In this document: positions 1 through 64,000 of the stretch, in pieces
Layout of the letters: each line of letters begins with the position of its first letter
Numbering within the stretch: position 1 is the stretch's first letter
DNA from: a virus
Length of the DNA stretch: 64,000 nucleotides
IMG/VR virus record: IMGVR_UViG_3300031992_000044
Direction: 5' to 3' (one strand)
Notes under the pieces: model-generated
What the model was told of the DNA's origin: nothing
Databases searched by the model: none
What the model saw: the letters and a program-made list of their open reading frames with translations, nothing else
Translations under genes and position numbers: made by a program

Positions 1-1425
1 TTTCAAGACACCAAAGTAGTCATTGATTGCGTATTGATAGAATGCTTCGTACTCATCAGTCTCGAATTCTAGACGCGTAAGTTTTTCAACCTCGGCAATA
101 GCGTCTAAAATAGCCTGTTTAAAGCACTTTTTAGCCCTGTAGACGACACCATCGGTGTTACACTGAATAATTTCACACCCAAGGTCTAAAAGCCTGTCTA
201 CGAGCAAAAGAAGTATTAACTGGCCATTAATTCTTATCTTAAAGACATTGAAAGGATCATACATCCAACTTACTTCCTGCTGCATTTTACCAGTAGGAGA
301 ATTGAGCACAATCTTCAGAAACTTATTCTTTGTAGTCTGACCTGTACGTTTTGCTTCTAGTCTTTCGACTTTCAATCCGGCAAATAGATCGCAAAATAGT
401 TTTCTCAAGTGACGAGGTCCAAATTGATATTCTATCAATAAAGACGGGTACATCGACGCCACATCTGCGTGCCCTATAAACTCGTCATCAGCTGGGAGGA
501 ATATCTTTGGTGTATGAATAGTATGAATACCACCAACACCAATAGAATATACCACATTCGAGAGAACAAACTTCTTCTCGTAGCCTTTTCGCTCCTTAGA
601 GTAAACTACCTGTTTCTTCATTTCCTCTAAGACGCTCTGTAACTTTGGATTTTTATATGATATAAATGGCAGTATGACATCCTTCAATGGAATATAATCC
701 ATCGGGGAACGCATTTCCTTTATTACATTTTTAGGAATACCTGACTTCTCTGAATATTTTTCGAGTAGAAAGGTCTCTGCCATTTTAACAGAATCCATTG
801 ATAAACAATCAATTCCGTGTTCTTCTTGTATGAAGAGTCTGAGTTCTATGTCTTTCTTCAACCGGTTTAATAACTCTGTGGTTGATTCTACATCATTGAT
901 ATTATAGCCAATCATATTGTCTATTTGGTCTACTGGTATAGGCTCTTCGAAGTTTCCTTCATATTCATAGACATTACGATAATGCATTGTCACCTGCATG
1001 CTTTTAAGACCAACTCGTAGTTTCTGACTGAACATCATGGTTAGTAAGTCCATCGATTGAAAGTAATGTGCATACTTCCATCGTTTGAACTTATCTATAT
1101 TCCCATCTTCTGCATTCACAATAGTTTGTGAGAGATTAAACAGAGATAAGCATATTCTCCAAAATGGAAGTTGATCCATCTTGTAAAACATATCAATCAT
1201 ATAATTTACTATAACATCATCATAATGATGATTATTATATCCACAGAACATTTTGTCTTTGGAGTCATAGTAAAAGAAATCAACCAGTTGTTTTAGCTGG
1301 TTGACTCTCTCACTAATTTCGAATTTATATAATTGATTAGTCTCTGTATCTTTACACACGCAATGGAAGCAGTTGGGAAATACTTCTATGTCGTATGTTA
1401 CGACCGTTGCATTGCGTATAATCAT
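1..1425 (-). CDS. polB: Family B DNA polymerase, N-terminal ~475 codons (ATG at 1425; C-terminus lies beyond the window start)
   Basis: Absent from the ORF track because it runs off the edge. Hand translation from 1425 in one frame gives MIIRNATVVTYDIEV (ExoI DxE), GYNNHHYDD (ExoII-like), ADVASMYPSLL (motif A DxxSLYPS), KIVLNSPTGKM (motif B) and CNTDGVVY (motif C). Confidence 0.85.
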   Translation of the reverse strand, partial: MIIRNATVVTYDIEVFPNCFHCVCKDTETNQLYKFEISERVNQLKQLVDFFYYDSKDKMFCGYNNHHYDDVIVNYMIDMFYKMDQLPFWRICLSLFNLSQTIVNAEDGNIDKFKRWKYAHYFQSMDLLTMMFSQKLRVGLKSMQVTMHYRNVYEYEGNFEEPIPVDQIDNMIGYNINDVESTTELLNRLKKDIELRLFIQEEHGIDCLSMDSVKMAETFLLEKYSEKSGIPKNVIKEMRSPMDYIPLKDVILPFISYKNPKLQSVLEEMKKQVVYSKERKGYEKKFVLSNVVYSIGVGGIHTIHTPKIFLPADDEFIGHADVASMYPSLLIEYQFGPRHLRKLFCDLFAGLKVERLEAKRTGQTTKNKFLKIVLNSPTGKMQQEVSWMYDPFNVFKIRINGQLILLLLVDRLLDLGCEIIQCNTDGVVYRAKKCFKQAILDAIAEVEKLTRLEFETDEYEAFYQYAINDYFGVLK

Positions 1426-1450
1426 GACTCAAAGGTTCTAAAGATTAATT

Positions 1451-1501
1451 GCGTACACCGAGGAATCGAACCTCTCTCCGTTTCTGGTTAACGAAGAACC
1501 A
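1451..1501 (-). other. tRNA-like fragment: T-arm plus anticodon-like hairpin, no acceptor or D arm found
   Basis: Minus-sense AGAGG-TTCGATT-CCTCG lies at 1459-1475 and TGGTT-CTTCGTT-AACCA at 1485-1501. I could not pair any 5' acceptor strand with the 3' flank GTGTACG. Confidence 0.3.
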
Positions 1502-1571
1502 TCCTAACGTCTATTGTGTTGGATATGATAGCTTGCTGTAATGTTATTGACTCTGGTGGTGTACTAATCAC

Positions 1572-2360
1572 TTATGCTGCTTTACGCATCATCATGAGAT
1601 TTGTAGGGAGTATAATTCGTCCCTTTGTTCCTTTATGGTCTTTTAGATTAGTAGACACAAGATTCATATGTTTTGCATGAATTGTGTCTGTGACCATTTG
1701 GGCTTTCTTAAGTAGCTTAGACTTCTTACTGAGGTCATTTACGTTATGCCCTTCTCCGTTGATGTCTTTTATAGTAGCTACTTCTTTTTCTTCGAACTTC
1801 CCATCAGCCGTCTTAAAACGACCAATGAGATGTAATTTGTCGTATGCAGAGACTACCATATCTCTGAATCGTTCTACAGCCTTATCGTGTTCTTCTTGCC
1901 AAGCAACCTGATATTCGACTTTGAATAAGTCGTCATCTTGGCACGGCTTCGGGTTCTTCTTCTCCCACTTAGCCGTTTTATGTTCGACAATCTTTTCCCA
2001 AAAGGAAACTCTACTCATTGGTATAGGATCCTTATGGAAGTATTCTGACTCATGCTTTACAAGCTTATGTTCTGTAGCCCAACCTTTCTCCTTAGAGAAT
2101 GTTGATATATACTCCCACTTCTTACGCGAATGAAGTAGACGATGTGGCTGTTTTGTTTTCTCCTGTTTCCAGGGTTTTGCATCCTGTACATAGTGCACAT
2201 CATTCTTACCAAAGATGACCTTCTTTAACATCTTAATGTCAAAGATCGGTTTATCTTTAGGCATGTTGTTAACGCAATCGTTAACGTTCCTGGATGCAAT
2301 AATTGCACGCTTTTTGTTGCGCAGTTTTACCTCGCGCTGTTTGCTCTTTGATAGTACCAT
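1572..2360 (-). CDS. Hypothetical Lys-rich basic protein (262 aa)
   Basis: ORF-track ORF with a TAA stop, tightly packed after the upstream gene. C-terminus is ...RKAA. Confidence 0.7.
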   Translation of the reverse strand: MVLSKSKQREVKLRNKKRAIIASRNVNDCVNNMPKDKPIFDIKMLKKVIFGKNDVHYVQDAKPWKQEKTKQPHRLLHSRKKWEYISTFSKEKGWATEHKLVKHESEYFHKDPIPMSRVSFWEKIVEHKTAKWEKKNPKPCQDDDLFKVEYQVAWQEEHDKAVERFRDMVVSAYDKLHLIGRFKTADGKFEEKEVATIKDINGEGHNVNDLSKKSKLLKKAQMVTDTIHAKHMNLVSTNLKDHKGTKGRIILPTNLMMMRKAA

Positions 2361-2374
2361 AGTTCACCTCCTTT

Positions 2375-3094
2375 CTATGCAGCTTTTTTGAGGCTCGTAG
2401 AGGCCTTTTTAGAGCCCGTAGAGCGCTTTGTTTTCTGCAGGTGGATAACATTAGCCTTGCGATCTTTCTTGGCCTTAGCGAGGCGTTCTCGCTTTGCTGT
2501 AAATGCAGTTTTTTTGCTACGTTTCGTGCGATTCGTATTACGTGACACATTGGCAAACTTACGACGTTCCTTAGCTGCTTTCTTAGCTTCTGCCGTATTG
2601 TTTGAAGGCTTCTTCACCTTAATAGGCTCTGATTTAGGAAGTACAGATTCGAACTTCTTAGCGTACGGGTGGATACTAGCAAATGTCCCTATTGTTTCAC
2701 GAACTTTTGCCAATACTGACTGATCACCTTCTATCAGTGCCCAGCTGAATGTCTCCTTCTTCTTAGTAAGAATAAGAAGTTTACAGTTAATCTTAGCATT
2801 CTTCAGGGCCTGTACTGCCATGTCTTCCATTCCTGAATGGAATATTACATGTATACTATACTGATTAGGCTCCTTGAGCTGCTTCTTCAGCTTTTCTACG
2901 CACTCGTTAATCTGTTCTTCAGACATACCCATTCGCTTTGCACGACGCTTAAGAGCATTTACACGACGGTTCTCGTATTCCTGCTCCTTTGCTTTACGAA
3001 TCTCTTCCTTAGACTTTATAGTCTTTACCTTACCTGTTGGTACTTTTGTGGCCTGACCATTCTTGGTAGTTTCCACAGATGTATTTTTATTCAT
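2375..3094 (-). CDS. Hypothetical highly basic K/R-rich protein (239 aa)
   Basis: ORF-track ORF. ATG is preceded by the recurrent leader TTATCAAA-ATG. It ends in TAG used as a stop; readthrough would run over the next gene's start. C-terminus is ...LKKAA. Confidence 0.75.
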   Translation of the reverse strand: MNKNTSVETTKNGQATKVPTGKVKTIKSKEEIRKAKEQEYENRRVNALKRRAKRMGMSEEQINECVEKLKKQLKEPNQYSIHVIFHSGMEDMAVQALKNAKINCKLLILTKKKETFSWALIEGDQSVLAKVRETIGTFASIHPYAKKFESVLPKSEPIKVKKPSNNTAEAKKAAKERRKFANVSRNTNRTKRSKKTAFTAKRERLAKAKKDRKANVIHLQKTKRSTGSKKASTSLKKAA

Positions 3095-3119
3095 TTTGAT
3101 AATGCTTTATTAGTTAATA

Positions 3120-3494
3120 TTATGCTACTTTTTTGTAGCGAATCAGACCCGTTGCTTCCGGATCCCATTCATAGCGAACACCTCGCATATAGAACCCTGC
3201 TATTTTACGTGCAGGCATAGACGTTACTTTTGCATGCACAACAGGTGCTGTCTTCTCCTTCTTTGGTTGGATGACTATATCTATGTGGTTCACATTGAAA
3301 CGCTGTTTCATTTCTTCACGTGTAAATGTAGTACGCTTACGGTATATCTTTATTTTTACGTACTTCTGCTTTTCAGCATCCCATACACGTTTTGTTCTAT
3401 ATTGACACGAGGTTTTAGCTCGACGTTCTTTTCTTTCTTTTTCACCGCCGAAGAACTGAGTCTTCTTTAAAGTGGATAAATTCTCTTTTGCCAT
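3120..3494 (-). CDS. Hypothetical basic protein (124 aa)
   Basis: ORF-track ORF with the TTATCAAA-ATG leader and a TAA stop. Confidence 0.7.
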   Translation of the reverse strand: MAKENLSTLKKTQFFGGEKERKERRAKTSCQYRTKRVWDAEKQKYVKIKIYRKRTTFTREEMKQRFNVNHIDIVIQPKKEKTAPVVHAKVTSMPARKIAGFYMRGVRYEWDPEATGLIRYKKVA

Positions 3495-3543
3495 TTTGAT
3501 AACAGTTTAGAGGGTTTGACATATTTTTGGGAAAATACATTTG

Positions 3544-3614
3544 TTGGGTCACACGGATTCGAACCATGACTAAGGGAACCAAAATCCCTTGTGCCGCCAT
3601 TACACCATAACCCA
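3544..3614 (-). tRNA. tRNA-Gln (anticodon UUG)
   Basis: Hand fold: TGGGTTA/TGACCCA acceptor (U1-A72), D arm GTGT-AATGGCG-GCAC, anticodon arm AGGGA-TTTTGGT-TCCCT, T arm CATGG-TTCGAAT-CCGTG. Confidence 0.85.
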
Positions 3615-3621
3615 GAGTTGC

Positions 3622-4164
3622 TTATATAGCAAGCTCAGCTTTAAACTCATCCGCAACAGAAGTAATCTCAATACTTGTATTAGTATTAAACTCCTCCATA
3701 GCAGCATCGAAGTTCACCGCTTTAAGCTGCAACTCCTTAATGAGAGAAGCAATCTTAGCTGAGGTAAACACCTCATCCTTACCCATCTTAGATGCGCCAC
3801 CCTTCTTCGACTTAGTAGCCGGATCCAAAGTAGGAACCATCTTAAGCTGAGCAATAGCCTCCTTCATCTCGGTGGCCATAAAAATATTATAATTATTTGT
3901 CTTCTTAAACTTCTCCTTATCGAAAGTAGTCTCACCCATATTCAGATAGAAGAGCATACCCTTGATAAGCACAAGCTTCTCTGACATCTGCATAATCTCA
4001 TTATACAGAGCCTTGAGGTCATACTTACGGAAACCGTTCTTAACCTCCTTCGTGGACAACAAGTTGGTTGTTCGGATCTGCATCCAATTATCCTTCTTTT
4101 TCTTATCGATGTCCTTACGAATATTAATGATGTTCTTAGAGTTAAACTTTATTGATTTCGTCAT
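3622..4164 (-). CDS. Hypothetical protein (180 aa)
   Basis: ORF-track ORF with a TAA stop 8 nt before the tRNA-Gln 5' end. Confidence 0.75.
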   Translation of the reverse strand: MTKSIKFNSKNIINIRKDIDKKKKDNWMQIRTTNLLSTKEVKNGFRKYDLKALYNEIMQMSEKLVLIKGMLFYLNMGETTFDKEKFKKTNNYNIFMATEMKEAIAQLKMVPTLDPATKSKKGGASKMGKDEVFTSAKIASLIKELQLKAVNFDAAMEEFNTNTSIEITSVADEFKAELAI

Positions 4165-4244
4165 ACGCGTCTTGATTTAAGTTTATACTATACTTGAGAA
4201 CATCTGCCTACGTAATCTATGGTGGATACGATCCCCCATAAACT

Positions 4245-4287
4245 AAAAAGTATCCTAGGTAGAGCAGTCCCTCAAGACTACTCTACC
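4245..4287 (-). terminator. Candidate terminator hairpin downstream of 4415..5008
   Basis: Minus-sense GGTAGAG-(AGTC..GACT)-CTCTACC extended hairpin. A T5 run follows, but 8 nt away from the stem. Confidence 0.4.
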
Positions 4288-4414
4288 AGACTCCCTCGAG
4301 AGTCATATAGGATAAGATATTGTTGCTTTCTTTTATGCTTCTTTTTGTGTATAATACATATTGCGATAGTTTTCAATCAGTGACCCCACGAGGTATGATT
4401 TAATCTCTTCGAGA

Positions 4415-5008
4415 TTAGTTTTCTTCTATTACAGTATGTACACCAACAACGCCAAGTTCGCACTCCAGAAATGCTTTTCCAGTTGCATCAGGAAAACGCA
4501 CCGTTTTGTGAGTTTTTCCATCTATGTTGACATTAACATTCACAGGATTGTTGACCGGTACAGCAACACGAGCTACGCTCGGGCCCGACTTCCCCAGGGA
4601 TCCCTCGAGATCCGCTCCACCCTTGTTATTACATACATGATCATAACATTCCTGTAGACGCTTTACAACCCAGTTGTACTCTTTCTCACGCTGTGACTTT
4701 TCCATCAGTTCGCGTCCAAGCCCTTTTTGTAGGGCTTCCTTATTACCTCCTGCAGAGAGGTCCACCAATGCATCCCATACAGCCGAAACGAATGCATGGA
4801 ATGTTAGTGGGAATTGACATTTGATAAGGCGATTCCACCACCAATACCTGGTTTCACCAAGCACTACGATACCAGAATCATGTACCTTATATGTCACATA
4901 GGGTCTACCCTCCTCTCCCGCAGACATTACTTTATTACGAATCGTCTCGTTGAGCATCAATCGCTCAATGTTCAACTTCGAATCCGGTGTGAGGAGTTTC
5001 TTCTTCAT
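4415..5008 (-). CDS. Hypothetical protein (197 aa)
   Basis: ORF-track ORF with a TAA stop. Its start lies 3 nt after the stop of 5011..5679. Confidence 0.75.
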   Translation of the reverse strand: MKKKLLTPDSKLNIERLMLNETIRNKVMSAGEEGRPYVTYKVHDSGIVVLGETRYWWWNRLIKCQFPLTFHAFVSAVWDALVDLSAGGNKEALQKGLGRELMEKSQREKEYNWVVKRLQECYDHVCNNKGGADLEGSLGKSGPSVARVAVPVNNPVNVNVNIDGKTHKTVRFPDATGKAFLECELGVVGVHTVIEEN

Positions 5009-5010
5009 GG

Positions 5011-5679
5011 TTACTCAGCGCCGCTAGTAGCCGATACTTCAACCATAGCACTCACGTCACCCTTCAGGATGTCACGGAAGTCTACGGTCTCTATCTTGGT
5101 CTCCTGGAGCTCCTTGGCGAACTTCTGAGCCTTCTTGGTGTTGTCATTGATGGCACCAATCAGATTCTGCTTAATACTATTCAAAGCCTTAATAAGGGCC
5201 TCAACAGCGTTGAGCTCTGACTTGTTGGCATCGTTGATAACAGTAGCTACTGCTACGGGGTTGAGGAAGAAATTCTCGCCTTCACCCTTGAGGGCGTCAG
5301 CTATTGCCTCGGGAGTACCCTTCACCAGGTTGAATATGTCCTTGTTGAGGGGGAAGAACTGATCGAATGTTCCGTCCTGACGGAGGTTGATTGCGATACC
5401 CATCTCACCAGTGACAGGACGCTGATAATACTGAGCGCCGAAGATATCGACGTCCTTCAGCATATACTTGTTAATCTTGCGGTTGGGGATCAACATGGTG
5501 GAGAGACCGTTACGAACTTTCTCGTTGTCGGCATCCCAGCCCTGATCGCCACCCTGCCAGGTGTTACGAGATTCTACCTTGTGGTAAGCCTGGCCTACCA
5601 ACGAACCAACCATAGATCCGATGCCGCGACTTGTAGGAATTGCAGCCTGGATATTAATGTCAATGTTTTTTGTTTCCAT
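5011..5679 (-). CDS. Hypothetical protein (222 aa)
   Basis: ORF-track ORF with GC3-rich codons, suggesting good expression. TAA stop. Confidence 0.8.
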   Translation of the reverse strand: METKNIDINIQAAIPTSRGIGSMVGSLVGQAYHKVESRNTWQGGDQGWDADNEKVRNGLSTMLIPNRKINKYMLKDVDIFGAQYYQRPVTGEMGIAINLRQDGTFDQFFPLNKDIFNLVKGTPEAIADALKGEGENFFLNPVAVATVINDANKSELNAVEALIKALNSIKQNLIGAINDNTKKAQKFAKELQETKIETVDFRDILKGDVSAMVEVSATSGAE

Positions 5680-7795
5680 TTTTTTTCTTATCCTTTTTGA
5701 TATCGTTATTGATTAACTAACGATAAGAATTAATATTTCCTCCACTTATGGCGGGAGGGTAACCTTTGAGTTTGAAAATGTGGCGTTCTGGCTCAAAGGC
5801 TCTACGAACGTTTATCTTTAGATCTTTTAATGTTAATATCTTTATGCGTGCTCACGAGAGCAATCTTTTTTCATCCAATAGGATCTTCCAGCTAGATAAA
5901 TTACGTAGCACGAACACTATTTCATTTATCGGGGACTCAGCGATAGAGTCAGCCATGCCCATCATTAGAAGATTGTTGTATTTTCTGTAAAAGTACAAAA
6001 AGTGATATATTGTAACCAAACATAAGATCCATTGAGATTATGTTAATAAATAATTTACATGCACTGAATGTTTTCAACACTATTCGTTGGCAGCATTTCA
6101 CAAGGACTACTGTTCGTAGAATATGCTTACTAAACCCAGCGGCATTTAACCAACAAAAATTGTGTAATTCTTCCTAGCGTATTTTCCCGTTTTGCTTGGA
6201 ATCCTTACCATGTTTCTGAATATTTAACGAGACTAACAGCAACATTAACGTTCTCGTCCACGCTCAGCATAAGGCATCTCATGCGTAGACATGTTTTATT
6301 ATCGGAATGGTCTAGAGCTCCAGAACTCATTATGGACCTACGGTTTTTTGTTGTACATTCAGCTTTACTGCTGTCTTCTGTTTATAGTGCGCGAATACTG
6401 GAGGAATTCCACCTCATACGCTATAAGATTTATCACCCACCTAAAGATTCACTTTGTCGAACTCTCCTTCAATTTCCTCAAAAGGTATGGATCTCCGGTT
6501 TGCTTTACCCCTCCGAGACAGGGAGGTGATTTCATTTCACGATAGGCTGCCTTACATCGTTTACGTATATTGACTTTATACTTTCTACCCACATAGATTT
6601 GCTGTCTATGCTTCGCTTCGTTGCGTATTCTGTCTACTTGCTTCTCAGGAACGGTTGGCACTCGATTTCTTGGCGTGAAAGCACCCACAAGCGTTACAAA
6701 CGGGGTCTTTATCTTCTCCCAGCCAAGGGACATCTATTAGATTTAACAATATATTTAATGTAACGATATTTTCATAAGCCTTATCTTAGAATCAAGTTAT
6801 GCCGCACATAAGTTTACTACTCTCACTGATATAGTATAACAGGTTCAGGTCTTATTATCTTTTGCATTACACGAGCGATCTCCTTCTGTACTGGATGTAC
6901 AGTTCTCGAATCGACCCTATCTCACTATAAAATAACTTGGGTTTGACTGTCAGGTTGTCATCCTTCGACTCCAGCATTTCCTCTGGTACATCTCCAATCT
7001 ATATTACTTAACTATCGCTTATCATAGTCTTTCATACCTTTTGAATAGTCTTTCACCCCGGACTTCACTCGGGTAGCATTCAGTCCTCTAGGACTATACT
7101 CCGCATTATGTGGCGCATCCACATGTGGTCATTTACTTTTAGCACGAATCAATTCCACGTGTCTTATACCGCTTGAACGACCAAAGCCTGGCGGTCACCT
7201 TCATCATATTTTTCTCAGTACCCCATCCCCGGCACCCCTTCAACGGAGTCGTGCTGAATCGAACAGCAAGGACTTCTCCAAGGAACGTAGTTACGGTACG
7301 TCGCAGACAGTTAAACCTTCTGCTAGGCTCATATACTCCAGTAGTTTTCATCCCTTCATACACGCTGTGGAGGCGTGGAACACTAGACTACAGCTTAATT
7401 TGTGATACATCCGTATACTCTTTGGATTAGTATACGCTGCAACTCGTGTAACGTGATTCTAGGTCTATGTAATCTCTCGAAACCTAGATCTATCGATACG
7501 GTTCGTTTTGCGCTTCTTGCGACTTATGTGTCTTCTCTTGACTACCCTCACCAGACGGTTCTCAGGGACCAGAATAGGGTTGATACAACGCTCTCCCTAA
7601 TATCCACAAGCTTTTCACACTTGCGATCTTCCATCCTACCTTTTGAGTTTCTCACCCGTTGAGCGGGCTAACATATTCTCGGATCAAGTAAATTTGCGTA
7701 CACGGCTAATGAGACCGTTGCCTTAGCTGTACTGACGTGCTGCCAAACTGGCTGGGGGATACAGGCAGTGTCCCATATCCCCCGCACCGGAGTGA
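5680..7795. ncRNA. ORF-free, hairpin-dense block (2.1 kb); candidate structured noncoding RNA(s)
   Basis: Only short scattered ORFs in all six frames. In the parts I checked (6961-7140 for TAA and TGA; 7061-7800 for TAA only) no minus-sense frame stays open for long. Two sampled 120-nt windows (7181-7300, 7541-7660) are 53% and 47% GC by my count. Many perfect hairpins, for example CGTATAC..GTATACG at 7411-7437. Shares motifs with the other ORF-free blocks. Confidence 0.35.
7245..7268 (-). other. Isolated tRNA T-arm-like module inside the ORF-free block
   Basis: Minus-sense TGCTG-TTCGATT-CAGCA (7252-7268) followed by CGACTCC. GGAG occurs just 5' of the arm. No canonical D or anticodon arms found. 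Confidence 0.3.
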
Positions 7796-8254
7796 TTATC
7801 GCTTATAGACTTCCTCACCGTCGACAATGAGGATAATGGACTCTTTAGGAGATCCAATAGTGTCTGCGGGATTCTCCTCTCGACCCGCACCGAAGTTGTT
7901 TACAACAGGTGGATCAGGTAAGATAGCTGGAATGCTATCGCCTAAACGTTTCTCTGTTGCACGTGCAGGCTTCGGCGCCCGTACGTATTTTATTTTATAC
8001 ACAATACTGTCTCTATAAACAGTATCGGGTACTGTAGTATTGCCAAGACATTCTTGACAAGTAGTATCTTTCTCCAAATTCAATTGGAGATCAAGAGGCA
8101 GCTTTCCGTACTTATTTGGAGCCCAATTAAGTACAGGTGCTGCGCTCGCAGACTTATAGTCTGTGCTATCGTCATGCGAGGGCGCGTATATGGCCAATCC
8201 AGTTCCGCCAATGGCAAATAGGATGGCGCATATAATGGTTGTTATATGTCTCAT
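7796..8254 (-). CDS. Hypothetical protein with N-terminal signal/TM segment (152 aa)
   Basis: ORF-track ORF with N-terminus MRHITTIICAILFAIGGTGLAIYA and a TAA stop. Confidence 0.7.
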   Translation of the reverse strand: MRHITTIICAILFAIGGTGLAIYAPSHDDSTDYKSASAAPVLNWAPNKYGKLPLDLQLNLEKDTTCQECLGNTTVPDTVYRDSIVYKIKYVRAPKPARATEKRLGDSIPAILPDPPVVNNFGAGREENPADTIGSPKESIILIVDGEEVYKR

Positions 8255-8295
8255 CTTTGATAGAATTAACTTTACAACTCTGTTTGCAGGAGTTT

Positions 8296-8350
8296 GTCCA
8301 GCAATGACCTTGTTTTACTTCCGAAGCGCACTAAGTACCCATTGCTGGAC
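8296..8350. other. 11-bp perfect inverted repeat (intergenic stem-loop)
   Basis: GTCCAGCAATG (8296-8306) pairs with CATTGCTGGAC (8340-8350). It lies between the stop of 8352..9761 and the start of 7796..8254. Confidence 0.5.
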
Positions 8351-8351
8351 T

Positions 8352-9761
8352 TTAGGCGTTTTTTTCTTCTTCAGCTTTCTCCTCAGGCTTTGCAACAATC
8401 TTTAGCTCACCGATGTTTGCCTCAGAATAGTTGTTGTTCTTAGCAAGAGGACCACGGAACAAGTTCAGGATCACACCACCACGCTGTGCACAATTGTGAA
8501 GAAGAGAATCTTCGTCTACAGTTGCTACATCAACACCTTTGTGGTATGTGTCCATAATGTTGCGCACAAGGCGACGTGCTGACTTATAACTCTCGCTGTT
8601 CTCGTCTTCAGACTTGTAGCCGTCCTTTAGACTGTCAACAATGTCAAACGACGGATTGTTAACAATGTCGAGAATCTGTTGCTGTTTCACGATCTTGTCT
8701 TCACAAGCCTTGATGACAGTTTCAGCAGCCTTCTTGTGACTTACATCACCTTTACGCTTCTCAATAGCGCGCTTCTGTTCTGCGATTGTCTGGTTTGCAC
8801 CATTGATCACAGAGTTGCAGGTCCAGGTAATGATAGTCTTGACGATATCAGCGATAAACTGGTCGTCATGATCCACGACGCCGGTCTTATTGTTGGTAGC
8901 GGCTCGGCGATGAAGGCAAAAGGCAGAGATTGGACTCCCTGTCTGAGCAGTCTGACCACAATAGATCTTACCTATGCCGCTGAAGATAAACGGGGAATCT
9001 CCTACAACTTCGGTAATGCTCTTCAGGATGTCTATCCTTGAAGTATTGTTGATCTTCTCGAGTTCTGCGTTCTTCTCTTCTTCTTTCTCAATCTTGTTAG
9101 CCTGAATCTTCAGGTAAGACTGATAGAAGTTGATTGCACGCTGAATACGCTTGTCTGGAGTATCCAGAACACTCGTCAGAAGAGCAACGAGAGCATCATG
9201 AAGCTGCTTCTCATTCTCGATCTTCGTTGGATCGGTAATGGCTTTCTCCGCGGATTTCAGTTCCTTCTTCTTCTGCTCAACGACCTTTTCGTCGACGTCT
9301 TTGGCGTCTACGTTAATCACACGTGTCTGTGCAGGGAGAAGCTTGATGCCCTGAGCCTCAAGTTCTTCTTCTGACGGCTGTGGCAGAGCATTAAAGTCGG
9401 GCAGTGCGATTCCCATATTGGCCAACAGGAGACGAGTCTGTGCATACTTCTCCTCATCGGTACCGATGATGCGCGACACAAGACTGTGACCCTGTGCGAT
9501 GTCAGTGACAATGGCGTCAGCCATATATGCATCACGGAGAGCCATACTGTTCTCCTTGATGTCACCGTTAACATTGTTACCGTGCAGCCATTCGTCGTTA
9601 ATAAGACGTGCCATGGTAACTTTGCTATCAAGAGACATGCGATCTACCTTCTTGTTGGGATCTGCTGTTACTTTTGTCTCTTGAGCGCTGCTGCTGGGAG
9701 CAGCATTTTCATTCTTCTTTTCAGCAGCAATCTCGGCTGCTGTCTTTTGTTTCTTTGACAT
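8352..9761 (-). CDS. Hypothetical protein (469 aa)
   Basis: ORF-track ORF 8352..9800. The first M of the track is GTG. The ATG at 9761 carries the TTATCAAA-ATG leader, so I prefer it as the start. Confidence 0.8.
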   Translation of the reverse strand: MSKKQKTAAEIAAEKKNENAAPSSSAQETKVTADPNKKVDRMSLDSKVTMARLINDEWLHGNNVNGDIKENSMALRDAYMADAIVTDIAQGHSLVSRIIGTDEEKYAQTRLLLANMGIALPDFNALPQPSEEELEAQGIKLLPAQTRVINVDAKDVDEKVVEQKKKELKSAEKAITDPTKIENEKQLHDALVALLTSVLDTPDKRIQRAINFYQSYLKIQANKIEKEEEKNAELEKINNTSRIDILKSITEVVGDSPFIFSGIGKIYCGQTAQTGSPISAFCLHRRAATNNKTGVVDHDDQFIADIVKTIITWTCNSVINGANQTIAEQKRAIEKRKGDVSHKKAAETVIKACEDKIVKQQQILDIVNNPSFDIVDSLKDGYKSEDENSESYKSARRLVRNIMDTYHKGVDVATVDEDSLLHNCAQRGGVILNLFRGPLAKNNNYSEANIGELKIVAKPEEKAEEEKNA

Positions 9762-9820
9762 TTTGATAATGTTATTTAAATTAATACTTGTTTTACTCAC
9801 TCACCAATTCATATATACCT

Positions 9821-10216
9821 TCATGATGTATTGAAGGGTGTAGGTGGATTAGCTAAAACGTGAATTGTTGGTTGGTCACGACTTCCGTTCGTGACATTAA
9901 CAGTAGTGAATCCTTTTGCAATTAGAGGCATTTGTGCCTGACTCACAGGTTCTGAAGTTGCCTTCTTGGGTGCTTTAGCTGTGTCACCAGGAAGCATATA
10001 AAATGTCCCTGGATAACTCGGCAAAGCCTCCTGTGTGGGCGATACCTGAATGCATTTAGACTCACTCTGCTCGGTAGAACGCACTACCATTGTCGTCACT
10101 GCATAACCTAAGGTCCATGCGGTGAAGAATATCCAGAAGAGTTTGTTACTCTCATTGTACTTAGCTAAACCAAGTATAATGAGAACTCCGAGGATATACA
10201 GAGCTAATGTCATCAT
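9821..10216 (-). CDS. Membrane protein, possible anti-sigma partner (131 aa)
   Basis: N-terminal TM segments (LALYILGVLIILGLA, LFWIFFTAWTLGYAV). Its start overlaps the sigma gene stop (ATGA at 10213-10216). Confidence 0.65.
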   Translation of the reverse strand: MMTLALYILGVLIILGLAKYNESNKLFWIFFTAWTLGYAVTTMVVRSTEQSESKCIQVSPTQEALPSYPGTFYMLPGDTAKAPKKATSEPVSQAQMPLIAKGFTTVNVTNGSRDQPTIHVLANPPTPFNTS

Positions 10217-10782
10217 GTTGTTTTAATTTTTAAATGTTTTTGAATTCGCTTTCGAGTCCTTGATAACGTCGACTTTATAGTTCCTGTTGGGATATTCAAG
10301 GCCTCACTAATCTGTTCTACTGTCATATTATCTTCGTAGAATAACCTAAGAACCTTACGATTGGTCTCAGATAATTTGTCGAATTCCGTCAGTAAAGATT
10401 CATAAGTCATACGATTGATTATTTCCTCTTCAGCTGAAACATTAGTATCATCTGATGGTATTTTACCATCCGACTGCCCTAGTGCTACTTTACGGTTTTC
10501 CATTCTACGTAGATAATCGATAGCAGTTCGATTAGCTATAATTCGCAGCCAACCCCCGAAGGAGTCGTATTCTGTGAATGTCGAGAGTTTATCATACACT
10601 TTAAGAAATACTATGTTGGTGAGGTCTTTAGCCTCGTCCATGTCTTTAATATACTGAAATAGTATATTATCTACAAAGCTTTTATACTTGTAGAAAAGTG
10701 TATTAAAAGCAGATTCATCACCTGCTTGCGCCTTTTTGATTATCCCAACCTCTTCTGAGGTGATTCTAGGATTCTGTGGCAT
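10213..10782 (-). CDS. ECF-type (sigma-70 family, group 4) RNA polymerase sigma factor
   Basis: Region 2 reads FGGWLRIIANRTAIDYLRR. Region 4 HTH reads MTVEQISEALNIPTGTIKSTLSRTRKRIQ. The track start is TTG; the ATG at 10782 is preferred. Confidence 0.85.
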   Translation of the reverse strand: MPQNPRITSEEVGIIKKAQAGDESAFNTLFYKYKSFVDNILFQYIKDMDEAKDLTNIVFLKVYDKLSTFTEYDSFGGWLRIIANRTAIDYLRRMENRKVALGQSDGKIPSDDTNVSAEEEIINRMTYESLLTEFDKLSETNRKVLRLFYEDNMTVEQISEALNIPTGTIKSTLSRTRKRIQKHLKIKTT

Positions 10783-10884
10783 AATCAAAACAAATTAATC
10801 GGTTTATTAAGGTGTCACTCCTGTATGCGTAACCGAAACGCTTAGTGGGCTGTTGTCATCGAAGACTACCTCTAAGGGACAGCC

Positions 10885-11313
10885 CTAGAACGGCAAATCC
10901 TCGTTTATTACGAGACGATGCTCATTCCATGTGTTGTTACAAAGATAATAATGAATTTTTGCACCGATTCTGAATGGCAAGTCCATTTTGTCTAGCTTAG
11001 TAGTAGCAATTCGTAGCCTAACACCTAATGTTTGATACGATTCTACTCCTATACACAGAGTTATCTTTCGATTAACCCATTCTAACCATTCTTGGAGTTC
11101 TTTATTTCTCCATACTTCTTCGATTATATCATAATTATCTTCGTCATCAGAGATTGGGGCGATCATACGCGTAGTGTACATTACACCCACTGAGCCTTGA
11201 TTGTATGCGATACGCAGCGCTGCGTAAATCTCACTAGGCTTCGGATCGTCCGGCAAACAGATCAAGCAAGCCTCACGCAGAGGCTCTAAATAATTGGAAA
11301 ATACACTAATCAT
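10885..11313 (-). CDS. Hypothetical protein
   Basis: ORF-track ORF 10885..11340. The ATG at 11313 overlaps the upstream stop (ATGA). It ends in TAG used as a stop. Confidence 0.65.
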   Translation of the reverse strand: MISVFSNYLEPLREACLICLPDDPKPSEIYAALRIAYNQGSVGVMYTTRMIAPISDDEDNYDIIEEVWRNKELQEWLEWVNRKITLCIGVESYQTLGVRLRIATTKLDKMDLPFRIGAKIHYYLCNNTWNEHRLVINEDLPF

Positions 11314-11819
11314 AGTCTTCCTAAAGATTGCTTGACACATTTAAGCAAATAATCGGCAAATTTGTCTACTTCTAACATTTGTTTATCATAGGCATTTCTG
11401 TCTTCCATTAAGAGCTTTGCATCAGGCAAACGCTCACTTAAATGATGTGTTATGATGTCTACTTTACATTCGATATCTTCACATCCTTTTGAGAGTGAAA
11501 TTTCGCATGTGTTTTTGACATATGCAAAATTAGTTGTGAACCACTTAACTGTTTTTGAGATTTCATACCAATAATTGGCTTCATCATCAGTTAAATCATC
11601 CCAGTTGATACTCTTATCAAAAACAAAATTTCGATAATATTTCGCAATACCGAGAGTTATACGTGTTGCACGTTTTCTCTCATCTTTTGCTACATATATC
11701 TTAATAAAGTTCTTATAAGCATGTTCAACCCAACGCGTCTTGGCATTACACCATTTCAGCGCAAAATCTACTGTTTCAGGACATCTATCCCTTAACATTT
11801 CTTTGTAGCCTGTCTTCAT
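11310..11819 (-). CDS. Hypothetical protein (169 aa)
   Basis: The first 16 codons of track ORF 11310..11867 overlap tRNA-Ile. The ATG at 11819 (MKTGYKEM) is the plausible start. Confidence 0.7.
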   Translation of the reverse strand: MKTGYKEMLRDRCPETVDFALKWCNAKTRWVEHAYKNFIKIYVAKDERKRATRITLGIAKYYRNFVFDKSINWDDLTDDEANYWYEISKTVKWFTTNFAYVKNTCEISLSKGCEDIECKVDIITHHLSERLPDAKLLMEDRNAYDKQMLEVDKFADYLLKCVKQSLGRL

Positions 11820-11833
11820 TTGATATGTTTTTG

Positions 11834-11907
11834 TGGTCCTTGTTGGGCTTGAACCAACGACCCCCACCTTATAAGGGTGGTGCTCTAACCAACTGAGCTA
11901 AAGGACT
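11834..11907 (-). tRNA. tRNA-Ile (anticodon UAU)
   Basis: Canonical fold: TA-GCTC-AGTTGGTTA-GAGC, anticodon arm CCACC-CTTATAA-GGTGG, T arm GTTGG-TTCAAGC-CCAAC. Position 1:72 is an A:C mismatch in my fold. Confidence 0.8.
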
Positions 11908-11969
11908 GTGTGGGGCGTTTGTTTTTAGAGTGCGGTCAGGCAAGCCCCTGTAAGCCATAGCACTATTGT

Positions 11970-12011
11970 TGCGCAGTGAAGAATCGAACTTCACAAAATA
12001 CCATATACGCA
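11970..12011 (-). other. tRNA-like minihelix (acceptor-like stem plus T-arm, no D or anticodon arms)
   Basis: Minus-sense TGCGTA..(11 nt)..TGAAG-TTCGATT-CTTCA-CTGCGCA. Six acceptor-like pairs flank a perfect T-arm. Confidence 0.3.
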
Positions 12012-12033
12012 AAAAGCTCCCTTGTGAGGAGCT
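12011..12033 (-). terminator. Intrinsic terminator after the 15163->12046 operon
   Basis: Minus-sense AGCTCC-TCACAAG-GGAGCT followed by TTTTT. Confidence 0.7.
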
Positions 12034-12045
12034 TCTTGTAGAAGG

Positions 12046-13911
12046 TTATTGTATAAGTTTTATGGATTTTTCTTTAAGTAGTGTATTGACATCTTTGTTA
12101 TCTTTCTTTATCTTATAACCTTTTATCTTTACACCTTTTTCATAAATTTCCATAATACTATACTCAGCATCGGCATACCTTCGTTCTGACTGACCGTTGC
12201 TATTTATATATCGTGGCTTAGACAATGATGGAAGTGCTACTGTATATCCGGATGTAGACTTCTCATTATTATCTGCTCTTGTGTATACATATGCGTTTTG
12301 TGCATATGGACTGACTATATTATAGTCATGATTGACAAAATGTCCATCGTTTTCCCAACTTATATGAGAATGTCCACTGAAGAATATAACATTCTTATAT
12401 TTGTTGTTGAGTTTATTTAAGAACCAGAATTCAATACCAGTTAAGGCGTTTGAACCTATACTATAAAGTTTTGATTCTTTTATATCTTTTTCTCCAGCTT
12501 TATGTATATCTGCATATTGCCATGCTCCTTGTTGAGGTATTCCTAAACTATTACCTGCTTTATTCGGCAAGAAATGATGAGTAAATACATAGATCTTCTT
12601 ATCTGGATTATTTTCAATTATTTCTTTTAACCAAATAAGACTGTTTGGACTATAATACTGGTAATTATACTACATATCACCGTTACCATAATCGGTATCT
12701 TGTACGTATTCAACCATTCTCTTGATATATGGATCGTTTGATTTGGTATCGATAATTGTTCTTGCATGAATCATACGATCATGCCACTTATCATTGATAG
12801 GCCAAATATCATTACCATAATCTACAGAAAGGAATACAAAGATATCATCATCTTTCTTAAGCCAATAGTTAAGTTTAGAATAACCATTTCTTCCGTGACT
12901 ACCACCGTCATTCCACATAATGAGATTATCTTTTACCTCATTCCAGTGGCTATTTACGTAGTTGTTTGCACAACGGATAGCTTCATCTGATATACCTCCT
13001 TTATTTGCATCCCATATCGAACTTCCTGTATATCCTCCTTTTCTTGCATATAAATCAACATGGTCGTTATATGAGAAGAAGTTCATGTCAGCTTGACCAA
13101 CAGGAGTAGATTTGCCTTTTTCTAAATCAAATACTATGCGTCCTCTACCAGGTACAATACCATTGATACCTTGACCAGTAGGCCATAAATTTGCAATTCT
13201 CTGGTTTACATTGGCATTATATCCTGAAATACATTCGGAATTCTTTTTACCAGTTCTTACATCACCTTGTCTAGATTCAAATAGTCCATAGAAATCATGA
13301 TTACCAAGTGGTGAGAACAACCTAAGACCTGCTACTTGCCAATAAGGAACATCATACATTTCTTTTAATTCCTTATAATCAATATCACATACTGCTTCTG
13401 GATGTCTTTGATAAGCATTTGTAGCCGATTCTGAAATATCTCCACAACTCATTACACATTTTATGTTCTGATCTTTAACAAACAGATCCATACAACGTTT
13501 GAAGTCTGCTTCATCCCACCAATCATCATTGTCTTTTGAGATATGAAGATCTGATATCAGACCTACAGAATATTTATAATTTCCAAGGTCTACATCTTCA
13601 TCTCCTTTCTCATCATCTTTTATGATTGTAACAGGACACCACAATTGAGCAATGTCGTTTGTCATTCCTAAATCAGGTCTTCCATTATCTCCTATGGAGA
13701 ATATGAAATGTGTAGTATCGTCGTGAATAATTGCATTATATGTATATTCTTTACTATTTTGCTAATCGTGTATCCTTGTATATCCGATTTTCTCTCGTCT
13801 TTCATGAATACATGAATAACATTCAGTAGCAAACTAGGCATGCAATGCAACTGTTTCTCCAACTCGACCTTTTATTTCTGGTCCAATTAATTTTATTTCT
13901 TCTTTGTTCAT
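12046..13911 (-). CDS. Calcineurin-like metallophosphoesterase with an N-terminal extension; 3 in-frame TAG (621 aa)
   Basis: Track ORFs 12046..12570 and 12670..13665 are in one frame, joined by TAG at 12670-12672. Motifs are split across them: ISDLHI, CGDIS and GNHDF upstream; VFTHHF and GHSHISW downstream. The frame stays open to the ATG at 13911 through TAGs at 13834-13836 and 13762-13764. Confidence 0.75.
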
Positions 13912-13912
13912 A

Positions 13913-15163
13913 TCAATTCGATAATAAATCTGTTTGATTCTCTGCTAATATAATATACCTTGCACCACTCTTATCTGGATCAAGACTTGCATATGGATTT
14001 TTCCAATATAGATTCAGATGATATGTATAACCTCTCTAAAGTTTTACGTTTTGTGTAGGAGCAGCTGCATACATATTCTGAGACCCACTGATTGCAGTTT
14101 TTGATCTTGAATATTCCCTTGTATAAAGAAATATTGGATAACCATATGCATTATTGATAGAATTCATTAAATACCAAGTGCCATCAGTAAAATCAGTAGT
14201 AGGCATATATATACCAGTAATCGTTGTTATTTCTGGTGAGGTATAAGATCCGCCAACTGGTATAATTATATTATTTTTGTGATAATCCCCATTTTGATCA
14301 GGTATACCTATATTGGCATCAACTATATTAGCGTACGCTTGTGTTGAATTTGTCCAATCGTTTTGATTTCTTGATAAATTTAAAGTTACTCTTCCTGAAA
14401 GTCTTGCTTCAGAACCAGTATTATTTGTTATGACAAATTTAATTCCATTGCCTCCTGTATATTCAGCTGTACTGTATACTGTAGTTTCAGGTGCATGATC
14501 ATCTCCAGATGGTGTAGGAGTTGGATCAGGATCTGTGTCATATGTAGGTGTTTGTCCTCCACCCATCCACTCTGTAGTATTATTTGGTATTGTTACAGTA
14601 AATGATCCTCCATCTTGAAATATATAACTTTCACTTACTCCAGATGTTGTGAAAGTATAATTGCTTCCATTTATTTTATATCCACAATTACATAAATAAG
14701 ATGTTTCAGAATACTGTTCTCCTGATGCAAAATGTAATCCTTCGTATTCTCTTTCAAATATTACAGTACATTGTGCAGATAAACCTTGTTCTATTCTATT
14801 ATTTGTTGTTACTGTTCCTGTCACAGATTGTATTTGCTGATTATCCTCATCCCACAATAATAACTGCAATTGGCGGATGTTTAATCTACCACCAGCATTA
14901 TTCACAATCATTGCTGTCATAGTTATACCGTCTTCTGGTGTAGGAGTTGGTGTTGGTTCTGGATCGTCAGGAATAATAGGATCTGGTGTAGGTGGTATAA
15001 ATGAATCTATATTACCTATCTGTATTACAAGCCCTTCTTCTGGAATTTCCTCAGTATCAGTACCGCTAGCGTGTATTATCTACACCTAATCGCTGGTTAT
15101 CTTCAGAATACTTGGCTGATCGATAACGTCATCTTTATTTGTAAAATCGTATTTGTTTAACAT
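13913..15163 (-). CDS. Hypothetical fibre/carbohydrate-binding-like protein, 3 in-frame TAG (416 aa)
   Basis: Track ORF 14036..14920 extends upstream in frame to the ATG at 15163 through TAG-GTG-TAG (15080-15088). Downstream it reads through TAG 14036-14038 to TGA 13913-13915, which sits 1 nt before the next gene's ATG. Contains a Pro/Thr linker PDPTPTPS. Confidence 0.65.
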
Positions 15164-15189
15164 GTTAATTTAGATTTGATTGTATTTGT

Positions 15190-15259
15190 AGCGAGTGTGG
15201 GACTCGAACCCACCAGTTTACAGATTTACTGAAACTTACCGACTGCGAACAGACTCGCT
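15190..15259 (-). tRNA. tRNA-like gene with a non-canonical central region (possible pseudogene)
   Basis: Perfect acceptor AGCGAGT/ACTCGCT and T arm GTGGG-TTCGAGT-CCCAC. No standard D stem. The anticodon region folds as AGTTT-(12-nt loop CAGTAAATCTGT)-AAACT. Confidence 0.4.
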
Positions 15260-16044
15260 CCACCCACTTAGGTAGGGTTCACCGACTTCACGCTGCCTCC
15301 TTGAGACCCGTGTAGTCAACGATATTATAATCGCCGTTTAAATTTATATCAAAGCGTTTAATGTCTTACTTTCCACTGCTGTCAAATCCAGTCAGGCCCA
15401 TAATGCCCACATACGGCCTACGAGTGGGCTGCGCAGATAGTCACCCCTTATTCGCTCTATGTGACAGATAAAACTTGGGACTTGCCGTGGACCTGGAGGG
15501 ATTCGAACCCTCGTCCAACAGCTCATTCTGGGACACGCTAAGATTCTTGTGTAGAACGTTCTGATGATCGGTCAAAACATTCAATTTAAGGCTATTTTCA
15601 GGCTCTCTGAGACGTTTTCTAGGCTTTTGTGGGTAGCTATTCCACTCAAGCTTTAAAATGGCTTAGAAAGGCTTATTTTAGCCTTAAATAAAGGTTGAAT
15701 ACGTTGGTCTACCACTGGCTCGAAGGCTCACAATAGGGCGTATTCGCATTCTTGAAACTGTTTTACAGCAAAAGCTGACTCTATGGTTCAGTAAAACTCA
15801 TAGTTCTTGATCTAATGCCCACATATTATTACACCGTGTGGACGGTGGTATCACCCCGTGGCACTGGCTCAAAGGCTCGGACCTAGATTGCGAGTGTCGC
15901 TCCCTGTCGGACTGAATATAGTTAATATAAAGGCGAACTTCAGAAACTATATTATTACCGATCTTCTATAACGTATTCTGCTTTCTTTTTATAGAGTATT
16001 GGCTCAAAGGCTCGGACTCTACGGATGATGGGTGCTCTCAGAGA
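15260..16044. ncRNA. ORF-free structured block with internal repeats; candidate noncoding RNA(s)
   Basis: No ORF of 60 aa or more. TAATGCCCACATA occurs twice (15401-15413, 15813-15825), each followed 20-26 nt later by TCACCCC. TGGCTC(A/G)AAGGCTC occurs at 15716, 15865 and 16000, and also at 5789. Hairpin AAGGCT..AGCCTT is present. Confidence 0.35.
15489..15512 (-). other. Isolated tRNA T-arm-like module
   Basis: Minus-sense GAGGG-TTCGAAT-CCCTC followed by CAGGTCC-A. No matching GGACCTG 5' strand was found in 15521-16040. Confidence 0.3.
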
Positions 16045-16554
16045 TTACCAATCGTTGAGGTACCAACGATACTCAGCCTCGTAAGAGTTACGGAGTTCTT
16101 CCACACCCTTGCGATACTCTTCGTCGATTTCGCTCTCCTTCTTGCGCATCTCCTCGTTGAGCTTCTTGAGTTCACGCTTGTGTTCAACAGCCGTGAGGCG
16201 CTCCTTCTCGTCGATCTTGGTCTTAGTGGGCACCAGCTCACCGTCCTTGATCTCACACTTCACACCCAGGTAGCGCTCCAGGAGTGCATGGGTCTGCTCT
16301 AGACCATACTTCTCCAGCTTGTCCTCTGCCTTGCGCTTGCGCTTCATCAGGACCTTCTTGCGATTGTCGTAGGTGGCAACACAGATCTGAATCTTGGCCT
16401 CCTGCTTCTTCTTGTCGTCCTTACCCTTTTCGATGTCCTCCATAGCGGCGACAACAGCTTTGTCGGTCATCATGTTCGCGTTGCGCAGGCCGTCCTGCAC
16501 TTCTTCCTGCTCAGCAGCAGCTGCAGCAGCTTTTGTGTCTTTTTTCTCTGCCAT
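16045..16554 (-). CDS. Hypothetical charged coiled-coil-like protein (169 aa)
   Basis: ORF-track ORF with strongly GC3-biased codons, a TTATCAAAA-ATG leader and a TAA stop. Confidence 0.8.
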   Translation of the reverse strand: MAEKKDTKAAAAAAEQEEVQDGLRNANMMTDKAVVAAMEDIEKGKDDKKKQEAKIQICVATYDNRKKVLMKRKRKAEDKLEKYGLEQTHALLERYLGVKCEIKDGELVPTKTKIDEKERLTAVEHKRELKKLNEEMRKKESEIDEEYRKGVEELRNSYEAEYRWYLNDW

Positions 16555-16696
16555 TTTTGATAAATGTTTAATTGTTAATAACTATTATGCGTACTCACGC
16601 CTGTAATCGGCGTTTGTATACTTTTTTCTTACATAAGGAACAGCATTTTTATGTTGCTCCTTGGCGTAGCGAGGTTTTTCACGCCTTTTGTTACCA

Positions 16697-17203
16697 CTAT
16701 GATACGAACACATGGTTGTAATACATATAGGTATTGTGAATAACCTCAAGAATGCTCTTTTTCATGCCGTATTCGTTAAGAATTGGGGCATATCTAGATG
16801 ATATAGTTTTTGTAGCAAGTATTTCTACTGCTGCAATAAGAGCTTCATCTGTGGGCTTTCCTGTTGCACGTTTATATTTCTCATCTGACAAGTCAGAAGA
16901 CAAATGTATAGAAAACGTGCCAGTATTACCTAAGCATTCCTTATATTTTGTTCCTATAAAAACAATCGCGTTATAAATAGGATCGAGGTCTCTGTTGTTA
17001 AGGATGCTAGAATCCTCAACATGTATTGTGTTACCAATACACTTAGCAAGACCATCTGCATCGAACTGCTTTGCGGTTACCAATTCAGGCACCGTAGCCT
17101 TACACTGTGCCATCATTGCTACTATTTCAGCAACAATTTCCTCTGGCACTTCTTTCCCTTGCCATACTATAACAAGGGCCCTGGGTTCGTTACTCTTTGA
17201 CAT
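16697..17203 (-). CDS. Hypothetical protein (168 aa)
   Basis: ORF-track ORF. Its start overlaps the stop of the upstream gene. It ends TAG-TGG-TAA, so the C-terminus is ambiguous by 2 codons. Confidence 0.75.
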   Translation of the reverse strand: MSKSNEPRALVIVWQGKEVPEEIVAEIVAMMAQCKATVPELVTAKQFDADGLAKCIGNTIHVEDSSILNNRDLDPIYNAIVFIGTKYKECLGNTGTFSIHLSSDLSDEKYKRATGKPTDEALIAAVEILATKTISSRYAPILNEYGMKKSILEVIHNTYMYYNHVFVS

Positions 17204-17723
17204 ACGACTTCTCTGTCTTTACTTGTACTTTAACCGCATTACCGTCGACCGTATCGGTGTAGTAATTATACGAAGTCTCAAATACACCGTCTTTTTTGGT
17301 AACGTCCGACCCTCCACTATCGGTTGCAGCTTTATTATCCTTCGAATCAGCAGGTGTAATCTCTTTTGACATGTTATCATACACAGATATATTCTTTAGG
17401 TATTCATTAACAATCTGCTTTTTGTCAGTTGCACCTGATTTGTTGATACACACATCTGCTACTCGTTTTAACGTGGATACGGGTAAACTTGAGAACGTAC
17501 TATCGATAGACTTTCCGTCTTCGATAATTTCCTGATAGTGAGCAACGTCACCAACATTCTCAAATGTTGGATTCATTAACTCATAGTAGATCACACGAGC
17601 AGACTCTTTAGAGATTTCCTCAATCTCAGTCTGCGTCCAGACTTTAGGCGTTCCGTCGCTGCACGATGAAACACCAAGTGCAAGCATAAACATGCTGCAC
17701 AGAAAGAAAATAAATTTCCTCAT
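17190..17723 (-). CDS. Putative lipoprotein (177 aa)
   Basis: The ATG at 17723 gives MRKFIFFLCSMFMLALGVSSC, a signal peptide plus lipobox Cys. TTATCAAAA-ATG leader. The track ORF start at 17897 is an over-extension. Confidence 0.75.
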   Translation of the reverse strand: MRKFIFFLCSMFMLALGVSSCSDGTPKVWTQTEIEEISKESARVIYYELMNPTFENVGDVAHYQEIIEDGKSIDSTFSSLPVSTLKRVADVCINKSGATDKKQIVNEYLKNISVYDNMSKEITPADSKDNKAATDSGGSDVTKKDGVFETSYNYYTDTVDGNAVKVQVKTEKSYVKE

Positions 17724-17769
17724 TTTTGATAAACGATTTAATTTTAAAACTTTGTTTCGAAACCCAGTT

Positions 17770-18003
17770 TTAAAGGGAACTTGGAATAACCTTTCTTGGG
17801 ATGCACATTGGTGGCATATTTTTATAGCATTTGCGTAAATCAAACGTTGTCTTTTTAGTTGGATAATCAAATCGTGCAATACACGGTGGTTTTCCATTTA
17901 CTTGTTGACAAAACATACATGCAGTATAGCCTGAACTATAACGACATTTATGTATTCTATAAACACTGCCATTTAATGTGACCAATTGACCATTTTTCCA
18001 CAT
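17770..18003 (-). CDS. Small Cys-rich protein (77 aa), paralog of 18936..19124
   Basis: Shares GQLxT(L/I)NxxVYR...C..C with 18936..19124. Confidence 0.6.
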   Translation of the reverse strand: MWKNGQLVTLNGSVYRIHKCRYSSGYTACMFCQQVNGKPPCIARFDYPTKKTTFDLRKCYKNMPPMCIPRKVIPSSL

Positions 18004-18027
18004 AATTGTAAATATTGGTGAGTTTTG

Positions 18028-18098
18028 TAGTCTCTAGGAGAGTCGAACTCCTCTTCTAACAATGAAAATGTTATGTCCTACCGATAGACGAAGAGACC
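18028..18098 (-). tRNA. tRNA-Glu (anticodon UUC)
   Basis: Hand fold: GGTCTCT/AGAGACT acceptor (G1:U72), D arm GTCT-ATCGGTA-GGAC, anticodon arm TAACA-TTTTCAT-TGTTA, T arm AGGAG-TTCGACT-CTCCT. Confidence 0.85.
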
Positions 18099-18387
18099 AG
18101 GTAGGTAGTTACACGGGGAGAGGTAAAAAAACACGAGCCTTGAGTCCTTTTCAGAGTACGCCCTACATAACCACTGTTATGATTGTAACTACCTAATTGG
18201 TGAGACTGTTTATAGGATCTGGCAGGGTAGGCATTTCCCCTCGATTCTATCCTATGCACGGTACAGTCTCTTAAACCTCTTTAGTAAAACGTCCTATCTA
18301 GTTGAGTTAGATATCATACCCCAACTATGCACCACCCTCCTGCTAATATCGCCTGTAGCGAATCCCTCGGACGTATTTGTTGCTGTG
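18099..18387 (-). ncRNA. ORF-free ~290-nt segment between a terminator and tRNA-Glu; candidate ncRNA or long tRNA leader
   Basis: No credible ORF; track ORF 18071..18259 overlaps the tRNA. Relatively GC-rich with several hairpins. It sits directly 5' of tRNA-Glu on the same strand. Confidence 0.3.
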
Positions 18388-18419
18388 AAAAGTATACCCT
18401 GTCTCACGACAGAGTATAC
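18388..18419 (-). terminator. Intrinsic terminator downstream of tRNA-Gln(CUG)
   Basis: Minus-sense GTATAC-T-CTGTC-GTGA-GACAG-G-GTATAC followed by TTTTCAC. Confidence 0.65.
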
Positions 18420-18536
18420 ATGTAATGAACACTTTCATTTAAATAACTTAAATAAACATTAAAAGTACTATGAAAATAAACCTTTAACACATTATTAATT
18501 TATCAATTAAGAAATGTCACACGCTTCACAGCGTTG

Positions 18537-18611
18537 TGTGGGAGAATGGATTCCAACCACTACCTACAGATGCAGAATCTGTCGCTCTGATGGTTATTAA
18601 GCTACTCCCAC
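18537..18611 (-). tRNA. tRNA-Gln (anticodon CUG) with atypical D and T loops
   Basis: Acceptor GTGGGAG/CTCCCAC, D arm GCTT-AATAACCATCA-GAGC, anticodon arm ACAGA-TTCTGCA-TCTGT, T arm AGTGG-TTGGAAT-CCATT. The D loop has CC where GG is expected. The T loop has G at the C56 position. Position 37 is C. Confidence 0.7.
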
Positions 18612-18935
18612 TATACTCAGTTTGACCCACTGAGTCTTAGAATAACTTCGTGCTGAGTCCGATTAGAAGAGCGTCTTTTCGACTTAGTTATCTAAGTTGG
18701 ACAGGTATACATATGTCCGCGTTTAATGCAATTGCACCCTCTCATCATTCGTACAGTAGAGATTGTCTAGACGTTGTATTCAGTTTCCTCATTTAATTCT
18801 GACTAACTGATAAAATCCAGATTCTGTACTTGCGGGCTTGAGGTTTCCGCTTTAGCTGATTTCTATGCAATATTGTAATGAACTCCCGTGCTTCACAGCA
18901 GAGGAGTTCAATAATGAATAAAATTAAAAGGACAT

Positions 18936-19124
18936 TCATACTCTCACGAGTATTATATCATTTATAGCACACTCAAGTAACGGTGTTCCATTACGCGAGT
19001 CCACTACATTTGGGCACATCGTTATGCTATTTAGTGCACATCCATAGCATTTATTTATTCTACGTTTTGCTCTATAGACAGCATTGTTTATTGTGCACAG
19101 CTGTCCTGGCTTTGGCGTCTTCAT
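18936..19124 (-). CDS. Small Cys-rich protein (62 aa), paralog of 17770..18003
   Basis: ORF-track ORF with an ATGA overlap with the upstream gene. Shared N-terminal motif GQLCTINNAVYR. Confidence 0.6.
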   Translation of the reverse strand: MKTPKPGQLCTINNAVYRAKRRINKCYGCALNSITMCPNVVDSRNGTPLLECAINDIILVRV

Positions 19125-19585
19125 ATTACGTAGATATTATTCCATCTTGCTGCCACTTTTTTTTCTTTTGGGCGTAACGAAGACAGACGATACGGATTCC
19201 AAAATATTGGCTCAGTTACTACCACCGATATTTTTGAGTGTGGATTATAAAATACAGTCACATCATATTTACCACGATGCATTGACGTGAGCTCCTCTGT
19301 TTTATCAATTGCATCTTCCCATCTTTTTGTAGATGGATGCGTAATGACTGATGGACGATTTTTTATCAACCATTCTAAGTCATCCACGGGTAGTTGCAAT
19401 TTGATGCATTTTAACTTTTTCAATCGGCTGCGTAATCTTGCGAATGACCCAATAGAGTTTTTAGGTACATGATGTACATATACCTGTGTACCTTCGACAT
19501 CATCTACCATCAGTAGTCCTCCTATTAGAACATTACTGTTTTCCATTTTTGTTCGTACGAAATCTCCTTCTTTTAAATATTCCAT
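19121..19585 (-). CDS. Hypothetical protein (154 aa)
   Basis: ORF-track ORF with a TTATCAAAA-ATG leader. Confidence 0.75.
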   Translation of the reverse strand: MEYLKEGDFVRTKMENSNVLIGGLLMVDDVEGTQVYVHHVPKNSIGSFARLRSRLKKLKCIKLQLPVDDLEWLIKNRPSVITHPSTKRWEDAIDKTEELTSMHRGKYDVTVFYNPHSKISVVVTEPIFWNPYRLSSLRPKEKKVAARWNNIYVI

Positions 19586-19653
19586 TTTTGATAAAATTTA
19601 AACGTTTAAACTCGTGCAGACATTATAGCCCACTAACACTTGGGTTGCAGTTC

Positions 19654-19710
19654 CTTAGAACCAGAATAAGGATGATGATTGCCACACCTATCCAAAATCC
19701 TGGTTCTAAG
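19654..19710. other. 11-bp perfect inverted repeat with a 35-nt spacer
   Basis: CTTAGAACCAG (19654-19664) pairs with CTGGTTCTAAG (19700-19710). Confidence 0.5.
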
Positions 19711-19717
19711 TTGTTAT

Positions 19718-19819
19718 TTATTCTCTGGGCTTCCATAACTTTAGTATTAGTATAGTTAATCCAGAGAATACTACAGAGTACAGTATCATTTTCAAGATAC
19801 CATATGTGATACCTGTCAT
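19718..19819 (-). CDS. Possible 33-aa single-TM peptide
   Basis: Hand-found ORF below the track cutoff: MTGITYGILKMILYSVVFSGLTILILKLWKPRE. Its ATG overlaps the upstream TGA (ATGA). Confidence 0.4.
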   Translation of the reverse strand: MTGITYGILKMILYSVVFSGLTILILKLWKPRE

Positions 19820-20049
19820 TTTGTAATCAAATATGAGCATTGTTCTTCACCTCCGAGATTTTTAATAACCTTGGAGATATCAATCTGAGCTATTTTTGCC
19901 GCATTTTCAGACGGCAATTTAGCTAGTAAGAGAGTGGCAGTGCCGCTCTTGACGAAGAGACGGCGACTGTCGTTTCCTTTAGAATCTACTCGCTTCTTTT
20001 TAGGAAGTGGTGGATTCTGTTGGTTTATTTGTCGTACTCTTTCAGCCAT
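19816..20049 (-). CDS. Hypothetical protein (77 aa)
   Basis: ORF-track ORF with a 25-nt overlap with the upstream gene. Confidence 0.55.
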   Translation of the reverse strand: MAERVRQINQQNPPLPKKKRVDSKGNDSRRLFVKSGTATLLLAKLPSENAAKIAQIDISKVIKNLGGEEQCSYLITK

Positions 20050-20525
20050 GCTTCGAACATTTGTTTCAATAATGACTCACTAATACGTCTATATAGTACT
20101 TCGAATGATAGATCTGAATCCCTTCCGAGTAGAATTGCACCCGATGTACCCATACGAGTATTAGTCTCATCCCACGTTTCAATTATTTCTCTAACAAACT
20201 TCTTATCTTCTTCTAGTTGTTTGTTGCTGGAATCAGTTGAATCTACTTCGGGAAGATCGTTGACAAATGCAATTAGGTCTCTACATCTTGCTCTTGCTTC
20301 ACTGATGTTTCTAACCTTACAGCATTCTGCTAGTTCTTTAACTTCTACGAAGAATCGACCATCTCTTGGTGAAATGTTAATCGCAAAAATATGATTATCT
20401 TTACACCAATTTTTTATTGTTTGTTTATTGATAATCGCATTAAATTTGTTCTTCCACTCAAGGTTTACTTCTTTTACGCACGTTATTTCTAAGCGCTCGT
20501 TTACAGATTTGATAACTGTTTCCAT
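20025..20525 (-). CDS. Hypothetical protein (166 aa)
   Basis: ORF-track ORF. Confidence 0.75.
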   Translation of the reverse strand: METVIKSVNERLEITCVKEVNLEWKNKFNAIINKQTIKNWCKDNHIFAINISPRDGRFFVEVKELAECCKVRNISEARARCRDLIAFVNDLPEVDSTDSSNKQLEEDKKFVREIIETWDETNTRMGTSGAILLGRDSDLSFEVLYRRISESLLKQMFEAWLKEYDK

Positions 20526-20528
20526 TGT

Positions 20529-20711
20529 TCAAATTTTTTGATTGATTTCGTCCACTTGTTCAAGGACAACTTTTTGGATGTTGTCATGACGCTTTTGCTC
20601 ATTTTTAAGAGCTTTTAATTCAGAGTTTACTCTATATATGAGCACAAGTGCCCATACTAAGAAGATGAGAGTTAATGCTATATGGAAGCGCTCTAAGATT
20701 TCTAATGTCAT
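20529..20711 (-). CDS. Small TM protein (60 aa)
   Basis: ORF-track ORF with hydrophobic core LTLIFLVWALVLIY and a TTATCAAA-ATG leader. Confidence 0.6.
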   Translation of the reverse strand: MTLEILERFHIALTLIFLVWALVLIYRVNSELKALKNEQKRHDNIQKVVLEQVDEINQKI

Positions 20712-20725
20712 TTTGATAATGTTTT

Positions 20726-20839
20726 TTGATGTTATTCACTTGTAGAAGACCTGTCGCTTCTACTCGACCCACGAAACGCTTCGTAGTAAAATATGCAGAT
20801 TAATACTACAATGATAAAACCTACAAATAATCCACTCAT
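20726..20839 (-). CDS. Possible 37-aa single-TM peptide
   Basis: Hand-found ORF: MSGLFVGFIIVVLICIFYYEAFRGSSRSDRSSTSE. ATGA overlap with the upstream stop. Confidence 0.4.
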
Positions 20840-21102
20840 ATTTCAGAACGTTTAGCAAGATCTGTCATTATTTGTTGCGGTACAGAGTACTCCGAATGTC
20901 CACGTAATACACCATAATGTACTTTGTCGAGATGTTCAGCAATATTACACATTGCTTTTACTAACGCATCACCGTTCTTGTTGCATACTGCGAGAACGAT
21001 ATTTCCATCACTTGCTTTGAATGTGACGTGTGGCACATCACCTAAAGCATTTTCAACTTGTTTGATGATTTTCTCATCTTTTGTTACTAGCTTTTTACTC
21101 AT
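20836..21102 (-). CDS. Hypothetical protein (88 aa)
   Basis: Track ORF 20836..21204 runs through a terminator hairpin. The ATG at 21102 (MSKKLVTKDEK) lies just after it. Confidence 0.7.
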   Translation of the reverse strand: MSKKLVTKDEKIIKQVENALGDVPHVTFKASDGNIVLAVCNKNGDALVKAMCNIAEHLDKVHYGVLRGHSEYSVPQQIMTDLAKRSEI

Positions 21103-21137
21103 TTTGTTAATATTTAAGGGTTTAAAATTGATTTTCA

Positions 21138-21165
21138 AACAAAAGGCGCACTTAGAGTGTGCGCC
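21138..21165 (-). terminator. Intrinsic terminator closing the 21166-22084 ORF-free block
   Basis: Minus-sense GGCGCAC-ACTCTAA-GTGCGCC followed by TTTTGTTTGAAAATCAAT. Confidence 0.75.
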
Positions 21166-21330
21166 ATACTCATCTGTGAGGTTTTCGAAGTTCGTTGCCG
21201 CCATGCGCTTAATGGTTCGGTTTCAGCGCAATCCATACCAGAAGGGCTGTCATCCCTTGTATACTGGCCCTACTAACCATAGTTTTGACGTACTATTTTT
21301 ATCACAGGGGAGTATTGTACTTCTAATCCC

Positions 21331-21366
21331 GACATTTACATGTTTCGTCTTAATTTTCAAAGACTC
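21331..21366 (-). repeat. Conserved element copy 1 (candidate promoter or RNA 5' module)
   Basis: Minus-sense GAGTCTTTGAAAATTAAGACGAAAC (25/25 identical to copy 2), then AAATGTC after a 2-nt indel. Contains the hairpin GTCTT..AAGAC. Lies immediately downstream of a terminator. Confidence 0.5.
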
Positions 21367-21380
21367 TTCAGGGGATTTAA

Positions 21381-21413
21381 TAAAACTCCTCATATCTTCA
21401 CAGACCTGAGGAG
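21381..21413 (-). terminator. Intrinsic terminator
   Basis: Minus-sense CTCCTC-(loop)-GAGGAG followed by TTTTATT. Confidence 0.6.
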
Positions 21414-21474
21414 GAATAACTAGATAACTAAAAAAACCTAAAACTTATATGGATAATTGTTATAATGGTTCTTA

Positions 21475-21520
21475 TAAAAGGGCGGAGAGGGCCCCTTGTC
21501 CATGCTTCGGATCTCCGCCC
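21475..21520 (-). terminator. Intrinsic terminator
   Basis: Minus-sense GGGCGGAGA-(23-nt loop)-TCTCCGCCC followed by TTTTATAAG. Confidence 0.7.
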
Positions 21521-21987
21521 TGCACTCTACGTTCCTAGCATCTATAGCTGCATCACGATTCTTTACACAGATTAACCAACTGAGCATTCTGCTTTTCTTT
21601 CTGTGCGAGTGACCATACATAGATGGATTTTTGTTTGTGAGGACTAGTATCATCACCTCACAGTACCCTCTCTTTACGTCAAGCAGGGCTTTGTTTTTGT
21701 AAGGACTTGGAACGGTAGTCACCTCACTGTACACCTATTGCCTAGTGTCTTTCGACCAATGTGCTTTGTGGAGTCTTAGGTCCGATTACTCCCAGAACGT
21801 CTTTTTGAGCGTTTCAGTTTATCTTACGCACAACTTGACTACTTTTGTTTTTCAACCTTTTTTCAAACAAAGCGCGAATCAATCCACAAGGTTTTCTCAG
21901 TGTTCGTTTAATGTCATGCTGCTGAGCTACCCACATGACTAACAATACAGCTTACGATTTCCTTGGTCACGTAATACTGCATCAAAA

Positions 21988-22021
21988 GACATTTCCGTTT
22001 CGTCTTAATTTTCAAAGACTC
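21988..22021 (-). repeat. Conserved element copy 2
   Basis: The same 25-mer as 21342-21366 plus the shared GACATTT (plus-sense) flank. Confidence 0.5.
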
Positions 22022-22084
22022 ATCGGGCGCTTTGGTGAGCGCAACGGAAGAGCAGTTTTAACACTTGCTTAGGTGCTGAATAAC

Positions 22085-22282
22085 TCATAGACGAGCTATT
22101 CTTTGATACGGTGCAAGCATTGCTGCTTGCATCGGAGTTACTGCGAGCTTGATGCTCCCACACTTGGCGTATATGGATTTCTCTCTACGCCCTGTTGTGC
22201 CAGCTTTGCGGTCATGAGATATCATGATGTGGCTACCGTCTGAGCTGGCTACTGCTGATGGATTGAATCTACGTCTATGCAT
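22085..22282 (-). CDS. Possible small basic protein (65 aa)
   Basis: ORF-track ORF. Its ATG lies 1 nt after the stop of 22284..22619. Coding status uncertain. Confidence 0.4.
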   Translation of the reverse strand: MHRRRFNPSAVASSDGSHIMISHDRKAGTTGRREKSIYAKCGSIKLAVTPMQAAMLAPYQRIARL

Positions 22283-22283
22283 A

Positions 22284-22619
22284 TTAGTATTCTAACATAA
22301 ATTTCTCTAATGCTATAATCTCATAATTGAGTTGTTTCTTGTATGATATATAATCAACTCTTGTACAGTCACCTTTACAGTTTTCAAATATAGTATTTCT
22401 GCCATATTTGTATAGAATAATCATTATAATTAATCTATTTAATGAATACCTATTTTTTGTATAAAGACGATAATGTTGAGTTATATTTTGAGCTGATTCA
22501 TATCGTATTGTTGGGAGAAGATGAGCTCTTATCTTTGTTGGAGAACACATTATACTATTGTGGCTTGTTATGTATTTCTCTAACGCAGATACAATGTTTT
22601 GAAATGTATCATAGTCCAT
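22284..22619 (-). CDS. Hypothetical protein (111 aa from MDYDTF)
   Basis: Track ORF 22284..22715. The ATG at 22619 carries a GAAATCAATCACCAATAAT-ATG leader like that of 23635..24042. Confidence 0.5.
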   Translation of the reverse strand: MDYDTFQNIVSALEKYITSHNSIMCSPTKIRAHLLPTIRYESAQNITQHYRLYTKNRYSLNRLIIMIILYKYGRNTIFENCKGDCTRVDYISYKKQLNYEIIALEKFMLEY

Positions 22620-22730
22620 ATTATTGGTGATTGATTTCGAAGAAAGAACCGACACAATCTTTTGGATTGTACAATTGGCGACTAGCCCTACCAAGTGGCT
22701 CATGTGCCGGTTCAAGTGAGGAAATAGAGT

Positions 22731-22762
22731 GTGCCCAGCTCTTTAACGTGGCTGGGCTTTAC
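22731..22762 (-). repeat. 32-nt identical hairpin element, copy 2
   Basis: GTGCCCAGCTCTTTAACGTGGCTGGGCTTTAC is identical to 24072-24103. The stem is GCCCAGC/GCTGGGC. Confidence 0.8.
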
Positions 22763-23634
22763 TTTGTTATTTGAATTGATTTCAAATATAAAAGGCTGAG
22801 TGTTGACCTTTTGTGTTACCATTTATATCTCTTTCAAGATATTCACACACCTGTTTTTATCAAGTAGGTAACATACGGACACATTTTTATTAGAAATGTG
22901 CAAAAACTACTCTCATATTATGTAGACTAATTTCTCACTCATGGCGCTTGCGGCTTAACAGAGTGCCCCCTGAGACCAGATAAGTTTGATTTCATCTTTG
23001 TGTTTTCCTTGCGGTACTCACACAATCTGCGTATTACAGCAGAACAACCGTATTTTCATACGAGAGTGCATAACACTTTTGCTTTTGTTAAATACTTTGG
23101 ATAAAATAGATAACTAGAGCTCTGCTTGGAAGATGTGGTTATGCTTGTCACCATACTGGCTTTTGACCAGCTGCAGGTGCAACACCTTCCTATTTTCGCC
23201 TGCCAAGGCTACTCATTTCTAATAGTTTTATTTATCCTACCATTTCTGACTCAAGTAACCAGCTGGAGTTCACCATTGGTTGATGAATAGGATATTACTA
23301 ATAGATTACACACTCTATTGGACTGGCAATCCTCTGGAGTATGATTATACTATATATTGTCGGTGTTACCACCCAAGGTAGCTTAGCAAGAGCCACCGTA
23401 TACCTCTTCAACTCTGCCCGAGTATCCCAAGATATACTTATATAGTATAGCTTTCTTATGAACAGAGTCTGTGCTAAAGCACATATCTGCGCACACTCTT
23501 TCTAAAGGAGTGCACTTTATAGCATCGCTGCTTTATTCTCAAAGACAAGAAGCCTGCCTTCCATCACCGTTCACATTACTGTGCCGACTACTTTGGATAT
23601 GTCGGGTGTAGGTTTAAAGGGGCTAATGCCCAAG
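22763..23634. ncRNA. ORF-free block (~870 nt), candidate noncoding RNA
   Basis: No ORF of 60 aa or more. In 22741-22920, TAA/TGA triplets hit all three minus-sense frames. Hairpins include CGTAT-TTTC-ATACG at about 23050. Confidence 0.3.
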
Positions 23635-24042
23635 TCAGACTTCCTCATATTGAGTGACTGGCTTGAGCACTTTGTAACCCAGTTCTTTTAGCATCTTTAT
23701 TGCTCGGTTTACATCGAGTTCAAGTTGCTTTTTGTCTGGGTTTGAGGCCATACGGTTTCTTCCAATATAGCCATAATCATCCCACACCTTTTGTAAGCGT
23801 GAAATATGTATTGGTTTTGGGTTGAAACAATATTTACCTCGTTGTATACGGATAAACGGAGGGTTTTCTCCATTTACCATACATTTTATGAGATTACCAC
23901 TCGTGGCATATCCCATTTTGTTTAAGAGAACTTTGAACTCTTCAAGATTATAGGTCTTGCCGTTTTCATTCTCTCTACGCAGATTAAATCTCATGATTTC
24001 CTGCTCATCAACAATGTGATGCGTCTTTCTTTGCTGTGCCAT
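23635..24042 (-). CDS. Hypothetical protein (135 aa)
   Basis: ORF-track ORF with a TGA stop. Confidence 0.75.
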   Translation of the reverse strand: MAQQRKTHHIVDEQEIMRFNLRRENENGKTYNLEEFKVLLNKMGYATSGNLIKCMVNGENPPFIRIQRGKYCFNPKPIHISRLQKVWDDYGYIGRNRMASNPDKKQLELDVNRAIKMLKELGYKVLKPVTQYEEV

Positions 24043-24071
24043 ATGTTTATTGATTGAATTGATTTCAAGTT

Positions 24072-24103
24072 GTGCCCAGCTCTTTAACGTGGCTGGGCTT
24101 TAC
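24072..24103 (-). repeat. 32-nt identical hairpin element, copy 1
   Basis: Identical to 22731-22762. Lies between small ORF 24108..24248 and gene 23635..24042. Confidence 0.8.
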
Positions 24104-24107
24104 GTTA

Positions 24108-24248
24108 TCAGGTGTACCATATATCATTCTGGGGATTTAATTCTGGCAATGTTATCCCCAAAGATAATGTTATTTGAGCAAGTCTTTTATATTCTTGTTC
24201 TTCATCAAATGGTACAGCAAAGTTTTCTGCTATTCTTCTGTAGTTCAT
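24108..24248 (-). CDS. Possible 46-aa protein
   Basis: Hand-found ORF: MNYRRIAENFAVPFDEEQEYKRLAQITLSLGITLPELNPQNDIWYT. The ATG follows a terminator and an AATCAATCAAATAACAT leader. Confidence 0.45.
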   Translation of the reverse strand: MNYRRIAENFAVPFDEEQEYKRLAQITLSLGITLPELNPQNDIWYT

Positions 24249-24270
24249 ATGTTATTTGATTGATTGATTC

Positions 24271-24317
24271 AAACAAAAGCGGGAGAGTTGCTGAGTACAG
24301 ACCAGCATCGCTCTCCC
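24271..24317 (-). terminator. Intrinsic terminator
   Basis: Minus-sense GGGAGAG-(CGATGCTG..CAGCAA)-CTCTCCC followed by GCTTTTGTTTGAATCAAT. Confidence 0.7.
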
Positions 24318-24459
24318 TACTTAATCACAAAGTTGAGCTACTTTTTTGGCATTTCCCCATAGCTCTACGTTAGCGCCATGATCCGGGCTTTATTAGTGTG
24401 TGCAATTTAATGTTTAACTCCAGGGTGTACAACGGTCAAATCATACACCCTATCAACGT

Positions 24460-24705
24460 TCATGTAAATGTTGAAATGATGTTTGATGCCAATTCAATTT
24501 CTGACTCCAATATACACATAAAAATAGCCTCTATACGACTGAGATCATCATCTGTTAAGTACTCTTTTTTCTGATTTGGAGTACGATGATTTTCAATCAC
24601 TTTGACTACTTTTGTGCATATCTCTACCATCTGTTCAAGCTCGCGTGTTGTAAACTCCACGTGCTTACCGACGATAGCATCTCGGGTGATCAACTCTGTT
24701 TTCAT
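24460..24705 (-). CDS. Hypothetical protein (81 aa)
   Basis: ORF-track ORF. Confidence 0.65.
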   Translation of the reverse strand: MKTELITRDAIVGKHVEFTTRELEQMVEICTKVVKVIENHRTPNQKKEYLTDDDLSRIEAIFMCILESEIELASNIISTFT

Positions 24706-24771
24706 ATATCTATTGATTAGGAAATGTTATTTGCTTTGTTCACTTTGGCTATTTATAGTGTTGTTATACGT

Positions 24772-24813
24772 CAAAACAAAAGGCGAGGAGCCGTGCTATG
24801 TGCACGACCCCTC
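24772..24813 (-). terminator. Intrinsic terminator directly after the TAG stop of 24821..25438
   Basis: Minus-sense GAGGGGTCGTGC-ACATA-GCACGGCTCCTC followed by GCCTTTTGTTTTGA. Confidence 0.7.
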
Positions 24814-24820
24814 TGTGTTG

Positions 24821-25438
24821 CTAAACTGCGGGAACGGCTGCTGGTGTTGAAACGCTATTTGTTAATGGGGTTTCGGGAGCACCTGGCAGTACGATACCTG
24901 CTGATTGTCCGTTATCGAACTGTGACGCAGGAGCGTACAGGTTGTTCCAGATGGAACTTGCCTGCTCTTCGGGCGACCAACCTTTGGCATACCTGAGTTC
25001 GCCAGTTTCATTGTCCGCAATCTTCTTTGTCAGCACGATGATGCTGTTTCTGCGATAGAACTGGCCGTTCTTCGGGTTAACCATCGGCACATTCTCTCCG
25101 TCCTTCAAGCGCACCATGTCCACACCGCCAGGTGAGAGCACCTGTTCGAACTGCGCGTGTGTCATCACGAGCAACTCTGCTGGAATGGGCTTCGTGGCGT
25201 CCTTCAACTGACTTGGGAGCCAAGTCTGTCTGCCGAACTGGTCAACAGGGCCTGGTAGTGCTGGCACGATGTACTCGGAGATTTTCTTGACCATTCGCTC
25301 GTTGAACGTGGTCATCGTACCTGGCTCGTCCCAGTCATCGTCGGGGTTAACTACTGTGGCCTGTAAAAAGAGGCTGCCTGCGTTGGGCTTACCGTCCGCA
25401 ACTTTGCGCAACTTAATGTCTTCTAAATTGTACTTCAT
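24821..25438 (-). CDS. Hypothetical protein (205 aa), GC-rich codons
   Basis: ORF-track ORF. It ends in TAG, 7 nt before a terminator hairpin. Noticeably higher GC than its neighbours. Confidence 0.8.
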   Translation of the reverse strand: MKYNLEDIKLRKVADGKPNAGSLFLQATVVNPDDDWDEPGTMTTFNERMVKKISEYIVPALPGPVDQFGRQTWLPSQLKDATKPIPAELLVMTHAQFEQVLSPGGVDMVRLKDGENVPMVNPKNGQFYRRNSIIVLTKKIADNETGELRYAKGWSPEEQASSIWNNLYAPASQFDNGQSAGIVLPGAPETPLTNSVSTPAAVPAV

Positions 25439-25465
25439 ACTTTAAAACGTTTTAAGTGGAACAAT

Positions 25466-25510
25466 GTTATGCAGTTGATGTCTGCATTCGATAATAAATG
25501 GCTTATTCGA
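25466..25510 (-). promoter_or_regulatory. Repeated upstream element R1 (candidate promoter/operator of 24821..25438)
   Basis: Minus-sense TCGAATAAGCCATTTATTATCGAATGCA...TGCATAAC, 28-72 nt upstream of the ATG. Contains two ATTCGA hexamers 21 nt apart. Confidence 0.5.
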
Positions 25511-25599
25511 TTTCTGCCTAGTTGTGTACGACTATGGTTATCAGTATAGATTGTGTACCTAGCGTGTTGTGTGTGTCAAACATAAGCCAAACCTACGCA

Positions 25600-25794
25600 T
25601 TACCGCGCAGGATTGGACTTTTCCGCGTATCGCACGTTGTCCACGAATGTGATGCGTGTGAACCGCTTGTTGAGGTGCTTTTTGCAGCGCAGTGCTGCTG
25701 CGAAGCACTCCTCTTGTGTGGGATACTCGGGAGATGTACGCCAGTTGCCGTTGGACATCTCGATGCTGAACTGATAGGTGGTAATTGTTTCCAT
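25600..25794 (-). CDS. Hypothetical small protein (64 aa), GC-rich codons
   Basis: ORF-track ORF with a TAA stop, preceded by element R2. Confidence 0.6.
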   Translation of the reverse strand: METITTYQFSIEMSNGNWRTSPEYPTQEECFAAALRCKKHLNKRFTRITFVDNVRYAEKSNPAR

Positions 25795-25809
25795 AATCTA
25801 TTTTGTTAA

Positions 25810-25849
25810 GTTATGCAATATTGCATTCGATAGGAAAAGGCTTATTCGA
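25810..25849 (-). promoter_or_regulatory. Repeated upstream element R2 (candidate promoter/operator of 25600..25794)
   Basis: Minus-sense TCGAATAAGCCTTTTCCTATCGAATGCA-ATAT-TGCATAAC, 16-55 nt upstream of the ATG. Confidence 0.5.
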
Positions 25850-25973
25850 CCGGAAGTTACCCGGGGGTACTTTCCTTTTGGCGAACAGGTGGGGAGGTGA
25901 TTGGAGTGTGTTTCTTGTTTCTGCATATATAATACAATTTCTCGTTTCCACACTCGCACAACAAAAAATTTTG

Positions 25974-26018
25974 CAAAAAAAAATAAAAAGAGCTAAGAAG
26001 ATTACTCCTCCTAGCTCT
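25974..26018 (-). terminator. Strong intrinsic terminator
   Basis: Minus-sense AGAGCTA-(loop)-TAGCTCT followed by TTTTTATTTTTTTTTGC. Confidence 0.75.
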
Positions 26019-26178
26019 TTCCATTATGTTTATGTTGTGCTTTATACTTTACTATGCGTTCATGTAGATCTGTTCTATCTTCTAATAGTATGTCTAGAAG
26101 ATACCAATATTCTTCTCCAGCCTCTTCGTATAGCGTTTCTACAGTAAAATTCCTGCAATACGGCACTCTCCACTCCAT
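26002..26178 (-). CDS. Possible 55-58-aa protein
   Basis: Hand-found ORF: MEWRVPYCRNFTVETLYEEAGEEYWYLLDILLEDRTDLHERIVKYKAQHKHNGKS, then TAG-GAG-GAG-TAA. Its ATG overlaps the upstream TAA. Confidence 0.45.
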
Positions 26179-26387
26179 TATCTAAACAAATCTATTAGTT
26201 TATTCTTACTATCAGGTTTCTCAAAAGGTTCTAAGATAAACTCCCAATCTATTTTATCCCAATCATCTTCCCCAGATGTACATAAATCATATCTACGTAT
26301 ACTCTCTTGTTTCTGCTCTTCAGTATACTCATCATTATCTGCAGATATTAGAGTACCGTAGATTAATGCTCTTATATCATTCTCCAT
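26178..26387 (-). CDS. Hypothetical acidic protein (69 aa)
   Basis: ORF-track ORF with an 11-nt overlap with the upstream gene. Confidence 0.65.
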   Translation of the reverse strand: MENDIRALIYGTLISADNDEYTEEQKQESIRRYDLCTSGEDDWDKIDWEFILEPFEKPDSKNKLIDLFR

Positions 26388-26586
26388 CTTCTTTTACTGC
26401 ATATGTTACCCAGCCGGCAAATTTAGTACAACCTTTATCTATCATTTCTTGGAATGCTTCTGCGGCTTGTTCTTTAGTAACTCCAATTTGTTCAATAGGG
26501 ACGCTTATATATGGCCGCAATCCGTCTTCTCCTTTAGGTGCTTCTAGAAATAAGAAGTGTACCATTGTATCAGTTCTGTTCTCCAT
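26377..26586 (-). CDS. Hypothetical protein (69 aa)
   Basis: ORF-track ORF. Confidence 0.65.
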   Translation of the reverse strand: MENRTDTMVHFLFLEAPKGEDGLRPYISVPIEQIGVTKEQAAEAFQEMIDKGCTKFAGWVTYAVKEDGE

Positions 26587-27094
26587 CTTTTTTTGTCTCT
26601 TCTACTGGTTCTATATATTCATCGGAGGCTTCACCGATAGGTGAAACGTACTCATCCATTATAACTGGTGCAGGCTCTTCCACAGTCGATTCCACCGGTC
26701 TATCCAGCTGTCCGTCTCCGGTTCCTTCGGGGGTTGCCAACTCGGGAGTTTCTGGGAGATTATTATACTCATTTTTAAGTTCTTCTATAGCTTTATTTAT
26801 TTCTTCTAACTCTGCTTGTTCTGCCTCATTTGCAGCATTTTTAGCGTCATCTACGCTTGTTTGGAGGAATGTCATACGTTTCATCAGATCCTCTCTAGAC
26901 ATGTTGTTGTAGAGCTTAAAAAGCCACTTTTGGGCATTATTTAAGTAGACCTTATATACCTCATTATCAGGGTTTTCCTTAACTTTTTTAGTTAATTTGT
27001 CTACTAATTCTTCGGTTTCCTCAAGGGTAAATGCTCCTTGGTCCCCGCGACGAATTAACTCGCCATCAATATCATAAATATTACTTTCTTTCAT
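26570..27094 (-). CDS. Hypothetical acidic protein (174 aa)
   Basis: ORF-track ORF. Confidence 0.75.
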   Translation of the reverse strand: MKESNIYDIDGELIRRGDQGAFTLEETEELVDKLTKKVKENPDNEVYKVYLNNAQKWLFKLYNNMSREDLMKRMTFLQTSVDDAKNAANEAEQAELEEINKAIEELKNEYNNLPETPELATPEGTGDGQLDRPVESTVEEPAPVIMDEYVSPIGEASDEYIEPVEETKKDGEQN

Positions 27095-27191
27095 AATTCA
27101 AAGTCAAAATCGTCCGTAGTATGACGCTGATCCTCGTCATCATAAGGCTCTATTTCATGCTTATTATTCATAGTCAGTAGGATAAAGTCCG

Positions 27192-27719
27192 TTAATAAGT
27201 CTATTCCGTTGTGCTTTCTCCATTAGCGCTAAGGCTTTCAAGAAGTTTTCGTCTTCTAAGGCTTGTTTCAAAGTGTTTGACGTACCGTGTGCACGGTGTT
27301 TGTTGGGGGTCTCCATTTTCATTGAATGTTATGTGAGAATAAAATTGTTCTTTTTTCCATTTGTTATAGGCATTATATGCCTGTTTTCGTTCATACTTGT
27401 TACTAAATCTATGAATACACTTTAACATAGCCTCAGCGTCAACACTACCACATGCTTTTATACTACAAATATCGTCTATAAAGCTCATAGCAGCATCTTC
27501 GTCATACTTTTCTTGTATTGTCTAATATTCTGCCATAGCCTATGCTATATACTAGTTATCAGGGTCATATTCTGGCTCTAAATCAAGTATATACGCACTA
27601 TTTATAGGGGCTCCATGGATAAAGAAATACTTGCAATTATCTGTAACTGGGTGATTTTCATGCTTCATACTTAGAAAATCAGCATAATACAGTATAGCAT
27701 TCAACTCTATATTTGTCAT
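27192..27719 (-). CDS. Panacea/DUF4065-like protein with 4 TAG sense codons (175 aa)
   Basis: The ATG at 27719 (ATGA overlap with the upstream stop) is in frame with track ORF 27201..27488, through TAGs at 27552, 27540 and 27522. The track stop 27201-27203 is also TAG, and TAA follows 2 codons later. The N-terminus MTNIELNAILYYADFLSMK...GAPINSAY resembles DUF4065 as I recall it. Confidence 0.6.
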
Positions 27720-28141
27720 TTATTAAGCCAGTTTTTAAGAATTAACGTGGTTATGTACGACTTCTCATAAGCAAAGTGTTCTTGGTTATCTAAGTCTATT
27801 TCAGCTCCAATTATCTTGTACAAATCTAGTATAGCATGACATGCTTCATGGTCTGCCAGGTTTATTATATCAAGCAACTTGTCTACTTTTACACTAGTGT
27901 CGGAAACATGTTTTACTAATATAAACTGCCTATTATCACTCTTACGTTTTACTGATACAGTAACTCCCTGATACGGATACCCATCGCTATCGTTGAGAAA
28001 ATTATCGTCTAATTCTACTCCATCGGAATACGTAAATATCTCCTGAAGCTCCTCGAATGTAGTATACTTGTTTGCTATTGCTAGATATACTTCATATGGA
28101 GTTTCGTAATAATCTATCCTGCTCTTATTGTTTTGTTTCAT
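27716..28141 (-). CDS. ImmA/IrrE-like zinc metallopeptidase candidate (141 aa)
   Basis: Contains the HExxH motif ADHEACHAILD. The ATG at 28141 (MKQNNKSRIDYY) is preferred over the track start. Confidence 0.55.
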   Translation of the reverse strand: MKQNNKSRIDYYETPYEVYLAIANKYTTFEELQEIFTYSDGVELDDNFLNDSDGYPYQGVTVSVKRKSDNRQFILVKHVSDTSVKVDKLLDIINLADHEACHAILDLYKIIGAEIDLDNQEHFAYEKSYITTLILKNWLNK

Positions 28142-28286
28142 ACGATTTAGTTTACTGGGGAAAGAGAAGAAAGTAGCAAAGAAGATAAAGGGCCAGTATA
28201 TATTATATAAATTTATATAGTTATAACAGTATAGAGCCCCTAATAACCCCCCTATAGTCCCCCCTTCTTCCCCCAAAGGTCACCTG

Positions 28287-28369
28287 CATAACGCATAAAA
28301 TGCCCAAAAAGTTGCAAAAATAAAAAATTTTTATCGTTTTGCAACCAACTTTAAAGAAATCTGCGTTAT
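28287..28369. promoter_or_regulatory. Nested inverted repeats in the divergent early/late intergenic region
   Basis: Outer repeat CATAACGCA (28287-28295) pairs with TGCGTTATG (28362-28370). Inner repeat GTTGCAAAA (28311-28319) pairs with TTTTGCAAC (28337-28345). TGCATAAC (28285-28292) also occurs in R1 and R2. Confidence 0.5.
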
Positions 28370-28402
28370 GGGGGCGTAATTTGATTAAATTGTTAAATTA
28401 AA

Positions 28403-28813
28403 ATGGCAAAAACATTACGTGTAATTTCTGATTTTTTGGACATGAATCCTGGTGATACGTTTGAATACGATAACGATACCAAGATGTATGTCGCAGAGCG
28501 AAACGAGGAATTTCATCGTACGGATGATTCTGATAGTGAACTCCGCTCGATTTATAGTTCTAAGTTCGCTATTTCTGAAGGATATGCCAGAGAGTTGATT
28601 CAGGACGGTATTCTTGAGGACGCCATTAACGATTCAAAAAGTTTCGTTAACGTATTCGACGAGATTGATAATCTTACTACCAGATATGAGAGTGAGCTTA
28701 AGAATCTCGATGAAGATATGGCTCAGTTCCCAGAGTGCATGAAGGTTGAGCGTACAACAGTACTTAACAATCTTCTTTCTGTACTTGATCACCTCAAAGG
28801 ACTTAAGAAGTAA
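28403..28813 (+). CDS. Hypothetical protein (136 aa)
   Basis: ORF-track ORF. First plus-strand gene. TAA stop. Confidence 0.75.
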   Translation: MAKTLRVISDFLDMNPGDTFEYDNDTKMYVAERNEEFHRTDDSDSELRSIYSSKFAISEGYARELIQDGILEDAINDSKSFVNVFDEIDNLTTRYESELKNLDEDMAQFPECMKVERTTVLNNLLSVLDHLKGLKK

Positions 28814-28816
28814 AAT

Positions 28817-29230
28817 ATGGGAGAAGAAGAAAAATTAATAGACCAATCGCCGCTTGCTGAGAGTGTAGCACAGAACATCAAATACGATTTTCTTGACTAT
28901 TTCCTGGTAAAGCCGCTGGATCCGGTCAAAGTGAAGAAAGAATTTACAAAACCGGTCGCAACTGGTACACCCGCAAAAGATGCAAATGGAGTTGAAGCAC
29001 AAGACTTTGACAACGTTGAGACCGAGGTTAAAGAAGTTGATTCTGATTATCGTAGAGGAATTGTATTGAAACGTCCTCTTTACTACAACGGAAGTGATGT
29101 TATTGGCACATCGCAAGAAATAAAAGTAGGCGATGTTGTTATATTTAGAGATCCTGCCGGACTTCGCTTTGACTTACTTAAAGATAGTCGTTTGCTTCGT
29201 TTATACGACATACTTGGTGTAGAAGCATGA
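28817..29230 (+). CDS. GroES/Gp31-like co-chaperonin candidate (137 aa)
   Basis: Cpn10-like pattern: FLVKPL ... long acidic mobile-loop-like insert ... RGIVL ... IKVGDVVIF ... LYDILGVEA. Confidence 0.5.
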   Translation: MGEEEKLIDQSPLAESVAQNIKYDFLDYFLVKPLDPVKVKKEFTKPVATGTPAKDANGVEAQDFDNVETEVKEVDSDYRRGIVLKRPLYYNGSDVIGTSQEIKVGDVVIFRDPAGLRFDLLKDSRLLRLYDILGVEA

Positions 29231-29442
29231 TCGACATCGATAAAGTAATTAGAGAAGTCGCCAAACGTTTAAATGTAGACAAAGATATAGTTGATACAGT
29301 GTGCAAACACGCGTTTAAAGAAACAGTAGAAACTATGAAGTCTGATGATGATTGTAGAGATATACTATTCAATCAATTATTTAAGTTTAAACTGAAGCGT
29401 AGATACAAAGAAGATAAAACATACAAATACAGTTCAAAATGA
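29227..29442 (+). CDS. Hypothetical protein (71 aa)
   Basis: ORF-track ORF with an ATGA overlap. Confidence 0.65.
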   Translation: MIDIDKVIREVAKRLNVDKDIVDTVCKHAFKETVETMKSDDDCRDILFNQLFKFKLKRRYKEDKTYKYSSK

Positions 29443-29903
29443 AGACTTTATATTTAACACAGAGCTCAGAGAACATCGTTGTTGATCCAGAGACTGACTT
29501 TGTTGGCAAGCTCAACAGTGAGGATCGTTATTCAATTCGCTCAGTATACTACATGGAAGAACCCATGCATATTGTATATCAGTGCGGTGAAGTGAAGGAA
29601 GAGCTTGATGCCCGTAAGGGCGACATTGTACTGGTGTTTTATAGCAATACTTATAACAAGTATACTATTGATACTATACGTACAAAACAGTGGGCTGCTA
29701 ATATCCGTAACGAGCACGCCATGCGTCAGAAGGAGAAGGAAGAGTGGGCTGCTAAGAAAGCTAGCTGTGATTGTGATACATGCTGTGAGACATGTTCATG
29801 TGGTGCAAATTTAGCAGAAATTCCTGTGGTTAACGCTGCTCCTGAAAAGGAGAACATTGCCAAAAAGATTAAGAAGGCGTTAAAGAAAGTAACTAAGAAA
29901 TGA
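29439..29903 (+). CDS. Hypothetical protein with a Cys cluster (154 aa)
   Basis: ORF-track ORF containing ASCDCDTCCETCSCG. Confidence 0.7.
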   Translation: MKTLYLTQSSENIVVDPETDFVGKLNSEDRYSIRSVYYMEEPMHIVYQCGEVKEELDARKGDIVLVFYSNTYNKYTIDTIRTKQWAANIRNEHAMRQKEKEEWAAKKASCDCDTCCETCSCGANLAEIPVVNAAPEKENIAKKIKKALKKVTKK

Positions 29904-30262
29904 TAATCATGAAGACAAAGAATACAAAAAATACTAAGAAAGTAACAAAGAAGCCTGACTTTGTAGTAGATTGGACAAACATTGAGACATATCTTGATGT
30001 TCCATATGAGACAGCTCAAGCAAAAGTACGTGCGGGTCTTCCTATTTCACAGGAAGAGGCTGACGTAATTGAGAAGATGGGCTTTATGACTGCTGCCGAT
30101 ATCGTCGATGCTTGTGTTGCTGAAGCAGATAAGCATACTACTGTTATCGAAGACGATGAGCTCGCTGAGAAAATGGTAAAGATGATTAAGAAGCATATTG
30201 CCAAGAAACAGCCTTGGTATAAGCGCTTCTGGCGTTGGATTACTTTCCGTAAGAATAAGTGA
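29900..30262 (+). CDS. Hypothetical protein (120 aa)
   Basis: ORF-track ORF with an ATGA overlap. Confidence 0.7.
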   Translation: MIIMKTKNTKNTKKVTKKPDFVVDWTNIETYLDVPYETAQAKVRAGLPISQEEADVIEKMGFMTAADIVDACVAEADKHTTVIEDDELAEKMVKMIKKHIAKKQPWYKRFWRWITFRKNK

Positions 30263-30566
30263 TATAAGTGGCGCTTTGTGAAGGCGAAAGCTGGAGAGCG
30301 TCCAATCACTAATATACAGGTTAAGACTAGTCATGTGCTCTCCTAATACATAAGGGATCGTAAACGAGCTGGGCGAAATCGGTAAGTAGGGGTCCTGTAA
30401 AAACCCCGAAGTCAATACAGGTTACAGGGTCCTGAAATTCCCTGTGAAGAGTTTGAACACATGTGAAAGATTTGAACGAATCAATCGAACTAAAAGAAAA
30501 ATAAGAGAGAAATAATGTGAGACTTACGTTTAGACCTTGCGAGAGAGCGTTACTCTCGGTAAGTCC

Positions 30567-30641
30567 TGCTCCATGGTGTAGCGGTAGCACGGGAGGCTCT
30601 AACCCTCCAGGTCCGGGTTCGACTCGATGGTGGGGCGACCA
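30567..30641 (+). tRNA. Amber suppressor tRNA (anticodon CUA), Gln-like, with encoded CCA
   Basis: Acceptor TGCTCCA/TGGGGCG (two G:U pairs), then A-CCA. D arm TG-GTGT-AGCGGTA-GCAC is identical in stem to the tRNA-Gln(UUG) of this window. Anticodon arm GGAGG-CTCTAAC-CCTCC. T loop TTCGACT is present, but I could not pair a clean 5-bp T stem by hand. Confidence 0.75.
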
Positions 30642-30663
30642 ATACACACTTTATATACACATT

Positions 30664-31218
30664 ATGACGATTAAATTTAAAAGACTTTCAGAAAATGCGA
30701 TCGCACCTGTAAAAGCACATAGCACAGATGCTGGATTTGATTTGACTTGCACTGACGTTACAACAGAGATTAACGAGAACGGTCAAGTTGTTATAGTATA
30801 TCACACAGGTCTGTCACTCGAAATACCAGAAGGATATTTTGGAGCACTTGTTTCAAGATCTTCTATTGCAAAGAAGCCATTGTTGCTGACAAATGCATTT
30901 GGCGTCGTTGACTCTGGTTTTCGTGGAGAAGTTATTGGTAAATTTAAAGTTACCACAGATTCTGTACCTAGTGTATATAAACCAGGTGAACGATTTGCGC
31001 AACTTTTGATCCTTCCTGTACCAGATGTACAGTTCGAGGAATCAGAAACACTTAGTGAAACAGATCGTGGCGAAGGCAGCTACGGATCTACAGATGAACA
31101 GACATCAAGCGCACCATCGGCTACTCAGAGTCTTCCGGAAACAGAAGGCGAGCCTATAAACTCTGAGCCCGCAACAGACGGCAGCGGCGACGCAGTAAAC
31201 AGCGTTGAGGAAGCATAA
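30664..31218 (+). CDS. dut: dUTP diphosphatase (dUTPase) with an acidic/Ser-rich C-terminal tail
   Basis: Motifs AGFDL, SRSS, GVVDSGFRGE, GERFAQL and RGEGSYGST. The track ORF start at 30517 overlaps the tRNA, so the ATG at 30664 is used. Confidence 0.9.
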   Translation: MTIKFKRLSENAIAPVKAHSTDAGFDLTCTDVTTEINENGQVVIVYHTGLSLEIPEGYFGALVSRSSIAKKPLLLTNAFGVVDSGFRGEVIGKFKVTTDSVPSVYKPGERFAQLLILPVPDVQFEESETLSETDRGEGSYGSTDEQTSSAPSATQSLPETEGEPINSEPATDGSGDAVNSVEEA

Positions 31219-31396
31219 TAATTACGTAATAAAAGCTTCATGGGGTGGCGTACATCGGATGGCAAAACCTCACGAGGTTGATTTAATCAACTGATACGGG
31301 CTACATTGGTAGTCAAGTTAATAGGGACTCTTTAGAGGGCCCCTATTGGCGTATATACATTATTCTCAAATTATTTCATTAATTCTCTTTATTTTT

Positions 31397-32278
31397 ATGG
31401 AAAACTCTAAAATTTTTATGTTCCCTGAGAACGGGACAAAGAGCTCTATCGATCCTACTCTGCTTGCTCTGATGAACAACAATGGTGGTTTCGGTGGTAA
31501 TAACTGGATATGGATTCTCTTCCTCTGGCTCATCTGGGGAGGTTATGGAATGAATGGTTTTGGCGGCATGGGAGGCTTCGGAGGTAATGGCTACTTCGCT
31601 AACCAGCTTGCTAATAGCGAAGGTAGAGATCTTCTGCTGCAGGCTATAAATGGTCGTGCAGATGCTCTCGGACAGCTTGCTAGTATTACTAATAGTAATG
31701 TAGAACAAGTATAGGCCGCTGTCAACACTTTGAATACCAGCATCCAGAATGTAGGCTCTCAGGTTGGTATGTCTAGCTTACAGGTAACCAACGCAATTCA
31801 GAGTGGTAATGCTTCTTTAAGCCACCAACTCTGTGAGTGTTGCTGCGAGAATCGTCTGCTGACAACTCAGCAAGGTTATGAGAATCGCATCTAGACCATT
31901 GAGCAGACCAATCAGCTTGGTTCTCAGGCCGACCGCAATACACGGTCAATAACAGACGCTATTGCGAATCTCCAGACCAACATGACCCGTGAGTTCTGTG
32001 ATATTCGTGAGCGTGAAATGCAAAGTAAGATTGACACACAGAGTGATATTATCACTCAACTGCGTGGTCAGCTGGATAATGATCGTCAGACAGCACAGCT
32101 GTTTAACGCTATTAATCCTCTGCAGGCTAAGGTTAATGAGATTGCTAACAAGCAGCCCAACACTGTGCCTGTTGTATGGCCTAACTTAACCGCAGTTAAC
32201 AACACTCCTTACGCAGCTGGAGCTTTATATGGCTTTGGTTGGAATAATGGTTGGGGTTCTAACAGCTTTTGGAATTGA
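31397..32278 (+). CDS. Hypothetical membrane/Gly-rich protein, 2 in-frame TAG (293 aa)
   Basis: Track ORFs 31346..31714 and 31982..32278 share frame 2. The gap is open except for TAG at 31712 and 31892. N-terminus has WIWILFLWLIWGGYGMNGFGGMGGFGG. Confidence 0.75.
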
Positions 32279-32297
32279 TTGAGAAAGGAGGTAGACT

Positions 32298-32654
32298 ATG
32301 TTTGGTACTACTAATTATCCTTTTAACTTTGCCAATCGCCGTGGTATACCTATGATTGAGAGCAGTGGCGTTACAGCTACAACGGAGAACGTTACTATTG
32401 CCCTCCCTAATAGAGTATTCAGATGGCTTAATGACAAAGGGGTAATCCTTTTTAGGCTTTGCCAAGTAATTCCAGAAGCATCAGTAGATCTTCCTATAGT
32501 ATTTACATCTAATGATTTTACACAGCCTCTCACCCTTGCTGGTGGCGATCCTGCTACAGGTGCAAATGTTATAGGTCCTGGTGTATACCTGATCTACTAT
32601 GATAAAGATGCTAACTTAATGCAGCTCCTTACTATGGCTGCTAGTTCTAACTAA
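32298..32654 (+). CDS. Hypothetical protein (118 aa)
   Basis: ORF-track ORF, preceded by AAGGAGG 7 nt upstream. Confidence 0.75.
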   Translation: MFGTTNYPFNFANRRGIPMIESSGVTATTENVTIALPNRVFRWLNDKGVILFRLCQVIPEASVDLPIVFTSNDFTQPLTLAGGDPATGANVIGPGVYLIYYDKDANLMQLLTMAASSN

Positions 32655-32666
32655 TATTAATTAACT

Positions 32667-33200
32667 ATGTTTTCAGCTTTACGTCAAGGAGCTCCCCTTT
32701 ATATATTAAATAAGGTGGAGAAACCCGAGCTAAAAATCGGGTATGTTGAAAGTGTGACGCAGCCGCGTCCTAGATACGCCACTTATAATCCTACTGTTAG
32801 CTTTGGTACTAATATGGAATAGATAGTAGATGTTGTCGTAAAAGTAGGCACAGATAAACTAGAATATTCTGGTGTACCAGCTAATGCATCTATTCATGAG
32901 TATAACAAGATAGTAATCAGTGAGAGTAGAGAAGCTATGATCTCTGAAGTCGATGGTATGCTCTAGAGTAGTAAGAACGTCTTAGATAACGTAGATTATC
33001 ATCAAGATATTATAAAATCGTGTGAGGATATTCTCAAATAGCTTAACCCTACTTACGCAAAAGAGCAAGAGAGGGATAGTGCTATAGAAGATCTAACAGC
33101 ACAGGTAAATAAAATATAGACTGAGTTTGGATCTATTAAAGGTACTCTTTCAAAGATAGAAGGGCTCCTGACTAGAACTGAGAACGTCCAAACAGTATAA
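32667..33200 (+). CDS. Hypothetical protein, 4 in-frame TAG (177 aa); invisible in the ORF track
   Basis: Hand translation from the ATG at 32667 is open to TAA 33198-33200 apart from 4 TAGs. All fragments are shorter than 60 aa. It fills an otherwise empty 530-nt gap. Confidence 0.65.
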
Positions 33201-33202
33201 TT

Positions 33203-33475
33203 ATGGTGATGATTGAATTTAAAGAAGCAGCCGTTGATAAAGTATTCAACCTGCTTGAGGAGTCGTTTGAGCACAACAAGAATCAAAAGATGATTCTATG
33301 TGAGCTTTATGATGTTCTTGAAGATGCTATGAAAGATCATGGCGATGAAGACAAGATATCAAAAGGTATCATGGGTCTTCGTGAATCTAGAAGCGGTTAC
33401 CGCTCTTCTATGCATGGTGGCTATAAACGAGGAATGCGCGATGACTATCGTGAGGATAATCGTTATGCTTATTGA
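33203..33475 (+). CDS. Hypothetical protein (90 aa)
   Basis: ORF-track ORF. Confidence 0.7.
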   Translation: MVMIEFKEAAVDKVFNLLEESFEHNKNQKMILCELYDVLEDAMKDHGDEDKISKGIMGLRESRSGYRSSMHGGYKRGMRDDYREDNRYAY

Positions 33476-33550
33476 TCGAAGATAATAACAGTGGGGGTCA
33501 GGGGATACTTGATCCCCATTTGTTTTTGTATAACTTAAATATTTATTATT

Positions 33551-33970
33551 ATGCATAAGACAGATTTGACCCAGTTTGACATCAAACCGGAAGCAATGGT
33601 TAATTATCTTCGATATAACGGTCCTCATTTCAATAAGAAGCTATTACAGTTTGCTACTAGTAAGATGACTAAGAAAGGAATCAATGGCAAAGAAACAGCC
33701 ATAGTTCCTTATACTATAGAACAAGTTGATAATATCATTAGAATAAACAATATCAACTTAGAATATAATCAGCTTTACGACTACGTATTTGTAGCTAACA
33801 TGTGTAAAGCAGATTACTTAGGCTCTAGTATAACAGATGAAATGCATCTTGCTAAGTATATCAAAGATGTAATAGACGATGTTGATGGTTATGACGGTAT
33901 CGTGTTTAATCGTTGGTATGCGGATATGTGCCGAAAAGGTATTGTTATTAACTGGGAAGAAATGATATGA
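33551..33970 (+). CDS. Hypothetical protein (139 aa)
   Basis: ORF-track ORF. Confidence 0.75.
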   Translation: MHKTDLTQFDIKPEAMVNYLRYNGPHFNKKLLQFATSKMTKKGINGKETAIVPYTIEQVDNIIRINNINLEYNQLYDYVFVANMCKADYLGSSITDEMHLAKYIKDVIDDVDGYDGIVFNRWYADMCRKGIVINWEEMI

Positions 33971-34371
33971 CCAGCTAGTACATCAAGATAGGCAAGTACT
34001 GGAGAGTGCTTGTACTATATAATGCAGACTTCAACGATCTACCTGAGATAGAGGATTCTCTAGTACAGTTAGATTGTTCAGAAGAAGATATTGACGCTAT
34101 TGCAAAAGTATTACAAAAGCGTGATATAGGTTTTACATACAGTAACAGTGATTATAAAATGAGTATTGTATGTATTTCAGAGTCTACTTCTGCTGAAGAG
34201 TTTGTAAATACTGCAGCACACGAAGCTAAACATGTGCAGTCACATATGTGCGAATATTATGGTATACCGGAAGACAGTGAAGAAGCTGCCTATATCATAG
34301 GGCACATAGTGTCAGAGATGTACAAAATGGTCAGCAAAGTAATTAAACACTATGTTCGATATCTAGGGTGA
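33967..34371 (+). CDS. Small HExxH protein, 1 in-frame TAG (134 aa)
   Basis: ATG 33967 (ATGA overlap), then ACC AGC TAG, in frame with track ORF 34006..34371. Motif AAHEAKHVQ. Confidence 0.65.
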
Positions 34372-34453
34372 TAAAATTCGCCTATCTACCGACGAACTTG
34401 CAATCCCACCTTTTAGGGAGCATTATAATAATGCTAAGGATAAAGCAATTGCG

Positions 34454-34870
34454 TTGAAAGAAATCGAATACATTATTTGGCTACACAAATGGAACAGCCC
34501 GTATGAAGCTTACCCAGCAGATAAACGGGCTGCTATTGTAGCCAAAGATGTATTTAAAGATGATAAATATGTACCTACTGCAGAAGTAAAAGAACTTGCT
34601 AGACGCTTCATAGAGTTCCAAGAAACACCTGGTACAAGATTGTTAACAGCGTCATAGACTGCAGCAGAGGGGCTTATAGCTGCCCTAAATGACTACTCGT
34701 AGGGTAATATGGATATAGATACTGCTATTAAAGTAACACGTATCTTAAAAGATGTTGGTAATATTGTTAAGTCTCTAGATATAGCTATGAAACAAGCTAA
34801 AGCCGAGTAGTTGGAGACTGGTAAAGTTAAAGGTGGAGGTATAATAGGCCTCTACGAAATGGTTAAATAA
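34454..34870 (+). CDS. Hypothetical protein, 3 in-frame TAG; start uncertain
   Basis: Track ORF 34454..34657 (TTG start) continues through 3 TAGs to TAA 34868-34870. The frame is open back to 34343 with no ATG. Confidence 0.55.
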
Positions 34871-34878
34871 TATACAAC

Positions 34879-35415
34879 ATGGAGAAAAGAGTTTTATTTA
34901 CAGAACTTGATGACAGGGGATCACATCTCCGTAGAGACATTACTCCCACTGCGGTGGTAACCGACAAACGTCGTTTCCCGATAGCGCAGTTCTGGGATGC
35001 AAACAAAACTTATGATGTAATCGTAGCTGATGCCACAAGTGCTTCAGATACATTAGAAAAGGCTGAGAAGAATCTTAATAATGAGATTGCAACAGCCAGA
35101 GCTGCAGAAGCTACGTTAAGAGCTCAGTCTGTAGCTACCGCATCATATGATAGTCAAAATAAACTTATTAAATTCTATAATGCAAACGGTACTCTTCTAG
35201 ACACGAGTATTGATGCCACTAACTTTATCAAGGATGGAATGGTAAGTAATGTTGCTATAGACGGCGACTATCTTGTTATTACATTTAATACAGATGCTGG
35301 GCAAGACGATATAGAGATTCCTTTGAGTGATATATTTAATCCCAACAATTATTATACTAAGACACAAATAGATAATATGATTGGGGATATTGAATCGTTA
35401 CTTTCTAATATTTAA
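34879..35415 (+). CDS. Tail-fibre-associated protein (178 aa)
   Basis: ORF-track ORF. Its C-terminal module IFNPNNYYTKTQIDNMI is shared with 43244..44845. Confidence 0.7.
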   Translation: MEKRVLFTELDDRGSHLRRDITPTAVVTDKRRFPIAQFWDANKTYDVIVADATSASDTLEKAEKNLNNEIATARAAEATLRAQSVATASYDSQNKLIKFYNANGTLLDTSIDATNFIKDGMVSNVAIDGDYLVITFNTDAGQDDIEIPLSDIFNPNNYYTKTQIDNMIGDIESLLSNI

Positions 35416-36503
35416 TGATTATGATATCAGAAGAAATTACAAGATTACAAACAGCTAAAGCTAATATTAAAACTGCTATAGAAAACAAAGGGGTAGAAGT
35501 TAGTTCTAGTGCTAAGATAGATGATTATGCAAGTTTAATAGACGACATAAGTAGTGGCGGAGACACTTCAAAATATGGAAACCTTATTGATAACTATAGC
35601 GGTAGCACTGTTACAAATTTCAATTTTTATGCATTGTTTGAACATTTAACAATACCTAGTAATATTCAAACATTATGGCTAAATTTCCCAAATTATAGTC
35701 AGATTAAGTCAATAAGTTTTGAAGCAAATTCACAATGCACTAGTTTGCCTAGCCAATGGTTTTTAAATGTGACCACTTTAACAAATGCAACTTTACCACC
35801 ATTGATTACAATAATACCAAATCAATGTTTTGATAATACAAGAATTTCTACAATAGATATTCCAAGTGGTGTTACAACCATTAATCCTTATGCTTTCAGA
35901 CAAAATCCGTCACTTACTACTGTTAATTTCCAATCTAACAATACACTTACAACCATTGGTGCTAGTGCTTTTGATAACTGTACAAATTTGTCTTCAATTA
36001 CTATACCATCAAGTGTTACAAGTATTGGTAATAATGCATTCCAATACTGTAGTAGCCTTACAAGTATAATTATACCAAGTGGTGTTACAACCATTAATGC
36101 TTATGCTTTCCAAGGCTGTACTAGTCTTACAAGTATAGATATACCAAGTGGAGTTACAAATATTGGTGATTTTACTTTCCGTGGTTGCAGTAGTTTAACA
36201 AGTGTAACCATTGCTAATAGTGTTACAAGTATTGGTGGTTATGCTTTCCAAGGCTGTACTAGTCTTACAAGTATAGATATACCAAGTGGAGTTACAAATA
36301 TTGGTGATTATGCTTTCCAATACTGTAGTAGTCTATCAAGTGTAACTGTAAAAGCAGCAACGCCTCCAACATTGGGTGCAAGTGCCTTTAATGATACAAA
36401 TAACTGTCCAATATATGTTCCATCTGAAAGTGTTGAAGCATATAAGTCAGCAAGTGGTTGGAGTAACTATGCAAGTAGAATCCAGCCAATACCTACAGTA
36501 TAA
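35415..36503 (+). CDS. BspA-type leucine-rich-repeat protein (likely receptor-binding/fibre protein)
   Basis: About 8 tandem units of IPSGVTxIGxxAFxxCxSLTSIxI. Confidence 0.85.
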   Translation: MIMISEEITRLQTAKANIKTAIENKGVEVSSSAKIDDYASLIDDISSGGDTSKYGNLIDNYSGSTVTNFNFYALFEHLTIPSNIQTLWLNFPNYSQIKSISFEANSQCTSLPSQWFLNVTTLTNATLPPLITIIPNQCFDNTRISTIDIPSGVTTINPYAFRQNPSLTTVNFQSNNTLTTIGASAFDNCTNLSSITIPSSVTSIGNNAFQYCSSLTSIIIPSGVTTINAYAFQGCTSLTSIDIPSGVTNIGDFTFRGCSSLTSVTIANSVTSIGGYAFQGCTSLTSIDIPSGVTNIGDYAFQYCSSLSSVTVKAATPPTLGASAFNDTNNCPIYVPSESVEAYKSASGWSNYASRIQPIPTV

Positions 36504-36510
36504 TTAAACT

Positions 36511-39258
36511 ATGGCAGTATTAAGATATTTTCATCAAGACCCCAGACAAACATCTGTACAAGAGTCATCAGTAATAGATAAACAAGGTACTGTATTAACA
36601 CAGAAGTTAACTACTATAAATCAATCTATAACTAACAATACACAAGTTTTAGAAGATAAGTAGAATAGTGTACCAGGTAAATCTCTTTCTACTAATGATT
36701 TTACGGATGAATATAAGAACAAACTTAGAGGAATTGAAGAAGGAGCTGAGGTTAATGTACAATCTGACTGGGGCGAAGATGACAATACTGCAGATAGTTA
36801 CATTAAGAATAAGCCTACATCACTACCAGCTTCAGATGTATATGATTGGGCTAAACAACCAAACAAACCGTCTTATAACTTAGATGAGGTTCCGGATGGT
36901 AATATAAGAAAGCTTAGTAATTATATACCATTAGCCCAAAAAGGTATATATGGCGGTGTAGCTACATTGGGAGCTAATGATGGTAAAGTGCCAGAATCAC
37001 AGCTTCCCAGTTATGTAGATGATGTATTAGAATATACAAATAATAGTCAATTCCCTGTTATAGGAGAAAGCGGTAAGATATATGTAAACACTACTACTAA
37101 TCTTACTTATAGGTGGACTGGTACGTAGTATACAGAGATAAGTCCGTCTATAGCCTTGGGGGAAACATCATCTACAGCTTATGCTGGAGATAAAGGTAAA
37201 GCTCTTGCGGATAGTTTATCTTCTTTGACAGGTATAGTAAACGATACGCAAGATTATCAAGATACATTAGATTGGAACACTAGAGTAGCTATAGCTAAAA
37301 TAAATGGTACAGAGATAACAGCTAAGTTGCCGTCAAATCCCGACACATGGAGGCCTATTAGTGATTCTATCAATACTGTTAGTTCTACAATATCTGCATC
37401 ACTTACTGCAGTAAAGGCTGCATATGACTTAGCTGCAAGTAAGACATCGAATACTGGTACAGTAACGTCAGTAGGATTAACTGTACCGACAGGATTATCT
37501 GTATCAGGTAGTCCAGTAACTACATCTGGCACATTAGCTATTACATACGCTAGCGGATATTCTATACCTACTACAGCTAAATAGGATGAGTGGGATGCTA
37601 AGCAGAATGCTATATCAGATCTATCTACTATACGTACCAATGCCAGTAATGGTAATACGGCATACGGTTGGGGCAATCATGCTAATGCTGGGTATTAGAT
37701 GGCTATATCTGATTTGGCCACTATTAGAGACAGGGCCGATGAGGGTCATGTTGCTTATGGGTGGGGAAACCATGCTGAGGCTGGATATGTTACGTCATCC
37801 GGTGTGACATCTATAAAAATAAAAGCCACTTCCCCAATAGTTAGTAGCAGTTCTTCTGCCATAACTACAACAGGAACAAGATATATAGGTATAGCAGACG
37901 CATACGGAGATATAAAAAACCCATATGGTGCCAAAACGGCAAATACTATACTTGCTGGTCCGACTACAGGATCTGCTGCAGTTCCAACATTTAGAGAATT
38001 AGAACAATCCGATATACCAACTTTAGATTGGAGTAAGATAAATGCTACGGTATCAACCACAACAGTAGGATCCGCTTCGGCTAGTACAAATATATCTGCT
38101 GACGACATTACGGCATGGGATCCTGGAGCTACACCGACACTTGGAACCGCAATACCAGCAGATGATATAACTGCATGGGACGCCGGAAGTACTCCAACAT
38201 TAGGAACAGCAATAAGCGCGGATGATATTACAGCATGGTCTGCAGGATCACTGCCTACTTTAGGGACAGCAATATCTGCAGACGACATTACTGCTTGGAG
38301 TGCTGGAACGCTACCAACATTAGGCACCGCGATACCAGCTGACGACATAACAGATTGGACAACAAATGTACCTACGGAAGTTGTTCCAAATACAGTTGTT
38401 ATAGGCGGAAGTACTACTAGTATACCAAATATATCTAAGAAGACTGTTGTAACAAGCGTAACAAAGAAAACAGTCGTTACTGGCGGTAGTACTACAGATG
38501 TGCCTAATATTAGTAAAAAGACAGTAGTTACCGGAGGTAGCACAACTGATGTACCTAATATATCTAAGAAGACTGTTGTTACCGGTGGAAGTACAACAGA
38601 TGTTCCCAATATATCTAAAAAGACCGTAATAACAAGTGTATCGTTATCTGGTGGCATACTTACTATAAACACTGGTGATAGTGTAACAGTTGGTACAGCT
38701 ATAAAGGCATATACCACTCTGAATACTGGCGACAGTGTTACAGTCGGCACACCTATAAAAGCTTATACTAGTCTTACTACTGGAGATTCTGTAACGGTGG
38801 GAGATCCTATAAAAGCGTATACAAGTCTAACAACAGGCGATAGTGTCACAGTATCAACGGGCGATAGTGTAACTGTCGGAGCCGCTATAAAAGCGTACAC
38901 GTCTTTAACCACAGGTCCTGCCGCAACAGTTACTGCTGGCACAGCAGCATCTCTTGATTATAGTGCCAAGTCTATACCAAACATTACTGGTGTTGGTACA
39001 CTACCGTCGTTGTCGTATACTTCGCGTAGTATACCAAATATTACTGGTGTTGGTACTCTCCCATCACTGTCTTATACATCTAGAAGTATACCTAATGTAA
39101 CAGACGTAGGTACTGCCCCATCTCTTACTTATACAGCTAAATCTATACCTAATGTAACTAGTGTGGGATCTACCCCAACACTAACTTACGCATCTCGTTC
39201 TATACCAAATATATCAGTAACAAATAAAACAGTAGTCACAGGAATAACTACACCATAA
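36511..39258 (+). CDS. Tail fibre protein, 4 in-frame TAG (915 aa)
   Basis: ATG 36511 is in frame with track ORFs 37156..37584 and 37699..39258. TAGs lie at 36661, 37126, 37582 and 37696. Fibre motifs VQSDWGEDDNTADSYIKNKP and GKIYVNTTTNLTYRWTGT. The C-terminal half is built from four tandem repeat arrays. Confidence 0.85.
38092..39215 (+). repeat. Four successive in-frame tandem repeat arrays inside the fibre gene
   Basis: 60-nt units (ISADDITAWxAGxxPTLGTA, x4.5). 51-nt units (GGSTTDVPNISKKTVVT, x4). 54-nt units (TGDSVTVGxxIKAYTSLT, x4). 57-nt units (SRSIPNITGVGTLPSLSYT, x4.5). Confidence 0.85.
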
Positions 39259-39268
39259 AGAAGATAAT

Positions 39269-42200
39269 ATGTACGTAGGAAAAGTAAAATATGGAAATAA
39301 TACATGGCCAGTCGGTTCTACACTATATGGCACATGTAATACTGCAGCCGATACGGTAGAAAAAACCGTAACGTTGGCAGACTTTGATACACTTCTCGAA
39401 GGTGTAACTATTCATGTTAAATTTACATATAGCAACACTGCAAGCAACCCGACGCTTAATGTAAACAGCACAGGAGCGTACGCAATAAAAAGATACGGAA
39501 CAAAAGCCCCAGGTACCAGTTCCAATAGTTCGTGGAACGCTGGATCTGTTGTAAGTTTTACATATGATGGTACATACTGGCAATAGAACGACTGGTTAAA
39601 CAATAACACTACTTATACGTTTGATGGAACTTATGACGCAAGTACTAATAAGGCTGCTACAGTAAACACTGTTACTAATGCAATCAATGCTCTTGATGGA
39701 GGTACTATAGGTACTGGCGGTAGTGGCAAAACCATCACCTCTCTTAGTCAGACTAATGGTAATGTGTCTGCAACTTTCGGTGATATTTCAATCACGAAAT
39801 CCCAAGTGTCAGACTTTCCGTCTTTGGCAACTGTAGCAACCTCAGGTTCGTATAATGACTTGAGCAACAAGCCTACAATTCCTTCTGCCGCAAACAACGG
39901 TACTTTCTCTGTCAAGACAAAGGTTGGCTCTAATGATGCTGTCACAGCAGCTGATTTTACTGCTAACCAGTCGAGTGCAGACGATATTACATTCATTCAA
40001 GGAAGTAACGTTACACTCACTACGGATACTACAAATAGAACTGTTACCATTGCTGCAAAGGATACTACATATACTTTCGATGGTACCTACAACTCGTCTA
40101 CAAATAAGGCTGCCACAGTATCTACGGTTACAAATGCCATAGCAACCCTTGACGGTACAGTCACAGGTAGTGCTGGATCAGGAAAAACCATTACTGCATT
40201 CTCACAGACAGACGGAAAGGTTTCTGCTACATTTGGCGACATTTCCATTACCAAGTCGCAGGTATCTGACTTCCCCACTATTCCTACGGTTAACAATGCT
40301 AAGTTCAGTGTGAAGGGCGATGGCACAGAAGTTGCATCCACTACGGCTAATGCTTCATCTGCTTCTTCTGTTGACATTGTGGCAGGAAGCAATGTTACTG
40401 TGACACCGGATGCTACAAACAAAAAAATAACTATTGCTGCTAAAGATACAACATATTCAACAGCCACTACATCAGCAGCCGGTCTTATGTCAGCAGATGA
40501 CAAGACAAAGCTGAATGGCATAGCAGCAGGTGCAGATGTCAATGTTCAGTCAGACTGGAATGCAACTTCTGGTGATGCCTTCATTAAGAACAAGCCAACT
40601 ATACCAGACAGCTTCCAGTGGTTCGGCACATCTTCCACAGCAGCAGACGTTGTGCAAAAAGAAGTCTCAATACCAAGTATAACCAGCTTGAAAACAGGTC
40701 AGATTATAGTAGTAAAGCCTACTGTGACATCTACTGTTGCAAACAGCACCTTGAAACTGAATGACTTTGATGCCTATCCGATGAGATACAACAACGCTGC
40801 TATTACTACAGGTACTGACAGCATTGTATGGAGTGCAAATATTCCATCGTTATTTGTGTTTGACGGTTCATATTGGGAATTTCTTGGGCATGGATTAGAT
40901 TCAAACACCACATATTCTGCAATGTCTGTAGCTGAAGGCACTGCTGGAACAAAAACTTCTGCAAGGACTATGAGGGCTGACTATCTGAAGCAGATAATTC
41001 AGGCATTAGCACCTCAATCTGACTGGAATGCAACAAGTGGAGATGCAGTGATTCTGAACAAACCAACCATCCCGACAGTGAACAACGGAAAGTTTTCCAT
41101 AAAGGGTGCTGGTACAGAGGTGGTATCTACAACAGCTAATGCCTCTTCTGATTCTTCTGTTGATATTGTGGCAGGAAGTAATGTAACGATTACACCAGAT
41201 GCTACCAATAAGAAAATCACCATAGCATCTACGGATACCAATACTACCTATTCTGCAGGTACTGGGCTTAGCTTATCTGGCACAACATTTAGTGTAAAAA
41301 CCGGTTATACTACTAGTGGAAACAATAGAGCTGTACAAGCTGACTCAAATGGTAATTTGTATGTAACACAAAAAGACGACAATGCCACATATACATTTAC
41401 CGATAACAATCCGACGTTAGCTTGGGGTACTAAGTCTAAAGTAGCTACTGTTGGTGGTACCGACATTCATGTAACAATGCCAGCTAATCCGAATACTAAC
41501 ACTACTTATACTATAGCCACCGGCGATAGTGATGGACAAATAAAAGTTACTCCATCTAGCGGTAGTGCTTATAACGTAAGTGTTAAAGGATTAGGTTCTA
41601 GGGCTTATGATAGCACTAGTTATTTACCTTTAGCTGGAGGTACTTTGACTGGCGGGCTGAACTTTAAGTTTGGGCATGACCTTACACAAACAAATAACGG
41701 TGTAGAATCAGTCCAATACTACGGCATTAGGATGTACGATAAGAACAATTATTACTCCGCACAATTATTAAACCAAGTACAAACAGACGGTACAAATGCC
41801 TTAAACTTTAACCTTAGAAATAGGAATGGCAGTACAGAGTACGATAAAAGCCTGATGATATATCTTACTAAAGCCGGTGTCATCTCGGCATCCCTTGGCG
41901 GTGCATTTACAGCAAATTCTTTTATTAAATCAGGTGGTACATCTTCACAATTCCTGAAAGCGGATGGTAGTGTAGATAGCAATTCGTATTTGACAAGCAT
42001 AACCAAAACAATGGTAACTAATGCTCTTGGTTATACCCCACCGACTACAGATACTAATACATGGCGTGGAATAACTGATAGTTACTCCGGTACAGATTCA
42101 TCTATTTCTTTATCTCAAAAAGGCGGCAATGCTTTATACAATGCACTTTTAAACGGGTATGCTAGTTCTGCAGGATATGCAGATTCAGCAAGTTATGCTT

Positions 42201-43231
42201 CATCTATACCTTCAAGAACAATATGGGGGCAATCATTCAATGGAACTGCAAATGTAAATGGAACGTTCTATTTTACTAATGGAGATGCAACTATGAAAAT
42301 ATATGGTGCGCCATCTACTGTCGAGTCTTACGGTAACGAAAGAGTTGCAATACAAACATCATTTGATATGCAAGATCCAGAAACATCTTCTTATCCAACG
42401 AATTATCCTACCCGTGCGGCACTACTTTTGCAACCAAGAGGAGGCTACGTGGGCATAGGTACTACATCTCCATCCACAAGGATGCATGTTGTAGGCAGAG
42501 TGACGTGTGAATATAGTAGTGCATATTCTGGTTCATTTAGTGCTATTCGTGATGTCTATGAAGGATGTTTTGGAATAAATAGTTCCGGTTATACACTTCT
42601 TACTACAAATAAAGTTGGTGATTCTAGTGCAAGAGTTAGAATATCATTAAGTCCTCATACTATTACAAACAGCAGAATTATTTTGAATGATAATGTAGAA
42701 ATGTCTAATGGTAGTGGTATATATTAGGCATCATCTTATAGTTCCAGTAGTGATCCTTTTTATATACAAAACCACGATTTGTATGATAACGATGTTTCAA
42801 TAGGACGCCCTGGAGATTCAGGAAAACCTTGGGTTGGTATAGGTATACGGAAACCGTCTTATAAACTGCATGTAAATGGAGCATGCGGAGCTACATCGTT
42901 TCCTAATACATCGGATATAAGATTGAAAGATATATAGTCAGAGTGGTTACCTAAACTGGAAGATATAGCAAACGCTCCATCATTCTTGTTTAAATGGAAT
43001 AATATAAAGGATGATACTGTTCATTTAGGTAGTAGTGCGCAATATTGGGAAGAAAAAGCTCCAAATGTAGTAACAGAAGCAAATGATGAAATAAAGACAA
43101 AATCGTTGCAGTATGATGTATTGGGAACTGTAAACAGTATAGCCATAGCAAAAGAAGTTGTAAGTTTAAAAGAAGAAATAAAGCTTCTGCAGGCTTAGAT
43201 TGCAGAATTAAAGTAGCTACTAAATAATTAA
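39269..43231 (+). CDS. Large tail fibre with a C-terminal intramolecular chaperone (peptidase S74-like) domain, 5 in-frame TAG (1320 aa)
   Basis: Track ORFs 39269..39586, 39764..42727 and 42986..43198 share frame 2. Gaps are open except for TAG. The C-terminus YKLHVNGA...TSDIRLKDI...HLGSSAQYWEEKAPNVV...LQYDVLGTVNSIAIAKEVVSLKEEIKLL matches the S74 pattern. Modules are duplicated internally. Confidence 0.85.
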
Positions 43232-43243
43232 ATATAATCGATT

Positions 43244-44845
43244 ATGTGTAATAATAATTGTTGTACGTGTTGTCAATGTGGCACGCACGATGACGATACT
43301 CCACAGGAGATCACATATACCTCTGTATGTAATAGTGATGTATGCAAAGATAAAGATGGATGCAGATGCTGTTGCTGTAAAAACAAAGGAGTATGTGAAG
43401 ATGATCCTAACATTCGCTTGGATGGTATGGAAGAGCGTATGGAGGAGTGTTGTGAAGAAGTGAATGAAAGAATTACGAATCTAGAATGCGAGCTTTGTGA
43501 AGAGATAAGTCGTTCTACAACGAAAGACGAAGAGCACGATGAGAAGATAGAAGATCTTTATAATAAAGAGAGTTTAGACTATAATAATGTTAACTATACT
43601 CTCGATAACCACAATCTTGTTGTAAACTTCTATCATGATGATGTATTCCAGGATAGTATTACTATTCCGGTAGAGTCATTTATAAAAGACTGGTTTGTTG
43701 ATGATGTCGATTTGATAGATTCTCATATACTTAGAATAACGTTTAATGTAGATCCTACTACAGAAACTCATCATGAACCCAGAATAATCGACATTGATCT
43801 TAATGATTTTCTAAATCCCAGTAACTATTATACTAAGACTCAGATCGACAATATGATCAATCCTCTTAGTCAAAGTATAACTAACCTTACTACAAACCTT
43901 AATAATTATAAGACAGAAGTAAGTAATACATACGAAACTAAAGTTGCTGCTGGTAATCATATCAACAATGTCGATTATGATCAAAACGATCATCATACAC
44001 TCATCTTTACAAAAGAGAATGGTTAGACTATAACAAAAACAATTCCCGATAGCGATTTGTACATATAGTCTGGTCAATATACAGGTGGTAATCTTGTACT
44101 TACTAGAAACAATAATACAACCGTTACAATTCCTGTACCTGCAACAAATCATATTGTTGGAGGAAGTATTGATGGACGCGTAATAACTCTTGTTAGAGAG
44201 AACAACGGTACACCTGTTACCATCCAACTTCCGGCTGATGCAAATACATATCCTGTAAGTGCAGAAATTATTGGCAATACACTTACTATCACAAACAGCG
44301 ATGGTAGTACTGTTCCTGTAACATTGCCTACTGATAATGATCATTATGTTACTGGCGGTAGCATTTCTGGAAGCACACTTACTCTCACTAGAAACGGAGG
44401 GCTTTCCAATGTAACAGTTCAGCTTCCTGCGTGGAAAACTACAGATAATGATCATTATGTTACCAGCGGTACCGTTACAAATGGTGTATTGAAATTAACA
44501 AGAGATGGTATAAACGGAACGGTAGATATAACACTTCCTGAAGGCGCAGATGGAGACCATTATCCAACGCAAGCAACATTGAATGGAAATACACTTACGA
44601 TTTCTGGTAATACCGGATTTAATCCGTTTAGTGTAGATCTTTCTGGTATCAGCGGTACTACCAATGTAACATATGGTGGTGATACCGTAACATTACAGCA
44701 AGCTATCACATCTATTGAAAACAGGTTGAACGCACTTGAAGGATTGTGGGAGATTAATCCGAACGACAGTACACAGGTTGTTGCTAAGAATAATAGATCA
44801 GCAAAGGCCGCAGGATTCTATGATTCGACTGTAAACGCAGTATAA
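43244..44845 (+). CDS. Fibre/spike protein with a Cys-rich N-terminus, 2 in-frame TAG (533 aa)
   Basis: Track ORFs 43244..44026 and 44324..44845 share frame 2. TAGs lie at 44024 and 44066. N-terminus MCNNNCCTCCQCG...CRCCCCKNKGVC. Repeated TDNDHYVTxG units. Confidence 0.8.
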
Positions 44846-44856
44846 TAATATAATAT

Positions 44857-46899
44857 ATGGTAGACTTTAATAAAAAGATTCTAAATAGTTCAAAGTTCCG
44901 CTAGCCAGCTATATTCTTTAAAGAGCATGGATGTTATACACTGGCTCCGCGTGGAACAACCGATTATATACAATATTGGGATAGAGAAACACAAAGGTGC
45001 ATAAACGGATATGTAGCACCTGATGGCGACGCTATTACAGGCTACCATTATTTTTACCTAAACTATAGTCCTATTATGAAGTTGGAGGAAACTAAGTATA
45101 CAGATAGGTACGGAAACGAACGTACCAGAAGAGAACGTGTACTTAATTTCCCCGACTTCTGGGATTATGATTATTACTACTTCAATGCGATAGAAGAAGC
45201 CGAAAACCAAGGGAAACACATGGCAACCCTTAAATGCAGACAGAGAGGTTATAGCTTTAAAGGGGCTAGTATGCTGGTGCGAAACTATGAACTCATCCCA
45301 GGATCAAAGAATTTCGCAGTAGCTTCTGAGTAGAAGTTTCTTATAGGAGATGGACTACTTACGAAAGCTTGGTAGATCATGGATTTCGTAGACAAGCACA
45401 CAGCATGGTCTAAACAACGTCTAACATCAACCCGTATGGAGCGTGTATCTGGTTACAAAGTCACAGATGAATTTGGTAAACAGACAGAACAAGGATATTT
45501 GAGCTCTATTACAGGTATTACACTAAAGAATGACCCAGAACGTCTTCGTGGTACTCGTGGTAAGCTTGTGCTATTTGAGGAGTGCGGTAAGTTCCCCAAC
45601 CTAGAAACAGCATGGCGTGTTGAACAACCTGCTGTAGAAACTGACGACGGTGTGGCATTCGGTTTGCTTTGTGCATTTGGTACAGGTGGTACTGAAGGAG
45701 GTAGCTTTGATGGTCTAAAGAATCTATTCTATAAACCAGATGCATTTAATGTATTATCTTTCGATAATATATGGGATGACGGATAGGAGAATACTAAATG
45801 TGGATTCTTTGTACCAGCGTGGAGTAATATGGGTCCTGAGTTCATGGATGAAGACGGTAATAGCGATAAAGATAGATCTATAGAAGAATTAATGGTATAG
45901 CGTAACAAAGTTAAAGATGGAGGCGCTACACAGACATCTATAGATAGGTTTATCTCAGAACGTCCTTTAAAGCCACAAGAGGCTGTCTTAGAGCTTGGAA
46001 GAAACATATTCCCTAGAAAGCTATTGATGGACCAGCTAACCCGTATCAGAACCAATAAGAAGCTTTAGAATATGAAACATATTGTAGATCTTCTATGGGA
46101 CGGTAAAGGTGGTGTTGAAGCAGTAGAAAAGAAATCTGGAGATATAACTACTTATCACTTAAAGAAAGATGACAAACCAAAAGGATCAGTAGTTATCTGG
46201 GAATACCCAATCACAGATCCCCCATTTGGATTATACATTGGCGGCTGCGACCCGTATGATCATGACGAGTCGTTCACTAACTCGTTAGGATCGACGTTTA
46301 TTTTTAAAAGAGTTAGAGCTGGAGAGGCTTGGAACGATGTAATAGTCGCAGAATATACTGGGCGACCAGATACTGCTGAAGAATATTACGAAAACGTGCG
46401 TAAACTATTGATATTCTATAATGCACGTCTGTTGTTTGAGAATGAACGTAAGGGTATCTACCCTTACTTCACAAACAAACACTGTGATTATCTTCTTGCA
46501 GATTAGCCAGATAAAATAATTACGGAAGTCTTTAAAGACAGTAGAGTACAGCGCCGCAAAGGCTGTCATATGACTAAATAGATTAGGGCGTATGGAGAAG
46601 GATTAATCCTCGAATGGCTTATGGAAGAGTATGAAGAAGGGCATCCTAATCTAGAAAGAATATACAGCGAACCTTTGATAGAAGAGTTAATAGAAAACGA
46701 CGGTGAGAAAAACGTAGACCGTGTTATTGCTATGTGTATGGTTATGATATATAGAGAAGAACTATATCAAGTTAAAGTGTCCGCTGCAAAAGAACAAAAC
46801 AAATAGGTTGAACTCTTCGAACTACCTTTATTCAGTTAGCGATACTGGGATGCTGATGAAGAGGTAGTGCAAGACAACATACCTGTATTTAACTTTTAA
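44857..46899 (+). CDS. terL: Terminase large subunit, 10 in-frame TAG (680 aa)
   Basis: Four track ORFs (45076, 45379, 46072, 46621), all in frame 1. Gaps checked: only TAG. Motifs CRQRGYSFKG (Walker A-like), KLVLFEECGKF (Walker B) and GGCDPYDHD (nuclease). Confidence 0.85.
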
Positions 46900-46902
46900 T
46901 AT

Positions 46903-49392
46903 ATGGTTAGAGTAGACGATAATTTATATAACGTATCATTTCCCCAATAGAAACTACCACTAAAAAAGAAAGACGAATAGTGGCAGCATGATTGTGTAAA
47001 CTGGATAATCGGCGAGGGGAACGTTGCGTCTGGAGGTATGAATAAGACGCGATTCGGAGAGATACAAACCTACTATAATCTTTATAATTCTATATTTGAT
47101 GAAAAAGACTTCAAGCGTATTACGAACCCATTTAAGGTAGAAGATGGGTTCCCCGCTACTCCTCAAGATTTCAATATAATTAGGCCTAAGGTAGACCTCC
47201 TTATAGGTGAAGAGACAAAGAGGCCAATGAACTTCAGGGTGGTGAGAACGTCGTAGGAAGCCGCTTCAGAGCTTATGGACAGAGAGAAGGAGATGCTCAT
47301 CCAATATATTATGGCATCTATTACTTCTCAGATGGGTCCTGAAGAAGCACAATAGTTTTAGCAATAGTTACAGTCTGGCGAGATAATGCCTCCTGAAGCT
47401 ATAGCTAAATATATGTAGAAAGATTATAAAGATGTTATAGAAAACACAGCATATCATACCCTCACATACTTACGAGAAAAACTAAACTTGGACAATGAGT
47501 TTATCAAAGGCTGGAAAGATGCTCTTATTGCAGGTACTGAATTCTATTATGTTGGTGTAATGAACGATGAGCCGTACATGGAGAGAGTGAACCCAGAATA
47601 CTTCGATTATGATCATAGTCCTGATCTAGAGTTTGTAGAAGATGGTTCGTGGTGCTGTCGTAGAATGAGGATGCCTGTGGCTGAGATATATGACCGTTAT
47701 TATAATAAGCTTAGCGAGAAAGACTTGAATAAGCTTAACGAGATGATGGGTAGCAGACACGCTAATGATCTTGGTGATAGACCTCCTGTAGATAACTTCG
47801 GTGGTGGTATACAATTCCATATCTATGATAATCCTACTATGGATTAGAAGACTAGATATGCTATAAATGTATGGCACTGCTGTTGGAAATCTTTCAAAAA
47901 GATATACTATGTTACATACTTCGATGAAGCCGGTCAGGCACAAGTAGAAATTATGGACGAGTCTTATAAGAAGACAGGACAGGAGATATCAGTTGAACCG
48001 GACTGGATTATAGAAGTTTGGGAAGGATACCGTGCAGGATCTGATCTTTATTTTGGTATTCAGCCTATTGAGTACCAGCATGTATCAATTGATAACCCTA
48101 ATTCTCAAAAGCTTCCGTATTGCGGATGTGTCTACTCTAATACCAACAGTAGGCCACGTTCTCTTGTAAGTATACTTAAGCCTCTACAGTATATGTATAT
48201 TGTATTGTGGTATAGACTTGAGTTAGCTATAGCCAGAGATAAGGGAAAGGTAGTAAACATGGATATTACATAGATTCCTAAATCTATGAATATCACTCCT
48301 GATAGATGGATGCACTACTTGTCTTCTGTAGGCGTAAACTTTATTAATCCTTATGAAGAAGGTTGGAACATCGCAGGTAGAGAAGGCGGAAAGCCTGCTA
48401 CGTTTAATTAGATCACTGCTCTCGATCTTACTATGTCGAACGTAATCGCTGAATATATTCAGCTGATGGATAAGATTGAGCAATTGGCTGGTACTATATC
48501 AGGTATTACAGAACAGCGTGAAGGCGCTATTAGTTCTAATGAACTTGTAGGTAATGTAGAACGTAGTGTTGTACAGTCTTCTCATATTACTGAGCCTTTG
48601 TTCTGGGCTCACAACCAATGTAAGCGTCATGTACTTAACATGTTGTTAAATACAGCTAAAGGGGCATGGTAGCAGACAGGTAAGAAGAAGCTTAGTTATA
48701 TCTTCGATAATGGAGAACGTGCTTTTGTTGATATCCAAGATAAATTCTACTATGAAGATATGGATGTGTTTGTAAGCGACACTTCTAAAGACATGGAAAA
48801 CATTTAGAAGTTGCAGCAACTTATTCAGCCGGCTATGCAGAATGGTGCTAGCTTGCTTGAAGCAGCTGAGGTACTTACCAACGATAACTTCAACATCATC
48901 AAGCAGAAGCTTCTAGAGATGCAGCAACGTCAAGAACAGCAAATGCAACAGCAACAAGAAGCTGAGCAACAACAAGCTATACAACTGCAACAAATGCAGA
49001 ATGAAGCTCGTGAACAAGAACTTATGCTTGAAGAGGCTAAGATGGAGCTTGAGCGTTACAAGATCGATGCTGACAATTAGACTAAGATTGCGGTTGCTGA
49101 GATATCTACTTATCGTGGTACTGAGGAGAAAGATATCAATCAGAACAATATCCCAGATCCGCAGGAAATGTACGATATTGCTATTCAGCAGTAGAAGCTG
49201 CAATCCGATGCTTATACGAAGCGTTACGAAGCAAATCAGAAGAAGAATATAGAAGACAAGAAGATTGAGCTCGAACGTGAGAAGATGAAGCACGAGATGG
49301 CACTACAGAAGCAGAAGGATGACGCGGCTCTTGAGCGTGAGAAGGTTAAAGGGCGCTACGCTCTTCGTAACAAAACATCGGGAGAGCGATGA
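46903..49392 (+). CDS. Portal protein, 14 in-frame TAG (829 aa)
   Basis: Five track ORFs, all in frame 1. Every gap was read and contains only TAG. It follows terL directly. Size and the Q/E-rich C-terminal tail are typical of large podophage portals. Confidence 0.75.
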
Positions 49393-49562
49393 CGTACGCT
49401 GAAGAACAAGAGCTTCTATAGCTTACTAGAGAGAACAATCAATTGTTGAAACTTATACTGAGATATGTTTGGCATGATGGAGGCGATGATTTCATTACCA
49501 ACATCATTGCTAACATAATCGGTAATAGAATAGATCCTGCTTATGTATAGAGATCCAAGTGA
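49389..49562 (+). CDS. Possible small protein, 2 in-frame TAG (57 aa)
   Basis: Its ATG overlaps the portal TGA (ATGA). Open to TGA 49560-49562. Confidence 0.4.
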
Positions 49563-51531
49563 ATTTAGAGAGCGCTTTAAGGCGTATAAAGAAGGTAAAT
49601 CTGTACGAGAGATCTATGGATTGTCTGGGTATGCTGGAGGTAAAAGTACTATTGAAGACACCGCCGATTTTCTTAAACAGTATGAAGGGTTTAGAGATAA
49701 AACATATCTAGATGGAAAGGGGATACCCACTATTGGATACGGTTTTACGGATGCTAAATTTGTAAACAAAGGAAGAATAACAAAGGCTGAAGCGGATGCT
49801 GAGTTAAAAAGACAAATCGCATTTAGATAGGCAAAACTTAGAAAGAAACTTGGTCCTGCAGTGTGGGATTCTTTATCTAACGACAGTAAGAAAGCTCTCA
49901 CGTCGTATCATTATAATTATCCTTCCGGATTTGAAGATGATACCAAGTTTATGAAATATTGGAGGTCTGGACAGTATGCAAAAGCTATAAAAGAAGTAGA
50001 TGCAGGATGGAACGATTCTGCAAATCCAGGGCTTCGTACACGTAGAATGAAAGAGTAGTAGTTACTATTTTCAGACCCTGTACTTGGAGGTTTTATTGTT
50101 CCAGAAACAAAACCTGAACCAATTATAGCTATGCCAGACGCTACTAGAGTATCTACTATTCCTACTATACAATAGAAAGCTATAGATTATTCTGATCGTA
50201 GAAATGCAGTAGCCGCTGAAGCGGAGCGTGCTATGTGGGCTCATAATGTAATGGAGGATATGAAAGGTGCTTATCAAGTACCTATCTGGGAATCTCCTTC
50301 ATTACCAGCATTGACTCCTGTAGAGTATGATGTTACTCCTTTGAAGACATACGCTGGTGGTAAAGTTTCAAATGAACCGGTAATAACTCAAGGACGTGCT
50401 GGTAGTAGATTGGACAAACTCGACAGAATGATGGATCCGGACGAAGACGACGGTGTGGCAACTAGAGTGGCAAAGAAAATAGGAAAAGGTATTACATCTA
50501 TCGCACAAGATGCAAAGAAAATATTTGGATTAGAAACAGTAGATAGATTTGCTACTCGCACACAACGTCCAGAAGATTATGTAGACGCAGCATTCCTTAC
50601 AGTAGGTAATGCTATCATATCTAAAATAATGAAGTCGTCTTCTAAGGCGTTCATAAAATAGTTCGTAATGTCTTTTGATGATATGGATGCTAGAGCGATT
50701 GGAAAATATTTCTTTTAGGAGCATCCAGAATTAATGACACAACCGCAAGAAGCATGGTATGGAGAATTAGCTAAAAAATCAGATTCATATTTTCGTTAGG
50801 CGATAGATCACAGAGTCAAAATGTTTGATCGAGAAGGAAGACCTCTCAGCCCAGAAAGTATAGCAGCTTAGATCAGTCCTGATATCAAAATTGCACCAAT
50901 TAAAGGAAGTCGCTATGGGGGAATTTATTCTGCTCCCGATAATACTATGCTCGTCAATAGTGATCTTGTAAAAGACCCAAGAACTGCTGCTAAAGTATAT
51001 AATCACGAACGAGCTCATGCAATGCAAACAGCGTTTGAGAATGAAGTAGGATTGCCGTACCCGATTAGATACGGTACAGAAATGGAAGCTTTATTCCCGT
51101 TTACAGCAGAGCAAAAGGCGAAACGTCCAGGCGTGCATATAGGTAAAGAAATTGATGCTTCTTTACACGAAGTTAAATCATTGCGTTCGTATGACACGAA
51201 TCAACTAGGTAGAGCGTTAGATGTAGACTTTGAAAATATGTCTGATGAAGAGTTTAAACAATATGCGAATAATGGTTATTTCAAAGATATAATGCAGAAT
51301 ATCTAGAACGGACTACAAGCACAAAAGAAATTTATAAGCAAACTTAAGGACGGCAAGCTACCTGGATATAGTAACGGCAAAATAAGAATTAAACCGGCTA
51401 ATCTCGGTAAGTTTAATGCTACTAAAAAACGTACCGGTAAAACAACAGAAGAACTTACACACAGCAAAAACCCGCTTACTAGAAAACGCGCAATATTTGC
51501 ACAGAATGCTAGAAAGTGGAATCACAAATAA
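49543..51531 (+). CDS. Virion-associated multidomain protein: GH24 lysozyme domain plus HExxH zincin domain, 9 in-frame TAG (662 aa)
   Basis: Track ORFs 49543, 49861, 50233 and 50947 all lie in frame 1. Lysozyme motif FLKQYEGFRDKTYLDGKGIPTIGYGFT. Zincin motif NHERAHAMQ. Tandem TAG-TAG at 50056-50061. TAA at 51529. Confidence 0.8.
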
Positions 51532-51568
51532 CAGAATAAACTGTACAAATTAACTTACATATTATAAT

Positions 51569-52750
51569 ATGGCAAAGAAAAAGAATACAATTCCGAGCGG
51601 ATTTGAAGATGTTCTTGGAAGCATTTATTCTAATGCTGAAGGCCAAGAAGAGGTTACACAATTAACTGATGATAGAGGTTACTTTGTTAATCCCGACGAC
51701 GATGATGATCCAATCGATGAACCGATTAAGAATGAGCCGCCAGTGAAGAAAGATCCTGAGGACGGCAATGTAGACGATCCGGATAAACCGGATCCAAACG
51801 CAAAGGATGATGATTCTCCAATCCCTCCTAGCGTAAATAATCCTGAACCACCTATAACAGAACCACCTGTAGAGGATCCTAATAATAATGAACCTACAGA
51901 TGCTGATGTAATAGAAGCTGAACAAGTAGGGTTGTTCTTTGATGCCCTAGGTAATTCACTTGGGTGGAACATGGATGAGATTGATGAAAAGAGTAGACCT
52001 CTTACTGTAGATCAACTAACCGAATACATGCGTGATGTTGTACAGGAGAACTCCGTACCGCAATACGCAGACGATCGTATACAGGCGCTCGATGAGTATG
52101 TAAAGAACGGCGGTAAGTTTGAGGACTTCTACCAGAAACAGCAACAGGCTCTTACTCTTGATGACATTAATCTCGAAGACGAGAATAATCAAAAGGCAGT
52201 TATACGTGAACTCATGCAGCGTAATGGTTATACCAACGAGCAGATTAATAAAAAGATTGAACGCTATGAAGATGGTGACATGCTGTTTGAGGAATCTGAG
52301 GATGCTTTAGATAGATTGAAGCAGCTTAGGCAGGCTGAGGTTGAAGAAGCTAAACGACAATAGGAAGAATTTGCACGACAATAGGAAGAACAATCAAGAC
52401 AATTCTTCAGCACTGTAAGTAATGACATCAAATCACTTACTAACATTCGCGGCATCGCTATTCCTAAGGAAGATCGTCAAGCTTTGTTTGATTACATTTT
52501 CAAAGTGGATCAGAACGGTCAATCACAGTATACTAAAGACTTTAATAAGAATCTATCAAAGAACCTTATTGAGTCTGCGTATTTTACGATGAAAGCTGAT
52601 ACTTTAATCAATAACGCGACGAAGGCAGGAGAAACATCCGCTGCTGAAAAACTTAGGAAAATGTTGAGGCATAGTGCAAAGAATCATAGCACTTATAATG
52701 CCGATGATAAACAGAAGTCAGTAACCGACCTTATAGGTGGTATGTTCTGA
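51569..52750 (+). CDS. Scaffolding-like acidic protein, 2 in-frame TAG (393 aa)
   Basis: Track ORFs 51569..52363 and 52484..52750 share frame 2. Acidic and Pro-rich N-terminal half. Located immediately upstream of the MCP. Confidence 0.65.
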
Positions 52751-52772
52751 CGCACAAGAATTATAAATATAT

Positions 52773-54296
52773 ATGAATAATACTTTACTTAACAATCTCC
52801 AGCTGTACCGTGGACGTCGTTTCTCGGACCTGGTAGATGAAAACATGATTTCTAACGCCCTGCTGACTAGACCTCATGAGGTGTCTGGTCTGCTTTCACT
52901 GGTATTTGGTACAAAAGACGATGGTGTTTCTACTACTATCGATCTGCTCACCGGTGGTCTTGGCAAGACAATGATTATTGATAACCGCGAGTTTGAGTGG
53001 GCTGTCCAGGTTGACAGCGAGCACGCTATTAACATTCGTTGGGCAAAGTGGAACGGTAAGGAGATTACCTCCGCTAACTATATTTCTGAGACTCCTGGTC
53101 TGAATGGTACTCCTATCTACCTCGCTCTTGAAGAGCGTTGGTTCGGTCCTGGTGCAATTCTGTCATTTGACGATTACAAGTTCCAGGTTCGTGTAAACGG
53201 TGTTCCTTATCAGGACGGTAGCGCTTGGGTATATGAGGTATATGTTGTTGATGGAGCACAGGCTGCTTACATCCCCGGTGAGTTCCTGCTTCCTGGTCGT
53301 CAGGTAAGCCGTTTGGGTTCTGCTTACGAGGAGTACAGTGATGAGGCAGATATCATCAACTACCAGACTCCGTTTAAGATGCGTGGTCATCTGCAGACTC
53401 TCCGTCTGACTTATGATATTACTGGTGACGCATATTCAACGGTTCTGGCTATTGCTCTGCAGGATCCCGAGACTGGTAAGAAGAGCTATCTCTGGGCCGA
53501 TTATCAGTACTGGCTCGCACTCCGTGAGTGGAAGAAGCGTGAGGAGTATCAGCTGTTGTTCTCTAAGAGCAACCGTCTGGCTGATGGTACTTATCTTAAT
53601 AAAGGGACAAACGGCAGACCCGCACCTACGATGAGTGGTTTGTTCGAGCAGATTAGCCCGGCTAACATTCGTTACTATCATCACCTGACAGCTGAGCTGT
53701 TCGAGGATTATCTCTTCGACCTCTGCTACAATATCCTTGGTACCAATGAGCGTCGTTTCGTTGCTCTGACTGGTGAGATGGGTATTCGTGAGTTCGACCG
53801 TATCCTGAAGGAGAAGGTTGCTAGCTTCAATATGTGTGAGAATATCTTCGTTACCGGTAGCGGTCAGAACCTGACTCTCGGTGGTCAGTTCACTACCTAC
53901 AACATGACAAACGGTATCACGCTGTCTCTGAAGCGTTGTCCTTTGTTCGATAACATGGAGATGTTCCGTCAGCTCCATCCGCTGACTGGTAAACCCCTGA
54001 TGTCTTATACGTTCCTGTTCGTCAATATCAGCAACTTCGACGGTCAGGCTAACGTTGTTAAGGTTTGCCGCAAGGGTCGTGAGTTTGTTCAGTGGTACAC
54101 CGGCGGTTCTGTTTCGCCTCAGGGTTATGCAAACAGCATTAACACTCTGCGTTCTAACAGCCGTGATGGTTACCAGGTTCACTTCCTCGGTGAGGAGGGT
54201 ATTATGGTTCGTAACCCGCTGAACTGTGGTATTCTGTACTGCGACGCTGAAGATACCGAAATCTGCAACGACGGCGGTATTAATGTCGGTGCGTAA
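52773..54296 (+). CDS. Major capsid protein candidate (507 aa), no TAG
   Basis: Single uninterrupted ORF with strong GC3 and preferred-codon bias. It follows the scaffold-like gene and is followed by a GC hairpin. Confidence 0.7.
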   Translation: MNNTLLNNLQLYRGRRFSDLVDENMISNALLTRPHEVSGLLSLVFGTKDDGVSTTIDLLTGGLGKTMIIDNREFEWAVQVDSEHAINIRWAKWNGKEITSANYISETPGLNGTPIYLALEERWFGPGAILSFDDYKFQVRVNGVPYQDGSAWVYEVYVVDGAQAAYIPGEFLLPGRQVSRLGSAYEEYSDEADIINYQTPFKMRGHLQTLRLTYDITGDAYSTVLAIALQDPETGKKSYLWADYQYWLALREWKKREEYQLLFSKSNRLADGTYLNKGTNGRPAPTMSGLFEQISPANIRYYHHLTAELFEDYLFDLCYNILGTNERRFVALTGEMGIREFDRILKEKVASFNMCENIFVTGSGQNLTLGGQFTTYNMTNGITLSLKRCPLFDNMEMFRQLHPLTGKPLMSYTFLFVNISNFDGQANVVKVCRKGREFVQWYTGGSVSPQGYANSINTLRSNSRDGYQVHFLGEEGIMVRNPLNCGILYCDAEDTEICNDGGINVGA

Positions 54297-54317
54297 TATC
54301 AATAAAACATACTGATG

Positions 54318-54343
54318 TCCGAGGGGGCTTAGTGCCCCCGCCC
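54318..54343 (+). terminator. GC-rich hairpin after the MCP gene (no T-run)
   Basis: GGGGGC-TTAGT-GCCCCC. Confidence 0.45.
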
Positions 54344-54372
54344 GGCATCACAACATACTAATTATTATAATT

Positions 54373-55125
54373 ATGGTAGTTGAATTAAAGATTAAGAAGA
54401 AGAATCCCTGGGGATCTTTTATAAAGTATAGGAATTGTTTTGATTATATTGCTCCGTACTTTACACGTTCCGGGTCGATTTATACGGGTCTCACCCCAGA
54501 AGATGAGAAATATTATGAGAAAGCTTTGGGTTATCCCGAAGGACATCTTGCAAAAACATCAGAATTTTGGAATACATTCTCTGTAAAAGTTGGTGCACGT
54601 GGTTTGCTTCTCGACGATTCTATTCCTCGCCAAGCCATGATGATCAAATTCTTAGAAGGTCATAAGCGTGTTGCTACTACACTTGATAAACTTGATGCAG
54701 GTAAAGATTATCTGTTGATTAACCGTGAGGCTGAGGCAATTGAACAGAATAAGCAGAACAAGCTTCGTCGTGATGCAATTAAGCAGTTTGATACATTGTC
54801 GCTTGAGCAAATGCGTAAGTGTCTGCGTCTGTTTGGTGCTAATCCCGATCGTATGTCTAACGAACTTGTAGAATCTACATTGTTTGGTATTGTTGATAAA
54901 CAACCTAAGAAGTTCATGGATAAGTGGGTTAACAATAAGTCCAAAGAGACGGAGTTCTTGCTTGAGAATGCTATTGCTAAAGGTGTAATTCGTAAAGATA
55001 AGACACACTATTTCTACGGTTCTGATATGTTTGCAGACTCGCTTGATGATGCTATTGCATATTTGGATAGTAAGAAGAATCAAGACCTTAAGCTTTCGAT
55101 TATAAACGAAACAGAGAATAAATAA
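54373..55125 (+). CDS. Hypothetical structural protein (250 aa), no TAG
   Basis: ORF-track ORF. Confidence 0.75.
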   Translation: MVVELKIKKKNPWGSFIKYRNCFDYIAPYFTRSGSIYTGLTPEDEKYYEKALGYPEGHLAKTSEFWNTFSVKVGARGLLLDDSIPRQAMMIKFLEGHKRVATTLDKLDAGKDYLLINREAEAIEQNKQNKLRRDAIKQFDTLSLEQMRKCLRLFGANPDRMSNELVESTLFGIVDKQPKKFMDKWVNNKSKETEFLLENAIAKGVIRKDKTHYFYGSDMFADSLDDAIAYLDSKKNQDLKLSIINETENK

Positions 55126-55143
55126 CTCTAATAAACATGTGAT

Positions 55144-55944
55144 ATGACGCATAAAGACATATATACTAAGTTCGTGATAGAATATGACAAGGCAAATGTT
55201 ACTTCGTCATATCCATCGTTAACAGAATACGAAATAGCTACTGTTCTTGATAAAGCTTATAACGCACTGATTGCACAAAAGATAACTGGTAATAATTACA
55301 GACGGTCGATGTTCGAGTCTGACGTAAAATCTATTGCAGATCTTGAACCACTTGTTAAATCTGAAAAGAAGAGATTATCTTCAGAAAATTCGAGAGTTGC
55401 AAACATGAGTTATACTGATTGTCCTGATGATATGCTTTATTATATTACTTCGTACGTACGTAAAGATACAAAAGCAATGCCTGTTCAATCTCCATATAAT
55501 CCGATGGATAGTAACAGGACTAGGACAATGTAGGTAAAACTGGTTAGTCACGATATGGCAAACAATTTCTTTGCTAGCCCGCATAACATACCTTGGGTAA
55601 AAGATCCGGTATGTTATATAGAAAGCAATAAAATTAATGTCGTATACGATCCTATAGACAAACCAATGTTTGCTGATGCAGATGACAAAACAGATACCGA
55701 TATTGAAATAGTATATATAAAACAACCACACACGTTTGTAAAAGATTTGAGTCAATATTCTAGCGCAAATTACGCATCGTATTTCGATTGGAATGGCTCT
55801 GGAAATTTACCAGAAGCATATTAGTTCGAATGCAATAGCACAATGGCAGAAGAACTTGTAAGCCTTGCTGTAGCGTTTGCTCTTGAGAATGTAGAATCTG
55901 CTAGATTAAATAGTAAACTTAATATGAGAGGACTTGAAGCATGA
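55144..55944 (+). CDS. Hypothetical head/neck protein, 2 in-frame TAG (266 aa)
   Basis: Track ORFs 55144..55533 and 55555..55824 share frame 1. It ends at TGA 55942-55944, overlapping the next ATG. Confidence 0.75.
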
Positions 55945-56771
55945 CGTTAGATGAAACAAGACAAATGGGTATTGAATTCGAAAGACGAGTTCAAACCATG
56001 ATTCCTGAGAAGGAATTATTAGAGAAGCTTGATACTGAGACGATCTACTCGTTCCTCAATCAATATCAAGACAAATATATACACGATATTTATCGTAGCC
56101 TTGATGCTATTCCATCTGGTTCTAAGATCTCTGCACATGTAGAGAGTGTATTGCAATCGTTGTTAAAACGCGATTGGATACCGGTTACGGATCCGGGCGT
56201 AATAAACGCAACAAGCAATCTTATTGATCCAAACGGCATTGAGGTTATGAATACCGGTAGATCTGTAGTATATCCATTGAACCCCTTATTTTACATGTAT
56301 GTCAGAAGTGTATCAAAAGTCACTAAAACGTTTAGTTTTAGATCTGATAAAGCAAATAATAACAGCTCTATCAGAGTTTTGCCGAACGAGTTGGTATCAC
56401 AGTCCGATGCCTGGACTTTAATAGAAACTCCTCACGATACACTTAGGATATTACGTAGACCGGCTGCAGTGTTGAGTAATACCGTTGCTGATACAAACGG
56501 ACAGAAAGAAGGACAAAGTCTTACTGTAATATACGATCAGTATACTGAACCTCTTGGTATAGAGATATTATACTACAAAGAACCCGCTCATTTTGATCTT
56601 ATGACTTCTACTGCATGCGAACTTCCTTTAGATTGCTTCGACGATATTGTTACAGGTGCACTTGAACTCTATATTCAATATGTATCTGGTGCAGAAGCAA
56701 ATAGACGTAGACAGCAGGAGGCTATGAGACAGCAAGCTAGACAACAGAATAACGATAATGAGAACAGTTGA
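55941..56771 (+). CDS. Hypothetical structural protein (276 aa), no TAG
   Basis: ORF-track ORF. Confidence 0.75.
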   Translation: MTLDETRQMGIEFERRVQTMIPEKELLEKLDTETIYSFLNQYQDKYIHDIYRSLDAIPSGSKISAHVESVLQSLLKRDWIPVTDPGVINATSNLIDPNGIEVMNTGRSVVYPLNPLFYMYVRSVSKVTKTFSFRSDKANNNSSIRVLPNELVSQSDAWTLIETPHDTLRILRRPAAVLSNTVADTNGQKEGQSLTVIYDQYTEPLGIEILYYKEPAHFDLMTSTACELPLDCFDDIVTGALELYIQYVSGAEANRRRQQEAMRQQARQQNNDNENS

Positions 56772-57447
56772 TTTAATAGCAGCTTTTGAGCTTGAGATAA
56801 ATAAACTAGATAATTCTTTGCAAAAGCCTGTTACAGACGATTCGCTGTTCTGGATTAATCAAGCTGTTATTAAGTTTGTTAAAGATCGGTTTAATGGAAA
56901 TCCTCCTAAGAAGACTTCCTATGAGTAGAATGAAAAACGTACTAGAGATTTAATAAGATTATATAGAACTGGTACAAACTATAAATTTCGTAAAGACTTT
57001 AGTCATGTTAACTATAATAGTTATTCTTACTGCTATCCACAAGACATGATGTTTGTACTTAATGAAGATGTTGTTATAACAGATATGGATGGTGACCATC
57101 AGATGGATACGTGCGTATTTGAATGTACAGCAGATAGTTTTATGTATAGAATAAACAATAGTCTTACTGATTTTCATTATAAGTATCATAGAGCTCGTCC
57201 TCTTAGAATAAGAACAAGGAATGGATTTCGTCTGTTAACAGACAAGAATTATAAGATATACTCCTACACTTTAGGTTATCTTAAAGTGCCGGAAGAAATA
57301 ACTAATCAAGATCCATATAAAGAGTACAAGGATTTTGATGACTATATATGGTTAGAGATAACTAAGATCGCAGCACAGATGTATGTGGAGAATCAATCCG
57401 ATCCTAGATATAAAACTCTAACAAACGAAGTACTCACTTAGGAATAA
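56758..57447 (+). CDS. Hypothetical structural protein, 2 TAG (229 aa)
   Basis: ATG 56758 is in frame with track ORF 57046..57441 through TAG at 56926. The terminal sequence is TAG-GAA-TAA. Confidence 0.7.
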
Positions 57448-57523
57448 TTTAAACGTGGAAACCCCAGCTGGTTAGGTCCAGTCTTTGTATATAGGGGGAG
57501 TAGAATAAATTAATTAATATAAT

Positions 57524-58654
57524 ATGATTACATACGTAAATACTGTGCTCGTCAGCAATTTGGCTACGGGTGCTGTGCTCACAGATGAGCCCGCTGCAGC
57601 TACTTCTATGGCTGCTGCTTCTGCCGATGCTGGCAAGTTCATTATCATGAACTGCGATCCCGATGTTGTCGCCGATAAGCTGTATGAAGTTACTACAGCT
57701 AATGCTGGTGCTATCAACAAGATTAAGGTTGGTATCGTTACAAAGAAAAACACCGCTGTTCGCATGCCGGATGGTTCTACCGAGTATCGTCCTATTATTA
57801 AGTGGTCTAACGAGATTAAGTCTAAGGATGTTCGTAGTTACAACGTTCTTTCTTATACCGCAGACACCGAGGACGCTATTGTTATCGATTTTGATAACCT
57901 TGATGAGAGCAAGCTGGTTGATACCGTAAATGGTACCGATGGTGGCAAGCGCATCATCGTTCGTCTTACTTACAAGGATATGCCTCATCGCTATCGTAAG
58001 TGGACTGAGTCTTATGAGTATGTTACTTCTAAGACTGAAACCAAGGCTTCTATTGCCAAAGGTATCGCTGACATGATCAACCGTGAGTGGAAGCGCGCTC
58101 GTGTTTCTGTCGTAACTGGTACTTATACTCCTGGTCAAGCTGGTGCTCCTGGTACATTTACTGCTGGTGCTAATGGTACTGCTATTCAGATTACCGCTCT
58201 GCCTTATGATGATGACGATGCTGTTGATACGCTGAACTGGGCCAACAAGGTTCGTTTCAATGCTAACATTTATTGGACTGATCCTGCTGGTGATGGTTGG
58301 GAGTCACTGAACAAGTACTTCCCGAAGGGTGTTGTGATTGTTAAGACTCCTGGTAAGACCTATCCCGCTTCTGCTAAGCTGGTTCGTGATCGTGAGTCTC
58401 AGGCTATGGGTTATCTGGGCATCCTGAACCGTGGTAACGGTACTTGGCCGATCATCAAGCCTGATATGGAAGTACAGCTTGATAAGCACTATGATGCCAT
58501 TACGCTTGAGTTTGAGAATATGTATCGTGCTGCAGACGATATCTTCCGCAAAACCAAGCAGACTGTTGAGATCTATGGTATCGAAGATCAGCTTGAGGAT
58601 CTTAAAGATATTCTCGAAGCTTTCATCGAGTGGGATGGTAAGCTCGCAGATTGA
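57524..58654 (+). CDS. Abundant virion protein candidate (376 aa), no TAG
   Basis: Codon bias like the MCP. Followed by the strongest terminator in the window. Confidence 0.75.
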   Translation: MITYVNTVLVSNLATGAVLTDEPAAATSMAAASADAGKFIIMNCDPDVVADKLYEVTTANAGAINKIKVGIVTKKNTAVRMPDGSTEYRPIIKWSNEIKSKDVRSYNVLSYTADTEDAIVIDFDNLDESKLVDTVNGTDGGKRIIVRLTYKDMPHRYRKWTESYEYVTSKTETKASIAKGIADMINREWKRARVSVVTGTYTPGQAGAPGTFTAGANGTAIQITALPYDDDDAVDTLNWANKVRFNANIYWTDPAGDGWESLNKYFPKGVVIVKTPGKTYPASAKLVRDRESQAMGYLGILNRGNGTWPIIKPDMEVQLDKHYDAITLEFENMYRAADDIFRKTKQTVEIYGIEDQLEDLKDILEAFIEWDGKLAD

Positions 58655-58684
58655 TAAACAAAACATATAAAACTGGCTGGGGTG

Positions 58685-58719
58685 GGCTACGCCCAACCTG
58701 GCCTTTTTTATTACATATT
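58685..58719 (+). terminator. Intrinsic terminator
   Basis: GGCTGGGGTGGGC-TAC-GCCCAACCTGGCC followed by TTTTTT. Confidence 0.85.
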
Positions 58720-58724
58720 GCAAT

Positions 58725-60095
58725 ATGAGAAAAATAAGAATAGGTAACGATATTAGGCTTATTCTGAATATCAATACGACATCTACTATCATCGAAGATG
58801 ATGGTACGCAGTATAACATTACTGTGAACGATTTAGATATGACTAATATCAAACAAGTAAGGTGTTACTTAATTAACACCTCTAAGGAGGAAGATCGGAA
58901 GAAGTTTAAACGTGTTGGTTTCCCAGAATTCTATAATCCTACAGCATATAATATAAATAATGCAGGATTCCCTAGTTATCATATGGAGCCAGCAAATGTT
59001 TGTAACTACGATAGATTTGCTCCAGATTTTCACGATTTTCATTGGTGGCCTGGTTTCCGTGGATTCGGTATGTATCCAGAAAGATTCCACGATCATTGCG
59101 GTCATGTACTCTGGCATGGTCCTCATCCAGAACACAATCATTTCCCTGATCATTGGTACCTTGCTGACTCATGGGTATTAAATGAAAAGAATACGCTCGC
59201 ATGCATGTTCCCGGCTATTGATCAGATAATGTGTGGTACATATAAACTTGTTGTAGTAATAACAGTATTCCAAAAAGGTTGGGGTAAACATAATCTTCGT
59301 ACTTATACAATAGACAAAGGTGATATATTCCAACTTGTAGACGAAGGTGGTGAATCCGGTCCAGTAACAATCGATGTTGATACTAAAGGCGATGATAGGA
59401 AGAATATGCCTGAGATAGAAGCTATTTATACTACACAGTTTAGTAATGAATGTTATACTCTTGTTATGGGCCAAGATCTTAGAATAGGTGAACAAGATGT
59501 TAACGAAAGTGAATATCGTATTTACGTCAAGCTTAAGGATGGCAGTACATTACTGTATAATCCTCTTGATTGGAAGTATGATAATCTTAATTTCGAATCT
59601 CCAAGCTGTGCTGTAACAGTAGATAAAAATGGTACTCTACATGCACATTGCTTGACAGATCCTATATGCATCACAGTATCGTACGGAGAAGGTCGTAGTA
59701 AGGTACAGACTTCATTCTGTGTTAAAGTAGATCCTGTCATTCCTTTGTATGTAGGTTTCTCTACAGACGGATCCTTTAACAACATTAGTAAAGATAAAGA
59801 CAACTGGTATAAAGGAGATAGCATTTGGAATGTCAAGAAACGTCAAGCATTAGATGGTGTTATTGATATCCATAATCCGCTTTGTGGAGGTTACCTGTAT
59901 ATCATGTCTCAACGTAAAATAAAATACATTAAGTCTTTTGGAGAAGATATTGTTTCTTCAAGTGTAAGATTTCCTGTAGTTCCTGGCAACAAGAAGGTAG
60001 ACAACTACTTTGTATATCGCAGCGTAGCTCCTATTGTAGGTGGTGGTGCTATTCCTACAGGTAATGATGTTAAATTTAAACTTGTATACGCATGA
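58725..60095 (+). CDS. Hypothetical structural protein, His/Trp-rich segment (456 aa), no TAG
   Basis: ORF-track ORF. Confidence 0.75.
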   Translation: MRKIRIGNDIRLILNINTTSTIIEDDGTQYNITVNDLDMTNIKQVRCYLINTSKEEDRKKFKRVGFPEFYNPTAYNINNAGFPSYHMEPANVCNYDRFAPDFHDFHWWPGFRGFGMYPERFHDHCGHVLWHGPHPEHNHFPDHWYLADSWVLNEKNTLACMFPAIDQIMCGTYKLVVVITVFQKGWGKHNLRTYTIDKGDIFQLVDEGGESGPVTIDVDTKGDDRKNMPEIEAIYTTQFSNECYTLVMGQDLRIGEQDVNESEYRIYVKLKDGSTLLYNPLDWKYDNLNFESPSCAVTVDKNGTLHAHCLTDPICITVSYGEGRSKVQTSFCVKVDPVIPLYVGFSTDGSFNNISKDKDNWYKGDSIWNVKKRQALDGVIDIHNPLCGGYLYIMSQRKIKYIKSFGEDIVSSSVRFPVVPGNKKVDNYFVYRSVAPIVGGGAIPTGNDVKFKLVYA

Positions 60096-60841
60096 ATTGT
60101 AATTGTTGTAACTGTTCAAGTAACAGTGGCTGTGGAGATAACAGCGAAATCAAAATATATGGCACGCTTGTAAATGTTACGATCGACGATAAGTTGAAAG
60201 ATGCTAGAGATGAATAGCATGATCCTTGTAAAGCCAAGAATTGGCCTAGTAACGTAACAGAAGAAGGACATAATGGTGCGCTCGCATATGCTTATCAACT
60301 GCATGACGGTAGATTTAGGCAAGATGATCCAAATATGAAAGAGTGGGAACGTTTTCAAGATGAAATCAACAAACGTGTTACAGATATTATATATGACGAG
60401 ACCGGTGGTAACGTTAGTGACGAGCCGATAACAATCATAGAGAACCCGTTTACGCATGATGATAATGGTAATCTTGTACCAATTGGTGGAGAACCGTATG
60501 ACGATAAGTGGTTGAAGGGTGAGAACACAGACGGTAAGGATGGTATTATAGGGGCAAATCCGGACAACTATGACGATCGTAAGGATGAACTGAAAGCTGT
60601 ACCTCTTTATCCAAATGGTGGTAATACTCCTGTATTTAAAGATAATATTATTGATTTTATCCTTAATCTTGCTGCAGAAGTGAATGATTTAAGAAACAGG
60701 ATCATTGCACTTGAAGACGGTGATACAGATACCTGTTTGTGGACAACTTCTGGAGATGGAATATGCCCAAAGAATAGTAACGCTAAAGTATATAGCGATC
60801 AGGGTTTCTTTGACAGAAGCTTGAATAACCCGCAATCATGA
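60092..60841 (+). CDS. Hypothetical protein with a Cys-rich N-terminus, 1 in-frame TAG (249 aa)
   Basis: ATG 60092 (ATGA overlap) is in frame with track ORF 60335..60841. TAG at 60215. N-terminus MNCNCCNCSSNSGCG. Confidence 0.7.
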
Positions 60842-61245
60842 CGTTATTGTTGAAGAGAATTGCTCTTAGAGATACTTACACAATAGGTAAACTTTACATA
60901 GATGGTATATATTAGTGCGACACAGTAGAAGACAAAGTGCGCAACTTAGACAAAGAAAAGAAAGTATATGGAGAGACAGCTATTCCGTATGGGACATATA
61001 AAGTAAGCTGGACATATTCTCCTAAGTTTAAGAAATATATGCCTCTATTAGAAGATGTGCCACATTTTGCAGGTATACGAATACACTCCGGTAATACAGC
61101 CAAAGATAGTCTTGGCTGTATTATAGTCGGAGAAAATAAGCAAAAAGGAATGGTACTTAACTCTAGAGCTACAGTAAATAAACTATACCCTTTGATTAAG
61201 AAAGGATGTCTTTCTAAAGAAGGATGTAAAATAATAATATAGTAA
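60838..61245 (+). CDS. DUF5675-like putative cell-wall hydrolase, 2 TAG (135 aa)
   Basis: ATG 60838 is in frame with track ORF 60937..61242. The pattern GKLYIDG..C.T.ED...GETAIPYGTYKV...SPKF...LPLL..VP.F.GIRIHSGNT..DS.GCI.VG matches my recollection of DUF5675. Confidence 0.55.
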
Positions 61246-61246
61246 T

Positions 61247-62833
61247 ATGTTAAGAATGATAACTTACGGAGATCTACCAAATGGGGACCCGGGAATGAAT
61301 ACTCTTCTCATAAGTGCAGAAATACCACCAGAGAGATGTGTGTCTAAATACGTTGCTATATATAACGGAACCGACACAGATAAAATGAACGAATTTGCTA
61401 CGGCAAACGGAGGTGTTGATAAATTTCCAGATACCAGACTTGTACCGGTATGGCCAATTGAAGAAAGTAGTTATAGCAAAATGTGTACATATCCATGCGA
61501 CTCTAGTCGTATGAGGGTTGGAAGATAGCAGGGGCAACCGGATAATCCAACAGGAGACGCATATTTAGCTGGTTATGATTATACATTCGAAAATGTTCCA
61601 GATTGGTTAACTATAACTCGTCGCAGTACTACAACATTTCATACAAATGCCGGTTATGTATGGGATGATGGAATAACAATAACAGCGCAAGCTCTTTCTG
61701 ACGGTGAACCTGATAGATATGTTTATATCACAGTAGTCGCTAAAGAGAATAGTGAAACAATGGCTGCGGCTAGAATATATGCGCAACAAAATAATGCATA
61801 GGTTTGTGAAACAGTATGCGAAAAATCTAAAATCCTTATATACCAAAAAGCGCAAGGTGCTACTGGAAAGTAGTTTGTTGGAGTTGATAAATTAACGTTA
61901 ACGGCTACATCATCCACCATAGAAAATAACACGCGAATAAATCTTGCTGCAATATGTACAGAACAAAATTTATCAGGTACATGTTTTGCTAATGGTACAA
62001 TATTAGGTCAATCTGCAGGAGAGTATTCTTCTATTGCACGTGTTTCTGGAACTGGTGTTGAAGTAAACATAGCGCAGATAAGAAGTAAGTTTGATCCGTC
62101 TCGTACAGCAAATGTTACGTTCCTTATATATGGTACATGGGAGGGAGCCGGTAGTACTTCTAGAAAAATACCTGTACCGATAAGAAGTTCTTATAGAGTT
62201 GATGTTTCTGCAAATAGAGAAATAGTTGAAAGTACAAGGATGATATCTTGCGGAAATATGAATATCTTGGAAAACGATATCGATTCTAAGAATCCAGATA
62301 TATCATAGCGTTCTACAATTACACAAAAAGTTGCGGCACGTTGTGCATTAGTTGCAATAATTGGATATAATTTAACAACAGATACAGTCACAGTAACGCT
62401 TGGTAATGATACGGTAGACGGAGGAATATGTCCAATATTCTATCCTACTACATATTCAACAAACGGAACTTCTGGTTAGTTTACTTGGCTTGGAAGCGGA
62501 TCTAGTACATCTCGTTTATTCCAACCTATAAATATGTCTGCATCTGAAGTAACAGTAAACGTTGAATCTACAAATCTTGGAAGCAATACTGCATTTAATA
62601 TTTTAGTTGGTGAAAATTCTGCGTTGGATTCTTATACAGTAAACGGAACCACAATAACTACATCACAAGGTGTGGATATATCTAGCGGGTCATTTACTAT
62701 AGATTTGAGTTCATGCGCTGCAGATACCACACATAGATTTAGATTGCGTCAGATAATACCCGATGTAGATATTAATAGCGGAAACTCTTCTCCAGAATAC
62801 GCCGATATAGCATTTACAATTGTAAACCAATAA
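61247..62833 (+). CDS. Hypothetical protein, 5 in-frame TAG (528 aa)
   Basis: Track ORFs 61247..61528 and 62534..62833 share frame 2. The whole gap was read and contains only TAG. Confidence 0.75.
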
Positions 62834-63372
62834 TGATTAAGCACTTGTCACAAACACTATAGCACATAGGTACTGCGATAAACAGTATAACACAAGGCAG
62901 TATAATCGGTAAATGGGCAGTGGGGTTAATGTCAGCAGTAGCTGCATTTATAACCCCTATATAGTATTTGTTGATGATATGCTTCGCCGCTACTATCGTA
63001 GATATGTTTTGCGGGTTTAGGGTGGCTAGGAAGTTTAAATAGAAGATAGAAAGCGGTAAGAATTGGTCTGGTACGCTTAGAAAGCTTATAGACGAATTTA
63101 CAATACTTTGCTTAGCACATGGCTTAGAATGGGCTGTAATGGATGAGAGTGGAGTATTTGTACTTACCGGAGGTGCCACAGTCATTATTACGTTGACTGA
63201 GATGTGGTCAATATTAGAAAATCTAAATACTGTAGATCCAAACGGTCCTTGGAGGATGCTTGGTAAGTTCCTTAAGAAAAAGGGCGAGGATTATACTGGC
63301 ATAGAATTAGACGAAGATGAACATACTGACGATCATACCGTGGGTCATAAACCACGGAAGAAGCGCCATTAA
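62833..63372 (+). CDS. Holin (phage_holin_4-like), 3 in-frame TAG (179 aa)
   Basis: ATG 62833 (TAATG overlap) is in frame with track ORF 63139..63372. TM segments are present. Motif ITLTEMWSILENL. Basic C-terminal tail. Confidence 0.65.
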
Positions 63373-63976
63373 GGCCATTTGCGTGGCTTCTGTTGCGTTA
63401 TTACTGGCGTGGGGTATAAATACCCACAGACAGAATATAAAGCTGTCACAGGAGCTAGAAATGGCTCAGAACAACATTGAAGCCTATTAGGGGTTGGTTG
63501 CCGACTCCTAGTAGGCTAATAATGTTTTAAGGCTAAACATAAGAGATTTGAAGGACTAGAATGACAATATACTACACAAGCTAGATAGTGTCAGGTCTAA
63601 GTTGAGTATTAAACCAAAACAAGTTTAGGCGGCTGCAACGCAAACGCAGTCTATAAACGTTATAGAGAGTAAGGGGGTAGGGGGTGATATTATATCTATT
63701 AAAGATAGTATATACAACGATACAATAAACTTCAACGACCTTACAACAGTAACTTATAGTATTAGTAAAGATACAGTTAGTATAGGCTTAGATATTAGGA
63801 ATGAGCAATATCTATATGTATTTGATACTAAAAAATATAAGAATAAGAAGAGTTTTATAAAGCGACTACTAACATTTGACTTTAAGAAAGTACATAAGAC
63901 AGAGTATAAGATAGAGAATACGAACGACTTGATTAAGACAACTGATGTAAGAGTAGTACAAAATACAACGAAATGA
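63317..63976 (+). CDS. Spanin-like (Rz-like) protein, 5 in-frame TAG (219 aa); start embedded in the holin 3' end
   Basis: ATG 63317 in frame 2. N-terminal TM AIKAICVASVALLLAWGI followed by a coiled-coil-like region. Read codon by codon to TGA 63974-63976. Includes tandem TAG-TAG at 63509-63514. Confidence 0.55.
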
Positions 63977-64000
63977 ATACAACAAGCCTAAAAGAAATAG
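63973..64000 (+). CDS. Start of the next late gene (truncated by the window end)
   Basis: ATG overlaps the TGA (ATGA). Reads MNTTSLKEI... Confidence 0.3.

Follow-up and report, generated by a model that had tools for sequence, protein, structure and literature searches.

A probable glutamine-inserting amber suppressor tRNA with a conserved irregular T stem at the head of the recoded late genes of a crAss-like phage

The late genes of the phage considered here carry many in-frame TAG codons. This raises the question of whether a small gene that precedes them, at 30567-30641 (+), encodes the tRNA that reads these codons, which amino acid it would insert, and whether its unusual T arm and its place in the genome have any meaning. 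An earlier note, made from the letters of the window (the whole 64-kb stretch of DNA that was analyzed), had described the gene as a Gln-like suppressor tRNA with a CUA anticodon, lying exactly at the boundary between unrecoded and recoded late genes. The same note was unable to form a normal T stem and left it open whether the tRNA or the fold was at fault.

Judging from the identity of its MCP, the PHROG matches of TerL (6681) and MCP (11589), and a shared synteny, the window is from a Crassvirales phage of Oafivirinae type. The MCP gene (52773-54296 (+)) contains no TAG, and its product shares 83% identity with that of the crAss-like phage cr272_1 and 77-82% with the MCPs of other Oafivirinae. 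These relatives are placed in the Suoliviridae in RefSeq and in the Darmviridae in the current NCBI taxonomy. A megablast of 12 kb around the locus against annotated phages gave no match, and the relatives were recognized at the protein level. Translation with TAG as a sense codon turns the rightward block, which starts at 31397 and runs to the end of the window, into long ORFs. This late block (31397-63372 (+)) consists of 25 structural and packaging ORFs with 72 in-frame TAGs, all of which end in TAA or TGA. Read in this way, the TerL ORF (44857-46899 (+)) contains 10 TAGs and the portal ORF (46903-49392 (+)) contains 14. Among the leftward genes, about eight are standard-code ORFs that stop at TAG. 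One leftward gene, 27192-27719 (-), carries three internal TAGs and aligns over its full length to TAG-carrying homologues in three relatives. Thus, recoding is also found outside the rightward block.

Glutamine is the residue that homologues most often have at these codons, in line with what had been supposed from the tRNA. TerL was searched with X at the TAG positions and aligned to 117 close homologues; in 8 of the 10 TAG columns, most of these have Q, against a background of 4% Q. Since database proteins may themselves have been translated with code 15, the comparison was repeated at the codon level in three RefSeq genomes. Opposite the TAGs of the window, these relatives have CAA (33), CAG (14), or TAG (24), i.e., 47 glutamine codons, with AAA (6) next in frequency. 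Opposite the TAGs of the relatives, the residue in the window is mostly Q (22), followed by E (6). Conserved late genes with TAG codons where homologues have Gln are the pattern of a code-15 crAss-like phage. The use of code 15 (TAG to Gln) in the late genes of gut phages and a "code-change module" have been described previously (Borges et al., 10.1101/2021.08.26.457843; Peters et al., 2022, PMC9523058). The likeness to those phages extends to a standard-code host, a suppressor tRNA located among standard-code genes, and recoded structural and packaging genes in which TAG stands for Gln. The window differs from the code-change module in two respects: one of its leftward genes is recoded, and Pfam and PHROG scans of 20 of its proteins revealed neither a synthetase or amidotransferase domain nor that of a release factor.

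ARAGORN identified six RNA genes in the window, including a tRNA at exactly 30567-30641 (+) with the anticodon CTA at position 33, and so accepted the locus as it had been read from the sequence. The Rfam family RF00005 matches 30571-30630 with 31.7 bits, 2.7 bits more than the gathering score (29); the E-value is 0.011 when the whole window is searched and 8.8e-5 for a 500-nt region. By the threshold of this family, with which ARAGORN agrees, the gene encodes an elongator tRNA. It is the only CUA tRNA that ARAGORN and Rfam find within the 64-kb window, and the ~36 kb of genome beyond the window could hold another suppressor. The gene is 75 nt long, including a genome-encoded A-CCA end, and reads UGCUCCA-UG-GUGU-AGCGGUA-GCAC-G-GGAGG-CUCUAAC-CCUCC-AGGU-CCGGG-UUCGACU-CGAUGG-UGGGGCG-A-CCA. 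All of its parts are on the plus strand. The 5′ strand of the acceptor stem (UGCUCCA, 30567-30573) forms seven pairs with UGGGGCG (30631-30637), two of them G.U, and U1.G72 is a weak first pair; the 3′ strand continues into the discriminator A (30638) and CCA (30639-30641). The D arm GUGU-AGCGGUA-GCAC (30576-30590) has a 4-bp stem, and the anticodon arm GGAGG-CUCUAAC-CCUCC (30592-30608) has a 5-bp stem and a 7-nt loop. The anticodon CUA (30599-30601), identified by ARAGORN and on reading the sequence, matches UAG and is flanked by U33 and a purine at position 37 (A37), as in an amber suppressor. The 7-bp acceptor with A-CCA, U1, and the clean GGAGG/CCTCC anticodon stem, on which the first description was built, all hold on rereading the sequence.

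The ARAGORN label for the gene is "tRNA-Pyl", which reflects the anticodon alone. A tRNA-Pyl is recognized by a 3-nt variable loop, a 6-bp anticodon stem, a short D loop, and the lack of T-psi-C and GG motifs. The phage tRNA has a variable region of 4 nt and an anticodon stem of 5 bp, and the D-loop GG and the T-loop UUCGA are both in place; we rejected a tRNA-Pyl identity on this structure. A single-sequence MFE fold of the gene did not give a cloverleaf and was not better than the folds of shuffled sequences (z=0.59). Thus, the structure had to be taken from comparative data.

Homologues are numerous. A search of IMG/VR by the anticodon arm alone, with the T arm unconstrained, found 27 loci; the 75-nt tRNA encoded at ~19 of them has the odd T arm, and 6 others encode a tRNA with a canonical T arm. 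With both the anticodon and the T-arm pattern fixed, further searches found 55 viral and 85 metagenomic loci. These viral and metagenomic sets together gave 30 distinct sequences of the odd-T-arm tRNA from ~135 public phage contig loci. The conservation of the T arm in this set is partly imposed by the search pattern. No such constraint was imposed by the anticodon-arm search or by a search with the D arm plus anticodon, in which about half of 111 Gln-type CUA tRNAs in IMG/VR show the odd T arm.

On the alignment of the 30 sequences, 95.1% of the cells of the cloverleaf are standard pairs, and at 11 of 21 pairs both partners have changed. Six of these doubly changed pairs belong to the acceptor (of 7 there) and four to the anticodon stem (of 5); the last is 48-63 of the T stem, which goes from C-G to U-A. 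In 500 shuffles, neither value was reached, and sliding the partners out of register brings the pairing down to 40-61%. In the acceptor, D, and anticodon stems, 99.5-100% of the cells are paired (acceptor 99.5%). The T loop, U8, A14, G18, G19, U33, and the anticodon are invariant across the 30 sequences, as are, in the suppressor family, the D arm and the C-U-C-U-A-A of the anticodon loop. U1 is also invariant, and the 1-72 pair is U.G in 23 sequences and U-A in 6.

The T arm, CCGGG-UUCGACU-CGAUGG (30613-30630), does not contain five standard pairs. The abnormality that had been put down to either the tRNA or the fold is real, is not a folding error, and recurs in the homologues. The pairs are C47-G64, C48-G63, G49.U62, and G51-C59; G50 faces a purine, and the extra nucleotide is one of G60/A61 (30626-30627). 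In order, three normal pairs are followed by a purine-purine mismatch with an extra nucleotide in the 3′ strand, a closing G-C pair, and a normal T loop. The same four standard pairs, mismatch, and extra nucleotide take the place of a canonical 5-bp stem in 30/30 sequences: no sequence has a standard pair at G50/R61, G60 is the same in all, and column 61 is A or G. The T loop (UUCGAYU) and the closing G-C pair are retained in the odd form. Two other folds were considered, an 8/4 fold with U8.G64 as an eighth acceptor pair and a local alternative from Infernal in which CCA pairs with UGG and the T loop is 5 nt. Both are ruled out by covariation at 7-65 (A-U in 20 sequences, G-C in 10) and 48-63 (C-G and U-A), which fixes the acceptor at 7 bp and assigns 47-64, 48-63, and 49-62 to the T stem. 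The tRNA is for the same reason not of an 8/4 or 9/3 "allo-tRNA"-like class. A second flavour of the odd arm (contigs L205 and L210), GCCCG-UUCGAGU-CG-A-GGC, has five pairs and a bulged A. The comparison of these sequences suggests that the feature shared by both flavours is one extra nucleotide in the 3′ strand of the T stem. In the Rfam tRNA model this irregularity costs ~20 bits: the odd form scores 29.1-36 bits, and canonical sister suppressors (cr53_1 and the second tRNA of contig L003) score 51.6-56.7. The genes are thereby placed near the detection limit of standard models.

Such a T arm could also be that of a decaying or non-functional pseudogene, with UAG suppressed by another phage tRNA beyond the window or by a host factor. 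A stem with 4/5 pairs and an extra base, a score of 31.7 bits against 51.6-56.7 for the canonical form, and the lack of a significant MFE fold would fit such decay, as would two contigs (L003 and L008) in which a canonical CUA tRNA and the odd tRNA form a tandem. Against this stand the 30 distinct sequences with compensation in the acceptor, anticodon, and T stems and with invariant key positions, and the window has no other CUA tRNA. The odd form is also found in two lineages and two gene orders, always beside TAG-rich late genes. The order in the window type is five small genes, tRNA, dut; in the second, cr53_1-like lineage, with a TerL that is 52% identical, it is dut, tRNA, TerL. Where a locus with the odd-T-arm tRNA has a near-full TerL, the TerL contains 6-17 in-frame TAGs and no in-frame TGA or TAA (30/30). 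Compensatory change persists in phages that need amber suppression for terminase and portal, which is a strong argument for a working irregular tRNA. We consider a pseudogene very improbable. The identification of the gene as a suppressor tRNA(CUA) is borne out by the cloverleaf, which is conserved and covaries, and by U33 and A37 on either side of the CUA, and the 72 in-frame TAGs in conserved late genes point indirectly to read-through of UAG by this tRNA.

The sequence UG-GUGU...GCAC is identical between the tRNA(CUA) and the tRNA-Gln(UUG) of the window (3543-3614 (-), found by ARAGORN and Rfam), which has the same D stem, U1-A72, and A73. Plain identity to ~35 phage tRNAs does not discriminate between isotypes; the best matches are Leu and Met (0.67-0.74), and the phage's own Gln(UUG) is at 0.62. 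A census of the D-arm motif in cellular genomes was used instead. The motif UGGUGUARNGGUAGCACR, with the anticodon unconstrained, was scanned in 185,579 species genomes and found at no fewer than 120 loci. Among the matches listed, 105 of the 115 cellular tRNAs called by ARAGORN with this motif are tRNA-Gln (54 UUG, 51 CUG), and the remaining 10 are Gly (5), Trp (2), Ala (1), His (1), and SeC (1). U1 is present in 98 of the 105 tRNA-Gln among the matches listed. The phage tRNA has the whole of this Gln-type body, i.e., U1, a weak 1-72 pair, and the D arm UGGUGUA..GGUAGCAC.

The tRNA-Gln of Bacteroidales have U1-A72, A73, and acceptors such as UGUCCUA/UAGGACA, and these features are also seen in members of the suppressor family. 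An acceptor UGUCCUA/UAGGAC(A/G) and A73 are common to the tRNA-Gln of Prevotella, Bacteroides, and Bacteroidaceae, which are the likely host group. The cellular tRNAs that were compared have canonical T stems throughout. The anticodon loop CUCUAAC differs at positions 32, 36, 37, and 38 from the UUUUGGU/UUCUGGU of Bacteroidales tRNA-Gln, which points to an evolved suppressor and not a one-step anticodon mutant. A known tRNA of this kind is supE (glnV44) of E. coli, an amber suppressor tRNA-Gln with a CUA anticodon, which receives Gln from GlnRS and brings it to UAG. In contrast to supE, the phage tRNA departs from its presumed parent type beyond the anticodon, i.e., in the rest of the loop, in U1.G72 instead of U1-A72, and in the T stem. 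The derivation from a Gln tRNA that had been proposed from the D arm is upheld by the motif census (105/115 of the listed tRNAs) and by the match to the Bacteroidales acceptor and A73.

A functional tRNA could be charged in some way other than with Gln by GlnRS, either by a Trp, Tyr, Lys, or Pyl synthetase or as a Glu-tRNA that is amidated by GatCAB. The ARAGORN label would favour the Pyl synthetase, and a BLASTN hit, 82% identity over positions 10-59 to a tRNA-Trp of a Streptomyces phage, would favour Trp. The identity elements of E. coli GlnRS include G73 and G3-C70. Both are absent from the tRNA(CUA), the A73 of which matches Bacteroidales tRNA-Gln. For an amber-recoded phage of the Darmviridae, a 2026 preprint lists two low-scoring tRNA "pseudogenes" but no CUA suppressor, and invokes an amidotransferase route in this recoded relative. 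Set against these points are the dominance of Gln in the homologue columns and codons at TAG sites, the tRNA-Gln-type body, the missing hallmarks of tRNA-Pyl, and the lack of any synthetase, amidotransferase, or release-factor domain in the scanned window proteins; amidation would in any case give Gln all the same. We give charging of this kind hardly any weight. The locus is, with high probability on these comparisons, a functional phage-encoded amber suppressor tRNA that originated from a Bacteroidales-type tRNA-Gln.

The suppressor system as such is already known. Suppressor tRNAs of crAss-like phages and a model of suppression were described by Yutin et al. (2021, PMC7886860), and a syntenic gene is annotated in close relatives. 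The genomes of cr272_1 (NC_055903.1), cr124_1 (NC_055899.1), and cr130_1 (NC_055901.1) carry a CUA tRNA, listed as "tRNA-Gln", at the corresponding position. It is preceded by 4-7 small rightward genes, among them one with a chaperonin annotation, and dut comes just downstream; in cr130_1, one ORF lies between the tRNA and dut. These tRNAs share with that of the window U1, the Gln-type D arm, and the TAG-rich late genes downstream. Their T arms are canonical and 5 bp (e.g., CUGGG-UUCGAAU-CCUAG), whereas that of the window is irregular. We found no irregular variant in the annotated records of the phage collection, and the conserved irregular T stem seems to be undescribed. Natural tRNAs with bulges in the T stem are known to work (Mukai et al., 2017, PMC5389517). 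They resemble the phage tRNA in being natural, in having a non-standard acceptor/T branch, and in that some are suppressors, and they still work in translation. The acceptors of those tRNAs are 8-9 bp and the bulge, A51a, is on the 5′ strand; the window tRNA, in contrast, has a 7-bp acceptor, an extra base on the 3′ strand, and a purine-purine mismatch.

The place of the gene is a separate matter. At the head of the rightward block are five tightly packed ORFs without TAG (28403-30262 (+); 28403, 28817, 29227, 29439, and 29900), the first of which encodes a DUF7399 protein, and these are syntenic in cr272_1, cr124_1, and cr130_1. The dUTPase gene dut (30664-31218 (+); PHROG 135, E=1.7e−45), also free of TAG, is 22 nt downstream of the tRNA. 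The gene after dut (31397-32278) contains two TAGs. Over the 802 codons of dut and the five upstream ORFs, 5.6 TAGs would be expected at the late-gene rate and none is found (Poisson P 0.004). There are only 19 Gln codons upstream, and at a TAG share of 18% the chance of no TAG is ~0.02. The claim that the tRNA lies exactly at the boundary holds for the window: the five upstream genes and dut are free of TAG, and the gene at 31397 is the first with TAGs in the window. It is less strong than it was put, in that dut intervenes, 8 of the 25 late genes have no TAG either, a leftward gene is recoded, and the boundary is leaky in relatives. In cr124_1, TAGs occur in two genes upstream of the tRNA and in dut, and in cr130_1 they occur in one upstream gene. 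The tRNA is at the front of a TAG-rich block in all of these phages, but an exact boundary is seen in this genome and does not characterize the family.

The same observations allow for a working Gln suppressor, the position of which has no regulatory meaning and comes from inherited synteny, a constitutive or early tRNA, and small upstream genes that are poor in Gln. The small number of upstream Gln codons, the late genes free of TAG, the TAGs upstream in two relatives, and the recoded leftward gene all fit with this, as does the second lineage, in which the tRNA comes after dut and directly before TerL. A position without meaning is less easily reconciled with a tRNA that fronts the TAG-rich block in both lineages, or with four genomes that are TAG-poor before it and TAG-rich after it. 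Standard-code "code-change" genes upstream of recoded genes also recur in other recoded phages (10.1101/2021.08.26.457843). We regard a position without regulatory meaning as a real possibility, although the less likely one.

The suppressor is proposed to act as follows, along the lines of the published model (PMC7886860; 10.1101/2021.08.26.457843), and may in this way serve as a code switch. The tRNA would be transcribed near the head of the rightward unit, after five ORFs that do not depend on suppression and before dut, which does not depend on it either. Host enzymes would process the transcript, with CCA already encoded in the gene, and the host glutaminyl-tRNA synthetase would charge the tRNA with glutamine. 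The charged tRNA would then compete with release factor 1 at UAG, and the 72 or more in-frame TAGs of the late genes (TerL, portal, tail, and others) would be decoded as Gln, while the earlier leftward genes would keep TAG as a stop.

The T-stem pairs 49-65, 50-64, and 51-63 are known sites of EF-Tu contact and tuning. On this basis, tuning through the irregular T stem is plausible. The irregularity is tolerated and perhaps selected, and it may serve to tune the affinity for EF-Tu or the ribosome in the competition with RF1 or to escape a host factor that targets tRNAs. It is a tentative and rather doubtful proposal that the irregular stem is an adaptive feature and that the tRNAs form a structurally distinct natural class of amber suppressors, with at least 30 variants in two crAss-like lineages. 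If it is true, the class may explain part of the missing suppressors, a suppressor being detected in only ~40% of TAG-recoded genomes. The locus adds a natural suppressor whose T stem departs from the standard and which is widely conserved among phages that require amber suppression. With 29-36 bits against a threshold of 29, the odd form bears on reports of recoded phages "without a suppressor tRNA"; that non-canonical suppressors evade detection had merely been predicted by Borges et al. (10.1101/2021.08.26.457843). The sequences are also natural variants in which the T-stem distortion tolerated by EF-Tu and the ribosome can be studied, and they would be useful for the engineering of suppressor tRNAs.

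The region upstream of the tRNA was also searched. A promoter/terminator scan of 27600-32400 gave no signal and fewer sites than shuffled sequence. A Bacteroidetes-like AAGATTTG at -100 is common to the nearest relative only, and we claim no promoter. Rfam at a permissive E-value over 30200-30700 matched the tRNA and, spuriously, a lncRNA only. A tRNA-like minihelix (30521-30565 (+)) ends 1 nt before the tRNA and is made up of a 7-bp outer stem, a 12-nt linker, and a T-arm-like hairpin. It has no Rfam or ARAGORN match, and the mitochondrial mode of ARAGORN found nothing in the upstream minihelices. The minihelix may be part of the same precursor, as a degenerate tRNA retained in it, or, more speculatively, may be transcribed together with the tRNA and act in its processing or timing. 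In relatives (L010, L018, L007, L015, L016, and L009), changes in the stems are fully compensated, and some of the loops are the canonical UUCGAAU.

The recoding of in-frame TAG extends outside the rightward late block, because a leftward gene (27192-27719, minus strand) contains three internal TAGs and one close to its end, and its homologues in the RefSeq crAss-like phages cr272_1, cr124_1, and cr130_1 hold in-frame TAGs of their own. The product aligns over its full length to these homologues at 43-54% identity and has a weak Pfam match to SocA/Panacea (E = 0.004). A metallophosphoesterase-like ORF on the same strand (12670-13665) has TAG as its stop. Past this TAG the same frame runs on into the ORF at 12046-12570, and the whole region (12046-13665) could be a read-through fusion or else two separate genes. 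We did not find a homolog of this region in cr272_1, cr124_1, or cr130_1.

Within the late block, eight of the 25 ORFs are free of TAG. These include the gene for the major capsid protein (MCP; 52773-54296, plus strand), the neighbors of which are TAG-rich. The MCP genes of three relatives (L067, L069, and L070) likewise lack TAG and lie among TAG-rich neighbors. One possible reason for the absence of TAG from the MCP gene is that suppression is avoided in the gene with the highest expression.

A tRNA-like minihelix (30521-30565, plus strand) ends 1 nt short of the suppressor tRNA. It consists of GACTTAC, 12 nt, a CGAGAG-AGCGTTA-CTCTCG hairpin, and GTAAGTC. This architecture is common to the relatives, in which the stems are fully compensated (GCCTATG/CATAGGC, with either CGGGG/CCCCG or GGAGG/CCTCC) and in two of which (L016 and L009) the loops, UUCGAAU and UUCGCGA, resemble a T loop. 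A second conserved hairpin is located at 30424-30445. Neither structure was recognized by Rfam or ARAGORN.

Two contigs, L003 (7260-7410) and L008 (370-520), each carry two CUA tRNAs in tandem, one with the irregular T arm of the window's suppressor and one with a canonical T arm. Other contigs encode further forms. CUA tRNAs that combine a Gln-type D arm with a long variable arm were found in L192, L194, L195, L201, L208, L219, L233, and others, i.e., on contigs of ~90-195 kb and some short fragments. L205 and L210 have another flavor of T stem, with five pairs and a bulged A (GCCCG-UUCGAGU-CG-A-GGC). In L004 (5521-5594), L014 (705-777), L019 (5945-6019), and L027 (1913-1985), ARAGORN also reported tRNA-like genes for which the "anticodon" is undetermined and spans 2 or 4 bases (aa or taaa). 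These adjoin canonical CUA suppressors and are located between the suppressor and a tRNA-Met.

The phage has tRNAs for all three "Gln" codons (UUG, CUG, and CUA), and its further tRNAs of this set (UUG and CUG) are at 3543-3614 and 18536-18611, both on the minus strand. The body of the CUG tRNA is not Gln-type (G1-C72, a D loop of 11 nt, and the T loop UUGGAAU).

The window also encodes a permuted tmRNA (15197-15577, minus strand), which ARAGORN calls with GDYNIVDYTGLKEAA* as its tag peptide and which matches Rfam RF04321 at 49.4 bits (threshold, 47). Both cr272_1 and cr124_1 have an annotated tmRNA in the equivalent position. L003, which comes from a 174-kb IMG/VR contig, carries a tmRNA as well as a Hatchet ribozyme (81.8 bits), and the loci given for the ribozyme and tmRNA are 13016-13099 and 13597-14158.

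Follow-up and report, generated by a model that had tools for sequence, protein, structure and literature searches.

A probable TAG-to-glutamine recoding of virion and lysis genes in a crAss-like phage encoding a tRNA with anticodon CUA

A crAss-like phage of the Delta group (Suoliviridae) appears to read TAG as glutamine in its virion and lysis genes by means of its own tRNA with anticodon CUA, an interpretation to which we assign a probability of about 0.93. The DNA studied, referred to as the window, is the whole stretch of 64,000 nucleotides analysed and is a portion of a phage genome of ~98 kb (Crassvirales, Suoliviridae, Oafivirinae, 'Delta' group). The TAG recoding is genuine yet not new to this phage family, in which it has been documented before and validated by proteomics: recoding of TAG to Gln ('code 15') has been described in the Delta group of crAss-like phages (Yutin et al. 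2021, PMC7886860), and metaproteomics has demonstrated it in a Suoliviridae phage (PMC9523058, PMC10136315). The original prediction, which attributed the pattern to the code-15-type recoding of some gut phages, was therefore right, since recoding in Suoliviridae has been published (PMC7886860, PMC9523058). Coding density, alignments across the TAGs, the residues in homologous columns and the single-gene state of the homologues, all proposed there for checking, agreed with it. The CUA tRNA, which was absent from that prediction, would supply its interpretation with a mechanism.

Continuity of the late genes

The features of the late module that bear on the reading of TAG are as follows.

31397..63976, plus strand: late module of virion and lysis genes; 28 genes lie back to back, hold 77 TAGs in frame and all stop at TAA or TGA
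32667-33200, plus strand: 177-aa gene, 4 TAGs (codons 52, 100, 125, 151); phrog_28898, residues 1-151, single stretch
36511-39258, plus strand: large fibre-like protein, 4 TAGs
39269-43231, plus strand: large fibre-like protein, 5 TAGs
44857..46899, plus strand: terminase large subunit (TerL), 680 aa, 10 TAGs; phrog_6681, single stretch, residues 24-651
46903..49392, plus strand: portal protein, 829 aa, 14 TAGs; phrog_6547, single stretch, residues 10-804
49543..51531, plus strand: 662-aa protein with a lysozyme domain and, towards its C terminus, an HExxH region; 9 TAGs, two of them in tandem at 50056-50061
52773..54296, plus strand: major head protein, 507 aa, no TAG; phrog_11589, residues 4-490
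60838-61245, plus strand: DUF5675 protein, lysis-type cassette
61247-62833, plus strand: BACON-domain protein, lysis-type cassette
62833-63372, plus strand: holin, lysis-type cassette
about 63317-63976, plus strand: membrane/coiled-coil protein, lysis-type cassette

When plus-strand ORFs were delimited by TAA and TGA only, the region 31346/31397..63976 resolved into 28 contiguous genes separated by gaps or overlaps of a few bases. They contain 79 in-frame TAGs if the longest-ORF starts are taken and 77 with the likelier ATG starts at 31397 and 63317, in line with the ~75 predicted. Over 10,665 codons there are 77 TAGs in frame and not a single TAA or TGA, as expected from the earlier observation that the gaps between same-frame fragments hold TAG but never the other two stops; the two off-frames of the same 28 genes contain 865 TAA, 630 TGA and 511 TAG. 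Coding density was assessed as the coverage of positions 31397-63976 by plus-strand ORFs of at least 100 aa. It is 61% under code 11 and rises to 97% only when TAG is sense, the controls in which TGA or TAA was made sense reaching 64% and 69%, respectively. The late genes are thus continuous only when TAG is read through.

The predicted TAG counts per gene (TerL 10, portal 14, lysozyme-domain protein 9, fibres 4 and 5) were reproduced exactly. Both tandem TAG-TAG pairs (50056-50061 and 63509-63514) are present, and the code-11 fragments of at least 60 aa (four for TerL, five for the portal) all terminate at TAG. The absence of gene 32667-33200 from a 60-aa ORF track was also explained, because TAGs at codons 52, 100, 125 and 151 leave every code-11 piece shorter than 60 aa.

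HMM alignments cross the TAGs as single stretches in TerL, the portal, the lysozyme-domain protein, the DUF5675 protein, the holin and others. Portal residues 11-795 align unbroken to ΦcrAss001 gp20 (PDB 7QOG), a solved structure from a cultured phage. PF00959 (Phage_lysozyme) is complete (1-125/125) at residues 45-171 of the lysozyme-domain protein and spans TAG codon 96, and the Phage_lysozyme, DUF5675, Phage_holin_4_1, phrog_16490 and phrog_28898 alignments are each unbroken across TAGs. In the lysis cassette (60838..63976), which also has matches to phrog_1501 and phrog_199, those to Pfam PF18925, PF13004 and PF05105 span TAGs. The homologues of the late genes are single genes: those of the lysozyme-domain protein are full length, and RefSeq relatives carry TerL and the portal each as one CDS. 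In one relative (L004), both fibres are 100% identical at the amino-acid level, with TAG at all TAG positions of the window.

The TAGs are spread uniformly along the genes (KS p=0.78) and show no +4 context bias; TAG acts as an ordinary codon in the late genes. Its share of the Gln codons varies between genes, and the lysis cassette holds three of the five highest values among the 28 genes (0.67, 0.60 and 0.38); the share in the BACON-domain gene is 0.25, and the major head protein gene uses CAG at 19 of 19 Gln codons. All 28 genes end at TAA (16) or TGA (12), so the prediction that no late gene stops at TAG stands as worded, but it is partly true by construction. In gene 60838-61245 TAG is the final codon ahead of TAA, and gene 56758-57447 ends in TAG-GAA-TAA; in these two genes TAG may be the actual stop.

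Leftward genes and a proposed timing of recoding

TAG occurs both as sense codon and as stop among the leftward genes, and is absent from the head of the rightward unit.

12046..13911, minus strand: leftward gene, 3 internal TAGs, phosphoesterase-like motifs by eye
13913..15163, minus strand: leftward gene, 416 aa, 3 internal TAGs; the L014 orthologue runs beyond the TAGs
27192..27719, minus strand: leftward gene, 175 aa, 4 TAGs
16697..17203, minus strand: leftward gene with a TAG stop (TCA TAG TGG TAA)
24821..25438, minus strand: leftward gene with a TAG stop
28403..31218, plus strand: TAG-free head of the rightward unit, with small genes (28403-30262), the CUA tRNA and the dUTPase
30567-30641, plus strand: suppressor tRNA, anticodon CUA (ARAGORN; Rfam tRNA 31.7 bits)
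30664-31218, plus strand: dUTPase (PF00692, 1.6e-18)

The gene at 12046..13911 has no Pfam or PHROGs match. Its homologues in relatives L012 and L013 each form one 637-aa ORF without interruption, and their alignment passes over the TAG at ...GDM-X-YNYQYYSPNSLIWLKE; the homologue in relative L014 has two TAG positions in common with it. Between 13913..15163 and its L014 orthologue, TAG and Gln codons are exchanged both ways. In the five orthologues of 27192..27719 the positions of the TAGs shift, and the residues aligned with them include Q and K among others. Judged by these alignments, three minus-strand genes need TAG read-through as well, so a description of the recoding as confined to the late module would be too simple. 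At the other two leftward genes TAG takes the place of a stop: the L014 orthologue of 16697..17203 reads TCA TAA CGG TAA at that site, and 24821..25438 ends in ...VPAV followed by TAG where five orthologues have ...APAV followed by TAA at the identical site. The genome thus carries both meanings of TAG.

Among the leftward genes, ~3,900 codons are free of internal TAG, where ~28 would be expected at the late-module rate, and none of the genes between 28403 and 31218 has an in-frame TAG. Given that TAG is avoided by most leftward genes and closes at least two of them, the standard code would be in force early in infection, a timing read from gene content and strand. TAG-containing genes would then be made in full only after the suppressor has built up, and the three leftward genes with sense TAGs would be under the same late control. 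If this timing is true, the recoding would act as a translational timer for structural and, above all, lysis proteins.

Alternatively, the recoding could be constitutive, with TAG meaning Gln throughout infection and the TAG-ended leftward genes merely gaining short C-terminal extensions. The backup stops 1 and 18 codons past the two leftward TAG stops and the sense TAGs in three leftward genes are compatible with this. However, constitutive recoding does not account for the deficit of TAG in the leftward codons, the TAG-free genes flanking the CUA tRNA or the exact replacement of orthologous TAA stops by TAG, and suppression is possible only after the phage tRNA has been transcribed. We therefore regard constitutive recoding as unlikely.

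The timed reading resembles the code-switch model proposed for recoded phages (Borges et al., bioRxiv 10.1101/2021.08.26.457843). As in that model, a single recoded unit holds the genes for structure and lysis, the five genes that favour TAG most include three of the four in the lysis cassette, and the element that changes the code is itself encoded ahead of the recoded genes, in sequence that uses the standard code. A timed switch would fit leftward genes that are mostly free of TAG, two of which end at it, and a CUA tRNA within the standard-code stretch. Unlike in the model, neither RF2 nor an aaRS was seen within the 64-kb window, and three opposite-strand genes are recoded too. The window adds two TAG stops, documented by orthology, in the same genome.

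The tRNA with anticodon CUA

The CUA tRNA precedes the first sense TAG (31712) by ~1 kb and lies within the TAG-free stretch. Its Rfam score of 31.7 bits is barely over the gathering score of 29, and its T arm is irregular, with one extra 3' nucleotide, so the argument for its function is drawn from conservation and covariation only. The atypical form is conserved: 30 loci yielded at least 14 distinct sequences that have it. In ten distinct sequences that were aligned, the cloverleaf is 100% paired and seven pairs are changed on both sides, the substitutions compensating one another in the acceptor, anticodon and T stems; 0-1 of 500 shuffles reach this level of pairing and covariation. The anticodon loop, CUCUAAC, is invariant, and the tRNA adjoins the dUTPase gene in relatives too. 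Homologous tRNAs with anticodon CTA were found in cr53_1, cr60_1, Dulem virus 42 and many IMG/VR contigs; the Suoliviridae cr53_1 and cr60_1 thus also have suppressor tRNA(CUA) genes, annotated as tRNA-Gln. Compared with the Delta-group and Suoliviridae relatives, the window tRNA belongs to a sub-family with the extra T-arm nucleotide.

The phage has two further tRNAs for glutamine.

3543..3614, minus strand: phage tRNA-Gln(UUG), to which the CUA tRNA is closer than to any other tRNA in the window
18536..18611, minus strand: phage tRNA-Gln(CUG)

The CUA tRNA shares 46 identical positions with tRNA-Gln(UUG) and 37-42 with the other tRNAs of the window. Its first pair is weak (U1·G72, where homologues have U1-A72 or U1·U72) and U35 is present, but the discriminator is A73. 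The weak first pair, U35 and the likeness to tRNA-Gln(UUG) suggest that the host GlnRS may charge it with Gln, and the tRNA would then compete at UAG with host RF1. No gene for a release factor or GlnRS was found within the 64 kb of the ~98-kb genome.

These properties recall E. coli supE (glnV), an amber suppressor tRNA-Gln(CUA) that inserts Gln at UAG in competition with RF1. Alike are the anticodon CUA, the tRNA-Gln-like body and the weak first acceptor pair. The window tRNA differs in being phage-encoded, in having A73 rather than G73 and in its non-canonical T arm. Unlike the mutant suppressor, it would be in routine use for the proteome, serving at least 77 codons.

It is conceivable that the TAGs are read without this tRNA, by a host suppressor, by the near-cognate tRNA-Gln(CUG) or by another factor whose gene lies beyond the window; the CUA tRNA would then be decayed or accessory. 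Such a view would fit the irregularity of the T arm and the low score in Rfam, a minimum-free-energy fold no better than that of shuffles (z=0.95), the presence of tRNA-Gln(CUG) and tRNA-Gln(UUG) besides the CUA tRNA, and the many TAG-recoded phages without a detectable suppressor (PMC7886860). A decayed gene is at odds with the persistence of the atypical form, its compensatory stem changes, the invariant loop and the retained position beside the dUTPase gene. Moreover, 77 TAGs, including two tandem pairs, need efficient decoding, for which near-cognate reading is unlikely to suffice. We consider decoding without the CUA tRNA quite improbable; the decoder of TAG is probably the phage's own CUA tRNA.

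The amino acid at TAG and the phage's relatives

In TerL database homologues the majority residue is Q at eight of the ten TAG columns. Much of the Q enrichment in database homologues is circular, since TAG=Q was already assumed when these proteins were called. A codon-level comparison sidesteps this circularity. In columns with TAG in any of five phages, CAA or CAG accounts for 74 of the 135 non-TAG codons (55%), and the two codons together make up ~3% of the codons in late genes; in TerL (44857..46899), TAG is likewise exchanged with CAA/CAG in relatives. The ΦcrAss001 portal has Q at four of ~10 alignable TAG columns (16, 26, 635 and 726). The dominance of Gln in homologous columns thus holds at the codon level too. 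Since relatives mostly have CAA or CAG where one has TAG, TAG is, on this comparison, a glutamine codon in the virion and lysis genes.

Decoding as another amino acid, be it pyrrolysine or one of the residues that further amber suppressors insert (Lys, Glu, Tyr, Leu or Trp), could be suspected from the ARAGORN label 'tRNA-Pyl' and from the K, E, R, A or P found at some TAG columns in relatives. The label derives from the anticodon only, and no pyl genes were seen in the window. No other amino acid comes close to the 55% of CAA/CAG among the replacing codons, the tRNA itself, with its weak first pair at U1, is most like tRNA-Gln(UUG) of the phage, and Gln at TAG has been observed by metaproteomics in the same family (PMC9523058). 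Decoding as a residue other than Gln is accordingly very improbable. One of the two phages validated in that study is a 94-kb Suoliviridae member, with Gln-at-TAG peptides from capsid, portal and tail (PMC9523058); it has a different genome from that of the window phage.

The idea that the TAGs are true stops and the late genes pseudogenes, split genes or assembly or sequencing artefacts would fit their fragmentation under code 11 and the annotation of the homologous region of GenBank PV686213 as ten small hypothetical proteins, but it is refuted by the frame statistics (77 TAG, 0 TAA, 0 TGA), by domains and a solved homologue that align straight through the TAGs, and by independent assemblies with TAGs in the same genes, several at identical codons.

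Placement in the Suoliviridae rests on the matches to phrog_6681, phrog_6547 and phrog_11589 and on that of the portal to ΦcrAss001 gp20. The six best blastn matches with family-level taxonomy shown are all Suoliviridae; four of them, obtained with TerL and portal, are Oafivirinae, and two from the tRNA search are Loutivirinae. The window phage shares family and subfamily with the published Delta-group phages (PMC7886860). The genes that carry TAGs are the same in both, with several of the TAG codons in common, and the recoding is likewise concentrated in late genes. Its TerL and portal DNA is 72-75% identical to that of RefSeq relatives (cr273_1, cr272_1 and cr124_1), and no GenBank phage record exceeds 80% identity in these genes. 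Near-identical sequences occur in metagenome assemblies only, and compared with the Delta-group RefSeq phages the window phage is a different species or genus-level lineage.

TAG as a sense codon in the late module

When only TAA and TGA were allowed as stops, the plus strand of the late module (31397-63976) resolved into 28 genes, which are separated by a few bases or overlap slightly. In-frame, their 10,665 codons include 77 TAGs (79 with the longest starts), which bears out the original prediction of about 75, and no TAA or TGA; the two off-frames of the same DNA contain 865 TAA, 630 TGA and 511 TAG. Plus-strand coverage of this region by ORFs of at least 100 aa rises from 61% under code 11 to 97% when TAG is read as sense (table 15), and reaches 64% and 69% in the controls in which TGA or TAA, respectively, is taken as sense. 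The TAG numbers predicted for individual genes (TerL, 10; portal, 14; lysozyme-domain protein, 9; two fibres, 4 and 5) were exact, as were the two tandem TAG-TAG sites and, at a cut-off of 60 aa, the four TerL and five portal fragments. Gene 32667-33200 is indeed invisible at that cut-off, and it matches phrog_28898 in one stretch. The claim that every late gene ends at TAA or TGA holds for all 28 genes as called (16 TAA, 12 TGA), a result that is partly due to construction; in two of them, 60838-61245 and 56758-57447, a TAG lies 1-3 codons ahead of the final TAA, and hence a TAG stop there may be real.

Next to the open frames, the merged proteins align to known families across the TAG positions, as had been anticipated. 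TerL is covered by a single HMM stretch (residues 24-651, spanning 8 of its 10 TAGs) and so is the portal (residues 10-804, all 14 TAGs); phrog_16490, phrog_1501 and phrog_199 also match in single stretches across TAGs, and the Pfam matches across TAGs comprise a complete Phage_lysozyme domain, DUF5675 and Phage_holin_4_1. Residues 11-795 of the portal also align in one stretch to gp20 (PDB 7QOG) of ΦcrAss001, a phage that has been cultured and for which the structure of the virion is solved. The possibility that the fragments are separate genes in homologues was checked in RefSeq relatives, in which TerL and portal are each annotated as one CDS, themselves with 4-15 TAGs. Full-length homologues also exist for the lysozyme-domain protein. 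A tblastn search of this protein against phage records was uninformative, because tblastn breaks at the TAGs of recoded relatives. The tandem TAG-TAG at 50056-50061 (plus strand) directly follows its Pfam lysozyme domain (residues 45-171) and lies at the junction with a long C-terminal region bearing an HExxH motif. The domain contains a further TAG at codon 96, so that even a short product consisting of the lysozyme alone would depend on suppression.

In the late module, 19% of the Gln-type codons are TAG. TAG positions are uniform along the genes, without enrichment close to the starts, and their +4 context is unremarkable. Ten of the 28 late genes lack TAG altogether. In the major head protein gene (52773-54296, plus strand) all 19 Gln codons are CAG, with neither CAA nor TAG, and the phage carries a tRNA-Gln(CUG) (18536-18611, minus strand) besides tRNA-Gln(UUG) and tRNA(CUA), as if the most abundant protein were tuned at the level of codons.

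The choice of code has practical consequences: table 11 splits the late region into dozens of meaningless fragments, and TerL, portal, fibres, lysozyme, holin and the other genes are regained under table 15. Such a table-11 error persists in GenBank record PV686213 (Bohxovirus sp.), where standard-code annotation has turned the TerL/portal region (1001-5507) into some ten small hypothetical proteins. With TAG as sense, this region yields only one ORF of at least 300 aa, and the record may contain frameshifts or another peculiarity besides.

Glutamine at TAG and the two meanings of the codon

Database homologues have Q at most TAG columns. This evidence is partly circular, since these proteins were called with TAG as Q: the homologues' DNA, when translated with table 11, does not yield them. 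It was therefore replaced by a codon-level comparison and by the ΦcrAss001 portal. When TerL and portal of five phages were aligned by codon, 55 CAA and 19 CAG were found among the 135 non-TAG codons at columns containing any TAG, against a background in these genes of about 3% for both codons together. The ΦcrAss001 portal has Q at the columns of TAGs 16, 26, 635 and 726, of about ten that can be aligned. These two non-circular tests agree. TAG is shown to be recoded and to be read as Gln.

The interpretation as TAG-to-Gln recoding of the gut-phage type was thus correct, and the phenomenon itself is established. Beta, Delta and Zeta crAss-like phages are reported to use TAG for Gln, mostly in late genes, and to carry suppressor tRNAs (Yutin et al. 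2021, PMC7886860). A metaproteomic study (Peters et al. 2022, PMC9523058) showed Gln at TAG in two crAss-like phages, one of which is a member of the Suoliviridae (review PMC10136315). A model of timing and lysis control was proposed by Borges et al. (bioRxiv 10.1101/2021.08.26.457843), who reported that lysis genes are preferentially recoded in crAss-like phages of about 105 kb. The phage studied here is a further member of the group described by these authors: one more well-resolved example with both meanings of TAG, which opens no new question.

Pfam and PHROGs searches with ten leftward (minus-strand) proteins matched only an ECF-type sigma factor and a dUTPase, so that the status of TAG was tested by orthologue alignments instead. 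Three leftward genes are recoded. Gene 12046-13911 requires read-through of TAG, as two other phages have homologous ORFs of 637 aa that run without interruption and align across it; for 13913-15163, the orthologue in the relative L014 runs on past the TAGs, with TAG and Gln codons swapped in both directions; and 27192-27719 has five orthologues with TAGs at shifting positions. Among their roughly 1,200 codons there are 10 TAGs in all, which equals the rate of the late module. No internal TAG is present in the remaining leftward genes (about 3,900 codons). For one gene, 2375-3094, whose TAG may be either a stop or a sense codon, a search for relatives found none.

Two other leftward genes end at TAG. 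Gene 16697-17203 ends with TCA TAG TGG TAA, where L014 has TCA TAA CGG TAA, and 24821-25438 ends at a TAG where five orthologues have ...APAV followed by TAA. As TAG takes the place of an orthologous TAA stop in both, the genome carries both meanings of TAG. This demonstration by orthology that TAG still stops two genes in the same genome may be new. A further TAG, at 10885-10887 (minus strand; locus 10807-10887), is conserved in L014 (6990-7075) and is followed by a conserved inverted repeat, GGGCTGT...ACAGCCC, beyond which both sequences diverge; it may be a stop plus an RNA hairpin, or it may be read through into an extension.

The CUA tRNA and a possible timed switch of code

Two RNA genes are considered here:
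30567-30641, plus strand: tRNA with anticodon CTA (ARAGORN)
15288-15536 (ARAGORN 15197-15577), minus strand: permuted (two-piece type) tmRNA gene (Rfam tmRNA_permuted, 49.4 bits; gathering score 47)

The tRNA(CUA) scores 31.7 bits in Rfam, just over the gathering score of 29; the four other tRNAs reach 53-67 bits. It is flanked by four small genes (28403-30262) and a dUTPase gene (30664-31218), all free of TAG, and the first sense TAG (31712) lies 1.07 kb downstream. Homologous CTA tRNAs are present in cr53_1 and cr60_1 (both annotated tRNA-Gln), Dulem virus 42, where the tRNA likewise adjoins a dUTPase gene, and many IMG/VR contigs; the sub-family of the tRNA studied here has at least 14 distinct IMG/VR sequences. 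The 3' strand of its T stem is 6 nt long, with one extra nucleotide and the pairing shifted by one position. In this shifted cloverleaf, all 20 pairs are standard in each of the ten distinct sequences examined, and seven pairs show double-sided changes, including T-stem C48-G63 to U-A and five in the acceptor stem, which has seven pairs. A weak first acceptor pair occurs throughout: U·G or U-A within the sub-family, and U·U in homologues of the cr53_1 type. Covariation was used in place of the minimum-free-energy fold of the region (z=0.95, no cloverleaf), a poor test of a tRNA when applied to a single sequence. The atypical but conserved T arm may be a new element, and is possibly what is novel here.

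Of the tRNAs in the window, tRNA-Gln(UUG) resembles tRNA(CUA) most closely; tRNA(CUA) is presumably charged by the host GlnRS and is the putative decoder in this phage. No ORF in the 64-kb window has a suitable size or Pfam match for RF2 or GlnRS. A scan of 28100-31500 for sigma-70 promoters and terminators gave nothing above shuffled sequences; such phages and their hosts rely on promoters of other types.

In the account with the best support, a timed switch would operate as follows. The standard code would be in force at the start of infection; tRNA(CUA), transcribed from the rightward unit, would then build up; and, in competition with RF1, it would finally allow full translation of the TAG-containing genes, namely those for virion proteins, the lysis cassette (60838-63976) and the three leftward genes. 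In three of the four lysis genes, TAG accounts for 0.38-0.67 of the Gln codons, which places them within the top five of the 28 late genes. The location of the tRNA upstream of all recoded rightward genes and the TAG-rich lysis genes fit the published idea of late and lysis timing; the early/late timing in this phage is our inference from strand and gene content. The tmRNA (predicted tag peptide GDYNIVDYTGLKEAA*) is a known feature of relatives, with homologous loci annotated SsrA in RefSeq for cr272_1, cr273_1, cr131_1 and cr10_1. That it rescues ribosomes which stall after reading through a TAG stop is pure speculation. To the combined reading, in which a structurally aberrant yet functional decoder tRNA, the two TAG-ended early genes and the tmRNA make up a timed two-code programme, we give roughly one chance in three. 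If the tRNA does function in this way, such tRNAs could explain part of the approximately 60% of TAG-recoded phage genomes reported with “no detectable suppressor”, and the genome would be a compact, testable model of such a programme.

Relatives and other features of the genome

PHROGs matches name TerL, portal and the major head protein. The TerL and portal DNA (44857-49392) is 72-75% identical over its full length to that of crAss-like phages, the best DNA relatives being:
cr273_1, cr272_1, Bohxovirus and cr124_1: Crassvirales, Suoliviridae, Oafivirinae

Relatives at 88-99% protein identity are found in metagenome assemblies only. One metagenome contig (ERZ27257202 k141_1411036), compared with 34879-46899, encodes fibre proteins of 100% amino-acid identity, a TerL of 97% identity with three more TAGs, and an LRR-repeat protein of 316 aa versus 362 aa here, which suggests mosaicism or recombination, together with variation in repeat number among strains.

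Between about 1572 and 28276 the genes point leftward; from 28403 onwards, up to the window's end, they point rightward. The region of about 17900-27200 is poor in ORFs: those present are short, occur on either strand and leave gaps of some 1 kb (e.g., 18100-19100, 21200-22280 and 25440-27190). Apart from tRNAs, no Rfam family was detected there at gathering score, and it resembles stretches that, in some crAss-like phages, have been described as having “short ORFs of different polarities”. Three further genes were noted:
10213-10788, minus strand: ECF-type sigma-70 family protein (Sigma70_r2, Sigma70_r4_2 and Sigma70_ECF, E 1e-6 to 1e-12)
43244-44845, plus strand: late protein with a Cys-rich N-terminus, MCNNNCCTCCQCG...
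60092-60841, plus strand: late protein with a Cys-rich N-terminus, MNCNCCNCSSNSGCG...

Neither Cys-rich protein gave a family match; the sigma factor is 78% conserved in L014.
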